Virus record (IMG/VR): IMGVR_UViG_3300046323_000234
Strand: one strand, 5' to 3'
DNA length: 64,000 nt
Origin: a virus
Shown: positions 1-64,000 of the stretch, one piece after another
Position numbering within the stretch: position 1 is the first letter of the stretch
Layout of the letters: each line of letters begins with the position of its first letter
Notes under the pieces: generated by a model
Seen by the model: only the letters and a program-made list of their open reading frames with translations
Database searches by the model: none
What the model was told of the DNA's origin: nothing
Program-made: the position numbers and the translations under genes

Positions 1-1
1 T

Positions 2-2368
2 TTTTAATTGATTGCAGGTTGGGCAAGTTTGTGATTCATTAAGTGAAGTAATTTCTTCTCTTAATCTTTTACCATCTCTTTTGATTAATTCAATTTCACC
101 AAGAAGTGCAAATTTCTTATTGGTTAATGTATCAATTTCAAGCTTAATATTGTTTATTTGTACTTTATGGTCATAAACAAATTGTTTATGTTCATCCTTT
201 TGCTTTTCACAATTATTAAATTCTTCAACATTATATTCAGATGGTAATGTTGATATTTTATCATTTAATTTTGTTAGTTCTTCATTTTTCAATTTAATAC
301 CATCATTATGTCTTGATATTTTTTGATTAATGTCATTAACATTTGTATTTAAAACTTCTGGATCAATATTATGTAGCTTAGATGATAAATTCGTTTTATA
401 CTCATTACCAGTTTTAATTCTACTTTCAACGTCAACAATATTAATTGATTGAATAGTATTTATATCATCTTTAAATTTAATAATATCAACATTTTTTTGA
501 TTGATATCATTTTCAGATAATTCGACATTTAAAACAATTTTCTCTTTGGTTTTGAAATAATCCTTTTTATATTTCTTGAACTCTTCAAGTTTCAAATCAC
601 AAAGATCAAATCCAGCATCGGACATTACTGAATCGATAAATTCGCTTTTATTTACCGATAATAATGTATTTAGATTATCACCAGTGGTTATAGCAATTCT
701 AACAAAGTCATCATAACTACCAATAATCTCATCTATTTTCTTTTGTGTTTTTCTTCTAATATCTTCTGTTAGATTGGTATTCTCTTCTGATAAAATATTA
801 TTATCATTTAATTCATCGTCTGGTGAATTAAGTTTATAATATTTAACAGTTGTTGGTGTTGAAGATATCTCGGTTCTTGTCTTATTCCATTTTCTTGTTG
901 TTTCTCTTTTTACACCAAAGAATTCGCCATTGGCTGTAAATATTACAGTTCCATTACAGAAATCAACTTCAAGTTTATTATTAATATATCTATCATCACC
1001 ATTTTTTTGAACTTTAGATGTTTCAATTGTTTTGCCAAACAAAACATACATTATTGATTTAATGGTGGCAGTTGTCTTACCATTTCTATTCTTACCGAGA
1101 ACTTGAATAATACCCCTCAAATCTCTAAAGTCAATAGCTAAATCTTCAAATGAAAATAAGTTCTTTGTCTCCAATCTAATAACATCCCATATTATATTGG
1201 TATGATTACTAATATCCAATCTACCAGTAATGGTATTATCTAATTTAATTACATCATTTATAATATCTTCTTGATAACCCTTTTCGGTTAAGAATTCTGA
1301 AATTATTCTATTTTGTGTATCCTTCTCATTTATTGTGGCCAGATTAATTGTATCTTCAGCAACAATAATCTTTTCATCAACAAGAAATTTATTTTCATGT
1401 CTTATTGATAATATTCCTTGATATTTTAATTTTAGATATTTTGTAACATTATCAATATTCTCTGGTGTCTTGAACGCTGGAAATGTGTTCCAAACAATAC
1501 TGACTTTCATAAATTCAGTTGGATATTCAATATCTATTTCAACATCTTGAAAATCAAAAAATCTATTAATGCTTATTTTTTGGAATGAATACCTATTTTG
1601 GATTGGTCGCTGTTCCATTGTGATATTTTCTTTGTTGGAAATATCCCACATCAAATATCCATGAAAAGCTTTTTCACCATTTCTATCAACTTCGGCAAAA
1701 TCTTGCATTATTAGTGATGAACTATATGCACCAAATAATTTATTATTTAAGTCCAGATTTTGCATCAAATGTAAATCCCCTGCCATTACTAAGTCAGAAT
1801 TTTTAAATTCATTAATCGAAATATATGATGGTGAATCCATATTAAATCCAGTTGCAGAAACTGAACCTCTAATTGGGTTATGGTATAAATCAATATAGGT
1901 TTTTGTTTCATCCTTTACATGTGGAACATCTTTCCAGGGATTAATTTTATCACCATGATGCCAAACAACCCATACAACATTTTCATCCTCAAAAAATCCA
2001 GTTTTATTTAAATAAACAACATTTGGATTATTGATTAATTCAACAACTGTTTGAATTGAATCTATTCTATTTAGATTCTTCTTTTGAATATCGTGATTTC
2101 CTCTGGTTATAATAACTTTTGTTACCTTTGATAATTTATTAACTAGATCGGAAAATTGATTTAATACTCTACCAGCTTGCAATAAACCCTCATTTGATGG
2201 TTCAATATAGTTATGGAAGATATCTCCAACAATAACAATTCTATCTGGTTTTGTTATTAGAACATCATTATATAAGTTTTCAAAAACTTCATTATATTCT
2301 TCGTATCTGGACAATCCAACACGAATATGCCAATCGGCAGTATGTGCTATTTTTAAAATTTTATTCAT
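2..2368 (-). CDS. Fused SbcD/Mre11 nuclease + SbcC/Rad50 ATPase (T4 gp47-gp46-like), truncated by the window edge
   Basis: Absent from the ORF track; hand translation from ATG at 2368 gives MNKILKIAHTADWHIR (metallophosphoesterase motif I), GDIFH, RGNHD, GDLH, then in the same frame a Walker A LGKNRNGKTT at ~1070-1100 and coiled-coil sequence; no stop across the 1141-1560 junction. Confidence 0.9.
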   Translation of the reverse strand, partial: MNKILKIAHTADWHIRVGLSRYEEYNEVFENLYNDVLITKPDRIVIVGDIFHNYIEPSNEGLLQAGRVLNQFSDLVNKLSKVTKVIITRGNHDIQKKNLNRIDSIQTVVELINNPNVVYLNKTGFFEDENVVWVVWHHGDKINPWKDVPHVKDETKTYIDLYHNPIRGSVSATGFNMDSPSYISINEFKNSDLVMAGDLHLMQNLDLNNKLFGAYSSSLIMQDFAEVDRNGEKAFHGYLMWDISNKENITMEQRPIQNRYSFQKISINRFFDFQDVEIDIEYPTEFMKVSIVWNTFPAFKTPENIDNVTKYLKLKYQGILSIRHENKFLVDEKIIVAEDTINLATINEKDTQNRIISEFLTEKGYQEDIINDVIKLDNTITGRLDISNHTNIIWDVIRLETKNLFSFEDLAIDFRDLRGIIQVLGKNRNGKTTATIKSIMYVLFGKTIETSKVQKNGDDRYINNKLEVDFCNGTVIFTANGEFFGVKRETTRKWNKTRTEISSTPTTVKYYKLNSPDDELNDNNILSEENTNLTEDIRRKTQKKIDEIIGSYDDFVRIAITTGDNLNTLLSVNKSEFIDSVMSDAGFDLCDLKLEEFKKYKKDYFKTKEKIVLNVELSENDINQKNVDIIKFKDDINTIQSINIVDVESRIKTGNEYKTNLSSKLHNIDPEVLNTNVNDINQKISRHNDGIKLKNEELTKLNDKISTLPSEYNVEEFNNCEKQKDEHKQFVYDHKVQINNIKLEIDTLTNKKFALLGEIELIKRDGKRLREEITSLNESQTCPTCNQLK

Positions 2369-2666
2369 TTATTTTTAAATTATGTTTTTTTATTAAAAAA
2401 TTGTAATAATGATCAGTATTAAATGGTGTACCGAATATAATTAAATCTAGATCAATAAATGAAAAAATACTTCCATTTATGGTTTTACCAACTATTTTAT
2501 TTTCAATAATAATCTTATATTGGCCTCGATTTATTTCTTCGAATATTATTTTATCCCAAACATCTAAAAAGTTTTTTTCACATTGTTTAGAATAAAATAA
2601 TTCATCATCAATTAACTGAGAATGAATATGATTATTATATATATCAATTAAATATTTACAAAGCAT
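2361..2666 (-). CDS. CxY-module family small protein
   Basis: N-terminus MLCKYLIDIYNNHIHSQLIDDELFYS. Confidence 0.8.
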   Translation of the reverse strand: MLCKYLIDIYNNHIHSQLIDDELFYSKQCEKNFLDVWDKIIFEEINRGQYKIIIENKIVGKTINGSIFSFIDLDLIIFGTPFNTDHYYNFLIKKHNLKINE

Positions 2667-3060
2667 TTTCTAAAAATTTCTTTTCCATATATGCATTATT
2701 TGTAGCATAAGTACATAAATATATTTTTTTAAATAATATATTTTCCCCAATATATTTTATTATTGATATTATAGTATAATATTCTATATAATATTTATCA
2801 CGAAATGGGAGATATATTTCAAAGACATCAAATGTAAATCCAATCATTTCATTTTCTTCAAGATAAACCTCGAACAATATTTTATCATCTCTAAAATAAT
2901 AATTGGAGTTATTATATTTTGGTAACTGTTTAATATCCGTAACACTTCCCCATACGTCCAAAAAGGTTTCCCATACTTCTGCTGAATAAATTAGTTCATC
3001 ATCCAATAAATGTGGATGAATATGTTCTAAATATATGTTGTTTAAATAATTACAAAACAT
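2656..3060 (-). CDS. CxY-module family small protein
   Basis: MFCNYLNNIYLEHIHPHLLDDELIYS, then FLDVW and ILFE blocks. Confidence 0.8.
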   Translation of the reverse strand: MFCNYLNNIYLEHIHPHLLDDELIYSAEVWETFLDVWGSVTDIKQLPKYNNSNYYFRDDKILFEVYLEENEMIGFTFDVFEIYLPFRDKYYIEYYTIISIIKYIGENILFKKIYLCTYATNNAYMEKKFLENAL

Positions 3061-3451
3061 TATTTATATATCTATCATATAGTTCAATATCTAATTTATG
3101 TTTTTTAATTAAGTCAATAACTAAATCTGTACTATCTATATTTCCTCCATTTAATAATAAATAATCAAAATCGGTATAAACATGATCGACAACAATAGCA
3201 TGATTAATTAAGTAAAGGCCAATCATTAATGTTTCACCATTTCTATAGTAACATTCGAATATATCAGCATTCCTATTATGGTGTATATGATATGATCTAA
3301 CTGAAGAATATTTGGGAACAAATGTTATGGTTAATTTTTTCCATAAATCCAAAAATTTCATCTCAACCAATGGTGAATAAAATAATTCATCTCCTATTAG
3401 ATTTGGCTCAATATGATTTCTATATAGTAATATTAATTCATCACACAACAT
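3050..3451 (-). CDS. CxY-module family small protein
   Basis: MLCDELILLYRNHIEPNLIGDELFYS, FLDLW. Confidence 0.8.
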   Translation of the reverse strand: MLCDELILLYRNHIEPNLIGDELFYSPLVEMKFLDLWKKLTITFVPKYSSVRSYHIHHNRNADIFECYYRNGETLMIGLYLINHAIVVDHVYTDFDYLLLNGGNIDSTDLVIDLIKKHKLDIELYDRYINNVL

Positions 3452-3804
3452 TATTTTTTTAATTTAATTTCTAGATTATATTTTTTTATTAATTCATTAT
3501 AAAAATTATCGGTTTGAAATGTCTTTTTAAATATAATCCTATCTAATTCGGATGATGATATAATAATACTATGGTAATCAACCCAAGCCAATATACAAGC
3601 ACCATATCTGATTATATATTCAAAATCATCTAAATGTTCAACATATTCATATTTTTCAATATATGCGTTATTCCACAAATCTAAAAAATCATTTTCAATC
3701 TGCACAGAAAAAAATAATTCATCAAGTATTAGATTTGGGTGTAGGTGATTTTTATAAATATCGATTAAATAATCGCATAAAATATTATTTCCTAATCTCG
3801 TCAT
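3451..3804 (-). CDS. CxY-module family small protein
   Basis: ILCDYLIDIYKNHLHPNLILDELFFS, FLDLW; C-terminus resembles 2361..2666 (TDxxYNxLIKKxNLxI). Confidence 0.8.
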   Translation of the reverse strand: MTRLGNNILCDYLIDIYKNHLHPNLILDELFFSVQIENDFLDLWNNAYIEKYEYVEHLDDFEYIIRYGACILAWVDYHSIIISSSELDRIIFKKTFQTDNFYNELIKKYNLEIKLKK

Positions 3805-4324
3805 TAATTTCTTTAAATCTTGATTTGAGTGAGCTTACTGGTCTATTTGATATTTTGGTTAATTCATCATATCTATAACCGTCAATATATTTTAGTTTAA
3901 ATAAATCAATATCATCTTGTTTAAATGTATTTTTTAGATTTTCCAATATATCTCTTTTTATAAAATCGGTATCACTATCATTGGATGAATCTATGCTATC
4001 AAATGTTTCATCCATCGCAACAGTAATTAATTGTCTTTTTTTATTAATATATCTTCTATGGTCAATTAATGTATTTCGGGCAATAGTTCCAATCCAATTA
4101 TTGAATTTTGCTTTAGATTTATCGAAGTTATTTATACTATCGAAAGCTTTACATAAAACATCGACTGTTAAATCACAAGAAACTTCAAAATCAACTTTTT
4201 GTTTATAATAATATGATTTAATTTTTTTATTATATCTTTTATATAGAATTGTATATGCACTATTATCTTTGGATATAATTTTATCAACCAATTGTTCATC
4301 CGTACAAATTACCTTTTTTGGCAT
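3785..4324 (-). CDS. ECF-type sigma-70 factor
   Basis: Region 2 motif FDKSKAKFNNWIGTIARNTLID and region 4 HTH (LFKLKYIDGYRYDELTKI...SSLKSR); 179 aa. Confidence 0.85.
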   Translation of the reverse strand: MPKKVICTDEQLVDKIISKDNSAYTILYKRYNKKIKSYYYKQKVDFEVSCDLTVDVLCKAFDSINNFDKSKAKFNNWIGTIARNTLIDHRRYINKKRQLITVAMDETFDSIDSSNDSDTDFIKRDILENLKNTFKQDDIDLFKLKYIDGYRYDELTKISNRPVSSLKSRFKEINDEIRK

Positions 4325-5321
4325 ATTTCTTTAGCTCTTGCTGTTTTTTCATTATTTTAATTTTGGTTAAATCTTCAAAACTTATTCTTTTTGCTTGTTT
4401 AAGCACATCAATTACACTTTCATCACCATAATTTCTTCTATGCAAATCCAAATCCTTGCTTGTTTTTATATCAACAAACTTAATCTTATTTTCCAATCCA
4501 CAATCGTATAGATTTTGAAATATCTCATAAGATTCCACAATAGCATCTGGGTCAAGCAATATAACAACATTTGGTTTATAGTGCAATATTTTCTTAAATA
4601 AATGGTATGATATTTTTTTTCCAAGAATAGGAATTGTATTATATGGCACTGTTAATAACTCAAATACACCCTCCACTAGATATAATGTAAAATCCCAATT
4701 TAGATTAGATTCATTAAAAATTATATTGGATTTATCTTCTTGTGGATTTCTATATGGGATTTGGTTTCCCCAGAATGATCTAGCTATAAAATAGTTTATT
4801 GCACCAAACGAATCATATGAGGGTATTATAATTCTATTTCTATATTTCCCTTCTGTACAAAAACCAATATTAAACTTATCAATTAATTCATTAGATATTT
4901 TTCGTTCTTTTGAAATATAATTATAAGCCTCTAGATGTTTATTATCAATAGTATCGAATTTGGAAAATGGAATATATTCTTGTGGTAATAATAATGATAT
5001 ATAATCATCATCTTCGGATTCATCAGATTTATATCTATTTTTTAATTTTGAAATATTATTGCTAAATAATAAATCCTTAAAAAATTCATAATCAACACCC
5101 TTTGAATTTGTTTTAATTAAATAATCTAACGTTCCACCATAATTACACTTCCAACAATTAAACATTTGTTTAACTGTTGACACTTCTAGGTTAAATTTGC
5201 CGTCTGGTATATAATTATTGTATTTGGTACAATTAGGACAGTTCACCTGAAATTGTGTCTCAGATGATTGTCTAACGTTGCCAAATACAGAACTTAATAA
5301 TTTTTTTAACTCAAATGACAT
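4296..5321 (-). CDS. DNA primase (Zn finger + TOPRIM)
   Basis: CPNC...CWKC zinc finger, RIIIP, LVEGVFE and LDPDA TOPRIM motifs; probable start MSFELKK at 5321 (track extends to 5375). Confidence 0.85.
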   Translation of the reverse strand: MSFELKKLLSSVFGNVRQSSETQFQVNCPNCTKYNNYIPDGKFNLEVSTVKQMFNCWKCNYGGTLDYLIKTNSKGVDYEFFKDLLFSNNISKLKNRYKSDESEDDDYISLLLPQEYIPFSKFDTIDNKHLEAYNYISKERKISNELIDKFNIGFCTEGKYRNRIIIPSYDSFGAINYFIARSFWGNQIPYRNPQEDKSNIIFNESNLNWDFTLYLVEGVFELLTVPYNTIPILGKKISYHLFKKILHYKPNVVILLDPDAIVESYEIFQNLYDCGLENKIKFVDIKTSKDLDLHRRNYGDESVIDVLKQAKRISFEDLTKIKIMKKQQELKKYAKKGNLYG

Positions 5322-5381
5322 ATTATGCAATATAAATATAAAATATTGTAAATGAAAATTATTGGATTGGTGCAAATAAGA

Positions 5382-5408
5382 AAATCCACATTATAATAAC
5401 GTGGATTT
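5382..5408 (-). terminator. Putative intrinsic terminator after thyX
   Basis: Inverted repeat AAATCCAC-N11-GTGGATTT followed by T-rich sequence on the minus strand. Confidence 0.5.
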
Positions 5409-5444
5409 AATAGTTAAATCTGAAAGAACAACAAAAATTTTATT

Positions 5445-6089
5445 TTAGTATCCAAATGCTATAAGTGAGTTTTTAAATGGATTATTTTCTAATCCTTTAA
5501 CTAGATCAAGCATTTGTTGAACAACTACTCTAGTCTCATATTGAGCGTCTGGCTTTAGACGAAGGTTACATAAATGAATAAATGCTTGCAAACTACCAGT
5601 CCAAATGAATGTGGTATTTAGATTTAAACACAAAATCGATCTCGCTTGTTCTTTCGCCACTCCCAATCCAATCAAATCTTGGTACGCTTTTTTACATACT
5701 TCAATAACATTAGCTTCAATCTCTTTACATTTGATTTGATCTTCAGGACTCAATGCACCAGCACTACCTTGTTTACTATCCGTTGATTGTAATCTCCACT
5801 CTTCAATCATTGTATAGCTATCACTAAAATCCACATATCTACCAGATAATGAATTTGTAGCAATGCCGATAGCGTGTTTAAAAACTTGCCTCTCTACGTA
5901 AATCGGACATTGTATTCTGAATTGTAAATTACAATGTCTAAAAGGTGATGTATGACCATGTTTAACAAGGTAATTAATCAATTTAATTTCCTTATCGCCT
6001 ATTTGATTTGATTCTTTTCCGTAAGAAACTTTAGCGACATTAACAATTGTTAAATCACTTCCATATGTTGATAATAATTCCACACTCAT
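5445..6089 (-). CDS. thyX: FAD-dependent thymidylate synthase ThyX
   Basis: GHTSPFRH, variant ThyX motif KHAIGIATNSLSGRY, GVAKEQARSIL, LRLKPDAQYETR; probable start MSVELL. Confidence 0.92.
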   Translation of the reverse strand: MSVELLSTYGSDLTIVNVAKVSYGKESNQIGDKEIKLINYLVKHGHTSPFRHCNLQFRIQCPIYVERQVFKHAIGIATNSLSGRYVDFSDSYTMIEEWRLQSTDSKQGSAGALSPEDQIKCKEIEANVIEVCKKAYQDLIGLGVAKEQARSILCLNLNTTFIWTGSLQAFIHLCNLRLKPDAQYETRVVVQQMLDLVKGLENNPFKNSLIAFGY

Positions 6090-6090
6090 A

Positions 6091-6621
6091 TTAACTAAAA
6101 TATTTATCTCCATTAAATTCATTATAATTTATTGATTTTAGAACCTTATTATCATATGTTCTATAAATCAAATATTTGTAATTTTTTATAACATAATGTG
6201 ATTCAATACCTTTATTTTTATAGAATTCAATAGTATCTAAAGCCTCTTGTAAATCATTACAAGCTTTTGACATATTGGATTGGTGAATATCATCAAATGC
6301 TAAACTTAATATTGTTGAATCACCATCTTCCAATGCTGTTCCATATAAAATATATGCGATATCACCTTTTGCATCTAATGATTCAATTCTATTTAATTCA
6401 AAAGAATCTGTCCAATCAAATAAATCACTTTTTCCATGATTTGCACACATAGTGGCAAATGTTTTATTCAATCCATATGCATCGGCTAATTCTGATAATT
6501 CTTCAAATAAAAGTGATAATCTTAATCTTCTCCTTTCGACTGGAATTGTTTCTTCTTTGGATAGGATTGGTATATTAAATAACTCATGAAATTCTTTAAC
6601 TTGTTCTATATTCTTGTCCAT
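6091..6621 (-). CDS. MazG-like/PRA-PH family NTP pyrophosphohydrolase
   Basis: VKEFHELF, RLSLLFEELSEL, LDAKGDIAYILYG, IHQSNMSK, KVLKS. Confidence 0.85.
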   Translation of the reverse strand: MDKNIEQVKEFHELFNIPILSKEETIPVERRRLRLSLLFEELSELADAYGLNKTFATMCANHGKSDLFDWTDSFELNRIESLDAKGDIAYILYGTALEDGDSTILSLAFDDIHQSNMSKACNDLQEALDTIEFYKNKGIESHYVIKNYKYLIYRTYDNKVLKSINYNEFNGDKYFS

Positions 6622-6623
6622 AA

Positions 6624-7637
6624 TTAAAATCCAGCTTTTCTTTTATTTTTTGTTGATGAAGGTTTTTCTTCCATATATTGTTCATATATTTTAATAACAT
6701 CTTCAAATTCATTTCCAAGTACCAATACTGATACCACCAAATCTCTTAAATGTGCAAGCGATAATGTATCGGTTTTTTTTACCCAAAGATCTAAATTAAT
6801 TTTTTCAATATCATCTGGATGTATTTTCTTTTCAAAATAGACTCTTCTAACCTTTTCATCTGGTGTAGTAAATTCATATCTTCTGTCGAATCTAGATGGT
6901 CTATTTAATATTCTATCTTCTAATTTTTCTGGATAGTTGGTTGTTGCTATATAAAGTATTCCATCATTATTATCAATACCATCAAGTAGGTTTAATAACA
7001 TTGATTCATATGCTGGCCCTGCATTGGCCAATCCATCAATATCTTCAAAGATAACAATTGTTGGTGTCTCTGGTTGAACTTGTCTAAATACTGAATTATA
7101 ATAACTAGCAAAACGTTCCAATTGTGATGTATTATTTACTGAAAACAATATTCCGTTTTGATTTTCAATTAAATCTTTTACAATTAATTGAATGGCACAT
7201 GATTTTCCACCGCCTGGAGCACCGTATAATAAAATGCCACGTTTCTGCAACATTTTATATTTTTTAAATTGTTCTCTTTTTGACCAAAATGTTTTAGTAT
7301 CTTCCAATATTTTCTCAAGATTATCGAATGGTAATTCAAATAATTCATCACTATTATATTTTTGTTTTTGTAAATACCAACCCCAATCTTGTGTATATTC
7401 AATCGTATACAATCCAGGTCTTAAACTATCAACAGTTTTAATCTCAGATGATGCAACAAAAGCATTGTTTTGTTTTTTAATCCAATATTTAAAATTTTCA
7501 GCAGTCTCTTCTTCATCATCATTCATGTCAATTGTGTAATTAACATTTTCATTATTATCCTCTTCATCTAATTCATCAAGTAAATCAGTTATGGATTTAT
7601 TACTAATTTTTGCAAATGTAACTCGGTTTTTTGACAT
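6624..7637 (-). CDS. AAA+ ATPase (classical AAA clade)
   Basis: RGILLYGAPGGGKS Walker A, IFEDID Walker B, LLNLLDG, TTNYPEKL, NRPSRFD SRH. Confidence 0.92.
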   Translation of the reverse strand: MSKNRVTFAKISNKSITDLLDELDEEDNNENVNYTIDMNDDEEETAENFKYWIKKQNNAFVASSEIKTVDSLRPGLYTIEYTQDWGWYLQKQKYNSDELFELPFDNLEKILEDTKTFWSKREQFKKYKMLQKRGILLYGAPGGGKSCAIQLIVKDLIENQNGILFSVNNTSQLERFASYYNSVFRQVQPETPTIVIFEDIDGLANAGPAYESMLLNLLDGIDNNDGILYIATTNYPEKLEDRILNRPSRFDRRYEFTTPDEKVRRVYFEKKIHPDDIEKINLDLWVKKTDTLSLAHLRDLVVSVLVLGNEFEDVIKIYEQYMEEKPSSTKNKRKAGF

Positions 7638-7647
7638 AATATTTTAA

Positions 7648-8991
7648 TTAAAACTGATTATTTTGATTTATATCGAATTTAATAATTTTTCCAAATGAAG
7701 GTTTAACTTCTGTGGTCATTATCCACAATGTTTTAATGTTTACAACCTCATCGTTTGGAAATTCACCATAACCATCAGTAAAATATATAAGAGCATTATA
7801 ATCGCTCAAATTATCATCAACATACTCAAATACTGGAACAAATGATGTTCCACCACCACCTTTAAGCTCAAGATTATCAACATCTTGTAATGTGTAAACT
7901 TTACCAACTGAATTAACAGCAGCATCACAACAAATAACTGTTAATTCAACATTTGGAAATGTTTGACATATATTAATAACCTCTCCGACAAAATATTTTA
8001 ATATATCATCAATAATAGAACCAGAGGTATCTAAAGCCACAACTAGTTTAACAGTTTCGCCACCTATTGATGGAATAAAGAATGGTGAGTTAAAAAATCT
8101 CCTATCTCTTTCCAAGAAATTATAATCATTTGGAAATGCTTGAATGAATTGTTTTAATTCTTGTCTCCAATCAACTTTCTTTTCAAGAATTTTATCAATT
8201 TCACGTCTTATATGATTGCCATCAAGACCATTCATATTAGTTAAAGCACTACCTTTAGCTAGATTGCTTTTAATGTTTTCAACATCTTCACCAGTTAATC
8301 TTTCTTTGGATTTATAATCTAAATTTGGTTCATAATCTTCTGGTATTTTATCACCTTTACCCTTTTTATCACCATCTCCATCTTCGTCAACTAAATCATC
8401 GTAAATCTCTTCAATAGATTTATCTTCATATTTCTTATCAAAGAATATTGGATCATAGTCAATATAATTACCAATCTTATTTACTTTATTATTCTTAAAA
8501 TCATCAAGAACAATATTTACCCAATAATCACAAGCAATATTCCAAGCTTTATCATCTTTATTATATTTTCTTGGAACGTGCAAGAATGCTATGTGCAATA
8601 ATTGCTTATAATATTGACCGAAGAATTGTTGTTTTGATAAACTATTAAAATACGATTCTTGAACAAAGATATTTTTTCCATTGGTTTTAATACCAAAGTT
8701 TTTCTTGCTCTTTTTCTTTTTACCACCAACATTAGCTAATGGATTTGATGATTTATTATCGGATTTTGATAATTTAATATCACCCAATAATGCAGCCAAC
8801 TCTGAATCGTCAGCACGAAATTCTTCATCTTCAGTTGGTTCATCATCTTCGGATACAGCATTGCTACCATATTTTTCATCAGATAATAAAATTACATCAA
8901 CTTGTTTTATCATAAACCCCCAGAAGGGGGTATTTAACATCAAAGTTAATTTACAATAATTTACATAATTTTTAAATTTTTCATTATCCAT
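7648..8991 (-). CDS. DUF2201-like metallopeptidase-like/vWA domain protein
   Basis: WNIACDYWVN, VDWRQEL, MIDAS DTSGS, GGGGTSFVPVF, YFTDGYG; the usual HExxH reads KQLLH. Confidence 0.85.
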   Translation of the reverse strand: MDNEKFKNYVNYCKLTLMLNTPFWGFMIKQVDVILLSDEKYGSNAVSEDDEPTEDEEFRADDSELAALLGDIKLSKSDNKSSNPLANVGGKKKKSKKNFGIKTNGKNIFVQESYFNSLSKQQFFGQYYKQLLHIAFLHVPRKYNKDDKAWNIACDYWVNIVLDDFKNNKVNKIGNYIDYDPIFFDKKYEDKSIEEIYDDLVDEDGDGDKKGKGDKIPEDYEPNLDYKSKERLTGEDVENIKSNLAKGSALTNMNGLDGNHIRREIDKILEKKVDWRQELKQFIQAFPNDYNFLERDRRFFNSPFFIPSIGGETVKLVVALDTSGSIIDDILKYFVGEVINICQTFPNVELTVICCDAAVNSVGKVYTLQDVDNLELKGGGGTSFVPVFEYVDDNLSDYNALIYFTDGYGEFPNDEVVNIKTLWIMTTEVKPSFGKIIKFDINQNNQF

Positions 8992-8997
8992 GATATA

Positions 8998-10185
8998 TTA
9001 TACGTTTTTAAAAATATTTTCAATTTTTTTCATAAGTCCTTGTGAACCCGATCTTGATAATTCACGCATAATATTAACATCTTTAATAATCATTGACAAG
9101 ATAAATGATTGAATTTCTTCTTCAAAACCATTAATTGCTAATTCAAAATAGGTTATCATATCAGCAGTTAACTTCTTATTAACTGAATAATATCTAAGTC
9201 TACTTGATATTGCCGTTGAAAAATAATAACTTAAATCACGTCTAAGTTCTTTTGATGCTTCTTTATTGTTACCATTTTCATCTTTTGAAACTCTCCATTT
9301 AAATGGTGTTCCTTTTAATAAAATATCATCCATATCTGGAAGATATTCGTTTAATCTTATAAATTCATAAAACATTGTTCCAGTTCCTTGGCCAATTGTT
9401 GAAATTATTAATTGTCTACAAGTATTTGATGAATAATCTTTAACACCCTCCAACAAAACAGATAACATATGCCATGATCTTGGTGTTGCAAATGCATATT
9501 CTTTACTACTCATTTTGTGCAAATAATCGTTATTCGATTTAATAAATGCAACAATACCAGTGTTAATATTATTCTTAAATGCAAAAGCTGCAAAAGCATC
9601 AGCATCAGGTTGAACATCGAAATGTATTAATCTATTTGCTAATGGATATGGCATTTCAAACGTTGCACCTTTATCTTCACTTCTATTACCAGCAAGAATA
9701 ACAGCAGTTTTTCTTGTCGTTTTTATTTCATGTATTTGACCCTCAATCATAAGGGTTATTGTGTATACTGGTAATAAGTGACCACCCAAATTACGTTCAA
9801 GTGCAATTTGATATGCAACAACTTGACTTAATGGTGGTGCAGTATTTATTTCATCAAAAAATAATAATACTGGTTTTTCTTCCTTACCAGTGGGTACGAA
9901 ATCAGCAGGTATAAATCTAAAAGCTTCTGGATTATCAGCAGGGATATAAGGCATCCCTCTAACATCTAATGGTGATAATGTATTTAATGATATGACACGT
10001 AGTTCATATCCTAACTCTTCAGCAACCTCCTTCACCAAAGAAGTTTTACCAATACCAGCACCACCCCAAAGCATGGGTGTTAAATTTAAACCATCTTTGT
10101 TAAGATTGTCGGTGTTTAATACCAACATACATAAATCTTTCGCTTCTTTAAAATTCATTGTTCTTTTTTTTTTATTGTTAAACAT
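8998..10185 (-). CDS. MoxR-like AAA+ ATPase
   Basis: WGGAGIGKT, DVRGMP, LFFDEINTA, LAGNR, LANRLIH, TPRSW; adjacent to the vWA gene. Confidence 0.9.
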   Translation of the reverse strand: MFNNKKKRTMNFKEAKDLCMLVLNTDNLNKDGLNLTPMLWGGAGIGKTSLVKEVAEELGYELRVISLNTLSPLDVRGMPYIPADNPEAFRFIPADFVPTGKEEKPVLLFFDEINTAPPLSQVVAYQIALERNLGGHLLPVYTITLMIEGQIHEIKTTRKTAVILAGNRSEDKGATFEMPYPLANRLIHFDVQPDADAFAAFAFKNNINTGIVAFIKSNNDYLHKMSSKEYAFATPRSWHMLSVLLEGVKDYSSNTCRQLIISTIGQGTGTMFYEFIRLNEYLPDMDDILLKGTPFKWRVSKDENGNNKEASKELRRDLSYYFSTAISSRLRYYSVNKKLTADMITYFELAINGFEEEIQSFILSMIIKDVNIMRELSRSGSQGLMKKIENIFKNV

Positions 10186-10237
10186 TAATTGTGTTGCAAT
10201 ATATATAATTAAAAATTAAGTGCAAAATTTTTATTTA

Positions 10238-10642
10238 TTAAACCACGTAATCTTTATTAAAATAATTTTCAATATCTGTTTGAATATCAATAGTTATTAA
10301 AGCCACATAATCATATATTCCATTTTTATATATTATTCGTCTTAAACAAGATATTATTTTTCTTGTACTCATTAAATATTTTTTAGACATGACATCAATA
10401 ACCATATGACTAATTAAAAAATCTTGACCAACATATTGTAATTTATCAACTATAAAATATAATTTATTATCAATAAAATATAAATCATAGTCACGATCTG
10501 GATGTTTTTTTATAATTATATCTACATGATTCCACAAATCTAAAAAATGATTCTCAATTGGATAATAATATTCAAATTCATCATCTATTAGATTAGCTTT
10601 AATATGATTTTCATAAATATCATTTAAATATTTACAGAGCAT
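10238..10642 (-). CDS. CxY-module family small protein
   Basis: MLCKYLNDIYENHIKANLIDDEF, HFLDLW. Confidence 0.8.
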   Translation of the reverse strand: MLCKYLNDIYENHIKANLIDDEFEYYYPIENHFLDLWNHVDIIIKKHPDRDYDLYFIDNKLYFIVDKLQYVGQDFLISHMVIDVMSKKYLMSTRKIISCLRRIIYKNGIYDYVALITIDIQTDIENYFNKDYVV

Positions 10643-11027
10643 GACTATATGGTTTTTTTATTAAATGTTTATAGTCGTTATATTTATTACAATTATAATC
10701 ATACGATTCTGTTAGAGTAATTCGACAATTATTAAATACCACACCAAAAAAATCACCAATGATGTATTTATAACCTGGTGAATCATATTTAAAATATTTA
10801 GAACTCGGCCAACAATAATAATGATTAATATGATTTATTTCGAGAAATATTTCATCATCAATATAATATGTTGTAATCTCTCTTTCGACTGATGTAATTA
10901 CAAAATTAACTTGTTTCCATAAGGATTTAAAATGTTCAATATCTGGTTGATAATATCTAAATTCATCCTCTATTAGATTTGCTTTAATATGATTTTCATA
11001 GATATCATTTAAATATTCACAGAGCAT
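10632..11027 (-). CDS. CxY-module family small protein
   Basis: MLCEYLNDIYENHIKANLIEDEF. Confidence 0.8.
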   Translation of the reverse strand: MLCEYLNDIYENHIKANLIEDEFRYYQPDIEHFKSLWKQVNFVITSVEREITTYYIDDEIFLEINHINHYYCWPSSKYFKYDSPGYKYIIGDFFGVVFNNCRITLTESYDYNCNKYNDYKHLIKKPYSHAL

Positions 11028-12225
11028 AGTATTTATTTCTTTGTGCTATTAACCAAACGTTTAAATAAACACCATCAGGTAATTCACTTAAATCAGAAAT
11101 TTTATAATGATTATCAAGTTCTGATCTTAATTTCATTGCAGTTTCCAATAAAATATCATATTGGATCTTACCAAACTTAATATCCATTAGATAATCTTTA
11201 TCTGTTGTTCTAATCATTTTAATACCTTCACCATTGGCTATTTCTTTGGCAACAGTTAACAATCTCACACAATGTGACATATCCTTTTGGTCATATCCAA
11301 TAACTTCCGCTTTTGAATACCTAACTGGATTTCTTTTCTCCACAAATTCCCAATATTCTTTATAATCTTTACAATATTGGATATATCCATCTTTGTTGTA
11401 GTAAATATAGCCGAGAAATACAATATCATTTACATCATATTCATCTTCATGTGGAATGGATGATAATCTAATTTCATTGGATTGTGACAAATCATTATCA
11501 AGCACAATACCCTTAAAACCATATCCCATATTGAGATTATTATCTTTTCTATGTTGCTTAGTTATTTTCCGTTCCAATTCATCATAATCTTTATTAAAGA
11601 TTGAATCCGATACCTTATCGTAAAATAATCCATAAACATCTTTGGCATGTGGTGTATTAACCACTCCACAATATAATTGTTTTTTATATTTTCTTTTTAA
11701 ATAATGTTTTAATAGAATGCTTTTGGCATTATCGGATAAGAAATAACAAAAATCCAATATATCTTTCTTCTCCTTATCCACTGGATTCATTATCTTCTTA
11801 TTCTTGGCTTTCGCTTTTTGCATTTGTGATACAGCATACTCGCCAAACGAATATAAACACTTTTTTGATAAAATATTATTAATATCTACATCAATAAATT
11901 TTTCATTTAAATATGTGTATTTTTTGTTAATAACCGACTGCAATATTTCCAAAGCATTTGCATCGTTTTTCTGTAATAATTTAACAAATTTACTTATCTC
12001 ATGGTAAGTAACATCTGGTGCTTTTGATTCAGCAGTTAAATTATAATTCTGATTATCTATTTGATTGGATAATACATCATCCAATTCCATAAAGAAAACA
12101 CCTGCAAAATCCACATCGCTTGTTTCAGTATTCAATCCAAAAGCATGTGAACCAACTACTGTTTCAAACAATAATAAATTATTGTTTTTGATGTATTCTG
12201 TTGTATATTTTTCTTTTAATTTCAT
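11017..12225 (-). CDS. DNA polymerase beta-superfamily nucleotidyltransferase (YcgL-like)
   Basis: VGSHAFGLNTETSDVDFAGVF (GS...DxD), YDQKDMSHCVRLL. Confidence 0.85.
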   Translation of the reverse strand: MKLKEKYTTEYIKNNNLLLFETVVGSHAFGLNTETSDVDFAGVFFMELDDVLSNQIDNQNYNLTAESKAPDVTYHEISKFVKLLQKNDANALEILQSVINKKYTYLNEKFIDVDINNILSKKCLYSFGEYAVSQMQKAKAKNKKIMNPVDKEKKDILDFCYFLSDNAKSILLKHYLKRKYKKQLYCGVVNTPHAKDVYGLFYDKVSDSIFNKDYDELERKITKQHRKDNNLNMGYGFKGIVLDNDLSQSNEIRLSSIPHEDEYDVNDIVFLGYIYYNKDGYIQYCKDYKEYWEFVEKRNPVRYSKAEVIGYDQKDMSHCVRLLTVAKEIANGEGIKMIRTTDKDYLMDIKFGKIQYDILLETAMKLRSELDNHYKISDLSELPDGVYLNVWLIAQRNKYYAL

Positions 12226-12446
12226 TCTGTTAATTCAGTAAAACGTATATTATAACCATAATTTCTAGTAAAATCAATAATACAACTCCTGTATTTAATA
12301 AATCCAAAGGAAATGCCGTAAATTTGGTAATCTAGATTTATATGAGTAAAATATGCTTTAATTATTTCTTCTTTAAAATCATCACCAGTTATATGATTTT
12401 CAACAATATTCTTATGTATCTCTAATATGTACTTACATGGCTTCAT
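12222..12446 (-). CDS. CxY-module family small protein
   Basis: MKPCKYILEIHKNIVENHITGDDF; probable start 12446. Confidence 0.7.
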   Translation of the reverse strand: MKPCKYILEIHKNIVENHITGDDFKEEIIKAYFTHINLDYQIYGISFGFIKYRSCIIDFTRNYGYNIRFTELTE

Positions 12447-12646
12447 TTTACCAATCTTAAAATTTGAGCACCCCAAGTTCTTTCGTATTTTATATTAGAT
12501 TCTTTACATATGTATGTAAAGACTTCAGTATCATCATTATAAGAATCATAACAATAATCAACAAAAAAATGACGAAATTCATCAGTTGTTAAATAATTTA
12601 TAACAATATTTGAATGGATCTCTAATATGTATTTGCAGGGTTTCAT
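12443..12646 (-). CDS. CxY-module family small protein
   Basis: MKPCKYILEIHSNIVINYLTTDEF. Confidence 0.75.
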   Translation of the reverse strand: MKPCKYILEIHSNIVINYLTTDEFRHFFVDYCYDSYNDDTEVFTYICKESNIKYERTWGAQILRLVK

Positions 12647-12861
12647 TCTACTAATTTTATAATATTATCACCCCATTTTTTTCCGTATCTTATATTGGAT
12701 AATCCACATACATATGTATAAGTTTTAGTACTATTTCTATCGAGATACCTATATAAATCATCATAACGAGAATATGCAAAAAAATAACGAAATTCTTCAA
12801 GTGTTAAATAATTTATAACAATATTTGAATGTATTTCTAATATGTACTTACAAGGTTTCAT
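12643..12861 (-). CDS. CxY-module family small protein
   Basis: MKPCKYILEIHSNIVINYLTLEEF; first 20 aa identical to its neighbour. Confidence 0.75.
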   Translation of the reverse strand: MKPCKYILEIHSNIVINYLTLEEFRYFFAYSRYDDLYRYLDRNSTKTYTYVCGLSNIRYGKKWGDNIIKLVE

Positions 12862-13043
12862 TCTACTAATTTAAATAATGTACTTTTAAAATTTCTCACA
12901 TATTTAATATTTGATAATTTACAAGAATAAACAAAATTCTGACCAGAAATATAATCCAATCCTATAAATGATGTTTTTTCTTCTAACGTTAAATTATTTA
13001 TAATAATTGAATGAATTTTTAGTATATACTTGCAGGGCAACAT
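12858..13043 (-). CDS. CxY-module family small protein
   Basis: MLPCKYILKIHSIIINNLTLEE; shares YxCxxSNIxY with its neighbours; probable start 13043. Confidence 0.7.
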   Translation of the reverse strand: MLPCKYILKIHSIIINNLTLEEKTSFIGLDYISGQNFVYSCKLSNIKYVRNFKSTLFKLVE

Positions 13044-13047
13044 ATTA

Positions 13048-13737
13048 TTAATATTTAATAAATTTAGGTACAAATCCACCTTGAGTACAACCGACAACTG
13101 GCATTAAAACATCGCCTTTAACATCACAATTGGATATTGATGATATTTCTTTATGCCATGTTTTAAAGTTTTTGTTATCAACTTTTGATATATTAATCAA
13201 AACATGAAAACCACCTCTGGTTTGCAATAAAGATACAGCATCTTTATTAATTTTACCATCAAGTTGCGAAATTAATTCATCATATCCAATATTGTCAAAA
13301 TCAAAATCAATAAAATATTTTTTACCATTACTGGTTTGAATCATTGACAATACTTCTTGGTGTGGATTAAAGTTTCTATGTTCATCATTATCGCAAATAA
13401 CTTCTGCAAACTTCTTTAATGAATTCTTTGTGGCTTTAAGTAAGTCTCTAGGGTTTGGCATAATATATAATGCCAATGATTCAACTGGAACTGGCTGGCC
13501 ATTATATTTATAGCAACCAACTTCACATTCCAATTGTTTGATTTTATCAATCAAAAGTTCTTTTGTTGATGTAAATCTTTTTAATTGTTGCTTATCCGCT
13601 TTTAATACACCACTTTCATTGGCATATTTTGATCTTGCGAATAAACAAACATAAAAGGTTTCGTTTTTGGATAGGTTGGGCAACCAATCTAAAAACTGTT
13701 TCAATGCCTCAATATCCTTAATTATTTCGTAATTCAT
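13048..13737 (-). CDS. Hypothetical protein with AEP (primase-polymerase)-like motifs
   Basis: FIDFDFD (DxD) and QTRGGFHVL (motif II-like). Confidence 0.5.
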   Translation of the reverse strand: MNYEIIKDIEALKQFLDWLPNLSKNETFYVCLFARSKYANESGVLKADKQQLKRFTSTKELLIDKIKQLECEVGCYKYNGQPVPVESLALYIMPNPRDLLKATKNSLKKFAEVICDNDEHRNFNPHQEVLSMIQTSNGKKYFIDFDFDNIGYDELISQLDGKINKDAVSLLQTRGGFHVLINISKVDNKNFKTWHKEISSISNCDVKGDVLMPVVGCTQGGFVPKFIKY

Positions 13738-13934
13738 TTTCTAATATATTTTTTAATATATAATAATAATTCTCTTTCATTTTCTATTAAAATTGAAAAT
13801 CTATTCCAAAGAATTATATCAAAATTTGGATTGGTTGTTTCATCATCATAAAACAATCCGTTAATTTCATCACGTGCAAAATTCTCAACAATTAATTCTA
13901 GGATTTCATTAACATATTTACAATTATTTTCCAT
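13734..13934 (-). CDS. CxY-module family small protein
   Basis: MENNCKYVNEILELIVENFARDEI. Confidence 0.7.
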   Translation of the reverse strand: MENNCKYVNEILELIVENFARDEINGLFYDDETTNPNFDIILWNRFSILIENERELLLYIKKYIRK

Positions 13935-14112
13935 AAAATAATCGCCTTATTTTATTACTTAGCTCAGTACCATATAATTTTTTATATTGTTTACCGAAGA
14001 TTCTATGCAAATCATCATTATTTATTAAACCCATGAAATGTGTTAATTCATCAGAGGTTAATCCCTTTGATATGCGTTTTAATATTTTATTCACTTCGAT
14101 GCAATTATTCAT
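13924..14112 (-). CDS. CxY-module family small protein
   Basis: MNNCIEVNKILKRISKGLTSDEL. Confidence 0.65.
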   Translation of the reverse strand: MNNCIEVNKILKRISKGLTSDELTHFMGLINNDDLHRIFGKQYKKLYGTELSNKIRRLFYGK

Positions 14113-14321
14113 TATTTATTTAATATAGATTGAATTATTAATGGATATTTGGCTTTAACTAAAAGCTTTTCATTATTAAATTTATTTTCAATTAAATAAT
14201 TTATTTCAGTTAATAGCATAGATTCAAAAATAATGGATTGGATTTGGTCAATGTATTTACAATTTTCTATTTTCATCGTTCTATCTCTATTAACGTAACA
14301 TCCATTAAAAAAGTTTTCCAT
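14112..14321 (-). CDS. CxY-module family small protein
   Basis: MKIENCKYIDQIQSIIFESMLLTEI (start may be 14276). Confidence 0.65.
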   Translation of the reverse strand: MENFFNGCYVNRDRTMKIENCKYIDQIQSIIFESMLLTEINYLIENKFNNEKLLVKAKYPLIIQSILNK

Positions 14322-14322
14322 C

Positions 14323-14553
14323 TCACAATAAATCTGATAACTTTTTCACATATTGTTCAATATTTGCATCATTATCAGTTATTGAGTCAAAAACATCCTT
14401 TTCTTTCTGAACATTATCTTTTATTGTTTTATATAATGATAATATATCATTGGCGTACTTGCCACCTTCTTGTGCAATCATTCCAGATGTATGGTTCTTT
14501 GGATCTGCATAGAACTCCAAACATTTTTTTAATAATTCCTCAAGATTGCTCAT
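14323..14553 (-). CDS. Hypothetical protein
   Basis: ORF in operon context; LEFYAD...GGKYA; probable start MSNLEE. Confidence 0.6.
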   Translation of the reverse strand: MSNLEELLKKCLEFYADPKNHTSGMIAQEGGKYANDILSLYKTIKDNVQKEKDVFDSITDNDANIEQYVKKLSDLL

Positions 14554-14887
14554 TTTCTTTATCTTTCTGTTTAATTCCATCTAAAATCAACTTCTTAATG
14601 TTGATAACAGTTTCTGTTAATTGTTTTATTTCAAAGTCTTTCATGGTGAAATTTTTATCAACCTTATGTTTGGGCTTGATGTATTTATTGAGATATGTTC
14701 CTTGCGAATCTACATTATCATATAGTTCAAAAGTGTCCAAAGATACATCTAAATATGTATAAACACCACCAGTTCTAAAAAAAATTGATAGTTTTTTTGA
14801 TTCTTTAAAATAAAGTGACTTAAATATGTTCGATGAATCATAGTAAGATTCCACCATTTCATCATTTTCTTGTCTTTGTATATTCAT
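14540..14887 (-). CDS. KTSC-domain protein
   Basis: DSSNI...LSIFFRTGGVYTYLDV...SQGTYLNKYIK. Confidence 0.8.
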   Translation of the reverse strand: MNIQRQENDEMVESYYDSSNIFKSLYFKESKKLSIFFRTGGVYTYLDVSLDTFELYDNVDSQGTYLNKYIKPKHKVDKNFTMKDFEIKQLTETVINIKKLILDGIKQKDKENEQS

Positions 14888-14918
14888 ACTTATAAATATT
14901 AAACAACAAATTTAATAA

Positions 14919-14927
14919 ACTATTTAT
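14919..14927 (+). promoter_or_regulatory. Putative late promoter ACTATTTAT
   Basis: Motif recurs shortly upstream of many structural genes. Confidence 0.7.
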
Positions 14928-14945
14928 GAAAAACAAATACATTAA

Positions 14946-15791
14946 GTGGCATATCCAAAAAGAAATAAGATTAATATTAACGTAAATGAACAAAAGATTG
15001 GTATTAATAGAATAACCCAACTCTTGAACAATACTGACGTTAAAACCGTTTATTTACCCCATAAGATTGGATTAAAGGACTTACATAGAGGTTTTTTTAA
15101 TTTCGTCAATGAGGGTGAGTTGAAGATCAATGTTTCTGGATATGATGAAAATCAACAAAAGAATGTGCCAACCATATATCTATCAAATGAAAAATGGGGT
15201 GAGTTTTCAAAAACATGGCAGTATGTTGATAAGGATAAAAACTTATTAACACCATTCATTACTGTCAGAAGAACATCAAAAGCAAAAGGCACACATAGTG
15301 GTGAAAGATATTTAGTTCCACAAAGAAAAGCATTTAAATATTATGATGTTCCAACATTGGATAATGGTGAAATTATTGTAACCAGATATAAGATTCCACA
15401 GCCAACCACTATTGATTTAATGTTTGATGTTAAATTATTTACAAAATATCAATCCGATTTGGATACGTTTGATGAAACCTACTTTAAAGCATTTGCATCT
15501 GGTCAAGCCTATTGCAATGTTAATGGACATCTATTACCAATAATGTTGGATGCTACTGATGAACCATCATCAATCGAAGATGCCAATGGACAAAGAATGT
15601 ATGTATCTTCCTATTCACTTAAATTAATGGGATATATCTTGGATGATAAAGATTTTGTTATTACCAAAACATATAGAAAAGTATTGACAGAGATACAATT
15701 TTTGGATAGATTTGAAAACTTTCTTAAACAATACCATACAGTTGAGGGTTCTACAACATTTGATTATCTGTTTGATTTTAATTTGTCATAA
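14946..15791 (+). CDS. Putative tail completion/terminator-like virion protein
   Basis: VPTIYLSNEKW, LLTPFITVRR, IPQPTTIDLMFDV, LKLMGYI resemble T4 gp15-type proteins; late motif upstream. Confidence 0.55.
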   Translation: MAYPKRNKININVNEQKIGINRITQLLNNTDVKTVYLPHKIGLKDLHRGFFNFVNEGELKINVSGYDENQQKNVPTIYLSNEKWGEFSKTWQYVDKDKNLLTPFITVRRTSKAKGTHSGERYLVPQRKAFKYYDVPTLDNGEIIVTRYKIPQPTTIDLMFDVKLFTKYQSDLDTFDETYFKAFASGQAYCNVNGHLLPIMLDATDEPSSIEDANGQRMYVSSYSLKLMGYILDDKDFVITKTYRKVLTEIQFLDRFENFLKQYHTVEGSTTFDYLFDFNLS

Positions 15792-16069
15792 TCCTCAATT
15801 ATTGATTTTGTGATTCTAACAGATATGGTTATTGTGAATAGATCAAAATGTATCGGAAACACAGTCTTTAAATATTTTGTAGTTTCAGTTAAAACGTGAA
15901 AAAATGAATCGTCAGTATCTATATTTTTTATATCATTATGAATCAAATCTGATATTTTTTCAAATGTTAAATCAAAAAATAGCCTAGAGTATGTTATTTC
16001 ATTACAATTCAATGATGGATGAATATGTTCTTTATATATTTTTTTTAGTTCGTCACAGATCATCTTCAA
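15764..16069 (-). CDS. CxY-module family small protein
   Basis: MICDELKKIYKEHIHPSLNCNEITYS. Confidence 0.75.
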   Translation of the reverse strand: MKMICDELKKIYKEHIHPSLNCNEITYSRLFFDLTFEKISDLIHNDIKNIDTDDSFFHVLTETTKYLKTVFPIHFDLFTITISVRITKSIIEDYDKLKSNR

Positions 16070-16352
16070 TATGTTTATATTTATCGAATGATTTATGAAT
16101 TATATTAATAATATCATTTTTTGCATTTTTGCCCCATACATAATAATTATCATCAATAACATCTCTTTTTGCATTAAATCTAAAATCACCAAAATCCAAA
16201 TATTCTTTGTATTGGTAGTATAATTGCATTTTTCTATCAACGGCATCATCAATATGATCAATAATTAGTTTGGAATAACTAAAATCACCCCCAATTAATG
16301 ATTTGTGGATGTGTCTTTCGTATATTTTTATAAGCTCGTTGCAAATCATCAT
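16053..16352 (-). CDS. CxY-module family small protein
   Basis: MICNELIKIYERHIHKSLIGGDFSYS. Confidence 0.75.
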   Translation of the reverse strand: MMICNELIKIYERHIHKSLIGGDFSYSKLIIDHIDDAVDRKMQLYYQYKEYLDFGDFRFNAKRDVIDDNYYVWGKNAKNDIINIIHKSFDKYKHIEDDL

Positions 16353-16657
16353 TTCATCATTTCATTTATTATAATATGGTTGTAAATCTTAGTAGCCTTT
16401 TGATGCCAATCAAATCCAATATCTACTAATGAAATTATTTCCATATTATCACTTTCATAAAAAACTTTATACGATAATTCAACCATATTTATAATGTTTA
16501 CAGTGGGGGGACTATTTAATTTTTCAAAAACATTACATTTATTCATTGCTGAATATATCATATCATATGCTGGTTTTGAATATATAAACTCATCATTCGA
16601 CAATGAATGATGAATATGATTTTCATAAATATCTTTTACATAATTGCAAATTATCAT
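16349..16657 (-). CDS. CxY-module family small protein
   Basis: MIICNYVKDIYENHIHHSLSNDEFIYS. Confidence 0.8.
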   Translation of the reverse strand: MIICNYVKDIYENHIHHSLSNDEFIYSKPAYDMIYSAMNKCNVFEKLNSPPTVNIINMVELSYKVFYESDNMEIISLVDIGFDWHQKATKIYNHIIINEMMK

Positions 16658-17067
16658 TGTATTAATTTTCTAGCTATTAAATATTTTTTAAATTCTTTTC
16701 CTAAAAACTTTTCCATTTGATTTGTAAACGCTCTTCTCTCAAAATATAATTTATTTAAATCACGATATGTTATATTTTCATTATACAATATATTATGAAT
16801 ATCTATTAATCTAAATCTTTCACCATAAACATAATTATTATCTTCGACTTTAAATACTACCTGATATGTATTAACACTATCATTATATGGATTTTTAAAT
16901 ATTTGAATATTTAAATCTGTTAATTCTACAGCAATTAATTTAATATTTGGTAAACAAAAACTATTATATATAATGACAAATTCACTATTATCCAAACTAT
17001 CACCAATCCGATAGAGTATATCTTTAATATAAGAGCAATATTCTTTTGAGAGATGGATATTAAACAT
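16654..17067 (-). CDS. CxY-module family small protein
   Basis: EYCSYIKDILYRIGDSLDNSEF. Confidence 0.7.
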   Translation of the reverse strand: MFNIHLSKEYCSYIKDILYRIGDSLDNSEFVIIYNSFCLPNIKLIAVELTDLNIQIFKNPYNDSVNTYQVVFKVEDNNYVYGERFRLIDIHNILYNENITYRDLNKLYFERRAFTNQMEKFLGKEFKKYLIARKLIQ

Positions 17068-17145
17068 TTAATAACTGTTTATTGTTAAAAACTCAAATAT
17101 CTCATAAAAGAAATTATTTTCCAAATATTTATGTAAAAAGAAATC

Positions 17146-18303
17146 TTGCAAGAATCGACTCAAATCCAATTAAATCAGTTTAAGAATACAGATAGTGTCA
17201 ACCAAGACATTTATCTCAATGTTGAATTAAAGGCTGAAAGAAAGCAAATTAATGAAGATATTGTTAATAGGTATCTATCATTATCTGAAAGATTTGATTA
17301 TGAGAGGCAGCAATCAACCAAATTTAGGATATATGGGAATATTGAATATTTTTCTTTATTTAATAACATTCCAATCCAATATAGTGGCACTACTGATTTC
17401 TTTAGGCCACCAGTTCAATCTGAAATTAATAATAATTTATTAAAAAATTTTTCAAATAGCTTTAAAACATATCTATGCAAGGTATCTTATAGTAGTGGAA
17501 CTACATTAAATAATGATAGATATATCCAATATTTTGATAAATTAACACAATTAACAGATTTTGATACCTATAGTTGTGGGTATAGTGTTAATTTATTTAA
17601 TGAAAAAAAGAATCTATACAATTTTGATGTGGATATTGATGTGAATAACATTGTTGATAGGTTTAATAAGCCATTAATGGACTTATACATATACTTTGAG
17701 TACATACCAACCACAACTGCACCACAATCGGAATTTGTAAGATATACTGAATATGGTGATGGAGAAGAGCCAACAAGCTATTCATATCCTGTTTTAACTT
17801 TACCAACAACGGCAAGTACAGTATATGGAAATTTGATTGAATATACAAAAGAAAACTTTATTGAAGAGATAGTTCAAGAACAAGAATATTATATTAATGG
17901 TAATTACAAAAATGTGAGTTTAGTTAATAAAACTATAATATTAAAATATAAACCATTTCATAAAATAAAATTAAGAGATTTTTCAGAAAACTCCGAATTG
18001 GTTTATAGTGGTGTTACAAATGCCATCATTCCAGACCATAAGGTGCTTCTAGAATCAACCCAAAACTATTTATGGAGAGATATACTAGATTATGGTTTTA
18101 TTGAACCAGAGTCGTTAAATGGGGTTGATTATCCATTTGTTAATGGAAGACATTACGTATATAATAATCTAATATTAGATATGAAACCAGATTTAACCGA
18201 TGCTGATACATTAACATTGTTTAGATCAATCTATCAAACAGGTTCAACCAATATTGCAAACTCGTTATCAAATAATTTTGAAAAATTAAACGCACCATGT
18301 TAA
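17146..18303 (+). CDS. Hypothetical virion protein
   Basis: 385 aa, AATATTTAT upstream (17124-17132), C-terminal WRDILDYGFIEP..GVDYPFVNGRHY block. Confidence 0.6.
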   Translation: MQESTQIQLNQFKNTDSVNQDIYLNVELKAERKQINEDIVNRYLSLSERFDYERQQSTKFRIYGNIEYFSLFNNIPIQYSGTTDFFRPPVQSEINNNLLKNFSNSFKTYLCKVSYSSGTTLNNDRYIQYFDKLTQLTDFDTYSCGYSVNLFNEKKNLYNFDVDIDVNNIVDRFNKPLMDLYIYFEYIPTTTAPQSEFVRYTEYGDGEEPTSYSYPVLTLPTTASTVYGNLIEYTKENFIEEIVQEQEYYINGNYKNVSLVNKTIILKYKPFHKIKLRDFSENSELVYSGVTNAIIPDHKVLLESTQNYLWRDILDYGFIEPESLNGVDYPFVNGRHYVYNNLILDMKPDLTDADTLTLFRSIYQTGSTNIANSLSNNFEKLNAPC

Positions 18304-18304
18304 T

Positions 18305-19087
18305 ATGTTAAGTGAAAAATTTTTAAATGATAATTTAGATAAAAATATTAAATTAAATCTAAAAAATGGATTTGATGTGTATTTTGATGAATCTGATATT
18401 TCTTTAATTGCCCAAACCAAAGAAGAAGAAAGAATTAATCCATATCTAGATAGTGAGAAGATTAGATTTAAATTTGAACAACCTACACCAAATTTATTAC
18501 TTTCATTTAGTTTTAGATCAGGAAATACATTATCATTTAATACAACATATAAACATGCTGGTTTCACACAAACAGAATTAAATCAAAACCAAACTTCGTT
18601 TATTAATAGCTTCTATGCTATGGAAGTATATGATTCTGTTAATAGCAAAATACAAAATTTATTATCCACAACATATATTAAACCAATAACATCAAATCGA
18701 TATACTGGTTCAACAAATATTAGATTTTTAACAACTGATGAACAAACAAAAATATTAATACCCAAAACATTTATTGCTCAACAAACTGGCACATCTGTTA
18801 ATGTGTATATTAAATTTTCTTTCTATAACGCAAAAACTGGCAAAATAATACCATTTTTCGATAACTTATTTATACCTAAAAGTGGTGAAACAATATTTTA
18901 TAAATTAACACAACTTAATATCACTGGTAGGACATATGCAATGAATATTGGGTTTTTAGATTCATTTAAAGAATTCTCAAATACTGGCTACACCACCAAT
19001 ATTAATAATAGATTCGATAATATCCAACTCAAATCACTTGTATTTCCAACTGGAACTACTTTTACAGCTAGTGGAACGTATATTTAA
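18305..19087 (+). CDS. Hypothetical virion protein, [ST]Gx[ST]-rich
   Basis: 260 aa, directly follows the preceding gene; FSFYNAKTGK. Confidence 0.6.
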   Translation: MLSEKFLNDNLDKNIKLNLKNGFDVYFDESDISLIAQTKEEERINPYLDSEKIRFKFEQPTPNLLLSFSFRSGNTLSFNTTYKHAGFTQTELNQNQTSFINSFYAMEVYDSVNSKIQNLLSTTYIKPITSNRYTGSTNIRFLTTDEQTKILIPKTFIAQQTGTSVNVYIKFSFYNAKTGKIIPFFDNLFIPKSGETIFYKLTQLNITGRTYAMNIGFLDSFKEFSNTGYTTNINNRFDNIQLKSLVFPTGTTFTASGTYI

Positions 19088-19112
19088 TCTGTTAAATGAT
19101 TTACAATATGTG

Positions 19113-19261
19113 AATTTGAGGGTGTTCTCCACAATTAATTGAGGTGGTATCAAAAATAAAGGGGTGTTATTGACCCTAATTTGAGCGTATTTTTCATCTT
19201 TAATACTTTCCAATTTAAATCACGTGGTGTTGTTGACCCTAATTTGAGCGTATTCTCCACC
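19113..19261. repeat. CRISPR-like mini-array: two full 36-nt repeats and one partial, unique 27 and 29 nt spacers
   Basis: GGTGTTGTTGACCCTAATTTGAGCGTATTCTCCACC (19226-19261), GGTGTTATTGACCCTAATTTGAGCGTATTTTTCATC (19163-19198), partial AATTTGAGGGTGTTCTCCAC (19113-19132); periods 63 and 65. Confidence 0.6.
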
Positions 19262-19575
19262 ACGTTCTTTATAAGCTGTTGAATATCATCATATTTCATA
19301 TAATATTTAGATTCGAAAACAGACCAAACCTTAGCATAATTGCAGTATATAAATTGTTTTTTTAAATCCTGTTTAATATACAATTCAAATAATATATCTT
19401 CATTTATACAATAAAAAGTACTATCTGGATGTTCTAGATATGTTTTGGCGTTATTACAGGAGAACCACAAATCCAAAAAGATTTCTTCTACTTCTTGTGA
19501 ATAAACATATTCATCATTAGATAATGACTTATATATATGATTGAGATAAATATCGTTTAAATAGTTGCAGAGCAT
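19150..19575 (-). CDS. CxY-module family protein whose C-terminus is encoded by the repeat array
   Basis: MLCNYLNDIYLNHIYKSLSNDEY, FLDLW, ILFEL, KVWSVFESKY; ends ENTLKLGSTTP...KNTLKLGSITP. Confidence 0.8.
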   Translation of the reverse strand: MLCNYLNDIYLNHIYKSLSNDEYVYSQEVEEIFLDLWFSCNNAKTYLEHPDSTFYCINEDILFELYIKQDLKKQFIYCNYAKVWSVFESKYYMKYDDIQQLIKNVVENTLKLGSTTPRDLNWKVLKMKNTLKLGSITPLYF

Positions 19576-19883
19576 AGTTTTGGTTATTTTTATCAACAAA
19601 GATAATATTTTATTTTGATTTCCTATTTATTAGTAAGATATTTACAATCTAAACAAATAAAACTATGGATATTGAATTGGGTTAATTAAATCTGATGTTT
19701 TATATCATCATTGTCAGCTTAAAACTGACTATTCAACTATAAAACATAATTATTTTAATGTTAAATATAATTTATTTTATTCACTATGAAATTCTTTAAA
19801 CTGTTTTCACAAAAAGCAAAACCTTTTTGGATTGATTTGCGTTTATATGATTGAAAGTATTAAACAATTTAAATTTTAAAACA

Positions 19884-20351
19884 ATGAAAAAGATTAATTT
19901 GATGATTTTATCGGTATTTGTAATGATGTTTATTGCATCATGTGATGGTAAAGAAGATGTTAAACCAGTAGATGAATTTGCTGAAATCAAAGCAAAATTG
20001 ACTGGTAGGTGGGTTATGGAATATGTCCAGACCAATGATGGTAAAACTTGGAGTAGAGAACAAATGTGTGATGGTGGAAACACGCCAGAACAGTATATTC
20101 CTTGGATAAATGAATTTTCATTTGAGTTTGTTAATAACGAGTATTTTTCACAACCTTGTGAATTAGGGAGTAAACAAAGAGATATTTCGTATATTGATAA
20201 TGATATATATACAATTAAATATGGTGTTAATGTATTTTATACACTAACAATTATCTCAAATGATGATAATCAAATCCAATTAGAATTAACTAAGAGTGAT
20301 CATGGTATAAATCCATATAAGACAAAATTTTATTTAAATAAGGTAGATTAA
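19884..20351 (+). CDS. Lipoprotein, Bacteroidota lipocalin-like
   Basis: Signal peptide MKKINLMILSVFVMMFIAS-C (lipobox), acidic residues after Cys, LTGRW (GxW) motif. Confidence 0.75.
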   Translation: MKKINLMILSVFVMMFIASCDGKEDVKPVDEFAEIKAKLTGRWVMEYVQTNDGKTWSREQMCDGGNTPEQYIPWINEFSFEFVNNEYFSQPCELGSKQRDISYIDNDIYTIKYGVNVFYTLTIISNDDNQIQLELTKSDHGINPYKTKFYLNKVD

Positions 20352-20364
20352 TCTACCTTATTTA
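20335..20364. terminator. 30-bp perfect palindrome between convergent genes (putative bidirectional terminator)
   Basis: TAAATAAGGTAGATTAATCTACCTTATTTA. Confidence 0.6.
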
Positions 20365-20367
20365 TTT

Positions 20368-20769
20368 TTATAACCAGATTCGTTCAAATAGATTCCATCT
20401 ATGTTGATTATGTTTATTGGATGGTTGTACTTCTATTAATCCTAATTCTAAACAATTTTCGACAGCCATACTTAATAAATATTTAACATCATCATATTTT
20501 AGATGATGTTTTTTATATAAAACACGCCAAGTTTTATTATAATGACAAATTATAAATCGTTTTTTATCACTATTACATAGTTCAAATAATATTTTATTAT
20601 TTTTTATAAAGAATATTGAACCACTCATATTAGTTATTTCAGTATCTATTGAATATAGTAAATTAAGTGTGTCGTTCATAATTCTTCGAGAGAATATGGA
20701 ACGTTCTACATTATCCAATCCAATGTGGATATGTTTATCATAAATATCATTTAAGTAGTTGCAAAGCAT
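20368..20769 (-). CDS. CxY-module family protein, paralog of 19150..19575
   Basis: MLCNYLNDIYDKHIHIGLDNVE, ILFEL, CHYNKTW, LKYDDV, VENCLELG. Confidence 0.8.
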   Translation of the reverse strand: MLCNYLNDIYDKHIHIGLDNVERSIFSRRIMNDTLNLLYSIDTEITNMSGSIFFIKNNKILFELCNSDKKRFIICHYNKTWRVLYKKHHLKYDDVKYLLSMAVENCLELGLIEVQPSNKHNQHRWNLFERIWL

Positions 20770-20773
20770 AATT

Positions 20774-22813
20774 TTATATTATATTTAATGTTCTAAGATA
20801 TTGAATACAATCCGAAGTACCAAATCCTTTATAAAAATATGGATCAGTATTATTAGCACCTGCTGAAACACCACCAACCTTTCCACTAACTTTATAATTA
20901 CCCTCCAAATCTGGTATATCAAGTTTAGAAAATCCTTTAGTGACAAACGCTAATATTAGCGCAATATCATTTTTAGGAACTTCAACAAAATCAGTTGGGT
21001 GTCTATCCGATCTTAAAAACATTCTTGTGTTTCTCAAACCAGCACCAATTTCTTGTGTATTATCATCTCTATAAAATGTTGAATCATGGTTTTGACTAAC
21101 ATTTAAGCTCATTGCTGCACTTGTTGGATCACCAGTATCTTGAAAATATGTTGAGTATTGTGGCAAGTGTAGCGTAAAATTTAACCACTCCGCACCAAAT
21201 CCATCATTACCATAACTATCAACACCATTCCAAGGAAAATCAGTATCTGTATTAACAACAGGATAATCGACAATAACACCAGAGTTTGAAAATGCTTCTT
21301 CATCTAATTCATTTACAGTATTTTGACGTTGACAAGATAATGCGTGAAATTTGGCTATGCTATAAAATTTACCATATTCAAATTTTTTATGTTGTTTTCT
21401 CCAATTATCATTATACGTTAATTCTGCACCAGTTTCATCTTTATTAAATGATTGATCTGTTGTTGCAGATTGTGGAAATTTTATTGCGGTTCTATCTGGG
21501 CGACCAGTATTTTCTTGTGTGTCAAATGGTGGTGCACCATTATCAACTAATTTTTCCATTGATGCCACCATGTTAAGTCTCTCATCATCATATTTTATTG
21601 TTATAAATCCCCTAAATTCTGTAAATATACCCCTATTATCATCTGATGATATTTCCATTTGATTACCAACCTCATCAAATATAATTTTTCTTCTATTACA
21701 TGGAATAATCAAACAAAACATACCATCATCCAAAAATTCACTATATTGTGTTTTATCCAAAACTAAACAATCACTTATTGGATCATAATTACCATTTGCA
21801 GCATCTTCATCAGATATTGTATTTGGAATATAAACAATTGTTATTGTGGGTAATCCAATTCGTTTAGTTGATAAAGAGACGTTACTACCACCTGGATCTG
21901 TTATTCTATCCATTTGATCTGCTCTAGTATATGCAGCATCAGCAAATCCAGTACCCCAAAATGATTGTGGGCCATCAGTAAATACACCACCAAATATCGT
22001 AAATGTTGTTGTTAATTTAGCTCTAATCTTAAAATCTTGTCTTGTTATACCAATTTCAAAGTTTTCGGTATCGCCCCAAAAAGGTCTTATATTAACTGAA
22101 ACATTCTGCAATTGTATGTTGGGTAAAATATCTAAATCTTTTGATGTTTTTATTTTTGTTCCATTTTCAATAAACAAATTTTCAGAATAACCAAGATTTG
22201 TTATCATGCTTGGAACAGACATTGAGAATCTACCAATATCTGTTATATCAACAGACATGTGAACTGTATATAATCCAACAGGCACACCAAATAACATATA
22301 ATCACCAAATTGATTTGTTACAGTGGTAAACTTATAATATTTTTTATAAACTTCCAATTGTGTTTCATTGGCAAGAATTTCATATTTGGTGGGAAAAGTA
22401 CCAACTGGAGTAGCTGGTGTATAACCAACACCCAAATCATTTATATCAATATCATTAAATGGATTAAGTTGTGATACTCTAGGTAGTAAATTATATTTAA
22501 TATTATTTATATCAGTATCGGTTGGTGATTCAAATGGATATATTGCCAATATATCTGAATTTGTTTTATCTTCTTCATCGATAGGTATAAAAATAGATAT
22601 TTTTGCATTTGGAACACCAATACCCTCATTGGCAATAACCCTCCCCACCAATACACCATAATTAGCATTAAAATCTCTATATATATCGGTTTGGGTTAAT
22701 TTAAGAGATAATACCTCCAACATATCAAAAGATTGCTCAAGCTTAATTGTTAGATATTTATCTTCTTCAAATTCACTATTGAATTTTATTTTTATTCTTT
22801 TATTTTCCATCAA
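20774..22813 (-). CDS. Large hypothetical virion/baseplate-associated protein
   Basis: 679 aa; GVLVGRV..GVPNAKISIF and TNQFGDYMLFGVPVGLYTV (transthyretin/carboxypeptidase-regulatory-like); GATATTTAT upstream on the minus strand (22837-22845). Confidence 0.6.
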   Translation of the reverse strand: MMENKRIKIKFNSEFEEDKYLTIKLEQSFDMLEVLSLKLTQTDIYRDFNANYGVLVGRVIANEGIGVPNAKISIFIPIDEEDKTNSDILAIYPFESPTDTDINNIKYNLLPRVSQLNPFNDIDINDLGVGYTPATPVGTFPTKYEILANETQLEVYKKYYKFTTVTNQFGDYMLFGVPVGLYTVHMSVDITDIGRFSMSVPSMITNLGYSENLFIENGTKIKTSKDLDILPNIQLQNVSVNIRPFWGDTENFEIGITRQDFKIRAKLTTTFTIFGGVFTDGPQSFWGTGFADAAYTRADQMDRITDPGGSNVSLSTKRIGLPTITIVYIPNTISDEDAANGNYDPISDCLVLDKTQYSEFLDDGMFCLIIPCNRRKIIFDEVGNQMEISSDDNRGIFTEFRGFITIKYDDERLNMVASMEKLVDNGAPPFDTQENTGRPDRTAIKFPQSATTDQSFNKDETGAELTYNDNWRKQHKKFEYGKFYSIAKFHALSCQRQNTVNELDEEAFSNSGVIVDYPVVNTDTDFPWNGVDSYGNDGFGAEWLNFTLHLPQYSTYFQDTGDPTSAAMSLNVSQNHDSTFYRDDNTQEIGAGLRNTRMFLRSDRHPTDFVEVPKNDIALILAFVTKGFSKLDIPDLEGNYKVSGKVGGVSAGANNTDPYFYKGFGTSDCIQYLRTLNII

Positions 22814-22891
22814 TATTTATTAAAAGGTCGTTACACATAAATATCTAAAAATAAAAAACTTTTACCATTATAATTTTCTTCGATTCTAGTA

Positions 22892-22900
22892 ACTATTTAT
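22892..22900 (+). promoter_or_regulatory. Putative late promoter ACTATTTAT (sheath)
   Basis: Recurring motif 29 nt before the sheath ATG. Confidence 0.7.
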
Positions 22901-22928
22901 ATAAAAAAATTAGATAAAAGAAAAAAAT

Positions 22929-25601
22929 ATGGCACAAGACTTTGTTTTCATATCCCCATCGGTAAAATTCGCTGAAAGGGACTTAACATTTACGGTAAGA
23001 AACGTGGGAGTTACCACATTAGGATTAGCTGGTGAAACCACAAAAGGGCCAGCATTTGAACCAATCTTTGTACAAGATTTTGATCAATTTAGATTAAGAT
23101 TTGGTACAAAATCAACTGAAAAAATCGGTAGTAATCTAAAATTCCAACTTCCATATGTGGCTGGTTCTTATTTACAAGAATCAAACCAATTATATGTAAC
23201 TAGAATATTGGGTTTATCTGGTTATGATGCTGGTGAAGGATGGGCAATTAAAGCAAGTGCTGGATTAAATTATTCAACATCTGGTTTAAGTGTATCATCA
23301 TCTGGTATAACAACCTTTACAAACTTTACATTCTCAGGAAGTACTGTTCCAAGTTCTACTGGTACAACCACAACTATTGCTCCAACATTTACAAAAAATC
23401 AATCAACAAATCAATATGCTGGTATTAGAACAAGTTATACACTAATATCACTTAATAGTTTAGTTGGTAGTGGTACAACATCATTTAATAGTGTTGTGGT
23501 AACTGGTTCATCATATACTGAATATGAAGATATGGTTGTTGCATTGATTAGATCAAGAGCTACATATCCAGGTGGAGATAATACACTAGTATTTACAACA
23601 ACTGGTTTAACAATTAGTGCTGATGCCGTAAATGATCTATTAGGTGATTTTACATTAACTGCTGCTGGTTCTTTTGGGACTGAAACCTATACAGTATCAT
23701 TGAATAATTCAAACTCGAATTATATTGGTAGTGTTTTAGGTACAAAACCAATCGATAAAAATACAAAAATTTATGCAGAAGCTGTTTATCCAGATCTAAT
23801 CAAAAAATTGGATGCTGATGGATATGCATCAGGTGTTAGATCAACTGTTAATAAACTAATAACTAATACATTTACAGATTATGAAGCACAATATCAAACA
23901 CCAGAAACACCTTGGATAGTTTCAGAACTAAAAGGTAATAAGGTTGAAAGATTATTTAAATGTATTTCAATATCTGATGGTACATCTGCAAATAAAGAAA
24001 TTAAAATTTCAATTATAAATGTCGATCCTATTAATAGAGAATTCGATGTTTTGATTAGAGATTTTAATGATACAGATGCAACAATATCGATTCTTGAATC
24101 ATTCACAAGATGTTCAATGAATCCAACAGTAAATAACTACGTAGGTAATAGAATCGGTACGGCAGATGGTAAATTCACTTTAAGAAGTTCATTCGTAATG
24201 CTTGAACTAAATGAAGATGCTGCACCTTTGTCAATACCTTGTGGATTTGAAGGATATAACTTTAGAAGTTATACTGCTGCTAATACTGGAACTAGTGGTG
24301 CAACAACACCAGCTATTTTCTATAAGCAAACATATGCTTCAACTGATAAAGTTGGTAGAACTTACTTGGGTATTTCAGAAAAAGCATACGATGGATCTAA
24401 TCTAACTGGTAAAGGAATAAATCAAAACATGTTCAACTACTACGGTACTGTTGCAACTGAAGCTTCAATTAATAAGTCAAAAGGCTTCCACTTGGACTCT
24501 GGTGCTACTGGAACATTTGTTGAAGGTGATATTACAATTGGTGAATTTGAAGTTGGTGCTGGTATTATTAGAATATCTACTGACGTTCTTAATGCAAGCA
24601 ATCCATATGCTGATAAAAACAAACGTAAATTTACATTAGTACCTTATGGTGGTTTTGATGGATGGGATGAACATAGAACTTCAAGAACAAATACAGATTT
24701 ATTTAAAACTGGTGGTTTGCTTGAATTTACAGGTTCTGATTATGAAGCTTATTTAGCTGGTATTAGAACATTCGCAAATCCAGAAGAAGTTATTATTAAC
24801 GTATTCGCAACACCAAATATAAACTGGTCAGACAACTTGGCTTTGGTTAATGAAACCATTGATATGATTGAAACTGAAAGACTTGATAGTATCTATATTA
24901 TGGATGCACCTGATCTAGCATCAAGTACAACATATGCTGAAGATATTGTTGATTTATTGGATACAACTGAAATAGATAGTAACTATTCTGCAACATACGC
25001 TCCTTGGATTGAAGTTAGAGATGATGTAAATGGTGTGAACGTGTTCTTACCACCTACTTTGGAAGTTGTTAAATCAATTGCCTTAACCGATAATGTTGCA
25101 TTCCCTTGGTTTGCACCAGCAGGTTTAAATAGAGGTGTTACATCTGCACTTAGAGCTAGAAGAAAATTATCTCTTGCTGAACGTGATACATTGTACGCTG
25201 GTAGAATTAATCCGATGGCAACTTTTGCAGATTCTGGTGTATCAATCTTTGGACAAAAGACATTACAATCTAGAGAATCGGCATTGGATAGGATTAACGT
25301 TAGAAGATTGTTATTGCAAATGAGAAAACTTATTGCAAACATTTCAGTTAGATTATTGTTCGAACAAAATGATCAGACTGTTAGAGATGAATTCTTGGCC
25401 AAAATCAATCCAGTATTGGATAACATTAAACGTGAAAGAGGATTAAACGATTTTAGGATTAAAGTTGATGAAGTATCACCTGAATCTGAGGATAGAAACC
25501 GCTTATCAGCTTCAATTTCCATTAAGCCTACGAATTCACTTGAACAAATATCCGTAATGTTTACGCTTACACCAGAAGGTGCTAGTTTCGAAAACGTATA
25601 A
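22929..25601 (+). CDS. Contractile tail sheath protein
   Basis: FISPSVKFAERD, GETTKGPAFEP, PWFAPAGLNRG, RDTLYAGRINP, GQKTL..ALDRINVRRLL, LLFEQND. Confidence 0.97.
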   Translation: MAQDFVFISPSVKFAERDLTFTVRNVGVTTLGLAGETTKGPAFEPIFVQDFDQFRLRFGTKSTEKIGSNLKFQLPYVAGSYLQESNQLYVTRILGLSGYDAGEGWAIKASAGLNYSTSGLSVSSSGITTFTNFTFSGSTVPSSTGTTTTIAPTFTKNQSTNQYAGIRTSYTLISLNSLVGSGTTSFNSVVVTGSSYTEYEDMVVALIRSRATYPGGDNTLVFTTTGLTISADAVNDLLGDFTLTAAGSFGTETYTVSLNNSNSNYIGSVLGTKPIDKNTKIYAEAVYPDLIKKLDADGYASGVRSTVNKLITNTFTDYEAQYQTPETPWIVSELKGNKVERLFKCISISDGTSANKEIKISIINVDPINREFDVLIRDFNDTDATISILESFTRCSMNPTVNNYVGNRIGTADGKFTLRSSFVMLELNEDAAPLSIPCGFEGYNFRSYTAANTGTSGATTPAIFYKQTYASTDKVGRTYLGISEKAYDGSNLTGKGINQNMFNYYGTVATEASINKSKGFHLDSGATGTFVEGDITIGEFEVGAGIIRISTDVLNASNPYADKNKRKFTLVPYGGFDGWDEHRTSRTNTDLFKTGGLLEFTGSDYEAYLAGIRTFANPEEVIINVFATPNINWSDNLALVNETIDMIETERLDSIYIMDAPDLASSTTYAEDIVDLLDTTEIDSNYSATYAPWIEVRDDVNGVNVFLPPTLEVVKSIALTDNVAFPWFAPAGLNRGVTSALRARRKLSLAERDTLYAGRINPMATFADSGVSIFGQKTLQSRESALDRINVRRLLLQMRKLIANISVRLLFEQNDQTVRDEFLAKINPVLDNIKRERGLNDFRIKVDEVSPESEDRNRLSASISIKPTNSLEQISVMFTLTPEGASFENV

Positions 25602-25619
25602 ATTTTTAAAATAATCATT

Positions 25620-25655
25620 ATAAATCCTAACATATTAATTTGTGTTAGGATTTAT
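25620..25655 (+). terminator. Intrinsic terminator after the sheath gene
   Basis: ATAAATCCTAACA...TGTTAGGATTTAT hairpin plus T-rich tail. Confidence 0.7.
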
Positions 25656-25678
25656 TTATATAAACCAATCCAATAAAC

Positions 25679-27538
25679 ATGAAAAAACCAATTAAAACTT
25701 GTAAACATTGTAAAAAACAATATAAATCCGATAATGTTAGTTTTTGTAGTAAAGAATGTAAATACAATTTTTTTCAAGAACAAAATAAAAAGACTTGTGT
25801 AATATGTGATAATATTTTTTATGAAAAAAGAAAAACAAGCACTAAAACATGTTCAAAAGTGTGTAATAGTAAATTACGAACTAATAATTTAACAGGTAAA
25901 ATTATAGAAGATGCGTGGGAAATTAGATCATGCCCAATATGTACAACCGAATTTAAGATAAGAATTAAATATGAAAGAATATATTGCTCACCAGAATGTA
26001 GACGAACACATTATTTAAATAATAAAGAAACTATTGACACTAATAAAATTATAAAACAAAAGAAAACATTATTAGAAAGATATGGTTTTGAAAGCATTAT
26101 GCATGTGCCAGAATTCTTTATAAAAAATAGGGAGACACATAATAATAAAACTCCTGAACAAATCCAACAAATGGTTTCTAAAGCCAAGCAAACTAAATTT
26201 GAGAAATATGGTGATGAGAATTATCGAGATATAAACAAAAGAAAGATAACGTGTCTAGCTAAATATGGTGATGAGAACTATAATAATAGACCAAAGTTTA
26301 TGGAAACTATTATTGAAAGATATGGAGATTATCATTTAAGGTTACCAGAGTATAAAGAAAGATATAAAAATACATTTATGGAAAAGTATGGTGTTACTGG
26401 TGTACTTGCCATAAAAGAGAATCACAAAAAAGCAGAATCTGCACATTTAACAAAATATGGTGGTACATGGTATCAAAATAGTGAAGAATTTACAATCATA
26501 AAGAACAAATCCCAATCCAAAGTTATTGATGAACGATTAGATAGATTTGGATTTACGTGGTTAGAGAGTAATAAATTTATAACTTTTAGTAAAACACGTT
26601 ATTTAAAAATACAATGCAAAAAGTGTAATAACATTATGCATACAACACTTATAAAAAATAACGAAAAACCCATTTGCAGAAAATGTTTTCCAAGTTCAAA
26701 ATATTCATCAATAAATCTTTTCGCTCAAGACTATATTAAATCAATATATGATGGTGAGATGTTGACCAATAATAGATCTTTGATTAGACCTTACGAAATT
26801 GATATATTTTTATCAGAATATCAGATTGGTTTTGAAATGGACGGTAATTATTTTCATTCTACTGGATTTGGTGGTAAAGAAACTGATTATCATATTATGA
26901 AGACAAAACTGGCTCATGATAAGGGAATTAGAATGATTCATATATTTGAAGATGAGGTTGAATATAATGGTAGAGTTTTAAAATCATTTATTGATAGAAC
27001 ATTAGGTAAATCCAAACTAATCCAATATCCCCAAGACTTAGATATAAACATTAATATAGATGTCGATGTTAGAATTAACTTTATTAAAGAAAATTCATTA
27101 TATGATTATATTAAATCAGATTTTGATATTGTTTTAAGTAATGGCGATGATATAATATATATGGTATGTATCAGGGTTGATTCTAATAATAATTTTACAA
27201 TAGTGAATGAGATTACAAAATTAAATTATAATATTATCAATGGATTCAATCTTATAATCAATCATATATTAGAAACACACGATGTTAATAGATTAAAATA
27301 TATTTCCAATATAAGATTAAATGGATTAGGTTACTTAGATAATAAATTCAAATCTATAAGCATTACAAAACCAAACAAATACTTTATCAATAAAGTTGAT
27401 TACTATCACAGAGCAAGAAGAATAAACGATGCGCTATTAAAAATGATTTATAATAATATAGTTTACTATATTAGTGATGAAAACCAAATGGATGGAATAT
27501 ATGATTGTGGTTCTGAGGTTTTTGAATATATTCAATAA
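25679..27538 (+). CDS. Free-standing Hef-like (Vsr/PD-(D/E)XK) homing endonuclease with Zn-finger and KYG repeats
   Basis: Three N-terminal CxxC...CSxxC repeats, repeated [KR]YG units, CKKC..CRKC, YEIDIFLSEYQIGFEMDGNYFHS, IHIFEDE; sits between sheath and tube. Confidence 0.8.
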   Translation: MKKPIKTCKHCKKQYKSDNVSFCSKECKYNFFQEQNKKTCVICDNIFYEKRKTSTKTCSKVCNSKLRTNNLTGKIIEDAWEIRSCPICTTEFKIRIKYERIYCSPECRRTHYLNNKETIDTNKIIKQKKTLLERYGFESIMHVPEFFIKNRETHNNKTPEQIQQMVSKAKQTKFEKYGDENYRDINKRKITCLAKYGDENYNNRPKFMETIIERYGDYHLRLPEYKERYKNTFMEKYGVTGVLAIKENHKKAESAHLTKYGGTWYQNSEEFTIIKNKSQSKVIDERLDRFGFTWLESNKFITFSKTRYLKIQCKKCNNIMHTTLIKNNEKPICRKCFPSSKYSSINLFAQDYIKSIYDGEMLTNNRSLIRPYEIDIFLSEYQIGFEMDGNYFHSTGFGGKETDYHIMKTKLAHDKGIRMIHIFEDEVEYNGRVLKSFIDRTLGKSKLIQYPQDLDININIDVDVRINFIKENSLYDYIKSDFDIVLSNGDDIIYMVCIRVDSNNNFTIVNEITKLNYNIINGFNLIINHILETHDVNRLKYISNIRLNGLGYLDNKFKSISITKPNKYFINKVDYYHRARRINDALLKMIYNNIVYYISDENQMDGIYDCGSEVFEYIQ

Positions 27539-27602
27539 TAGATTATTTTATAACAATTTTTTCTCAAAAAGCAAATTAATATAATTATTTTTTTTCTACC
27601 AT

Positions 27603-27611
27603 ACTATTTAT
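27603..27611 (+). promoter_or_regulatory. Putative late promoter ACTATTTAT (tube)
   Basis: Recurring motif upstream of the tube gene. Confidence 0.7.
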
Positions 27612-27653
27612 ATTAAAATAAGAAAATAGTAAAACAAAAAATATTATAATAAA

Positions 27654-28142
27654 ATGGCAGAAACATTAAGATCCATTCCAATCCAATATGAACCGTTAAG
27701 AGAAAATAGGTTTACATTGGAATTTCCAACCGAACTAGGAATTGAAAGTTGGAAGGTACAAACAATTAAGCTTCCAGAACTAACATTAAACGTTGTTGAA
27801 CTTCCGTTCTTCAATGTAATGAATTATTTGATTGGACGTGGCACATGGGCGCAAATCGATATGACATTGGTTGATACAATCGGCCCATCTACAACCACAC
27901 AATTAATGGAGTGGGTTAGATTGCACCACGAATCATTAACTGGTAGACAAGGTTACGCTGCTGGTTATAAAAAAGATTTAATACTTAAAGGTTCAGATCC
28001 AACAGGTGTTGACGTACAAAAATGGATTCTTAGAGAATGCCAAATTGTATCAGCAGGTTTTGGTAGCTATGATTATGGCTCTGATGCTGTTAAGATGGTT
28101 ACGTTAAACGTTCAACCAACTGATTGTATCTTAACATATTAA
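27654..28142 (+). CDS. Tail tube protein (T4 gp19-like)
   Basis: YEPLRENRF, GRGTWAQI, LMEWVR, GYAAGYKKD, DPTGVDVQKW; follows the sheath. Confidence 0.92.
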   Translation: MAETLRSIPIQYEPLRENRFTLEFPTELGIESWKVQTIKLPELTLNVVELPFFNVMNYLIGRGTWAQIDMTLVDTIGPSTTTQLMEWVRLHHESLTGRQGYAAGYKKDLILKGSDPTGVDVQKWILRECQIVSAGFGSYDYGSDAVKMVTLNVQPTDCILTY

Positions 28143-28180
28143 TCTAATATAGTTTACATATATTTAATCTACCTTATTTC

Positions 28181-28393
28181 TTATAAAAAGATTTGAGGTG
28201 GATTTTTATCTATATTATCAATCCTACCTTCAATTATTAGATTGATTTTTATATTCGATATAACTGAAAAACATTGATTATTTACTGTTTTATCCGAAAA
28301 TCTAGCAACCTCAATTATTGTTAAACTACTTAATATTTGATTATAAGCATCTATTAAATAATGTGAATGTGGAAAGTAGACTATTTTAAACAT
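28181..28393 (-). CDS. Divergent CxY-module family protein
   Basis: HSHYLIDAYNQILSSLTIIEV (Ser in place of Cys). Confidence 0.5.
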   Translation of the reverse strand: MFKIVYFPHSHYLIDAYNQILSSLTIIEVARFSDKTVNNQCFSVISNIKINLIIEGRIDNIDKNPPQIFL

Positions 28394-28398
28394 ATCTT

Positions 28399-28611
28399 TT
28401 ATCTGTATAAATAAATTATTTCATCATCCGATAAATGATGTACAATAATTAAATATAAAATATCCTTAATATATTGACAGTTATCTCTTATAACATCAAA
28501 ATTATTAATATTATTATTATATTTTTCTATGTTAAAATTATTTTTAATCAATCCAATATTCGTGTCCATAAATGTAGTATAGGATTGGTAATATCCTAAA
28601 TTTTTCTCCAT
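28399..28611 (-). CDS. CxY-module protein with the module at the C-terminus (start uncertain)
   Basis: DNCQYIKDILYLIIVHHLSDDEIIY. Confidence 0.6.
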   Translation of the reverse strand: MEKNLGYYQSYTTFMDTNIGLIKNNFNIEKYNNNINNFDVIRDNCQYIKDILYLIIVHHLSDDEIIYLYR

Positions 28612-28669
28612 AAGTTAAGTTTTTAAGCAATAACTTTATTATTTCGTCAGCGTGATCACATATTTTCAT
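28544..28669 (-). CDS. CxY-module micro-protein (41 aa)
   Basis: Hand translation MKICDHADEIIKLLLKNLTYGEKFRILPILYYIYGHEYWID; ATGA overlap. Confidence 0.6.
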   Translation of the reverse strand: MKICDHADEIIKLLLKNLTYGEKFRILPILYYIYGHEYWID

Positions 28670-28806
28670 TTTATGTTTTTTCCATTAAATCTAGTTAAAC
28701 AATAGACAACTATTGATGTTATTGGTTGCGTGAATATTTCTTCATCAGTGAATGAATCTATAACATCATTTAATATCATATCAATATATTTACAATTAAT
28801 GTTCAT
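28666..28806 (-). CDS. CxY-module micro-protein (46 aa)
   Basis: Hand translation MNINCKYIDMILNDVIDSFTDEEIFTQPITSIVVYCLTRFNGKNIK; ATGA overlap. Confidence 0.7.
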   Translation of the reverse strand: MNINCKYIDMILNDVIDSFTDEEIFTQPITSIVVYCLTRFNGKNIK

Positions 28807-28928
28807 TCTCTCACAATGCAGTATAATATTATATGTGATAATTTTGGCTCAGATAAAATCTCCGATATTGGAATATGTTCAACAATAATATCAATTATTT
28901 CTCTTATATATTTACAATTATTAATCAT
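28803..28928 (-). CDS. CxY-module micro-protein (41 aa)
   Basis: Hand translation MINNCKYIREIIDIIVEHIPISEILSEPKLSHIILYCIVRE. Confidence 0.7.
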   Translation of the reverse strand: MINNCKYIREIIDIIVEHIPISEILSEPKLSHIILYCIVRE

Positions 28929-29367
28929 CAGTTAATTCAAATAAGGTTATTCCATCTTCAAGTTCTTCTACCATTTTAACTGGAAATATATTACGCTCAT
29001 TATAATGAGTTTTATTATTTTCATTATATTCAACATAGGAATTTCTATCAATACAATATGTTAATATATTGGATAATTTTATACTAACATCATTACTATT
29101 AGATGTTTGATAATAACCATTTTTATAAAATAATGTTTCACCAATTTCAAATCTAGCTATTGATTTTAACATCATATTTATAATATTATTAACATAATAA
29201 CAATTATGTTCAAAATTATTAATATTAATTGATAACTCACGTTCTGGATTAAATTTTGGTGGTGGATTACTAGCACTAATTATCATTTGTTTAATTATTA
29301 ATATATAACTACAATAACCAATCCAATCATTTTCATCCAATTCTTGATTTCTATTGTTTAGATTCAT
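28921..29367 (-). CDS. CxY-module protein with two module copies
   Basis: YCSYILIIKQMI and NCYYVNNIINMMLKSIARFEI. Confidence 0.65.
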   Translation of the reverse strand: MNLNNRNQELDENDWIGYCSYILIIKQMIISASNPPPKFNPERELSININNFEHNCYYVNNIINMMLKSIARFEIGETLFYKNGYYQTSNSNDVSIKLSNILTYCIDRNSYVEYNENNKTHYNERNIFPVKMVEELEDGITLFELTDD

Positions 29368-30128
29368 TTCAAATATTTTAATATTGCTTGTATTTCGTTT
29401 TGCATATCGCTTATTTTAAATAGTTGAAAATCCGAATTGTTTTGGTTTAGCCATATTACACACATATTCCCAATCTTAATACCAGTGTTCTTTTCAATAA
29501 TCCATTTATATAGATTTAACTGTAATGAATATTCCCAATAATTACAATCATCTAAATGATTCACTGGCAATAACATTTTTTGATACTGATTTACAGTTTT
29601 TATTTCTTTGTTTGTTTTCCAATCATATATATCCAAGCAATTCATTTTAACATTATAAAATAACTGATCAAGCATTCCTGATATTTTATATTCCAAATCA
29701 TATACAATAAATTCAGATTTGATTGGTATTAGTTTTCCAAAGGCTGCATTATAAAAAGATTCAAATTGTTTGATTGATACGTCATAAGAACCTTTTATTA
29801 TATCAGATCCAAATTCCTTTATAACTGTTTCTTGTGGATAATCGAATACTTTATTTGCGATATAGTCTTCAGCGTATTTATGAACAAGAGAACCCTTAAC
29901 TGTGGATATTTTATTTTCAAGCTTCCACATATCCAATACCTCTTGTTTGGTCTTTCCATATTCTTTTGCTTTATATTCACTCCAATAATCTTCATCAAAT
30001 GGATTGGTGAATTTATGCAATAATGTAGTTACAGATGTGAACTGCACATCATTAACATAGTACTTGTGAGGCACATCATAATACTTTACATTATTAAATG
30101 TGGAAAAGAGTTTTATAAAGTCAATCAT
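29364..30128 (-). CDS. PD-(D/E)XK (RecB-like) nuclease
   Basis: SVTTLL, GSLVH, SEFIVYD, SGMLDQL, IYDWKT, YSLQLNLY; no Cas4 Fe-S cysteine set evident. Confidence 0.85.
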   Translation of the reverse strand: MIDFIKLFSTFNNVKYYDVPHKYYVNDVQFTSVTTLLHKFTNPFDEDYWSEYKAKEYGKTKQEVLDMWKLENKISTVKGSLVHKYAEDYIANKVFDYPQETVIKEFGSDIIKGSYDVSIKQFESFYNAAFGKLIPIKSEFIVYDLEYKISGMLDQLFYNVKMNCLDIYDWKTNKEIKTVNQYQKMLLPVNHLDDCNYWEYSLQLNLYKWIIEKNTGIKIGNMCVIWLNQNNSDFQLFKISDMQNEIQAILKYLK

Positions 30129-30190
30129 TTATTGTTTAATATACTAAACAAATATAATATTATTTTTTCTAAATTAAAAATATATTTAAT

Positions 30191-30199
30191 ACTATTTAT
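30191..30199 (+). promoter_or_regulatory. Putative late promoter ACTATTTAT directly before tnpB
   Basis: Motif ends 5 nt before the ATG at 30205. Confidence 0.65.
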
Positions 30200-30204
30200 A
30201 TATA

Positions 30205-31572
30205 ATGATACTAACTGAGAAACATATTATAAACAAATCAAATCCATTATATAAAGAGATTGATAATATATGTTTTTTATCTAAAAATTTATATAACGCT
30301 GCTAATTATATTATAAGACAAGAATTTTTAAAAACACGTAAACTAAAAGAAGAGGGTGTTTTAGATAATGCGATATATTTGGGCTTTACATATATGAATA
30401 GGTTATTTACAGATGTGAAAAATATTGATTTTTATGCTCTACCAATTAAAGTATCAAACCATACTTTAATGGCTTTGGATTGGAACTGGCGTTCCTTCTT
30501 TGCGTCTATTAAAGATTGGAAAGGAAACCCAGAAAATCATAAAAATAAACCCAATATTCCAAAATATCTACCTAAAACAAAGGGTAGATTTGTTGCCGAA
30601 TATGAACTTGGTGCTATATCTGTTAAGGAATTGAGGTCTGGTTTTATTAAATTATCAGGTACAAATGTTAAAATACCATTTATTAATCATAATAAAGAAG
30701 GTGTTAAATTAAAATTATGTAGAATTATTCCTTCTGCAAACAATAAATACATAATAAATATTATATATGAAAAACAAGAAACAAATTTAAATTTAAATAA
30801 AAACAATATTATAGGTATTGATTTAGGTGTAAACAATTTAGCTACTTTAACATCAAATAAAGTGGGTTATATCCCACAAATTATTAACGGAAGACCGCTA
30901 AAATCATATAATCAATACTATAATAAACAACGCTCTATATTACAAGAACAATTAGCACAAAACAAACAAGGTAAAACATCTAATAAAATTAAACAATTAA
31001 CGCATAAACGTAATTGTAAAGTTGATAATTACATCCATAAAGCTAGTAAACATATTATCGATGATTGTATCAGAAATGATATAGGAACAATAGTAATTGG
31101 TAAAAATGATGGTTGGAAGAATAATATTAACATGTCTAAAGTTAATAATCAAAATTTTGTTGATATACCATTTAATGATTTAATTCATCAGTTACAATAT
31201 AAAGGTAAGATGATAGGTATTGATGTTATATTAACAGAAGAGTCTTATACATCTAGAGCTAGTTTTTTAGACTTAGATGAAATGCCTGTATATCAAAAAC
31301 CTAATTCAATTAATGAAATAACTGAGTTAATTGATATAGATAATGAATCCACTATTATAGATGTAATCGATACAAAAGGTAATAAAAAGAAATATATATT
31401 TAGTGGTTATAGAGAACATCGTGGCAGTTATAAATTAAAAGGTAGGAAGAAGCGTATTAATGCTGACGTTAACGGAAGTTATAATAGCATAAGAAAAGTA
31501 TTCCCAAATGCATTTGCTAATGGGACAGAGGGTATAGCAGTATATCCAGTAATGCGAAAATTACATAAGTAA
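30205..31572 (+). CDS. tnpB: TnpB-family RNA-guided endonuclease (IS200/IS605/IS607-derived), no TnpA
   Basis: SKNLYNAANY, RuvC-I IGIDLGVNNLA, IVIGKN, EESYTSRASFLD, RuvC-III INADVNGSYN. Confidence 0.92.
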   Translation: MILTEKHIINKSNPLYKEIDNICFLSKNLYNAANYIIRQEFLKTRKLKEEGVLDNAIYLGFTYMNRLFTDVKNIDFYALPIKVSNHTLMALDWNWRSFFASIKDWKGNPENHKNKPNIPKYLPKTKGRFVAEYELGAISVKELRSGFIKLSGTNVKIPFINHNKEGVKLKLCRIIPSANNKYIINIIYEKQETNLNLNKNNIIGIDLGVNNLATLTSNKVGYIPQIINGRPLKSYNQYYNKQRSILQEQLAQNKQGKTSNKIKQLTHKRNCKVDNYIHKASKHIIDDCIRNDIGTIVIGKNDGWKNNINMSKVNNQNFVDIPFNDLIHQLQYKGKMIGIDVILTEESYTSRASFLDLDEMPVYQKPNSINEITELIDIDNESTIIDVIDTKGNKKKYIFSGYREHRGSYKLKGRKKRINADVNGSYNSIRKVFPNAFANGTEGIAVYPVMRKLHK

Positions 31573-31586
31573 ATAAGGATTATAAA

Positions 31587-31646
31587 ATGATATTTGATAT
31601 TTCATACTGTAAGTGTGGTGGAAAAAAAAGACCAAGGATTAAGTGA
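31587..31646 (+). CDS. Possible 19-aa Cys/basic micro-ORF
   Basis: MIFDISYCKCGGKKRPRIK; GTGA overlap with the next gene. Confidence 0.35.
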   Translation: MIFDISYCKCGGKKRPRIK

Positions 31647-31945
31647 TTAATTCAATATTTATTTTAATTATATTATCAATATCCTCTTTTGGATTTATCA
31701 AGTTAATTGATTTTTCTTTTAATGAAGGAAATGTATTGGATTGGTATTATAAATTGATTTTAGGATTGGAGGATAAATATCCAAAACTATTTAAAGTGTT
31801 GGGCGGATGTTTGATTTGTTTCGGATTTTGGTTTTATAACTTTATTTACTTTTTTATTATATCCAATCTAATCCAATTATCCATTTTTTATTATATAATA
31901 TATATAGGATTATCGATATTATTAACTATTGATGAATTTAGTTAA
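31643..31945 (+). CDS. Small membrane protein with CxxC (DUF1360-like)
   Basis: Three hydrophobic segments, GGCLICFGFW. Confidence 0.65.
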   Translation: MINSIFILIILSISSFGFIKLIDFSFNEGNVLDWYYKLILGLEDKYPKLFKVLGGCLICFGFWFYNFIYFFIISNLIQLSIFYYIIYIGLSILLTIDEFS

Positions 31946-32825
31946 TTCTAATATTATTAGATAGAATACTATTAATATCGAATTCTTTTAGTTTTGTAAT
32001 AAAATTACTATCATCAGCATTTTTGCCAGCATAACCATGAACATGTGTTAATACAGCATTTTTTAATAATGTAAAGAATTCAACAACTTTATCACCTTTT
32101 GTTAATGGATGTGTTTTTTCAACAAGTTTAAGAAAATCATCATCAGATTCAAGTATTGATTTAACTCTATTAACACCTTTATGTGATAGTAGATATACAT
32201 TATCACCATATAATGTTGAATATGTATCTTGGCCATTATCAGACATCCTTAATTTGAGGTATGCTGGATTTTTTGTATTAAGTGATAGATTGTTATCAAT
32301 ATCGTGTTTGCCAGCCCTCAACGTCAAATCTCTAGGCTTTAAGACCATATCAGTGTTATCTCTCCCCAATATTGCAATAATATTTGGATCTGTTGGATAT
32401 AAACCTTTGGCGGATGGTATTTTCTTTACACCTTCTTTCGGATTACTTATTCTATTATCTGTTAATGATAATGCACTAAAATAATATGGGTCATTTGATA
32501 ATGTTTGAAATTGTGAAATTATTGATCCCATCCAATATCTATTATTATAAGGTTTATTTGGATTTGGAATAAATACATTTACAGATTCACCAATTTTTGG
32601 TAAAATATAGAAGAATTTTGGAAGCATCGGAAATACATATGGTAAATCAGCATTCTCAATCTTATTATCAATATTTGGAATTCTAACCCTAATTCGCATC
32701 CCATCAAATTCATCAGTTATATCAACAACAACACCTTGTGAAAAAATATCAACTTTTTCAATTTTTGATTCGTTCTTACTAAATACATTAGTGCTTTGCT
32801 GTAAATATTTTTTATCGTGCGACAT
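31938..32825 (-). CDS. Baseplate spike/hub protein with gp5/Vgr OB-fold N-terminus
   Basis: GVVVDITDEFDGMRIRVRIP, LPKIGESVNVF, RYWMGS, GRDNTD, THVH. Confidence 0.8.
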   Translation of the reverse strand: MSHDKKYLQQSTNVFSKNESKIEKVDIFSQGVVVDITDEFDGMRIRVRIPNIDNKIENADLPYVFPMLPKFFYILPKIGESVNVFIPNPNKPYNNRYWMGSIISQFQTLSNDPYYFSALSLTDNRISNPKEGVKKIPSAKGLYPTDPNIIAILGRDNTDMVLKPRDLTLRAGKHDIDNNLSLNTKNPAYLKLRMSDNGQDTYSTLYGDNVYLLSHKGVNRVKSILESDDDFLKLVEKTHPLTKGDKVVEFFTLLKNAVLTHVHGYAGKNADDSNFITKLKEFDINSILSNNIRIN

Positions 32826-33044
32826 TTATGATTTTCTCCAAAGGAATATTTCCATTATTAATTTATACTCTGTTTCAATTTCTTCCATTTCATCAACTTT
32901 TTTAATCAAAAGTTCCTTTATCTTCTCATGTCTATCTTGTAAATCTTTTGACATTTTAAGTAATTGAACATTGGTTTTGGATTTATATCTATTTCCAGAT
33001 ATATCCACAACAGTTCTTTCGTTTTCTTGTATTAAATTTTCCAT
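32826..33044 (-). CDS. Small coiled-coil hypothetical protein
   Basis: ORF in operon context, heptad-like composition. Confidence 0.6.
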   Translation of the reverse strand: MENLIQENERTVVDISGNRYKSKTNVQLLKMSKDLQDRHEKIKELLIKKVDEMEEIETEYKLIMEIFLWRKS

Positions 33045-33055
33045 ATTAATAAGTA

Positions 33056-33454
33056 TTATTGCGCCACTGCATATCCAATAGTTATAATAGTTGATGCGCC
33101 AACAGTTGTAACAGGCCCTGCTGGTGATGCGCCAGCAGATACAACAGTAATCCCAGGGGGTAACGCAACTGTTATAATCATATCGGATTGGATTGCTTTT
33201 ATAATTTCTTCTATTCTAATTCTTTCCATTAATTCATCTGGACTAACTTCACCAGATGGTAAATCACCAACTGATAATCCAGCTTCAGCTTTTCTTCTTA
33301 TAACACTTGATGCTATTTTTTGTGCAGATAATCCTGGTCTTGAGGGAACACCAAACAAAATTAATGAAGGTGGAACTGGTGGAGTTACACCACCTTGAAT
33401 TTTAAATAACTTTAAAAAACCTGATGTTATATCTTTTATCGAAGTAAATGCCAT
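33056..33454 (-). CDS. Hypothetical virion protein
   Basis: RPGLSAQKIA, LPPGITVVSAGASPAGPV; near the spike gene. Confidence 0.6.
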   Translation of the reverse strand: MAFTSIKDITSGFLKLFKIQGGVTPPVPPSLILFGVPSRPGLSAQKIASSVIRRKAEAGLSVGDLPSGEVSPDELMERIRIEEIIKAIQSDMIITVALPPGITVVSAGASPAGPVTTVGASTIITIGYAVAQ

Positions 33455-33456
33455 TG

Positions 33457-33723
33457 TTATTGTTTCTTATAAATAGAATCTGGTGGAAAATTAACTCTGG
33501 CAAATATATTATTATCAAATGAGTTAATTGAATGAATATTAAATATATCACTGTCAGGATATAATATTGATATCTCGCTGTACATCATATTATCCATAAA
33601 TATTTTTGTTAAAATTTTTGATACTTCCGAACAACATACCACACCACCATATTTAAATCTAATATTGTTTGGATTTGCATATTTTAAATTATAAAAATAA
33701 TTGGTTCTAAATCTCCTACCCAT
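33457..33723 (-). CDS. CxY-module family protein (internal, divergent module)
   Basis: CCSEVSKILTKIFMDNMMYSEI. Confidence 0.5.
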   Translation of the reverse strand: MGRRFRTNYFYNLKYANPNNIRFKYGGVVCCSEVSKILTKIFMDNMMYSEISILYPDSDIFNIHSINSFDNNIFARVNFPPDSIYKKQ

Positions 33724-33728
33724 ATGAA

Positions 33729-35009
33729 TTATACCAATCCTCTTAAAACGTTTAAATAATTATTGATTTTTTCTCTAATCAATAAAATAATTGCTGGTTT
33801 GATTATTTTCATTAATTCTGTTTTAACGATATTAAATATAAATTCGCCAAACATTTCTTTAACGGTTTCTGAAAAACATTTAATTAGTTTTTTATTTCTA
33901 GCAATTTGTTGTTCTGGTGTTTGTGATGTATCAACAGTTCCATTATTATTTAATGCTTCAACCAAGAATAATAAAAATAACATTTGTGGGGATAATGATA
34001 CACATTTCAATAAGAAATTTTCAATAGCTTTTAATAATCTCTTAAAGAAATTATCTTTAGCAACATTCTTATTATCCAATGTTGAATCTTCATTAACAAA
34101 GCTTGTATCAAATAATGAATTAAATTTTAATGATATTTGTTGTGTATTTCCACTAATGCTTGCTGCTATTTCAGATAGATTGGATACTGTAATACTATTC
34201 TCCATTAATCCACAACCCAAATCTATATAGTTCTTTCCAGATTTAATATCTTGCAACTTTTGATTAATATTATTAATATCATCTGCCGATAATGTTAAAT
34301 CCTCATCTTTGGACATTTTATCCAATAACATATTCAATCGTTGCTCATTTTCGATTTGTTTTAGAGATTTGTTTTGAGTTTTTGTTTTAATATTAAAAAC
34401 CTCATTCAACATCTCTGTTGTAAACTCTTTTTTATTAATGATTTTTAGATTGGATATAAAGCTTGTAATGAACTCACCATTGGTCTGTGAAGTATTGATA
34501 GGGGTATAAATAAAGCTGTCTGTTGCATCATTATACTTTATATAAAGGTTTCCATAGGTCACATCTGAATTAGGGGCTGAAATCGCATTATATGAGGCCA
34601 AATCAAAACTTCCTGATACATAAATTGTTTCACCCAATGCACTATTTGGATTTGTTTTAAATTTTCCGTTTGGATCAACATTCTTTGCTGGAATTGTAAA
34701 TCCATTTGAGAAATATGATGGGATAACTTGGTCTGAATTTACAACAACACTTTGTGATTGTACAGATGTTTTAATATCTGGTTCAATAGTATCTGCAAAT
34801 TCAGTAAAAAACTTCCCAAGTACAAAATCAAGCGAACCACTTCCAATTAATGTTGTTAATAAATCCAACATAAACGGAATTGGTTCGTTTTTATTATTTA
34901 ATGATGGTAGTGAATTAGATGTCTTTTTTATTTTTGAACCAAATTCAGATATGGAAGAAAAAACAGATATTTCATTCACTACATCTAGTTTATCCTTTAT
35001 AATTCCCAT
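33729..35009 (-). CDS. Hypothetical protein (probably late/virion)
   Basis: 426-aa ORF in the late-motif-led minus operon. Confidence 0.6.
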   Translation of the reverse strand: MGIIKDKLDVVNEISVFSSISEFGSKIKKTSNSLPSLNNKNEPIPFMLDLLTTLIGSGSLDFVLGKFFTEFADTIEPDIKTSVQSQSVVVNSDQVIPSYFSNGFTIPAKNVDPNGKFKTNPNSALGETIYVSGSFDLASYNAISAPNSDVTYGNLYIKYNDATDSFIYTPINTSQTNGEFITSFISNLKIINKKEFTTEMLNEVFNIKTKTQNKSLKQIENEQRLNMLLDKMSKDEDLTLSADDINNINQKLQDIKSGKNYIDLGCGLMENSITVSNLSEIAASISGNTQQISLKFNSLFDTSFVNEDSTLDNKNVAKDNFFKRLLKAIENFLLKCVSLSPQMLFLLFLVEALNNNGTVDTSQTPEQQIARNKKLIKCFSETVKEMFGEFIFNIVKTELMKIIKPAIILLIREKINNYLNVLRGLV

Positions 35010-35018
35010 ATTTTATTC

Positions 35019-35396
35019 TTAGTCCAATCCTTTTAATTTACTATCTTTTATTGTTTGTTTTAGTTCTTCAGCAAATGAATACAAATCCGTGTTTTCACCA
35101 TCTGAATCTTTTTTCTCGGCTTTGCCAATCAATTTAATGTCGTTATATATAATATCTTTCATTATTTTAACAACCTCAACCTTTTTACCTAAAATCTTTT
35201 CTCTTTTATCAATCAAATCTATAATCTGTTTACCAATCATTGCAATATCACCAATTTCACTCGCCTTTGGTTTCCATTTATTTAACAATAAAATAGTATC
35301 AGTACGAATGTTGTGAGTTTCGTTATAACATTCTTGCAAAATCTCCAACATGGATTCTTTTGTAAAATCTAATTTTTTCTTTGTTATGCGTGACAT
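35019..35396 (-). CDS. Hypothetical helical protein
   Basis: ACTATTTAT upstream on the minus strand (35414-35422). Confidence 0.6.
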   Translation of the reverse strand: MSRITKKKLDFTKESMLEILQECYNETHNIRTDTILLLNKWKPKASEIGDIAMIGKQIIDLIDKREKILGKKVEVVKIMKDIIYNDIKLIGKAEKKDSDGENTDLYSFAEELKQTIKDSKLKGLD

Positions 35397-35441
35397 AGCT
35401 ATTTAGTTTATATATAAATAGTTATGATTTTAATATTTGCA

Positions 35442-35657
35442 TTATATTCGAATTTGTCTAAAAATATTTTTTATTCTTAAATTATAAAATAATCTAACGA
35501 GATATCCATCATCATACTTACTAATGTAACTAATTTTATTTATTTCATCATGCAATAAATGATTTTGAAACAAATCCAATAATATCTCTTCAACATATTT
35601 GCAGAAAACAATTTTTGGATTTGTTTCTATTTTGTAATTATTCTTCATCCCTTTCAA
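35442..35657 (-). CDS. CxY-module family small protein
   Basis: FCKYVEEILLDLFQNHLLHDEI. Confidence 0.7.
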   Translation of the reverse strand: MKGMKNNYKIETNPKIVFCKYVEEILLDLFQNHLLHDEINKISYISKYDDGYLVRLFYNLRIKNIFRQIRI

Positions 35658-36333
35658 AAATAAAATTTGTTTTTGTTAAATCAACATCATTTGGTATTAT
35701 ATCCTTTAATTCTTTGTATTTATTTTTTATGTTGGACATTGTTTTTATTCTATGTGCTTCTTCAATTTGCCACATTATTGTTTCAAAGGTTGAGCCAAAT
35801 ACACAAATTAATTCATTCGATAATAAATTTTTATTAATTATAACAAGAATATCTTCAACATATTTACAAGCTAAATGATGATTATTATAACATTTATTAA
35901 CATCATATTCTAATTCTATTTTATTAGATGGTGTATTTAATTTATAAGAATGTGTGATATAATAGTGGTGATTTTTTACAATATTAATACTACTATTATT
36001 ATGATAATTAGGTCGAATTTTTGATAATAACTTTCTTCTATTATAATCCAACCACATATTTTTCCAATCCAATGAATCATGTAACATATTGAATTCATCA
36101 TGTAATAAATCTTTTTTTATTAAAAACATAATATCTTCAATATATAAACATGTTGAATTATATTGGATTGGTAATTTTTCATATCTCCACGTTTCTTTAC
36201 TACTTAGATTTAGAAGAAATTCATTTCTCTTAGCAGCATATGCTATATTATGATAATCATATTCTTCTGGTAATAAATGAATGTTTATATGATTTACAAT
36301 ATCTTCAATATATTTACAAACTAAATTATTCAT
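35638..36333 (-). CDS. CxY-module protein with three module copies
   Basis: VCKYIEDIVNHINIHLLPEEY, TCLYIEDIMFLIKKDLLHDEF, ACKYVEDILVIINKNLLSNEL. Confidence 0.8.
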   Translation of the reverse strand: MNNLVCKYIEDIVNHINIHLLPEEYDYHNIAYAAKRNEFLLNLSSKETWRYEKLPIQYNSTCLYIEDIMFLIKKDLLHDEFNMLHDSLDWKNMWLDYNRRKLLSKIRPNYHNNSSINIVKNHHYYITHSYKLNTPSNKIELEYDVNKCYNNHHLACKYVEDILVIINKNLLSNELICVFGSTFETIMWQIEEAHRIKTMSNIKNKYKELKDIIPNDVDLTKTNFIFERDEE

Positions 36334-37210
36334 TATCCATATTTATCATTTTTTTAGTAAGATAATAAATTGATTTATAATTTTTAATTGAATCACGAAT
36401 ATCTTTTGTTGTTAATCTTGTTTGTTCTTTTAAGAGCAACAACATTTTATTCTTTCTAAAGTTGGATGTAGATTGTTTACCATCATTATCTTCTGTAATT
36501 TCTTCATTGAATAATGTTTTCCAGTTAAATAAAATACTTATAATAGCTTCACCGACAATAATTTCATTTTTCTTTAGAAGGGTATTGGTTTTAATTTCCA
36601 ATCTAATCTGATCAACTACTGAATTAAAGAATTTATTTTCATCTTCTTCTTGTTGATCTGATGTATCCATTTCATAAGCATAATCATATCTAGTTTCAAC
36701 TTCATCAATAAACACTTCAAAATCAAGATTTTCAATTACTTCTTTTCTTGCATCTTTTGATCTATGTCTAAAATAATTTCTAACAATAGTTCCATAGTAA
36801 GAATAGGCACTGGCTATACAGGTTCTATATTCAAATTCAATCGAACCTTGGATTTCGTTTAATTTCTTTAATTGTTCAAGTTCAGTTTTATACTTAAAAT
36901 GTTTATGCTTTTCCCAATCATCTTCTGAATTTATTCTTCTATATTCAATCAGAAATTTATTATACTTATGCATATTTTCAATTAAAAAGGATAATCCATC
37001 CATTTCAAGTTCCACAATATCATGATTGCCAATATAATTTCTATATCGCTTCAAAATAGATGGAATCATCTTTTTAAATGCTTTTTTAAGTATTAGATTA
37101 TATATTTGATTTTTCGTTTCCGAATCACCCAATAAATAATCCATTACTGCTTGTTCTTCTCTTTCTCCAAAATACGGTTCTTTTAGTTTGACACCTTTCT
37201 TCCTACCCAT
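36326..37210 (-). CDS. Putative late-transcription sigma factor (T4 gp55-like)
   Basis: YFGEREEQAV, SFLIENMHKY, SAYSYYGTIVRNY resembles the gp55 region-2 motif. Confidence 0.65.
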   Translation of the reverse strand: MGRKKGVKLKEPYFGEREEQAVMDYLLGDSETKNQIYNLILKKAFKKMIPSILKRYRNYIGNHDIVELEMDGLSFLIENMHKYNKFLIEYRRINSEDDWEKHKHFKYKTELEQLKKLNEIQGSIEFEYRTCIASAYSYYGTIVRNYFRHRSKDARKEVIENLDFEVFIDEVETRYDYAYEMDTSDQQEEDENKFFNSVVDQIRLEIKTNTLLKKNEIIVGEAIISILFNWKTLFNEEITEDNDGKQSTSNFRKNKMLLLLKEQTRLTTKDIRDSIKNYKSIYYLTKKMINMDNE

Positions 37211-37255
37211 TTAAATTTTAGTACATCTATATTATATTATTTTAGGTTGAAGAAA

Positions 37256-38074
37256 TTATTGTTCGATTAGAAAAAATTCTTTAGTTTCACGTTCTGTTTT
37301 GAAATAATACTCTCTTTTGGCAATTTCAAACCAATGATGAATTTCTTTTTGAATTAATGTCATTTGATATTGATGAAACAATGAATCAACTCTATTTGTT
37401 GTATGTAGATATAACAATTTTGACATTACCATAATATCCATATTGTTAAAGGCATATCTTAATAGTAGTTCATAATTAAAAGTTAATTTAATATTGGTTT
37501 TATATTTACCAACCTCAATAAAATCTTTTGTTTTAAATGCTCCACCAGTAACCAAGAAATATGTGTATTCTGTTAATGTCTGAAGTGATAATACACCAAG
37601 TTCACCAATCTGAATAATGCTTTTAGACCATGCACCATCATTTGAGTATCTAATAAATTCGTTTTTATCAGTCACTTCAACAGTCAATGGCAAGAATACC
37701 GATGCATCTGGATATGCTTTAATATATTCATGTAAATTCTTTGTATAGGCATCAGAAAGTTGATCATCAAACTCCAATATTGTAAAATATTCAGTTTTAA
37801 TATTATCAACAGCATAATTTACTTGTGAACAATAATCATTTTTTTGTTCATTTTCCAATAGCTCGATTTTAATTCCAAAATCAGATGCTTGAATATATTC
37901 AGTTAATTCATTTTTAATATCTGAATGATAAACCAACAATAGTGTTGGAATTTGTTTTTTATCTCGTTGATTTGTTACCGATGTTATTGCTTTAACCAAA
38001 TAACCTTTTATTTCTTCAGAAAATTTATGGATTGGTATAATAACTGTTAATGTCTTTTTCATATTATTGTTCAA
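37256..38074 (-). CDS. GT2-family glycosyltransferase
   Basis: LTVIIPIH, VNYAV, EYFTILEFDD, GGAFK, YELLLR. Confidence 0.8.
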   Translation of the reverse strand: MNNNMKKTLTVIIPIHKFSEEIKGYLVKAITSVTNQRDKKQIPTLLLVYHSDIKNELTEYIQASDFGIKIELLENEQKNDYCSQVNYAVDNIKTEYFTILEFDDQLSDAYTKNLHEYIKAYPDASVFLPLTVEVTDKNEFIRYSNDGAWSKSIIQIGELGVLSLQTLTEYTYFLVTGGAFKTKDFIEVGKYKTNIKLTFNYELLLRYAFNNMDIMVMSKLLYLHTTNRVDSLFHQYQMTLIQKEIHHWFEIAKREYYFKTERETKEFFLIEQ

Positions 38075-39116
38075 TTAGATTGCTAGATAATGCGTTTTCA
38101 AATAATTTTATTCTATCTTGGATATATTTACCATAGATTTCTTTTAATTGCTTTTTAGATTCTTCAACTGTATATTTTGACACAGTTTCATCCATAGCTG
38201 TTTTAAGCACGTCTAGTGCTGGCAAATCTTGCAAGTGTGTATTAACTGCTTGTGCAAGAACATCTGGCAAATTATATAAATCATATGTCCAAAGGGCATT
38301 TGTTTCAGTTAGATAATCTGGTTGAATATCTGGAACTAATCCAACGACAATATTTCCAGATTTCATTGCTTCAATTGCAAATGTTCCAAAAGATGCGATT
38401 CTATCAATCCAAAGAGATGCAAATGATTCACCAAGTTTTTGTGCGAATTGTTCTCTTGGCAATCCAGACAAATCTTCAAATGAAATAAATCTATATTGTG
38501 GATATTTGTAATAAAACATTTTAACTACTTTTGTTAGATCATTACCATTTCTGGTTAAGAATGAAATAGTTAGTTTCTTTGGTTTATTTGATGATTTAAA
38601 ATAATCAGGAATACCAATAGAATATTTTTGAATTTCAGTACCCATACCGAATGATTCAGCAGCAATTGATTTTAATTTATCACTTGTTGTTAGAACTTTG
38701 GTTAGTCCCAAATCTTTCCAATGCATGGCTGGAACTAGTGCGTTTAGTGCATAATCATGTGAGAATGATAATACAATTTTTTCACAAGATATTTGCTTAA
38801 CTTGTTCCATAATATTTGTATAAATATCTGGAATCAATAGAAAATCTTCTGGTCTGATTGTTAATTTATGACTATCCGCAAAAATATGTGGAATATCTGT
38901 CAATGTGGCCTCAAACCAAGTTGGTTTTTCACATTGCATATTTTCCAACATCATTTGTACATCATATCCATCTTCTTTCAAGACATTCGCTTGAAAATAC
39001 ATTTCATATACAATTGCTGATGGCACTTGTATATTTGGTAAGAAGAATATAAATTTTGATTTTTTATTTACGAGATTATCGTATGTTTCCTTGATTTTTA
39101 AGAATTTATCTTCCAT
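38064..39116 (-). CDS. GT-B fold (GT4-like) glycosyltransferase
   Basis: FLLIPD, SFGTFAIEAMKSGNIVVG. Confidence 0.75.
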   Translation of the reverse strand: MEDKFLKIKETYDNLVNKKSKFIFFLPNIQVPSAIVYEMYFQANVLKEDGYDVQMMLENMQCEKPTWFEATLTDIPHIFADSHKLTIRPEDFLLIPDIYTNIMEQVKQISCEKIVLSFSHDYALNALVPAMHWKDLGLTKVLTTSDKLKSIAAESFGMGTEIQKYSIGIPDYFKSSNKPKKLTISFLTRNGNDLTKVVKMFYYKYPQYRFISFEDLSGLPREQFAQKLGESFASLWIDRIASFGTFAIEAMKSGNIVVGLVPDIQPDYLTETNALWTYDLYNLPDVLAQAVNTHLQDLPALDVLKTAMDETVSKYTVEESKKQLKEIYGKYIQDRIKLFENALSSNLIEQ

Positions 39117-39117
39117 T

Positions 39118-39393
39118 TTATTTGTTTATGTTTTTTAATTCGTTTGTATAATTATTTAATATTTCAGTTGTTTTATCTAAAATTGTTTTAACTGATATAT
39201 ATTCCTGTTCTGTAACTAATTTTGGATTTAAACATTCTATTCTAGAATTTTCACCCCTTATTGGAATAATATATTGAATAATATTATCGTCAGGGATTAA
39301 AACACTATCATTTACTCTACTAAGATATGTTTGACAATCTTCTGGTGAGATATTACCAATATCCACATAGAAAACTAATATGATTCTATCCAT
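39118..39393 (-). CDS. Hypothetical protein
   Basis: ILVFYVDIGN...SRIECLNPKL; operon context. Confidence 0.6.
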   Translation of the reverse strand: MDRIILVFYVDIGNISPEDCQTYLSRVNDSVLIPDDNIIQYIIPIRGENSRIECLNPKLVTEQEYISVKTILDKTTEILNNYTNELKNINK

Positions 39394-40081
39394 TTAATTT
39401 TAATGTTTTATTTAATAGTTTGTTTAATATTTTTCCATCTTTTAATTCTTCCAACTTTGAAATTTCAAAATTGGATTTGGAATTAACATTATATGGCATT
39501 TTCACCTTTATTGATTTTTTACCTTTTGGAATTATATCCAATGTCTCTGGATATGTGGTGATATAAATATCACAATTGTCCCAAATTTCTTTATTTGTTG
39601 ATACAAATTTATAGTTTCTAAGTTTTGTACTATTTTTACTTAAAAAGAATAATGTAAAAGGTATTGTTAAATTATTCTCTTTGGCTAAAATAACAAATTC
39701 AAAATCATCTCTATAATCCCTATATAATTCATTTAAATGAACAAATACATTGGTATATATCTTGCCAGTTGATGAGAATACTTCAAAAGTATAATCTTCA
39801 AATAAAAAGAATTTTAATGCCAAATCTTTTGTTATAAGTTCTTGAACTTCATCAAATTTAGCCTCATTTGATATCCAACCATTTTCATCATCCAATAAAT
39901 AAGTTACTTTTCTAATCTTATCTTCAAATTTATAATGATTTAATAGATTGGTCGTATTGATTGGTTTAGTTATAATAGCATTATCTCCAAACTCTTTCAT
40001 ATATGAATTTTCAATAGCATATAAATAAGCTCTTAAAACTTCATTAATGTCAATACCAATTATTTTTTTTCTTTTTGCCAT
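39386..40081 (-). CDS. HAD-superfamily 5'(3')-deoxyribonucleotidase-like protein, degenerate
   Basis: IIGIDINEVLR (DxN for DxD), TLFFLSK, MPYN. Confidence 0.6.
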   Translation of the reverse strand: MAKRKKIIGIDINEVLRAYLYAIENSYMKEFGDNAIITKPINTTNLLNHYKFEDKIRKVTYLLDDENGWISNEAKFDEVQELITKDLALKFFLFEDYTFEVFSSTGKIYTNVFVHLNELYRDYRDDFEFVILAKENNLTIPFTLFFLSKNSTKLRNYKFVSTNKEIWDNCDIYITTYPETLDIIPKGKKSIKVKMPYNVNSKSNFEISKLEELKDGKILNKLLNKTLKLNG

Positions 40082-40083
40082 AA

Positions 40084-40911
40084 TTAAAAACTATTTTCGA
40101 TTGGTTGTAAGCCGTAAATACATTCACCCTGTGCCACATAAGATCTACCCGATCCAAACATAATCCTAGCATCCAATCCATTATATTTTATTTCTTCTGA
40201 TTGTCCATTGAATAATATTAAATCACCAATCAAATCTCCGTTTGTCACGATATCCCCAAGTTTTTTATTGCTTGGAATAAATATTCCTTCACTACTGCTA
40301 TTAAATTCAATATAGTGTGAGTATATTGGATTTAAAGATTCAATTGTTAATGTGCTAACATTTGATATTAATTTTAATATAATTCTTGCACCATTTTTTG
40401 CAGAGTTTATATCAACAATATCAAGTTTATTTAATTCAATGGTAAATCCAATCTTATCATTGTCCAAGCAATATTTTTTTATTGTATCATTACTACTATT
40501 TCTAATAACATAATAAATATCACTACTTCTACAAAAATTAACATATGAATTACAAAATTTATCTCTATTGATTAATACAAAATCAGTACACAATGGTGAT
40601 GAATGTATATCTATAACAACATCTGAATTATCGATATTTTCTTTTAATGTTTCAAAAATGTCAACATTATCGGATTTAAACATTCTATTCAAATCATTTT
40701 GGATTGGCATCTCTCTGGTATTATCTCTAATACCTTGTTCATTTACAAAGTTTATAACAGTTAATTCACTATAATTTGGTGAATCTTGTGTTAAATATCT
40801 TTCCAATATAGATGCTGACATCACTGGTGTTAATTCATTTCCATGAACACCAGCAATTACTAATATTCTTTTAGTACCAGTTCCGTTGTATTTATTTAGT
40901 TGCATAATCAA
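40084..40911 (-). CDS. Succinylglutamate desuccinylase/aspartoacylase (M14) family protein
   Basis: AGVHGNE, DLNRMF, VIDIHS, FTIEL, biotinyl-like C-terminal barrel. Confidence 0.85.
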   Translation of the reverse strand: MIMQLNKYNGTGTKRILVIAGVHGNELTPVMSASILERYLTQDSPNYSELTVINFVNEQGIRDNTREMPIQNDLNRMFKSDNVDIFETLKENIDNSDVVIDIHSSPLCTDFVLINRDKFCNSYVNFCRSSDIYYVIRNSSNDTIKKYCLDNDKIGFTIELNKLDIVDINSAKNGARIILKLISNVSTLTIESLNPIYSHYIEFNSSSEGIFIPSNKKLGDIVTNGDLIGDLILFNGQSEEIKYNGLDARIMFGSGRSYVAQGECIYGLQPIENSF

Positions 40912-41665
40912 TCACTTCGTCAATTAATTCAAGTTCTTTTGCTTCATCAGCACTTAAATAATAATCACCTTCTTTCAACTTATTTTCCCACCATACTTTA
41001 GATTTATTTGATTTTGAAACCAATAAATCTAAAACACAATTGTTTAATTTCTTCAAATGTTCATAATTGATGGCCATATCTTTAAATGCTCCAAAAAATC
41101 CTCCATTGGTTTGGTGAATCATCATCCATGAGTTCTTGGACATTTTTCTATAATCACATGCAATCAAAATAAACGCACCACCAGACATTATCTGTCCACG
41201 ACCTGTACCATGTATTGGATATGGTTTTTCATTCAACAGATCAACAATTCCAAGTGTTGTATAAGCATCACCACCATAAGATGTTACAACAATATTTAAT
41301 GGTGATATTTTATCTTCTTCATATTCTGGAGATAACTTTTCAATTATTCTTATTTTTGTATCCATTTCTGATAGCGATAAATCATCAATATCAGATGATA
41401 AGTGAATCGTTTTATCACCAACATCAATTCTATGTTCCAATAATTCTTTTAATGCTACACTATATTGATTCCAAAATTCATTAGATTCCATTTCAGATGG
41501 CATCATTTCATCACCTTTTTGATCTTCTGGTGTATATGACATTTGTATTTCAATTGATGTACCTAGATGTTTCTCTAAATCATCTTTTAATTTATTATAT
41601 TTTTTGAAAAATGATTTATCATTCTTCATTTTATCTTGCAATTCCAAATATTTTACCTTATCCAT
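40892..41665 (-). CDS. clpP: ClpP-family protease with N-terminal extension
   Basis: TSYGGD, catalytic Ser IMSGGAFIL, MIHQ, DYYLSADEAKELELIDEV. Confidence 0.88.
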   Translation of the reverse strand: MDKVKYLELQDKMKNDKSFFKKYNKLKDDLEKHLGTSIEIQMSYTPEDQKGDEMMPSEMESNEFWNQYSVALKELLEHRIDVGDKTIHLSSDIDDLSLSEMDTKIRIIEKLSPEYEEDKISPLNIVVTSYGGDAYTTLGIVDLLNEKPYPIHGTGRGQIMSGGAFILIACDYRKMSKNSWMMIHQTNGGFFGAFKDMAINYEHLKKLNNCVLDLLVSKSNKSKVWWENKLKEGDYYLSADEAKELELIDEVIDYATK

Positions 41666-42441
41666 TATTTTGGTTCTTTTAATGTTTTAGTATAATTTTG
41701 GAAAATAGTTTCAATATCATCAATAATTGGATTTCTAACGTTAACACCATCATCCATTTTTAATGTTCCAAATTTTGGATTATTTGAAAATAGTTTCATA
41801 GCCACTTGAAGTGAACTATCACCCTTTTGTTTTAAATCAATCTGATTTTCATCACCTAAACAAACAATCTTAGAATCTTCACCAATTCTGGTAAGTAATG
41901 TTCTTAAATTGTCAAGTGTAACATTTTGTGTTTCGTCCAATATAATAATACAGTTATCCAATGTTGCTCCACGAATATATGCAAGAGGCTGCATTTTGAT
42001 TATATTGGATTCGATTAGATCGGTTGTTCTATTTTCACCAATCAATTTATCGAGTGTTATAAAAAAACTCATCATATGTGGATATAACTTTTCTTTCATA
42101 TCCCCAGGTAAAAAACCCATCTCTTCATTTTTCAACATGATAATGGATTTAACTAAATAAATTTTTGTATACTTATTTCCAGATGATATAAGTAAGTCTA
42201 ATGCTTCAGCCAGTGCAACAAATGTTTTACCACATCCAGGTTTCCCAGAAACAAAACTAATCTCATTGGATTTGATTAATCTTATTAAATCAATTTGAGA
42301 ATCATTCTTCGCTTTTAATTTTAACTCCCTACCAAGAATTTTCTTGATTCTATCTTTATCATTTGCAATTGTTGCATCCTTTGATATTTCAAAATACTCT
42401 TCTTTTTTTTGTTTACTAGTCCTAAGTTGTTTAACAGCCAT
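41665..42441 (-). CDS. phoH: PhoH-family ATPase
   Basis: GKPGCGKT, GFLPGDMKEK, LAYIRGAT, ILDETQN, LLTRIG, GDENQID, VRNPII. Confidence 0.95.
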   Translation of the reverse strand: MAVKQLRTSKQKKEEYFEISKDATIANDKDRIKKILGRELKLKAKNDSQIDLIRLIKSNEISFVSGKPGCGKTFVALAEALDLLISSGNKYTKIYLVKSIIMLKNEEMGFLPGDMKEKLYPHMMSFFITLDKLIGENRTTDLIESNIIKMQPLAYIRGATLDNCIIILDETQNVTLDNLRTLLTRIGEDSKIVCLGDENQIDLKQKGDSSLQVAMKLFSNNPKFGTLKMDDGVNVRNPIIDDIETIFQNYTKTLKEPK

Positions 42442-42480
42442 TTATATATTTTAAAGAAATTTTATAATTTTAAAAGTAAC

Positions 42481-42506
42481 ACCCTCTACTATATATTACG
42501 AAATTT
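42481..42506 (-). promoter_or_regulatory. 26-nt element upstream of phoH, repeated at 55638-55663
   Basis: Minus-strand AAATTTCGTAATATATAGTAGAGGGT versus plus-strand AAATTTCGTAATATATAGTATAGGGT (25/26). Confidence 0.55.
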
Positions 42507-42631
42507 AAGGGGGTTAAGTATAAAAAATATTCATTTATTTTTAATTTAATTTAAAATGTTCTATTTAAATTAAATAAATGGCATATCATAATATGTTTTA
42601 ATCACTATTTATGTATAATAATAGTTGAATT

Positions 42632-43210
42632 ATGTACAAATTATATTCTGACAAATCCAAAAAATTTACTTGCAATATTGATATAACTGGTGCTTCATTA
42701 AAAGAGTGTGAGGCTAGATTAGTGTTAGAAACTAATAGTGTTAATCTATTATATTATGGTAAAATTGATAGCAATGGTTTATGTGAAGTGGAGATTGATA
42801 AATTGAAGGATTTATTACCAGAAAACACCAAGGGTAAATTAAAATTAGAGGTAATTGCTGATAAACAATTTTTTACTGCGTGGGAAAGTAAATTTGTTGT
42901 TGAACAGCAAAAAACTGTTAAAATTACCGAAATGGTTGATAATGATAGTTTTGTTAACACTACCAAAAAGGTTAGTGTTATAGTTGAAGATGATGATTTA
43001 TCTGATGATTTAATATTTGAAAATACTGATAAAGTAAATAAGCAAATTGAAATTTTAGAAAGACAAATAATTACAAAAAATATAAAGGACGGTAAGAAAT
43101 TTAATCAAATATTCGAATATTATAGTGATATAATTAAGGAGAAAAAATTATTATCTGAGACTGAAATGAAAAAAATAAAAAATATTTTAATAGCAAAACA
43201 CAATTTTTAA
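42632..43210 (+). CDS. Hypothetical late protein
   Basis: ACTATTTAT at 42604-42612; GKLKLEVIADKQFFTAW. Confidence 0.6.
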   Translation: MYKLYSDKSKKFTCNIDITGASLKECEARLVLETNSVNLLYYGKIDSNGLCEVEIDKLKDLLPENTKGKLKLEVIADKQFFTAWESKFVVEQQKTVKITEMVDNDSFVNTTKKVSVIVEDDDLSDDLIFENTDKVNKQIEILERQIITKNIKDGKKFNQIFEYYSDIIKEKKLLSETEMKKIKNILIAKHNF

Positions 43211-43214
43211 ATAA

Positions 43215-44861
43215 ATGGCAAAAATTACAGATCCCGATTTATTAAATGATAATAGCGTTGATAATAATACAACGGAAGTTTTTATTGATACTACAGCCAA
43301 AACGGTTAAATTAACAGAAATTGGAAACTTATCATCAGATGGTTTAACCATTAAATCATTATATTCATTTTTAAAAGAAGAATGGAGAGTTGACCCCCAA
43401 ACTAAAAATTTGGCTGCGTTTGATTTTCCAATGAATCCAATTACTGATGAATTTTTTGAATTCGTTGGTGGATGGTCACTACTTAATAGTGCAGCCATTC
43501 AATTAGTTAGAGATGGTGGATTCCTTGTTAGAAATACATCGGGAAATTTAACATCACACTTTACTGGTATTAAAACTATCGGTACAGTTGAAACAAATGA
43601 CCAAGTTTATTTTAATCAAGGAAATGGTGCTGATGATTTTGTTTATTTAGGCCCTGTTAATGAAGTTGTACAAATTATATCAGATCCAAATGGTGATGGT
43701 GCTTATGGTGATGGTTATGATAGATCAACAACATTCCAAATATTCTTGCGTGAACAAGGTCAAGTATATTCACAATCATCAATTGATGCAATTGGTGCAA
43801 CTGATTTATTAGCACCAAAGGTATTTGCATTTGCGTTAAATACATCAACCGATCTAAAAATTGATGAAACTGATGCAACAATAACTGGTTCAACACCATA
43901 TAATCAAATTAATATTAAATATTTTGACCAAGCATATACTCGTGATGTTGATTCATCAACCGATAGAAATTTTGGAATTGTTATTGACGTTGGAACACAC
44001 TCTGGTGTTGATGGTTCAGCATCAATAAATGGTAGAACATTAACAACAGCAGAAGCTGGAATTACTGGTTTATTATATACTGGTGGTACATTAACAATAC
44101 ATGAAGGTGCAAACGCTGGTATATATACCATAAGTGGTACACCAACATCAAATATTATCACTATTACAACTGCATTTATAAGTGCAAATACAAATCAATC
44201 ATTTACTCTACAAAGAGCAACTGGTGTTATTGCAACTGCTGAACAAATATATGAAAAAGTTCAATATCAATTAAGATTAAATGCCGATATTGATGCAACT
44301 GACCAATCCGTTATTGGTAAAACTGCTGACGAATTACTTAATTTCGTTGGTGATACATTGGTTTGTGGTTCAAGTATTCCAACCAATCCAAATGGTGGTG
44401 GTTCTGGTGTTATAATTGAAGGTTTCCAATCTTCTGATACAAACAGAATTCAATTTTATGATAATAGTGGTATTACTCGTACATATCCATTTGTTGCCGT
44501 TTTAACATTGAATTTTGGATCAAACTTAGTTTCCGATGCGAGTGCAAAATATTGGGTTTATTTTACCACATTACCTGGTGCTGGTAATGATTTTAACGAA
44601 GCTGGTGCATTATTAGTTGATGATAACGCTGGTGCAGATATTACTGGTAATATTTCAGGTCAAGCAACAATTGAACATACATTTAACTATGATGGTAACG
44701 TTCAAGGTGGTAGAACACCAGCTACTGATGCAGCAATTACAGTTGTGGGTATTGGATTAAGTACTGGCCAATATGTAAAAGCAACTGGTACAATTGGTAG
44801 AAGTACAACAAATAGTATATCATTGGTTGCAGCTTTGGAAAGAAATTATCAAAACGTATAA
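43215..44861 (+). CDS. Virion structural protein (tail/fibre-associated)
   Basis: 548 aa, G/T/D-rich beta composition, LYSFLKEEW, ends ERNYQNV. Confidence 0.7.
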   Translation: MAKITDPDLLNDNSVDNNTTEVFIDTTAKTVKLTEIGNLSSDGLTIKSLYSFLKEEWRVDPQTKNLAAFDFPMNPITDEFFEFVGGWSLLNSAAIQLVRDGGFLVRNTSGNLTSHFTGIKTIGTVETNDQVYFNQGNGADDFVYLGPVNEVVQIISDPNGDGAYGDGYDRSTTFQIFLREQGQVYSQSSIDAIGATDLLAPKVFAFALNTSTDLKIDETDATITGSTPYNQINIKYFDQAYTRDVDSSTDRNFGIVIDVGTHSGVDGSASINGRTLTTAEAGITGLLYTGGTLTIHEGANAGIYTISGTPTSNIITITTAFISANTNQSFTLQRATGVIATAEQIYEKVQYQLRLNADIDATDQSVIGKTADELLNFVGDTLVCGSSIPTNPNGGGSGVIIEGFQSSDTNRIQFYDNSGITRTYPFVAVLTLNFGSNLVSDASAKYWVYFTTLPGAGNDFNEAGALLVDDNAGADITGNISGQATIEHTFNYDGNVQGGRTPATDAAITVVGIGLSTGQYVKATGTIGRSTTNSISLVAALERNYQNV

Positions 44862-44871
44862 AAAATAATTA

Positions 44872-47800
44872 ATGTCAACATTTACAATTACTAGTCCAGT
44901 TAATATTGATAGTATTACCAAATTAGGTACAAAAACAGCAGCATGGACTAGATCAACTACAACAGCAACAGTAACATTGGTTAATCATGGTATGATAACC
45001 AGTGATGTTATATTTGTAACTGCAACATCAGATGTAACTGCTATAACACTAAGTGCTAAAACAGTTACACTATTAAACGTAACTGGATTCACATTTACAT
45101 GTTTAAATGCTGGTGCAGTATCTGGTACAATTACATTTACTGCAACCGATAATTATAATATAAATGGTGGTACATTAACAATTGATCAAGATAGTAGATA
45201 TGGATTAAATCAAGATGTTGGTTCAACATATAATAATATAACACTATCTGCAACATTGGGTGGTAGTGTTGAAATTGATGCGAGAAATGTTAGATTAATA
45301 CCTTATAACGCTGGAAGTGGTACATTACCAGCATTAAATACTATTATATCTGGTGGAACAAATAATTTAGCAACTGGTAAATTGATTGGTGTATGGAGTA
45401 ATATTGCATCAGGTGCTACAGTAAGTGGTGCAACAATACCAGCAAGTGGATTAATAAAAATTAAAGAATGGAATGGTGTACCTTTTACGATTGGTGCATT
45501 ATCCAATATTACAGCTAGTGCCATAAGTGGTGATACTGCTGGTTGGATTGAAATTGTCGGTAATGAATTTGGTGTTGCAACAGTAAACCGTTTAAATACG
45601 TTTAGAATGCGTGGTGAATGGTTTAGTGTCGGTACAACAAATGGAACTAGAGCAACAATATATCAATTACCAACAAGTGGTAGTTTAATGTATTTACCAG
45701 GTGTTTGGGTTGAAACAGATGTTGCATCAGGTAGTTATGAATTTTATCCATGTGCTGGTACATTAACAGCACTTGTCGCAAATATTGCGACAGATAGACT
45801 TCGTGGTAAATTTTGTTGGATAACTGCCAATGGTGGCCATTTAAGATTTGGACACGATGGTACGAACAGTACTGGTGGTTATATACCACCAACAGGTTTA
45901 AGAATTAGAATACCAAATATTATAACACAAAATTGTGTTATTGGATTTAAAAATATAAATGTATTACCTAGTGTTACATTAGCGACTAGATATGATTTTT
46001 TAACTACTGGTGGTGGTGTAATTGAAATAGATAAAGCTGCATTAAACTGGTATCCATCATTTGCACAGCCATATTCTGTTAATATTTCAAATACTAGTAT
46101 TGCAACACAATTATTAGTATCAGAAATTGCAGCACCATTAACTTGGAATAATATTGGTGTTGGACAAGAAGCTGCAAACGCACAATTTGGACTATCAATG
46201 GCAACATGTTTTGCTGGTGGAACAATTTCTAATAGTAGATTTACATCAGCAACATTAGCTGGATCTGGTAGATATATTGGTACATTTTCTGATTTGGATG
46301 GTTTTACATTTAATAATACAGAATTTTTAGGAATGGTCGCTAGAGGTAATGCTACAACTGGTGCTATGACATTAACAAGGGTTAATAATACAGTTTTTAA
46401 TAATACAGTATTGGGTGATGGTCGTGCTTTTATGACAACATGTACAAATGTTGATTTTAATAATACAATTTATTATGATCATCCAGCAACAACAACTGCA
46501 ACAGCCAATCCAATGTACATATTTGATTTAGCGAGTAGTTGTGTTGATATTAAAATGGATGGTATTTCATTTAGTGGATTAACATTAACACAACCATATA
46601 GTGGTATATTAAACATAGGTGCTGCTGGTTGTACAAATATTAAATTAAGAAATTTAGGAACATATAGTCAACCTTTGGATTTAGGTGCGCCAAGAATTGA
46701 TAATGTTGCGTGGTCAAGAGTTACAACTGTTGGAACAATATCAGCAACATCACACAATTTAAAAGTTAACGATATTATATATGTAACCAACACCACTGAC
46801 GTATCAGCGATTGCAGTTGGTGCTAAAACTATTGCATCTGCACCAACAAATAATATATTTACATTTGCAGTGACAAATGGTGGTGCAATTAATGGTAGTT
46901 TATCATATTATCCAACAATGTCAGCATTATTGTTTGCATTAGCTGCTGGTGCAGCAGCTAATACTGTTGAACTTAAAAGATGTTATACACCACATACAAG
47001 AACAAACATATATACAGCAGATAACTCTAGTAAAAATATCGAACTTAAAAATGTCTTTGGTGATTATAATATTAACGTACCATTAACACCACAATTAAAT
47101 GGATCACAAAATGGTATTGGTGGTAGATATTCATTAGCTGCACAAACATCTGTTTATGGTACACACTGGCTTGATTATTATATTGCGCCACCAACACTAT
47201 CAGCAACAACTGTTACTTGGTCAAGAGTTACAACAACCGCAACTATTACATCACCCAAACATGGTTTGGTTACTGGTGATTTAATAAATGTAATAACATC
47301 ATCATCTGAATCTACAATTATATTAGGTAATAAAACATTAACAGTATTAAGTGGTGAAACATTTACATTTACTTGTTTAAATGCTGGTGCTACTAGTGGT
47401 ACATTATCATTTATACCACATAATGGTAGAATTGGTCTTGTTATGAATGAATCAACAACTGAAACAGTTGATCAATATACAATTGATAATGGTACACCAG
47501 CATTTACATCGGCTGGTTCGTTATTTATGCCCACCGTTAGTCAACAAATTACATTTACATCACCAGAATATATACTTGGACATAAATCATTTCCGATTGC
47601 TGAACCATTTATTATTGGTGGTTTATTAAATAATCATCATGTATTATATGCATTAGATAGAAATGATGGTAATGGTTTTAGCTCTTTTTATAATTTATAT
47701 TATAATGTAAGTGCTAATACTGGATCAAATGGTTCAACAAACGTAATAGTTCGGTCAACATCAGGTATTACAGTTGGTGATTATGTATTTGGATCAAACA

Positions 47801-48309
47801 TTGCACCAAATGCATATGTTACTGGAATTACAAATACAACAACATTTGTTGTTAATAAACCAAATATTGGTGTGGTATCTGGATTATTAAGATTTAATCG
47901 TTTACCATTCGAATCCAATATTGGTGCGTCTGGTGCTAAAATGAAAATTAGAATTACCACAATATCTGGAAATACTAATGCAATATCCGCATTATATATT
48001 CCAACATATAGTGATAATACATCTAGAGCATATCAATATCAATTAGATCCACAATTAACAATAACACTTACTGGATTGGTTAATCCAACAGAGGTTAGGG
48101 TATTTAGTGCATCAACAACAACTGAATTAGCTGGTCAAGAAACAATTACTAGTGGTGAATTTAGTTTTGAAGTCGCTAGTGGTAGCTTAATTGATATTAG
48201 TATATTATCATTAGCTTATCAAAATCTAAGATTAAAAAATTACAATGCAACAAGTGATGCCACAATACCAATCCAACAAATAGTTGACAGACAGTATTTA
48301 AATCCATAA
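44872..48309 (+). CDS. Large tail fibre/spike-like protein with three internal ~65-aa beta-barrel repeats
   Basis: 1145 aa, T/G/S-rich; repeats W[TS]RxTTxxTxxxxxHxxxxxDxIxV...FTF. Confidence 0.75.
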   Translation: MSTFTITSPVNIDSITKLGTKTAAWTRSTTTATVTLVNHGMITSDVIFVTATSDVTAITLSAKTVTLLNVTGFTFTCLNAGAVSGTITFTATDNYNINGGTLTIDQDSRYGLNQDVGSTYNNITLSATLGGSVEIDARNVRLIPYNAGSGTLPALNTIISGGTNNLATGKLIGVWSNIASGATVSGATIPASGLIKIKEWNGVPFTIGALSNITASAISGDTAGWIEIVGNEFGVATVNRLNTFRMRGEWFSVGTTNGTRATIYQLPTSGSLMYLPGVWVETDVASGSYEFYPCAGTLTALVANIATDRLRGKFCWITANGGHLRFGHDGTNSTGGYIPPTGLRIRIPNIITQNCVIGFKNINVLPSVTLATRYDFLTTGGGVIEIDKAALNWYPSFAQPYSVNISNTSIATQLLVSEIAAPLTWNNIGVGQEAANAQFGLSMATCFAGGTISNSRFTSATLAGSGRYIGTFSDLDGFTFNNTEFLGMVARGNATTGAMTLTRVNNTVFNNTVLGDGRAFMTTCTNVDFNNTIYYDHPATTTATANPMYIFDLASSCVDIKMDGISFSGLTLTQPYSGILNIGAAGCTNIKLRNLGTYSQPLDLGAPRIDNVAWSRVTTVGTISATSHNLKVNDIIYVTNTTDVSAIAVGAKTIASAPTNNIFTFAVTNGGAINGSLSYYPTMSALLFALAAGAAANTVELKRCYTPHTRTNIYTADNSSKNIELKNVFGDYNINVPLTPQLNGSQNGIGGRYSLAAQTSVYGTHWLDYYIAPPTLSATTVTWSRVTTTATITSPKHGLVTGDLINVITSSSESTIILGNKTLTVLSGETFTFTCLNAGATSGTLSFIPHNGRIGLVMNESTTETVDQYTIDNGTPAFTSAGSLFMPTVSQQITFTSPEYILGHKSFPIAEPFIIGGLLNNHHVLYALDRNDGNGFSSFYNLYYNVSANTGSNGSTNVIVRSTSGITVGDYVFGSNIAPNAYVTGITNTTTFVVNKPNIGVVSGLLRFNRLPFESNIGASGAKMKIRITTISGNTNAISALYIPTYSDNTSRAYQYQLDPQLTITLTGLVNPTEVRVFSASTTTELAGQETITSGEFSFEVASGSLIDISILSLAYQNLRLKNYNATSDATIPIQQIVDRQYLNP

Positions 48310-48332
48310 CTTTGTTGATTAAACATATATAA

Positions 48333-49550
48333 ATGGCAGCAGTAGTTTCATTCGATGGAGTTAATAAAACAATTACAGTAACAGATACTGGTGATATTAA
48401 TATAACCGTTGATGAAATTTACTCTAGATGGAAAGATTGGGTATTTGATTATCCACAATATGAAGCTGCTTTTAGATTTGTGGGTGGTGACCCGACTGTT
48501 GGATTAGATAGTTTAGGTGTTACCTATTTCATTATTAATGGATGGAAGTTTAAACCATATGAAGGTAATCACGTCTTGGACATTGTTGGTAACTTATATC
48601 AAGAAGGTGGTGGTAATCCATATTTAACAACTACTGGTTATACTATTGTAATTAGACAAAACGTATCCAATATCGTTGAGATAAAAAGTGTTACAACTGA
48701 AAGTAATGAAAAAATTGAATACTTAGGTTCAATATTTTTAGATGAATCATCAATATATTCAAGTGCTATATATCCAAACGGAACAATTTCAAATCCAATA
48801 AATAATGTTGCTGGTGCGTTAACATTGGCCAATTATTATGGATTTAATACAATAAAAGTATTAACAAATATTGGTTTTTCTGGAATATCAAATACAACGA
48901 TAAGTAATATTAATTTTATTGGGCAAAATCCAAATATTCAATTAACACATTATAATAATATATTATTTAATAATGTATTATTTGATAACTTTATTATTGA
49001 TTCAGATTTTATTAATAGTGAAATAATTATTAAAAATTCGACAATTATTAATTCATTAAATATGAATGGCACTATTAATAGTTCACAATTAAAGGGTGTT
49101 ATTAAAATAGATGATAATTTAGTAATTGCAGATTCATATTCGACTAGATTAAACTCTGTTGTATTATCTCCAATCATTAATATGAATTTATCAAATACAA
49201 CAAGCCTTCAAATCAAAAATCATTCAGGTGATTTAAATATTATTAATTGTGATACTGTTAATTCATTTGCAAATATTGAATTAATTAGTGGAAATATTAG
49301 ATTGGATTCAACTTGTACTGATGGAACAATTATATTAAGAGGTTTAGGGACATTAGAAGATAATAGCGGTGTTAATATCGTAATGAATAGACGTGGTTTC
49401 TTGATTCCAGAAAAGGTTGAAGATATACACCAAATACATGGATTGGATGCTGCAAATCCAATGGTTGTTTCTAGAACAAGTAGAACTGCTGGTAATATAA
49501 CACAAACATTAGGTAATGTTGCTGATGTCGTAACAGTAACTAGAGTTTAA
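48333..49550 (+). CDS. Virion structural protein with beta-helix-like region
   Basis: EIYSRWKDW, FVGGDP, GTISNPINN, N/I-rich repeats. Confidence 0.65.
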   Translation: MAAVVSFDGVNKTITVTDTGDINITVDEIYSRWKDWVFDYPQYEAAFRFVGGDPTVGLDSLGVTYFIINGWKFKPYEGNHVLDIVGNLYQEGGGNPYLTTTGYTIVIRQNVSNIVEIKSVTTESNEKIEYLGSIFLDESSIYSSAIYPNGTISNPINNVAGALTLANYYGFNTIKVLTNIGFSGISNTTISNINFIGQNPNIQLTHYNNILFNNVLFDNFIIDSDFINSEIIIKNSTIINSLNMNGTINSSQLKGVIKIDDNLVIADSYSTRLNSVVLSPIINMNLSNTTSLQIKNHSGDLNIINCDTVNSFANIELISGNIRLDSTCTDGTIILRGLGTLEDNSGVNIVMNRRGFLIPEKVEDIHQIHGLDAANPMVVSRTSRTAGNITQTLGNVADVVTVTRV

Positions 49551-49553
49551 AAA

Positions 49554-49949
49554 ATGAACAATGTTGATCCATACTCAATTGCTACAAATGGCCTATTAAC
49601 ATCAAATACAAATAATTATTTTGTTACTGATGGTTTAGGTTATTATACTATTCAAATTTCGGAAGAAATTATTGAAATTGATGTACCTACAGTAAGAAAT
49701 GGTAATTGGGTTGGTAGATTACCTAAGAGGGGTAGAAAGCAATCTGAAAAAATCTTAGTTAAAGAAATTACTGTTACAATTAATTTAGATTCACATAAAG
49801 AATATTTTAAATCTAAAATTCAATTAACTGATGTTAATCTCACAGTAACCAATGCAATAATTAATGGTGATGAAATTACATTAACTATTCATAATCCAAC
49901 CTTAAATATTGATGAAACTAGAATAGTAAAACTGAATGTTGTTTTATAA
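49554..49949 (+). CDS. Hypothetical late protein
   Basis: Last ORF of the structural operon. Confidence 0.55.
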   Translation: MNNVDPYSIATNGLLTSNTNNYFVTDGLGYYTIQISEEIIEIDVPTVRNGNWVGRLPKRGRKQSEKILVKEITVTINLDSHKEYFKSKIQLTDVNLTVTNAIINGDEITLTIHNPTLNIDETRIVKLNVVL

Positions 49950-50126
49950 AAAAACTCTGTAACTACTATATTTATATAGTTCCTTTTCAAAAACATAAAT
50001 CTCAAATCCAATAATTGTATTTGTATTATTATTTTCAAATCTAACTAAATCGTAAATAGTATTTGGTTCGATATGATTTTTAATTATATCAAAAACATAA
50101 ATGGAACATTGGATTTGTTGTTGCAT
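49944..50126 (-). CDS. Divergent CxY-module small protein
   Basis: QCSIYVFDIIKNHIEPNTIYDL. Confidence 0.55.
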   Translation of the reverse strand: MQQQIQCSIYVFDIIKNHIEPNTIYDLVRFENNNTNTIIGFEIYVFEKELYKYSSYRVFL

Positions 50127-50130
50127 TATT

Positions 50131-50580
50131 TTAATAATGATAATATTTATGATTTGGTAAATAATTTTTTATTACCATAATAATTCTACTTCTATCAACA
50201 TCATTACCCACATCACCACCATAACTAGTAAAATAATATGGTAAATATCTTGCAATATATAAACCAATATGATTATATTGAATTGTACTATTTATATAAA
50301 TAATTTCATAATCAATAAAAAATATTTTAATATCATTAATATAATATTCAAAATTATAATCTTCATCTATAATATTAAATTTTCCCAACTGTGCTATTTT
50401 ATTTAAAATAATTTTAAATGATTCACAATATAATGATATTCCATCACTATTTTCTATTCTATATATTTCATTATATTCATCCAAAATAAATGAATTATTT
50501 ATTATTTTTTGATAAATATCAGCAATATGATAACACATTTTAAAATCATTTATAATGTGGTTTTCTTTGTTCCAATCCAT
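50131..50580 (-). CDS. CxY-module family protein
   Basis: MCYHIADIYQKIINNSFILDEY; YYINDIKIFFID resembles the second block of long members. Confidence 0.65.
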   Translation of the reverse strand: MDWNKENHIINDFKMCYHIADIYQKIINNSFILDEYNEIYRIENSDGISLYCESFKIILNKIAQLGKFNIIDEDYNFEYYINDIKIFFIDYEIIYINSTIQYNHIGLYIARYLPYYFTSYGGDVGNDVDRSRIIMVIKNYLPNHKYYHY

Positions 50581-51790
50581 TTGATGTTATTTCAATAATC
50601 TCAATATTTAATTTAAATTCATTAATTGTTTTTGCGTTGGCATATGAGAAACCAGATTTGATTCCATTGGTTAATCTATTTAAATCCAATTCAGATTTTT
50701 CTTTGGATTTAAAATCAACAGTAAATTCAAATCCTTCTGGTAATATCTCCTTATTAATATTATTAACCTTATTATTCAATAATGCCATTGATTCAGATGC
50801 CATACCTCTATAATATGCCTTTATTGGATTTGATTTATTATTATGAATTTTTTCCTTATCAATAAATTGTATTTTGGTTGTTTTAAAATCGATATAATTA
50901 TTATTTATTAAATCTTCCGTATATGAATATTCATCTAAATAATGATTAACGTTTTTGGATTTGTGCTCTATGAATATTGGAGAGTTTGAATAATAATCGC
51001 CAGCAAAGAATCCACCCATCATAACAAAATCAGCCCCACAAGCTAATGCTTTTAATATATCTGATGATGTTTTAATTCCACCATCAGCAACTATATAATA
51101 ATCTTCGTTTGATAATCTATCATTGGCTATTTCTAGCAGCATAGAAGCTGCTGGACGATATATTCCAGCCACATCCGATGTGGAACACGCTGAACCAGTA
51201 GAAACCCCTACACGCACGAATTTAACACCTAAATTGACCAAGTATTCAACATGTTCTTTACATGTGACATTACCACACATAATTTCAATATTAATACTTC
51301 TATGCACAATATTTTGTTTGATATAATTTAGTTCTTTAATAACTGGTTCAACAAGAGTGTTTGATCCATTGGCTGTATCTATACAAATCAAAAAATTATA
51401 ATCTAATAGATTATCTTCCATCACCATTTTGGTAAAAGCTGTTAATCTTTCTTTATAGTCGTTAACACCAATCGAAAAACTTACTAACTTACTTGTATTG
51501 TTTTTAATTAATAATCTAATATCTGAAATCATTTCATCAATTTGATTAAATCTATGTAAAACACCTTGCTGATTATTTTTATCAAGATAATTACATAAAT
51601 CAAATCCAGATATATCAAACATCGGTGCTGAAAAGATTAAACCCATATTAATCTTATTGGATTTAATTAAACCAAACTGTATGGATTGGTTTAGATTAAT
51701 TTCATCAGAAAAACGTGATTTGATTTGTGATATTTGTCTACTGAAAAGTGAAATATCGTTATATGTTAATTCTTTTGTTATATTTTTCAT
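50546..51790 (-). CDS. GMP reductase / IMP dehydrogenase family
   Basis: LTYNDI, SAPM, IDTANG, GNV, VGVSTGSACST (catalytic Cys), ADGGIK, KALACGADFVMMG, YRGMAS. Confidence 0.9.
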   Translation of the reverse strand: MKNITKELTYNDISLFSRQISQIKSRFSDEINLNQSIQFGLIKSNKINMGLIFSAPMFDISGFDLCNYLDKNNQQGVLHRFNQIDEMISDIRLLIKNNTSKLVSFSIGVNDYKERLTAFTKMVMEDNLLDYNFLICIDTANGSNTLVEPVIKELNYIKQNIVHRSINIEIMCGNVTCKEHVEYLVNLGVKFVRVGVSTGSACSTSDVAGIYRPAASMLLEIANDRLSNEDYYIVADGGIKTSSDILKALACGADFVMMGGFFAGDYYSNSPIFIEHKSKNVNHYLDEYSYTEDLINNNYIDFKTTKIQFIDKEKIHNNKSNPIKAYYRGMASESMALLNNKVNNINKEILPEGFEFTVDFKSKEKSELDLNRLTNGIKSGFSYANAKTINEFKLNIEIIEITSNGLEQRKPHYK

Positions 51791-51887
51791 TAAAATAATT
51801 TATCATTATTTACAATATTAATGAAAATAAAATTTTTAGACAACTATTTATTATAAATAACAATAAAATTTAATAAAAATTTATAAA

Positions 51888-52694
51888 ATGAATACAAATA
51901 CAAATGTTGATTTTCATACACAATATCAACAACAGAGAGTAAATGAACAACCTGATGAATTAAAACCATTGTTTGATATTGTACAACTACCATCAAAGGG
52001 TATGTTCTATCCAAATGGAACACCATCAGAGGTTGAGGTATATTATCTAACAACAAAGGATGAGGATACGTTAACTACTCCAGGTTTGTTAGAGACTGGT
52101 AAAGTATATGACGTGTTGGTTAAAAGAAAATTAAAAGATAAATCAATTAATCCAGACACCTTATTGAAGGGCGATATTGATGCAATTCTTTTATTTTTAA
52201 GAACATCTGGTTATGGTGAAGATTATCCAGTAATTGTAACAGATCCAGATAATGGTGATGAATTTGAATCTAAAATTGATTTAACTAAATTAAAATTTAA
52301 AGAAGTTAAACATACCCCAGATGAGATGATGCAATTTAATTTTCTTTTACCGCTTAGAAAGAAAAATATTAAAGTTAGATTATTAAATTCAATGGAAGAA
52401 GATACATTGAATAGAAATATTGAAAATCAAAAGAAATTATCAAATGATCAAATTGTACATAGTGTATCTATGAGATTAAAAGCACATATTCATTCGATTG
52501 AAGGAAATACTAGTAGAGGTTATATCGATTCATTTGTTGATAATATGCCACCGAAAGATTCATTACATTTAAGAAAGTTTTTAAATGAGATTGAGCCTGG
52601 TATTGATACTTCATACGAATTTACATCGCCAAAGGGAAATACTTTTACAAGCGGATTTAGGTTTGGATTGGATTTTTTCTTCCCAAGCATATGA
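51888..52694 (+). CDS. Baseplate hub/tail assembly chaperone (T4 gp26-like)
   Basis: VQLPSKGMFY, LTTKDEDTL, GDIDAILLFLR..YGEDY, EPGID, ends LDFFFP; late motif at 51843-51851. Confidence 0.8.
   Translation: MNTNTNVDFHTQYQQQRVNEQPDELKPLFDIVQLPSKGMFYPNGTPSEVEVYYLTTKDEDTLTTPGLLETGKVYDVLVKRKLKDKSINPDTLLKGDIDAILLFLRTSGYGEDYPVIVTDPDNGDEFESKIDLTKLKFKEVKHTPDEMMQFNFLLPLRKKNIKVRLLNSMEEDTLNRNIENQKKLSNDQIVHSVSMRLKAHIHSIEGNTSRGYIDSFVDNMPPKDSLHLRKFLNEIEPGIDTSYEFTSPKGNTFTSGFRFGLDFFFPSI
52673..52679 (+). other. Putative -1 ribosomal frameshift heptamer T-TTT-TTC
   Basis: X-XXY-YYZ in the frame of 51888..52694; the -1 frame is open into ORF 52691..52894. Confidence 0.65.
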
Positions 52695-52894
52695 TCGGTG
52701 AATACAAGAATATCATAAAAGATGAGACTTTTGTATTGGTGAGACATGGTAGATTTTCAAAAAGCGACATCGATGATATGACAGTATGGGAGAGAAGAAA
52801 GTTTATTAATAGTATAAAACAAGAATTTGATGAAATAAGAAAAGAACAACAAAAACAAAGAAGTACCACAGTATCTAAACAACCTAGAAGATAA
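52691..52894 (+). CDS. Small tail assembly chaperone (gpT-like frameshift extension)
   Basis: FSKSDIDDMTVWERRKFI; between the chaperone and the tape measure. Confidence 0.75.
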   Translation: MIGEYKNIIKDETFVLVRHGRFSKSDIDDMTVWERRKFINSIKQEFDEIRKEQQKQRSTTVSKQPRR

Positions 52895-52912
52895 TTCTCT
52901 AGGTTGTTTTTA
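52877..52912 (+). terminator. Intrinsic terminator
   Basis: AAACAACCTAGA...TCTAGGTTGTTT hairpin plus T-tract. Confidence 0.7.
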
Positions 52913-52948
52913 TTTTAAAGCTATTTATGTTTAGATTATATTTTATAA

Positions 52949-55516
52949 ATGGCAACAAGTAAATCCCAACAAATCCTAAAAGATATTGAAGAAACAGCAT
53001 TATTGATGACTGAACTCAAAAAAATTGAGGACGATTACTATAATAAATTATTTAGGAGAACTGCTATTGGTAAAAAACAACTAGAACAATCAATTAAACA
53101 CTATAAACTTGAGATTGAGCTTAGAGAGTTGATGAAAAAACAAGCTAGTTCTAATAAGCAACTACAAAAGCATTTACAAAAAATAATTGATCAGAAAAAA
53201 ATTGAATTAAATTTATCGGGTAAAATAAATAGAGCATTATCACATGAAAAAAAATTAAGATTAGCACAATTTAATGCTGATAGAAAAGCATTAAGACTAT
53301 ATATTGATGATTATAATTCTGGTATTAAAATGATTCAAGATTTTGGTACTAAATTATCTAATATTTTCACCAATACATCATCTGAATTATTAAAAATAGA
53401 TCATGAAATAAAGCAAACCATTCTTGGTATTAGTTTATCTGGTGAAAGAGCTGCTTATTTTAGAGATAATCTAAATCAAGCTGCAATATACACTAGTATG
53501 ATTGGTGTTAATGCTGCTGATTTAGCTAAAATGCAAAAATCATACGCTGATGAAACTGGTAGAGCATTAATTTTATCAAAAGAAAATTTAATAGCCGTTT
53601 CGGATTTAGCTAAAGGTACACTATTGGGTGCTGAAGGTGCTTCAAAAATTGTTGGTGCATTTGAATTGATTGGTTATGGTGCTAAAGATACTGTATCATA
53701 TTTTGAAGATGTTGTTAATTTATCACAAAAGTCTGGTGTTAATGCTGATAAAGTTGTTAAAAGAATATCAGAAAATTTTAAAAAGTCTCAGAATTATAGT
53801 TTTAGAAATGGTATAAGAGGTCTTGCTGAAATGTCGAAATATGCTGAAAAATTTAAAAATGACATTGGTAGTACATTTAGTGCAATGGATAAGGCTAGAA
53901 CACTTGAAGGTGCTATTGATATGGCCTCAAATCTTCAAGTTATTGGTGGACAATTTGCAAATTCAGATCCATTCCAATTATTACATTTATCAAGAAATGA
54001 CCCACAGAAGTTTCAAAAGATGTTAAATGAAATGACCAGAGGTGTTGCACAATTTAATAAAACATCTGGTGAAATTGAAATTACATCATTAAACTTAGAT
54101 AGATTGAGGATGGTTGCTGAAGCGACTGGTCAAGATTTTAATAATTTAGTTGAACAATCCAAACAATTTGCAAAAGTATCAACAATTGAAAGAAATTTAT
54201 TTGGATTATCGCCAGAAGATAAAGAACTAGTATCATCTTTGGCTGATATTAATAAAAAAACCATGAAATGGGAAATTGATGGTACTGATATAACAAAATT
54301 ATCAAAAACACAAATAGATTTATTAAGGGGGCATTCACAAACATTACATGAAAGAGCTGAAGCATCAATAACATTTGATAAACAAATGGTATATTTGGTT
54401 GATTCATTAAAAGCAACATTATTACCATTATTAACATATGTAAATAAAGCATTGGATTCATTTCAAGCGATGCTCAAACCTGTTGTTGATATTTTCAGTA
54501 AACATAGTGGAATATTTCAAATAGGATTTGGTATGTTAGGTGTTGTTGCTGCATTTAAAACAATTGGTGGTATAGTTGGTGCAATGACTGGTGCATTTAA
54601 ACCATTATTAACAGTTGGTAAAGAATTAATGAAAAATGGTGGCCTTGTTGCAAAATCATTAGCTGGAGTTAAAAGAGATAGTAGTTCATTTTCACCAACA
54701 ACTAGTTATGCTAATAAAAGAATAGCTGCACAGAAACGTATAAATTCTGGTGGTGGTCTTGCAAATAAAATGAAAGGCTCTGCTGGTGGAGGTGCTGGCG
54801 GTGCTGGTAAATTAACATCATTAGCTAAAGGTTCAACAGGTTCAATGCTTGCATTTAGTGCAGCAATAGTTTCTGTTGGTCTTGCAATAAATTTAGCAAC
54901 AAATGGTATTGCAAATATGGCTACAGCATTTGAAAAGTTGGATGCTAATAAAATAGATAAATTAAATGTAACATTAGGTATTTTAGGTGTTACAATTATT
55001 GGAACTGTTGTTGGTGGAATTATTGCATTAGGTAAAGCTGGTGAAATTAGTGCAGTTGGTCTTGGTATATTAGCTGCAACAACATTAGCAATTGGTGCTG
55101 GTATTGGATTAGCAACTGCTGGTATTGGTTATTTGGTTAATAGTATATCAAAATTCGGTGATCCAGCGTTTGCAACCAACATTTCAACATTAGCTTCAAA
55201 TATGACAAAAGTTGTTGGATTAGATTATACAAATACAAAAGATACCTTTGGTGTTATATCTGACGTATTGAAGAGAGAATCAGCGATGAAAGAGTTTGGT
55301 AATATGATAAATGCACTTAAAGGATTGGATAATGTTAATAATCCATTGTCAGAATTAAAAGATATGTTTAGTAAACCATTGAGGGTTGAATTTGACAATA
55401 AAAGTGTTAATCTTTCCGTTAATGTTGATATGAATCTTGATGGTGATAAAATATTTAATGATAAATTTGTAAAGAAAGTTGTTACTAGAATTGTCAATAT
55501 GAAAAATGGTAATTAA
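52949..55516 (+). CDS. Tail tape measure protein
   Basis: 855 aa, helical, Ala/Gly-rich hydrophobic segments, follows the chaperone pair; GCTATTTAT upstream (52920-52928). Confidence 0.85.
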   Translation: MATSKSQQILKDIEETALLMTELKKIEDDYYNKLFRRTAIGKKQLEQSIKHYKLEIELRELMKKQASSNKQLQKHLQKIIDQKKIELNLSGKINRALSHEKKLRLAQFNADRKALRLYIDDYNSGIKMIQDFGTKLSNIFTNTSSELLKIDHEIKQTILGISLSGERAAYFRDNLNQAAIYTSMIGVNAADLAKMQKSYADETGRALILSKENLIAVSDLAKGTLLGAEGASKIVGAFELIGYGAKDTVSYFEDVVNLSQKSGVNADKVVKRISENFKKSQNYSFRNGIRGLAEMSKYAEKFKNDIGSTFSAMDKARTLEGAIDMASNLQVIGGQFANSDPFQLLHLSRNDPQKFQKMLNEMTRGVAQFNKTSGEIEITSLNLDRLRMVAEATGQDFNNLVEQSKQFAKVSTIERNLFGLSPEDKELVSSLADINKKTMKWEIDGTDITKLSKTQIDLLRGHSQTLHERAEASITFDKQMVYLVDSLKATLLPLLTYVNKALDSFQAMLKPVVDIFSKHSGIFQIGFGMLGVVAAFKTIGGIVGAMTGAFKPLLTVGKELMKNGGLVAKSLAGVKRDSSSFSPTTSYANKRIAAQKRINSGGGLANKMKGSAGGGAGGAGKLTSLAKGSTGSMLAFSAAIVSVGLAINLATNGIANMATAFEKLDANKIDKLNVTLGILGVTIIGTVVGGIIALGKAGEISAVGLGILAATTLAIGAGIGLATAGIGYLVNSISKFGDPAFATNISTLASNMTKVVGLDYTNTKDTFGVISDVLKRESAMKEFGNMINALKGLDNVNNPLSELKDMFSKPLRVEFDNKSVNLSVNVDMNLDGDKIFNDKFVKKVVTRIVNMKNGN

Positions 55517-56274
55517 TCGATTTTGTATAAATTCCATTAAAAATATTTTTTAAGCAAAAGTGCTTAATTTGCGTTTAAATGAGGTTTGATAAAAATAGTT
55601 GAAAAAATAAATATAACTTTCTGTACTTTTGTCATTAAAATTTCGTAATATATAGTATAGGGTATACATTTTTAACTCTATATCAACATAAAATATAAGT
55701 CTTATAATATAATATAAAGCATATGAAATAAATATAATAATATTAGATATATTAATATAAATTATAAAGTATATTCTGAATAATATTAGATATAAAAATA
55801 TATTGGAAGTACTCAACATATTATGCTTGATATTATCTACTAACATTAAATATATAACTGAATAATATAAACTTATTATATTATTTTGTCTTTTATAAAG
55901 TATATTATAAGTTGCCCATAACTATGCCCTTTTGAATTATATTCAAAATTCCACATCAAATCCAATAAATTCTTATTTAATTATAATAATAAGTTATATT
56001 CCAATCTAATAAAATTATTTAATTTATTCTTGGAATAGTAATATTACAATTTAACAAAATGTTTTATAATAAATAATAATATACTTCAATTGTAAAATAT
56101 GATAATTAATTCACTTCAACCAGCATATAGTTATAATCAATTTAATAATATATTTAGCTACCTACTTACAGGTAGGTAAGTTATAATTAACATTATTTAG
56201 TATATAATTGTAAATTATATTATTTGTGAAAAACTATTTATTATTAGATTGGTTAATATCAATTAGAATAATAG

Positions 56275-59043
56275 ATGGGTAAGATTAATTCAACTGAAAC
56301 AAAACAAATTAGAGATAGATTAATATCTAGGAATTTATATACTCCAGATAGTGAATATAGTATTAGTAATTCCAAGATAACAGAAGCTATTAATGGATTG
56401 GCTAGTTTATTAGCACCAACAAATTCATTTGATTTTAAAAATAGTATTATTGGTAGACAACTAGAACCACAAACACCATTAACTAAAATTGCGAATTCTC
56501 AGTTAGCTGCACAACTTCAATATCAAATAGGTAGTAATGCAAAAAGAGAGTTAGTTCCAACAATTAGTATATCTAATTTATTGGATAAGAATAGTGATAC
56601 CAAGTTTATTAAATTAAGAAAAGATTTTACTATTACCAATGAATTATATGAATCAAGAGCATTAAATTTTATTAGTGATATAACTGGATATAGTCCACCA
56701 GTTAATCCATTTGTATATTCAACATTATATGGTTTACCAAGTACAACATCTCAAAAGTTATTTGATAAGCTTGGATCTGGTCAGAAAGATACATTAGTTA
56801 AATTATTAAATCATAATTATTATTCACCAACATTAGAGGGGTATAATAAGAATTTATCATCTTCAATCAATAGAAAGTATTTTACTACATCATTCTCTGC
56901 CACTGAAAATCGTCCAACATTGTTTGGTGATTTTTCTGAATATATAAATGAATATATTAATCTCGAACAAATTAATTTAATTAAAGAAATTGGTACTGAG
57001 TATAATATTAATCCAAAAGATGTAGATGATATATTTGGTGTAACAAATACAAAACCAAAAAAAATTAATGTTGAAGCTGATAATAATAATTATGGATTTA
57101 ATGAATATAAAGGTATTGACTATACATCGAATGAATTACATTGGGGTATTAATGATGATGATACATCATTTAAACATAAAACTGGTTTATTATATTATAC
57201 AAAAAATCTAATCAAAGCAATTGATAATAATAATATTGATCAAAGAAAAAAAGAATTTAATGATAATAAAGGTAATATAGTTGGATATAATGGTTCACCT
57301 GCTGATCCGATCAGACAGCATACCGTTCTTGACCAATATAATAGAAATTCTAAATTGATTAGATTTGAAGGAAATAAAAACTATGATGGTGATAGTAATT
57401 CAGTTATAAACAAGACAGTATTTCCAAAGATACATCCAATAATGGAAAATTGGGAAGTTAATAATAGTAATTTATTCTTTTCGATTGAAAACTTAGCATA
57501 TCAAATTAATGAAAATGGTGATATACAAGGTACAAATCATTCACTCATACTTCCAACATGCGAAAGAGGACAACAAGGTGGTAGATTAATGTGGTTTGCA
57601 CCATATGATGTACAATTTAATGAAACATCAACGGCAGGTTGGGATTCAACATCAATCATTGGTAGAGGCGAACCATTACATTCATATTCAAGCACTGAAA
57701 GAACTGGTGTATTGGCATTTAAAATGATTGTAGATTATCCACAACAAATAAAGGATATGGGATATGGTGATTTGGTACGATTCTTTGCTAAAGGTGATAA
57801 TGGCGCACCAAGAAGAGTAAAGACAACCAATATAAGCGAATTAATAAAAAGTAAAATTGATATACAAAATAATATTATTAAACCAACTAAAAACACAATC
57901 ATAAAACCAACAAATTCAACAAATGATGCTGTTGTATATTTTTTCCAAAATGCTGAATCAACAATTGATTTTGAATATGAAGATAATAGTGATAATTTAA
58001 CATATAGTGGATTAAATGCCAATTTATCAACAAAAACTGATAGTTTAATTGATATATTAAAAAATATAAATGAATCTGAATATATTAAGTTACAATTTAT
58101 TGGTTATACATCAAAATTAGCTAGTACAGAGTTTAATAACGCTCTTGGATTGGCTAGAGCAACAGAATTAAAAGATTATATTGAATCTGAATATATTTTA
58201 GCAACTGGTAAAGAATTTAGTGAATCAAATATTGAATATACATTAGAATCAAAGGGTGAAACATCGCCTGGGGCATCAGAAAAGGGTAAATTACCTGAAA
58301 ATATAAATGTAAAAGAAGTTAAAAAAGATAGAAGAGCAATTGTTAATATATTATATAATGATAAAACACCAGTAATACCAATTGGTATAAGTGCTGAAGA
58401 TCAAGCAAATAATGACGAATTACAAAGTCAACTAGCTGCTATAGATAATCAAATAAAAATTGGATCATCTGATTGTAATACATTAGATGCTCGAAAAGAT
58501 AATTTATCTGATTTTATTCCAAGAGGTTGGCAAGATAATGGTATTTTTAAACCAGCGTTTCATTCACAAACACCAGAAGATTATCATAAGAGATTAACAT
58601 TCTTGCACCAATGTACAAGACAAGGTGTGGCTATTGAAAATAATGTAATAAACTCTGTTTTCGGTAGACAACCAGTGTGCGTTTTAAGATTGGGTGATTT
58701 CTTACATACACAAATAATCATAGATTCAATCAATTTTGATTTTACCGAAGCAATGTGGGATATGAACCCAGAGGGAATGGGTATGCAATACATGACAGCA
58801 TCGATTACAATGAACATTAAGATACTTGGTGGACAATCACTAGGTGCGCCAATTTCGAGGCTTCAGAACGCATTATCTTTCAATTATTTTGCAAACTCTA
58901 CTTATTATAAAACTGGTTCAATATATGAAATGACAAATAAAGTTCAAAATGAGGAAATTGGTAATATTAATAAAATTAATACAGACAATGAAACCGCTTA
59001 TCAAAAGTCGATTAGTAGTTCAGTAAATACAACCCCAACCTAA
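56275..59043 (+). CDS. Baseplate/tube-initiator-like protein with internal OmpA-like domain
   Basis: MWFAPYDVQFNE..WDSTSIIGRGEPLHSY..TERTG, FIGYTS...NNALGLARATELKDYI...KGE...DRRA, FGRQPVCVLRLGDF; late motif at 56233-56241. Confidence 0.75.
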   Translation: MGKINSTETKQIRDRLISRNLYTPDSEYSISNSKITEAINGLASLLAPTNSFDFKNSIIGRQLEPQTPLTKIANSQLAAQLQYQIGSNAKRELVPTISISNLLDKNSDTKFIKLRKDFTITNELYESRALNFISDITGYSPPVNPFVYSTLYGLPSTTSQKLFDKLGSGQKDTLVKLLNHNYYSPTLEGYNKNLSSSINRKYFTTSFSATENRPTLFGDFSEYINEYINLEQINLIKEIGTEYNINPKDVDDIFGVTNTKPKKINVEADNNNYGFNEYKGIDYTSNELHWGINDDDTSFKHKTGLLYYTKNLIKAIDNNNIDQRKKEFNDNKGNIVGYNGSPADPIRQHTVLDQYNRNSKLIRFEGNKNYDGDSNSVINKTVFPKIHPIMENWEVNNSNLFFSIENLAYQINENGDIQGTNHSLILPTCERGQQGGRLMWFAPYDVQFNETSTAGWDSTSIIGRGEPLHSYSSTERTGVLAFKMIVDYPQQIKDMGYGDLVRFFAKGDNGAPRRVKTTNISELIKSKIDIQNNIIKPTKNTIIKPTNSTNDAVVYFFQNAESTIDFEYEDNSDNLTYSGLNANLSTKTDSLIDILKNINESEYIKLQFIGYTSKLASTEFNNALGLARATELKDYIESEYILATGKEFSESNIEYTLESKGETSPGASEKGKLPENINVKEVKKDRRAIVNILYNDKTPVIPIGISAEDQANNDELQSQLAAIDNQIKIGSSDCNTLDARKDNLSDFIPRGWQDNGIFKPAFHSQTPEDYHKRLTFLHQCTRQGVAIENNVINSVFGRQPVCVLRLGDFLHTQIIIDSINFDFTEAMWDMNPEGMGMQYMTASITMNIKILGGQSLGAPISRLQNALSFNYFANSTYYKTGSIYEMTNKVQNEEIGNINKINTDNETAYQKSISSSVNTTPT

Positions 59044-59049
59044 TAAAAT

Positions 59050-59358
59050 ATGTTAGAAGATTTTGACAGATATTCGATTTATAGAACACAAGGTGATATA
59101 GAGCAAGTTCCATTCATAAAGATAAAAGAGAATGGAAGTGATAAGTATGAACAATATATTGTTGGAGAAACAAGATTTGATAAATTATCACAAAAATATT
59201 ATGGAACACCCATATATGATTTTTTTATATTAATGGCCAATCCAACATATGTTAATGAATTTGATATTGAAGATGGAACAATTATTAGAATACCATTTCC
59301 AATAGCAACAGTTAAAAATAATTATATATCAGAACTTGAAAAAACAAAGAGAATTTAA
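59050..59358 (+). CDS. LysM/gp53-like baseplate protein
   Basis: TRFDKLSQKYYG..ILMANP..IEDGTIIRIP. Confidence 0.8.
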   Translation: MLEDFDRYSIYRTQGDIEQVPFIKIKENGSDKYEQYIVGETRFDKLSQKYYGTPIYDFFILMANPTYVNEFDIEDGTIIRIPFPIATVKNNYISELEKTKRI

Positions 59359-59427
59359 TTAAAATAATTACAAAATTAATTTGACAACTAATTTTATTTA
59401 ATTTATTTTTGTAAAAATATAAATTAA

Positions 59428-60942
59428 ATGAGTTTAACCGTATTCTTCAGTTCGCATCTATCCAAAAATGATAATGAAGATTTTAAACAACATGTAAAGA
59501 AAACATGTGGTGTTAATAATGTAGAGATTATCTGTTTTGAAAATAAAAATGAATATTCATTAACGCAAGCATATAACATTGGATTAAACCAATCCAAAAA
59601 CGATATTGTTGTATTCGTACATAATGATATTATATTTGAAACTCAGAATTGGGGAAAGAAAATATTAAATCATTTTAAAGAATCCAATCATGGTATTCTT
59701 GGTGTTGCTGGCACAACCGATCTAATAAATGGTCAATGGTGGGCGAGTAGAGAAAGAATGATTGGTATTGTAAATCATATTCATGATGGTAAAAAGGCTG
59801 AAAGTAAATATTCAAATTCATTCGGTGATAAAGTAATTGATGTTGTCACTATTGATGGTTTATTTATTGCTGTTAATAAACCAAAGTTAAAAGTAACATT
59901 TTATGAACGTTTTGAGGGATTTCACTTTTATGATATTCCTTTTTGTGTGGGTAATAAAGTAATGGGTGTTGAGATTGGTGTTATATTTGATGTTAGATTA
60001 ACACATAAGTCAGTTGGCCAAACCAATCAAAAATGGGAAGATAATAAATTAAAGTTTGAAGAATTATTTAAAGACTTCCTACCACTCCAAATAAAGGTTG
60101 ATAAGATTGAGATTCCAAATAAGGAATTACAAATCAAATCCAAATATCTTCCAAATCTAACAGTAGTTATTCCAACAAAAGATAATTTAAATATTTTATT
60201 TAATTGTATTAATTCCATTTTAAATAAAACCGAATATCGAAATTATGATATTATAATAGCTGATACTGGAAGTACTGATGAGAATATAAAAGAGATTCAA
60301 GAGTTTATTAAGAAATCTAATAAGATTAGATTGATTAGATATGACTATTATAATTTCGCAAAAATAAATAATGATGTTGTTAAGAATTATGTTTTGGATA
60401 AAACCAATCTATTGTTGTTCTGCAACAACGATATTCAGCTTCTAAACGATGCAATTACCAGATGTGTTGATATCTACCTAAAGAACGAAAGAACGTGTGG
60501 CACAGTGGGAATTAGACTACATTATGGTGATAATTCAATCCAACATTCTGGAATACTTGCATATGCAGACCAACAAGGAAGGGTTGGGTTATCACATATT
60601 GGACTTAGATCATATTATAATTATATAAATGAAGTTAGAACCAATACCTTTGGTAATACTGGTGCATTTTTAATGATAAATAAAAATCTATTTGATAAGA
60701 TTGGTGGTTTTAATGAAAATTATATTGAATGCCTTGAAGATGTTGAATTGAATTGTCAATGTATTATTCAAGGAAAACAAAATATATTTGTTGGAAATGC
60801 TGTAGCATATCACTTTGAATCATTAACAAGAAATTTGGACACAAACAAGAATCAAAAAATGAATGAAGACTTTAATAAAAATCTTGCACCATTTTTAAAT
60901 GAAAATATTGAAAAAATTAAAAAATATATAAAATTTATTTGA
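59428..60942 (+). CDS. Two-domain GT2 glycosyltransferase
   Basis: AYNIGL..VFVHNDI, IDGLF, GFHFYD; second domain VVIPTKD, IADTGSTD, FCNNDI, TGAFLMI, GGFNE, EDVEL. Confidence 0.9.
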   Translation: MSLTVFFSSHLSKNDNEDFKQHVKKTCGVNNVEIICFENKNEYSLTQAYNIGLNQSKNDIVVFVHNDIIFETQNWGKKILNHFKESNHGILGVAGTTDLINGQWWASRERMIGIVNHIHDGKKAESKYSNSFGDKVIDVVTIDGLFIAVNKPKLKVTFYERFEGFHFYDIPFCVGNKVMGVEIGVIFDVRLTHKSVGQTNQKWEDNKLKFEELFKDFLPLQIKVDKIEIPNKELQIKSKYLPNLTVVIPTKDNLNILFNCINSILNKTEYRNYDIIIADTGSTDENIKEIQEFIKKSNKIRLIRYDYYNFAKINNDVVKNYVLDKTNLLLFCNNDIQLLNDAITRCVDIYLKNERTCGTVGIRLHYGDNSIQHSGILAYADQQGRVGLSHIGLRSYYNYINEVRTNTFGNTGAFLMINKNLFDKIGGFNENYIECLEDVELNCQCIIQGKQNIFVGNAVAYHFESLTRNLDTNKNQKMNEDFNKNLAPFLNENIEKIKKYIKFI

Positions 60943-60946
60943 TTAG

Positions 60947-61942
60947 ATGAGTAATAATAAAGTGGCATTAATAACTGGAATAAATGGCCAAGATGGATCA
61001 TATCTTGCTGAACTATTATTGGAGAAAGGATATGAAGTCTGGGGAACATTAAAAAGAAATTCAGTTGCTGAAACACAAACAACAAGAATTGAACATATTA
61101 GGGAACAACTAAAACTCGAATACGCAGATATGACAGATATTAGCTCTTTAATTAGAGTTATTCAAATGTCAAAACCTGATGAGATATATAATCTAGCTGC
61201 ACAAAGCCATGTTAGAATATCGTTTGATCAACCAATTTATACAGCAAATGTAACAGCATTAGGAACACTTAATTTATTGGAGGCTATTAGATTGACTGAT
61301 GTAAATATTAAAATGTATCAAGCAAGCTCTAGTGAAATGTTTGGTAATAGTATTGATGCTGATGGATTTCAGAGAGAAACAACACCACTTAATCCAGTAT
61401 CGCCATATGGATGTTCAAAAGTATTTTCTTATAATATTATAAATAATTATAGAAAATCATATGGATTAAAAGTGTGGAACGGAATACTTTTCAACCACGA
61501 AAGTCCACGTAGAGGTACAAATTTTGTAACAAATAAAGTAGTAAAACAAGCTGTAAGAATTAAGTTAGGATTGGAGAAAGATTTATATTTGGGTAATTTA
61601 GATGCGACAAGAGATTGGGGTCACGCAAAAGATTATGTAGATGCGATGTGGGTGATGTTACAAACCGATGAACCAGATAATTATGTTTGTTCAACTGGTA
61701 TATCACATTCAGTTAGAGATTTATGTGAATACACGTTTAGTAAATTGGGATTAGATTATAAAGATTATATTAAAATGGATGAAAAATTCCTACGTCCAGA
61801 AGAATTACATAATCTAAAGGGTGATTCAACAAAAATGAGAACAAAATTAGGATGGAAACCAACATATACATTTGAAACAATGTTGGACGAAATGATTCAA
61901 TATTGGTTGGATTATTATAGTAACCAATCCAATCCAAAATAA
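60947..61942 (+). CDS. gmd: GDP-mannose 4,6-dehydratase
   Basis: ALITGINGQDGSYLAE, YNLAAQSHV, QASSSEMFG, SPYGCSK, GILFNHESPRRG, LGNLDATRDWGHA. Confidence 0.97.
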   Translation: MSNNKVALITGINGQDGSYLAELLLEKGYEVWGTLKRNSVAETQTTRIEHIREQLKLEYADMTDISSLIRVIQMSKPDEIYNLAAQSHVRISFDQPIYTANVTALGTLNLLEAIRLTDVNIKMYQASSSEMFGNSIDADGFQRETTPLNPVSPYGCSKVFSYNIINNYRKSYGLKVWNGILFNHESPRRGTNFVTNKVVKQAVRIKLGLEKDLYLGNLDATRDWGHAKDYVDAMWVMLQTDEPDNYVCSTGISHSVRDLCEYTFSKLGLDYKDYIKMDEKFLRPEELHNLKGDSTKMRTKLGWKPTYTFETMLDEMIQYWLDYYSNQSNPK

Positions 61943-61964
61943 TTAATATAAAAATATATACACA

Positions 61965-62255
61965 ATGGAAAAATGGAATTATGAAGTCCCAGAATCGATG
62001 CTGGAACAATTATTGGATACTGCTCAATCAGATTGGAATCAAACAATAATGGGATATTTTAATCAATTATCTGATGGAATAATTGGTGAAAAAGTAATTA
62101 AAGTACCTAATAAATTTAAGAAATTAATAAATAGTTTAGAATATTACGATAGAGAATCTAATGAGATTGCTAATAGATTTATTGTTATTTTTATTGATTC
62201 TAATGAAGATATTATATATGTTGGTGAAAATAAATTAGAAATATTAAATTATTAA
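61965..62255 (+). CDS. Hypothetical protein
   Basis: ORF in operon context. Confidence 0.55.
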   Translation: MEKWNYEVPESMLEQLLDTAQSDWNQTIMGYFNQLSDGIIGEKVIKVPNKFKKLINSLEYYDRESNEIANRFIVIFIDSNEDIIYVGENKLEILNY

Positions 62256-62260
62256 AATAT

Positions 62261-63067
62261 ATGAGTAAAGGAATATTAAGTTTTACAAATCTAGGTACAT
62301 ATGGACACTTAGGTAATCAGTTATATCAAATAGCATCAACAATCGGTATTGCAATGGAGAATGAAATGAATTATATGTTTCCAACATGGAAGTATGATAA
62401 ATTCTTTAAAAATCCAATTCCACAAATGAATATTGATGAATTAAAAGCAATAAAGGGTGAGTATATTGATAGAGAAGGGCCACATCATTATAAACCGTTA
62501 TTAATTCTTGAGAATGAAAAGAATTGGGATATTGGTGGATATTTACAAACTGAAAAATATTTTGACAGTAATAGAGAAGCTGTATTAAATTATTTTGAAT
62601 TTAAGGATGAATATATTGATTATCTAAGAGGTAAATATGGAAATTTATTAAATAGGGAAAATGTATGTTCACTACACGTAAGAAGAGGTGATTATTTAAA
62701 TGCACCAGCATATCATCCAACTTGTACAATGAATTATTATAATAATGCAATATCACATTTTCCAGAAGATACAACGTTTTTAGTATTTACAAATGATATT
62801 CCTTGGTGTGTTGCAAATTTTAATAGACCAAACTTTATAATTATTGATGAATGCGATAAATCAAATAATGGTGATGTAATGATGGAATTTATGTTAATGT
62901 CATTATGTAAAAATAATATAACAGCAAATAGTACATTTTCACTATGGGCTTCCATATTGAATAAAAACGAAAATAAGAAAGTAATATGTCCTTCGGTTTG
63001 GTTTGGGCCAGCAATGCCTGGGGTTATATTGTCGGATATGTATCCTAAAAATTCAATTGTACTATGA
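62261..63067 (+). CDS. GT11 alpha-1,2-fucosyltransferase
   Basis: GHLGNQLYQ, GYLQTEKYF, LHVRRGDY, NSTFSLWAS, ICPSVWF. Confidence 0.92.
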   Translation: MSKGILSFTNLGTYGHLGNQLYQIASTIGIAMENEMNYMFPTWKYDKFFKNPIPQMNIDELKAIKGEYIDREGPHHYKPLLILENEKNWDIGGYLQTEKYFDSNREAVLNYFEFKDEYIDYLRGKYGNLLNRENVCSLHVRRGDYLNAPAYHPTCTMNYYNNAISHFPEDTTFLVFTNDIPWCVANFNRPNFIIIDECDKSNNGDVMMEFMLMSLCKNNITANSTFSLWASILNKNENKKVICPSVWFGPAMPGVILSDMYPKNSIVL

Positions 63068-63927
63068 GAAATAGTGTAGTATCTGGTGTTTGGTTTAATC
63101 TAAAAAATAGAGTAGATGAATATATTAATGTTTTAAAAACATATTATTCAGATTGTGATCACTATATTGGAATTAATCCATGTTCTGAACAAGAATATTT
63201 GATTGAGAGATTAAATCAATCCAATCTAATATTTACTTACGGAATTGTACCAGACCATTTAATAATTAAACAACATACCTCATCAACACAATTGGGTATT
63301 AAATTATTAATTGATTCAAAGAAAGAATATAATATAACACATTTTTTACATAGTAAAGGCTCATCATATAATGATTATCACTATGGTAGAGCATTTAATG
63401 AATATATTGTTGAATATTCAATGAAAAAGAAAGCCATTGAACAATTCTTGGATAATAATTTAAATTATGGTGCATTTGCTGATTATGGTGGAATTCAGAT
63501 GCAATGGTTCATTAGAGAAGGTATTAATAAATCAGATTTAAAAAGACCTTTTGAAAATGTAACAGATACGGCAGCAAGTAATTTATTAAATTATAAAAAA
63601 CCATTGGAAGTACATACCAATTTGGATTTAGGTGAATTTTATAATTTTAAATATATGCCACTTAGAACCCAATTTTTGGTTGGGGTATATTCATTTAAAT
63701 TTTTTATTATAAAAGAATTTTTTGAAGCAACATATAAAGATATATTAGAAAGAAATTTAATAACCGATCTAAAATTCGATATATATTTTTTTGAGACACA
63801 TATTGCCCAACTATCATGTAGAATGGGATATTTAAGAAAAATTAACAATTATTGGAATATTAGTTTTGGTGATAAAGAACTGGAACAAACAGTAATTGAT
63901 TTATATAAAACGGAAAACAATTTATGA
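63064..63927 (+). CDS. Glycan-synthesis-associated hypothetical protein
   Basis: FLHSKG motif as in RgpF-like proteins; located in the glycosylation cluster. Confidence 0.45.
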   Translation: MRNSVVSGVWFNLKNRVDEYINVLKTYYSDCDHYIGINPCSEQEYLIERLNQSNLIFTYGIVPDHLIIKQHTSSTQLGIKLLIDSKKEYNITHFLHSKGSSYNDYHYGRAFNEYIVEYSMKKKAIEQFLDNNLNYGAFADYGGIQMQWFIREGINKSDLKRPFENVTDTAASNLLNYKKPLEVHTNLDLGEFYNFKYMPLRTQFLVGVYSFKFFIIKEFFEATYKDILERNLITDLKFDIYFFETHIAQLSCRMGYLRKINNYWNISFGDKELEQTVIDLYKTENNL

Positions 63928-64000
63928 TATTAGATAAACTAGCCATTAAATATAATACAGATAAATCATCATTAGATCATGATTATATTAAGCATTATTC
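63924..64000 (+). CDS. Partial ORF, probable sugar O-methyltransferase
   Basis: MILDKLAIKYNTDKSSLDHDYIKHY (TDK...HxY..Y N-terminus); runs off the window. Confidence 0.5.
   Translation, partial: MILDKLAIKYNTDKSSLDHDYIKHY

Follow-up and report, generated by a model that had tools for sequence, protein, structure and literature searches.

A lineage-specific family of small proteins with a Cys-x-Tyr two-helix module in an uncultured freshwater T4-like phage

The Bro-N/bro genes and the MGF families of ASFV are viral multigene families in which a conserved N-terminal domain is followed by variable C-termini, and in the polymorphic effectors represented by MIX, LXG and MuF-fused toxins an N-terminal marker precedes swappable C-terminal domains. 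Among phages, the T4 internal proteins IPI, IPII and IPIII carry a capsid targeting sequence (CTS) of 10 residues, and phages related to T4 possess varied proteins with CTS-like leaders (PMC9026906). The window analysed here, a stretch of 64,000 nucleotides (IMG/VR record IMGVR_UViG_3300046323_000234), derives from an uncultured freshwater T4-like phage and contains a family of about 27 small genes sharing a short module; the family is real, and no described family matches it. It resembles the bro and ASFV MGF genes in its lineage-specific tandem expansion and in joining a constant N-terminal part to variable remainders, but the module is far shorter than Bro-N, no similarity of sequence or fold was detected, and the likeness is one of design only. 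With the MIX, LXG and MuF effectors it has in common a constant handle, exchangeable payloads and a module separable from the body, whereas the bodies here, of 15-120 aa, contain no recognisable toxin or enzyme domain and are not linked to any secretion or packaging apparatus. The T4 internal proteins are comparable in their constant N-terminal leader on divergent small proteins, in belonging to a contractile-tail phage and in loci that vary between related phages, although they number three against about 27 here.

The module is a Cys-x-Tyr two-helix segment of about 25-27 residues. Helix 1 bears a hydrophobic stripe (C3, L6, I9/Y10, I14 and L18) and is followed by a turn, after which L-x-x-D-E-[LFI] opens helix 2. 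Cys is the sole residue invariant across 28 module copies in the window. Most modules begin 2-5 residues after the initiator Met; some are internal or lie at the C-terminal end, and 35638-36333 holds three copies (Table 1).

A loose regular expression for the module gave 24 matches on the minus strand and one on the plus strand. A first HMM, constructed from these 24 seeds, was used to scan the six-frame stop-to-stop segments of the window, 1040 in all; the seeds scored 26-47 bits, the top noise match reached 8.5 bits, and four non-seed copies were recovered. The second HMM (HMM2), trained on 46 sequences including foreign homologues, detected 29 domain copies, each scoring at least 18.5 bits, in 27 ORFs between 2361 and 50580. 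Two of these matches, 28399-28611 and 50131-50580, were outside the training set, and the next real match fell to 9.1 bits. Reversed sequences gave at most 9.1 bits and five residue shuffles 6.6-13.8 bits. Thus the profile scan with controls that an earlier note on this DNA had proposed places all off-frame, reversed and shuffled sequences (maximum 13.8 bits) below the module copies (at least 18.5 bits). In a leave-one-cluster-out test, in which each cluster was scored by models that never saw it, eight of ten clusters were recovered with 15-43 bits over a noise of at most 10.3 bits (2.4-3.8, 10.2-11.0, 13.7-14.3, 15.8-17.1, 19.2, 20.4, 28.4-28.8 and 35.4-36.3 kb). The cluster at 12.2-13.1 kb was marginal (13.1 and 11.0 bits), and 33457-33723, 28921-29367 and 28803-28928 were weak or missed. 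Independently, a DNA repeat finder returned the module regions as the chief dispersed repeats of the window.

The earlier note had listed about 30 module ORFs of 41-231 aa, all on the minus strand. The size range and the strand (29 of 29 HMM2 copies) proved correct, and HMM2 puts the number at 27 ORFs with 29 copies. Neither 49944-50126 nor 28181-28393 was supported by any profile model; 33457-33723, one of the 27, was not recovered when left out. The ORF 49944-50126 (minus strand, 60 aa) gave no above-noise match in either HMM and 10.9 bits in a small-database run.

Table 1. Module ORFs of the window. Scores are in bits and refer to HMM2 unless the first HMM is named; leave-out, leave-one-cluster-out score.
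Position	Strand	Size (aa)	Module	Body	Score	Leave-out	Remarks
2361-2666	-	101	residue 3 (MLCKYL..HIH..DDEL)	A	55.0	26.8	body resembles that of 3451-3804
2656-3060	-	134	residue 3	A	59.6	30.4	body resembles that of 19150-19599
3050-3451	-	133	residue 3, C-D-E-L variant		51.6	only 10.7	
3451-3804	-	117	residue 10	A	51.6	22.9	overlaps stop of sigma70_r2-like gene 3785-4324
10238-10642	-	134		A	57.6		
10632-11027	-	131		A	47.7	27.0	
12222-12476	-	84 as listed	MKPCKYILEIH dialect		29.6	13.1 (marginal)	start likely the inner Met
12443-12646	-	67		B	32.5	7.8	leave-out at noise level, so membership depends on paralogues
12643-12861	-	72		B	33.4		body similar to 12443 and 12858
12858-13097	-	79 as listed		B	28.2 (first HMM, non-seed)	11.0	start likely the inner Met (MLPCKYIL)
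13734-13934	-	66	NNCKYV dialect	unique	36.8	30.1	
13924-14112	-	62		unique	34.7	17.0	
14112-14321	-	69 as listed	residue 21		24.7	11.4	start likely the inner Met
15764-16069	-	101	MICDEL..HIH dialect		43.9	16.3	3' end overlaps convergent plus-strand gene 14946-15791
16053-16352	-	99			47.9	19.8	
16349-16657	-	102			49.7	27.4	
16654-17067	-	137	residue 11		24.6	13.1	first gene of the 17067-to-15764 array
19150-19599	-			A	31.6 (first HMM, non-seed)	42.6	start likely at 19575, giving 141 aa; isolated among plus-strand genes; C-terminal repeated peptide VE.TLKLGS.TP; 56% identity to P0003 of another phage
20368-20769	-	133		A	20.2 (first HMM, non-seed)	24.6	downstream of 20774-22813
28399-28611	-	70	C-terminal end (residue 45)		18.6 (untrained)	21.3	
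28666-28806	-	46	minimal		30.9	11.2	
28803-28928	-	41	minimal		22.7	8.1	graded weak because of the leave-out score
28921-29367	-	148	internal (residue 56)		25.5	not recovered	weak member
33457-33723	-	88	internal (residue 31), C-S-E-V variant		25.4 (in training set)	<5	doubtful member
35442-35657	-	71	residue 19		24.8	16.2	
35638-36333	-	231	three (residues 6, 62, 156)		33.1, 32.8, 32.6; N-terminus 11.8 (first HMM, non-seed)	15.1 (best copy)	direct repeat family D5 spans all three copies
50131-50580	-	149	residue 16, divergent (MCYHIADIY..)		18.5 (never trained on)		

The earlier impression that the family was an unfamiliar one is confirmed, no match to it being present in Pfam, PHROG, NCBIfam, PADLOC, the PDB or bacterial genomes, and the 185,579 species genomes searched do not contain it. 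The search of 1.84 billion representatives yielded 42 matches, about ten of which were the window's own proteins, and the relatives were confined to a few AT-rich freshwater phage contigs. The family is phage-only, rare and lineage-specific.

The conservation of the module is at the protein level, with synonymous codons varying as expected from codon usage. The same-codon rate of identical amino acids at conserved residues was 0.545 for between-cluster pairs and 0.665 within clusters, and codon usage alone predicts about 0.65; the hairpin is maintained by selection on the protein. Module dialects are cluster-specific, the nearest relative of 15 of 24 copies is in the same cluster (2.4 expected), and the start and stop codons of many neighbouring module ORFs overlap. 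Growth of the family has been chiefly by local tandem duplication. One gene-conversion tract restricted to the module was found between 10559-10642 and 10944-11027 (84 nt at 90%). Third-codon-position identity of 10238-10642 and 10632-11027 falls from 0.88 in the module to 0.54 in the body, and the bodies are 26% identical; the module of the former was recently homogenised with that of the latter. This clear tract, and dialects suggestive of concerted evolution, would suit a segment that persists as homology for body shuffling or copy homogenisation without a specific protein function. Such a recombination handle seems very improbable: family-wide, the similarity of synonymous sites in the module does not exceed the codon-usage expectation, the between-cluster nucleotide identity of 60-80% is too low for efficient homologous exchange, and what is kept is an amino-acid pattern.

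Comparison of the bodies by blastp with the module masked showed that their description as mostly unrelated was overstated. Seven are linked in group A (ORFs starting at 2361, 3451, 2656, 19150, 20368, 10238 and 10632) and those at 12443, 12643 and 12858 in group B, three or four sharing this second body; the description holds for about 14 bodies, which had no similarity to any other body in this comparison. The group A domain also occurs in phage proteins of about 100-150 aa (P0030, P0032, P0035-P0042) that have unrelated N-termini, lack the CxY hairpin and are uncharacterised, without a Pfam or PHROG family. They have in common the motifs FLDLW.., ..WCDY..VW.vFe.. and ..IQ.FIK..VE.H, with profile E-values of 6e-5 to 1e-3, and in BFVD a series of entries named 'uncultured Caudovirales phage' has the same domain (best E-value 3e-4). 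At least one further uncultured phage has several copies of the domain, and in the ESM Atlas three viral clusters align to residues 15-133 at TM 0.63-0.64.

The module is evolutionarily separable from the bodies, and the distinction of a constant segment from the rest was well founded, as seen from the module-less group A bodies, the internal, C-terminal and triple placements and the conversion tract limited to the module. The same three observations favour a free docking handle, that is, an autonomous hairpin tag that would plug all paralogues into one hub, the bodies being payloads or substrate selectors; as the hub, either a host machine or one of the phage's own proteins is conceivable, for example the ClpP-family protease 40892-41665. 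Consistent with this, the same 25 or so residues are joined to bodies without detectable similarity, the members of 41-46 aa are hardly more than the module, and conservation is found only on the hydrophobic face, as expected of a helix buried in a partner. However, AlphaFold places the module within compact domains in two body types. The group A model (19150-19599; pLDDT 86, pTM 0.73) comprises helices at residues 2-17, 20-25 and 27-38, four strands and two helices, and the group B model (12443-12646; pLDDT 85, pTM 0.66) helices at 4-17 and 20-27 and then three to four strands, with pLDDT 76-87 in the module and 89-96 in the body. In both, the module is predicted to form two helices that precede a small beta-sheet in a compact alpha+beta domain, with the conserved Glu at the start of helix 2. 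The free tag proposed in the earlier note is not what these models depict (pLDDT 76-87, pTM 0.66-0.73). Moreover, no conserved polar surface is visible, and per-cluster dialects are contrary to the expectation for one invariant docking site. A docking handle is regarded as rather unlikely.

Fold searches with the models were unconvincing, the best Z being 4.1-4.8 and the best Foldseek E-value against the PDB 0.08. OsmE/BamE-type alpha-alpha-beta-beta-beta domains and small immunity or anti-CRISPR proteins (4dm5, 7txx, 9uu1 and 5yhr) were compared. The group B model resembles OsmE in having a pair of N-terminal helices that lie on a sheet of three strands (full length, Z 4.4, rmsd 3.1, 66 residues), but the Z values of these comparisons (3.8-4.8) are in the chance range of the search, the sequences show no similarity, and the proteins compared are either periplasmic or differ in role in some other way.

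An analogy with T4 capsid targeting had also been put forward, according to which the module would be a leader that targets the proteins to the prohead and that the prohead protease removes by cleavage after the conserved Glu, the family then being head-packaged, ejected proteins. The phage has a contractile tail with a distant gp18-like sheath, T4 internal proteins likewise join a constant N-terminal leader to divergent bodies (PMC9026906), most modules begin close to the initiator Met (2-5 residues), the Glu is nearly invariant, and 40892-41665 is a ClpP-family protein matching the PHROGs 'head maturation protease' family. The analogy is nevertheless disfavoured, and a leader of this type seems very improbable. 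The T4 leader has 10 residues, whereas the segment of about 25 residues here forms two predicted helices integrated in the fold, and the Glu falls within the beginning of helix 2; the T4-type L/I-x-E is present at the conserved Glu in only four of 24 copies, and conservation extends beyond this residue through x-Y-S, followed in group A by FLDLW. Internal, C-terminal and triplicated modules also occur, the proteins are not basic, and no Peptidase_S77/gp21-type protease was detected in the window, the ClpP-family protease being the only one. The transcription units point in the same direction. A CTATTTAT-type late-promoter box lies at most 70 nt upstream of only one of 24 module ORFs, compared with 10 of 25 plus-strand ORFs, and most copies are in replication-type operons with primase, ThyX, MazG-like, AAA, RlaP, exonuclease and sigma70_r2-like genes. 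Late boxes on the minus strand occur at 35414-35421 and 33469-33476, and 33457-33723 is probably inside a late transcription unit.

The module proteins have no hydrophobic segments and a median pI of 5.7 (5.9 in other ORFs), and their Cys content is 2.1% as against 0.9% in other ORFs. Together with the invariance of the module Cys, this enrichment could suggest a metal, redox or nucleophilic centre, in the main dialect completed by His-x-His, the module being a cofactor or sensor site. In many bodies an aromatic residue is followed by a further Cys (Y-C, W-C-D-Y), and the change of the Cys to Ser in the foreign homologues P0021, P0022, P0024, P0026 and P0033 is typical of nucleophile positions. 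The same substitution is poor for metal binding, however, about half of the dialects lack the His residues, the Cys forms part of the hydrophobic stripe in helix 1, and no known metal-binding motif was matched. Cysteine chemistry as the purpose of the module thus appears improbable.

The explanation preferred here, tentatively and at somewhat less than even probability, is that the family comprises diversified small binder proteins that are not part of the virion and share a constant helical scaffold. The family would consist of small soluble phage proteins multiplied by tandem duplication and probably not belonging to the virion. The hairpin may form one half of a small binding domain, its constant scaffold, while fast-diverging, sometimes swapped C-terminal halves would direct each paralogue to a different target. 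It is tempting to speculate that such binders or inhibitors serve host takeover or counter-defence and that they are expressed from non-late units also bearing replication and nucleotide-metabolism genes. The members of 41-46 aa, with too little body to cover the hairpin, argue against the scaffold, as do the lower pLDDT of the module than of the body and the unconvincing fold searches, and the invariant Cys is left unaccounted for by a pure scaffold role.

The ORF 28181-28393 (minus strand, 70 aa), which no HMM matched as a CxY module ORF, has a late box 21 nt upstream, and its start, FPHSHYLIDAY.., aligns with an array of Ser-type YPHS micro-genes in another phage (L005).

The small minus-strand ORFs dispersed through the window have in common a Cys-x-Tyr (CxY) segment of about 25 residues, here called the module, and the recurrence of this module on the minus strand, proposed in an earlier note, was borne out by profile matches that clear the off-frame, reversed and shuffled controls. 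A loose pattern search gave 24 matches on the minus strand against 1 on the plus strand. The first HMM, seeded with the pattern matches and searched against all six-frame segments, scored the seeds at 26-47 bits and added four copies, the top unrelated segment reaching 8.5 bits. When foreign homologues were added to the training set, a second HMM gave 29 matches of at least 18.5 bits in 27 ORFs (two of them outside its training set), all on the minus strand, with reversed sequences scoring up to 9.1 bits and shuffled ones 6.6-13.8. Since most of these scores are circular, the models were rebuilt leaving out one genomic cluster each time; eight clusters were recovered at 15-43 bits over noise of at most 10.3, the cluster at 12.2-13.1 kb was marginal (13.1 and 11.0 bits), and 33457-33723, 28921-29367 and 28803-28928 were weak or unrecovered. 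Two ORFs previously counted as members, 49944-50126 and 28181-28393, found no support in the HMMs. A fair tally puts about 20 members down as firm, about 6 as plausible and 3-4 as doubtful. Of all ORFs between 2.3 and 50.6 kb, about a quarter belong to the family, and immediately to the left of the window, following a Metallophos protein of 1127 aa, there is at least one further member (P0034).

The earlier note did not recognise the family, and the profile libraries contain no described one: ten diverse members gave no match at E <= 0.01 against the Pfam-A, PHROGs v4, NCBIfam 20 and PADLOC 2 profiles. PDB sequence profiles returned chance matches only (ParM, bacterioferritin, mS45). A feature search of the ESM Atlas brought up giant-virus hypothetical proteins at 0.90, which were set aside as an effect of AT-rich composition. 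Judged from the sequences, this is a genuine family, absent from the curated libraries, and selection on the protein maintains it. At sites where a residue is shared by two copies, the codon is also the same in a fraction of 0.545 between clusters and 0.665 within clusters, the expectation from codon usage alone being about 0.65; the conservation therefore acts on the protein, and an RNA- or DNA-level motif as its cause is ruled out by these synonymous-site statistics.

For 15 of 24 copies the closest relative belongs to the same cluster (2.4 expected; maximum of 10 in 2000 permutations), and the family has therefore grown mainly via local tandem duplication. Adjacent module genes frequently overlap, and in several arrays the TGT-AAx formed by the codon of Cys3 and the next one provides the TAA stop of the upstream gene. 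The exception to the codon statistics is the pair 10238-10642 and 10632-11027, in which the module DNA is 92% identical with a third-position identity of 0.88, the bodies (the remainder of each protein) showing 26% protein identity and a third-position identity of 0.54. The shared module of this pair is a conversion tract of about 84 nt. That the module is maintained as a recombination handle, a reading for which this single pair speaks and against which the codon statistics across the family speak, is the least probable of the explanations considered here.

Cys3 is present in all of the 28 anchored copies, Ile9 and Glu22 in nearly all. The conserved positions 3, 6, 9/10, 13/14 and 18 form a single hydrophobic stripe, and the polar positions are variable. 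The invariant Cys is what a function in Cys-dependent chemistry would call upon; Ser replaces it in several foreign homologues, and such chemistry is considered improbable. The module may resemble the N-terminal helices of T4 AsiA; searches of Pfam and PDB gave no AsiA match. An HTH domain (Xre/HTH_3-like) was considered owing to the L-[ST]-x-x-E-L turn of the module, and no Pfam HTH match was found, the PDB profile search remaining at chance level. Homodimer prediction for the 36-residue module gave a score of 0.03, a value that speaks neither for nor against a dimer, the fold of the partner being uncertain.

Masking of the module left seven bodies with similarity to each other (group A) and three that form a second set (group B); for about 14 no relative was detectable. 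The A1 profile, built from 11 paralogues carrying the HIH dialect (one of the versions of the module), was run against 1.84 billion representative proteins and gave only 42 matches: about ten were the window's own proteins, about twenty were foreign proteins with module and body, and about twelve matched in the body only, their N-termini being unrelated. These module-less proteins align with profile positions 29-118 (the FLDLW..WCDY..IQ.FIK..VE.H region). By profile and by predicted fold, P0030-P0042 and viral clusters of the ESM Atlas have the domain of the group A body, an assignment that applies solely to the seven group A genes. The body of group A is therefore an independent, undescribed phage domain, separable from the module. 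Only once is the family fused to a known domain, in P0026, a 474-aa protein of another freshwater phage (contig L005, 10001-11425), in which a Ser-variant module and a group A body are followed by a C-terminal GatB_Yqey domain (PF02637, 1.4e-22); apart from this domain the foreign homologues had no match in the same profile libraries, and a separate search of proteins for longer fused forms found none. The C-terminus of the protein starting at 19150 has a repeated VE.TLKLGS.TP (19154-19259, minus strand; DNA repeat D17, 86% identity), and VE.H.K....TP occurs two or three times in module-less homologues of other phages (P0039, P0042). The pattern suggests a C-terminal repeat of the group A body family, at the level of the protein, in preference to a CRISPR-like array.

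The AlphaFold model of the 19150 member, obtained with a 37-sequence alignment (pLDDT 86, pTM 0.73), consists of helices 2-17, 20-25 and 27-38, four strands and two helices. That of a group B protein of 66-67 aa (pLDDT 85, pTM 0.66) has helices 4-17 and 20-27, followed by 3-4 strands. In both, the module is predicted to be a helical layer ahead of a small sheet, with a pLDDT of 76-87, somewhat under that of the body. Because the models build the module into the fold, the idea that it is a free tag is unsupported. The design of a constant part joined to a variable one, as set out in the earlier note, is supported in the evolutionary sense, the module being separable from the body. An autonomous docking handle as the function of the module could draw on the same separability and has the predicted integration into the fold against it; we regard it as rather unlikely.

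Fold searches gave no convincing match of the models to a solved structure. Foldseek against PDB gave a best E of 0.08, with GNAT rows at TM 0.28 or lower. The wide VIA searches reached a best Z of 4.1 for model A (MCM N-terminal and winged-helix rows) and 4.8 for model B, nothing rising above background; winged-helix rows were weak (Z 3.0-3.3) and scattered among many unrelated folds. The alpha-alpha-beta-beta-beta fold of OsmE/BamE was compared with the group B model, and the superposition on OsmE (4dm5; Z 4.4, rmsd 3.1, 66 aligned residues) falls within a background that is dense at that Z. Among viral proteins, a run of 'uncultured Caudovirales phage' entries with adjacent accession numbers in BFVD matches the group A model (best E 3e-4), and three viral clusters of the ESM Atlas match residues 15-133 of it with TM 0.63-0.64 by query and 0.75-0.77 by target.

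A CTATTTAT-type box was found 6-43 nt 5' of the start codons of plus-strand structural-type genes. The genes behind these boxes include those for sheath, tube and baseplate hub, other plus-strand genes and two on the minus strand. The number of boxes in the window (15 against 10 expected) is not above chance, and it is their placement that stands out; the box may be the late promoter that the sigma70_r2-like factor encoded at 3785-4324 uses.

Positions of CTATTTAT boxes lying 5' of genes in the window
Position	Strand	Location
14920-14927	+	5' of plus-strand gene
22893-22900	+	5' of plus-strand gene
27604-27611	+	5' of plus-strand gene
30192-30199	+	5' of plus-strand gene
42605-42612	+	5' of plus-strand gene
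51844-51851	+	5' of plus-strand gene
52921-52928	+	5' of plus-strand gene
56234-56241	+	5' of plus-strand gene
33469-33476	-	5' of minus-strand gene
35414-35421	-	5' of minus-strand gene

A relaxed form of the box within 70 nt upstream precedes 10/25 plus-strand ORFs, 5/29 other minus-strand ORFs (among the minus-strand ones 20774-22813, 33056-33454 and 35019-35396) and 1/24 module ORFs. The module genes occupy internal or distal positions in minus-strand units led by replication-type genes, and convergent plus-strand genes often abut them. Their place in replication-led units, rarely behind a box, suggests that their expression may not be late; 33457-33723 and 20368-20769 do lie downstream of probable late boxes. 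A sigma-70 promoter scan gave fewer sites than shuffles and is uninformative in AT-rich DNA.

These data bear on the analogy with the capsid targeting sequence of T4, by which the module would be a leader cleaved from head-packaged proteins. The T4-type sequence is a leader of about 10 residues right after the initiator Met, with an L/I-x-E site cut by a gp21-type protease, whereas the module has about 25 residues. It is mostly N-terminal, as a leader would be, yet six ORFs have it at residues 19-156, and 28399-28611 has it at the C-terminal end. L/I-x-E occurs at the conserved Glu in 4 of 24 copies, and this Glu sits at the start of predicted helix 2 in both models. No gp21-type (Peptidase_S77) protease was found in the window, which encodes a ClpP-family protease only, two thirds of the genome being outside it. 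The analogy fails in most testable features (length, position, L/I-x-E, late context and basic character), and a capsid leader is very improbable. Because it mostly fails and a free tag is unsupported, we tentatively favour, as a possible reading, a set of small binder proteins outside the virion that diversified upon a constant helical scaffold.

Such large paralogue expansions are unusual in tailed phages, and the joining of a constant helical half to remainders that diverge or are swapped suggests small binders varied by the phage against its host. Should targets be found, the family could yield many new small inhibitors, directed at bacterial processes or defences, and a natural case of binders being diversified on a scaffold. 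For now it is an orphan family, with solid sequence and evolutionary support.

Relatives occur only in a few AT-rich contigs (25-28% G+C), which, where the origin was checked, share their freshwater samples with the window; they contain 1-4 copies per about 15 kb, in the HIH dialect throughout, other dialects being found in the window's phage alone. The A1 profile found nothing in bacterial and archaeal genome contigs, one locus in viral contigs and none in metagenome contigs; tblastn of two members against GenBank phages gave nothing, and a word-index protein search retrieved the window's own proteins only. In L005 (172.8 kb), positions 11923-14303 hold a tandem array of ten genes of 57-92 aa with the common motif YPHSILLK.IL.DL..L....EL..D.DE. 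In design the array equals the CxY family, Ser taking the place of the Cys of CxY, and it aligns with the module in the same register at an E of only 0.056; its scan of viral contigs gave nothing, and the window ORF 28181-28393 resembles this YPHS dialect. A further, speculative and unlikely idea is that the CxY hairpin, and perhaps the YPHS hairpin too, is a universal plug connecting 30-45 small specificity domains to one hub, such as the ClpP-family protease or a host machine. If true, the phage would have a combinatorial adaptor library steering one host or phage activity to many targets.

The phage itself has a G+C content of 23-34% in the window and encodes a contractile tail, with a sheath (22929-25601) about 30% identical to cyanophage gp18, a tail tube (27654-28142) and baseplate hub-like genes; between sheath and tube, 25679-27538 (+) encodes a protein of 619 aa that matches DUF7487 (5.5e-14) and is Cys-rich at its N-terminus. 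Replication and nucleotide-metabolism genes comprise primase-like, ThyX, MazG-like, two AAA, RlaP, exonuclease and PhoH genes, and a sigma70_r2-like protein is encoded as well. No GenBank phage matched the window DNA by megablast. Identical (100%) sequence recurs in contigs of several freshwater metagenomes; the samples carrying it number 19, all freshwater DNA metagenomes and none RNA, and the longest contig bearing the window's proteins has 171,483 bp. The ClpP-family gene (40892-41665, minus strand; PF00574 and phrog_94, the PHROGs 'head maturation protease') is flanked by PhoH and an AstE/AspA-like deacylase, not by head genes, and its product may be either a prohead protease or an auxiliary one. 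A perfect 13-bp hairpin at 20335-20364, with T and A runs on either side, separates the convergent 19851-20351 (+) and 20368-20769 (-) and is likely a bidirectional terminator. A TnpB/OrfB_IS605 gene (30205-31572, plus strand; PF01385, Cas12f1-like TNB) is carried by the phage, its ATG preceded at 6 nt by a CTATTTAT box, and a TnpB of another phage, with no similarity to it at E below 1e-8, is found near a module gene in contig L002 (5768-6898). A glycan-synthesis cluster at 59428-64000 (+), extending into contig L011, contains GT2, a GDP-mannose-dehydratase-like epimerase, GT11 and GT10 fucosyltransferase-like genes, a DegT aminotransferase and a HAD/nucleotidyl-transferase.
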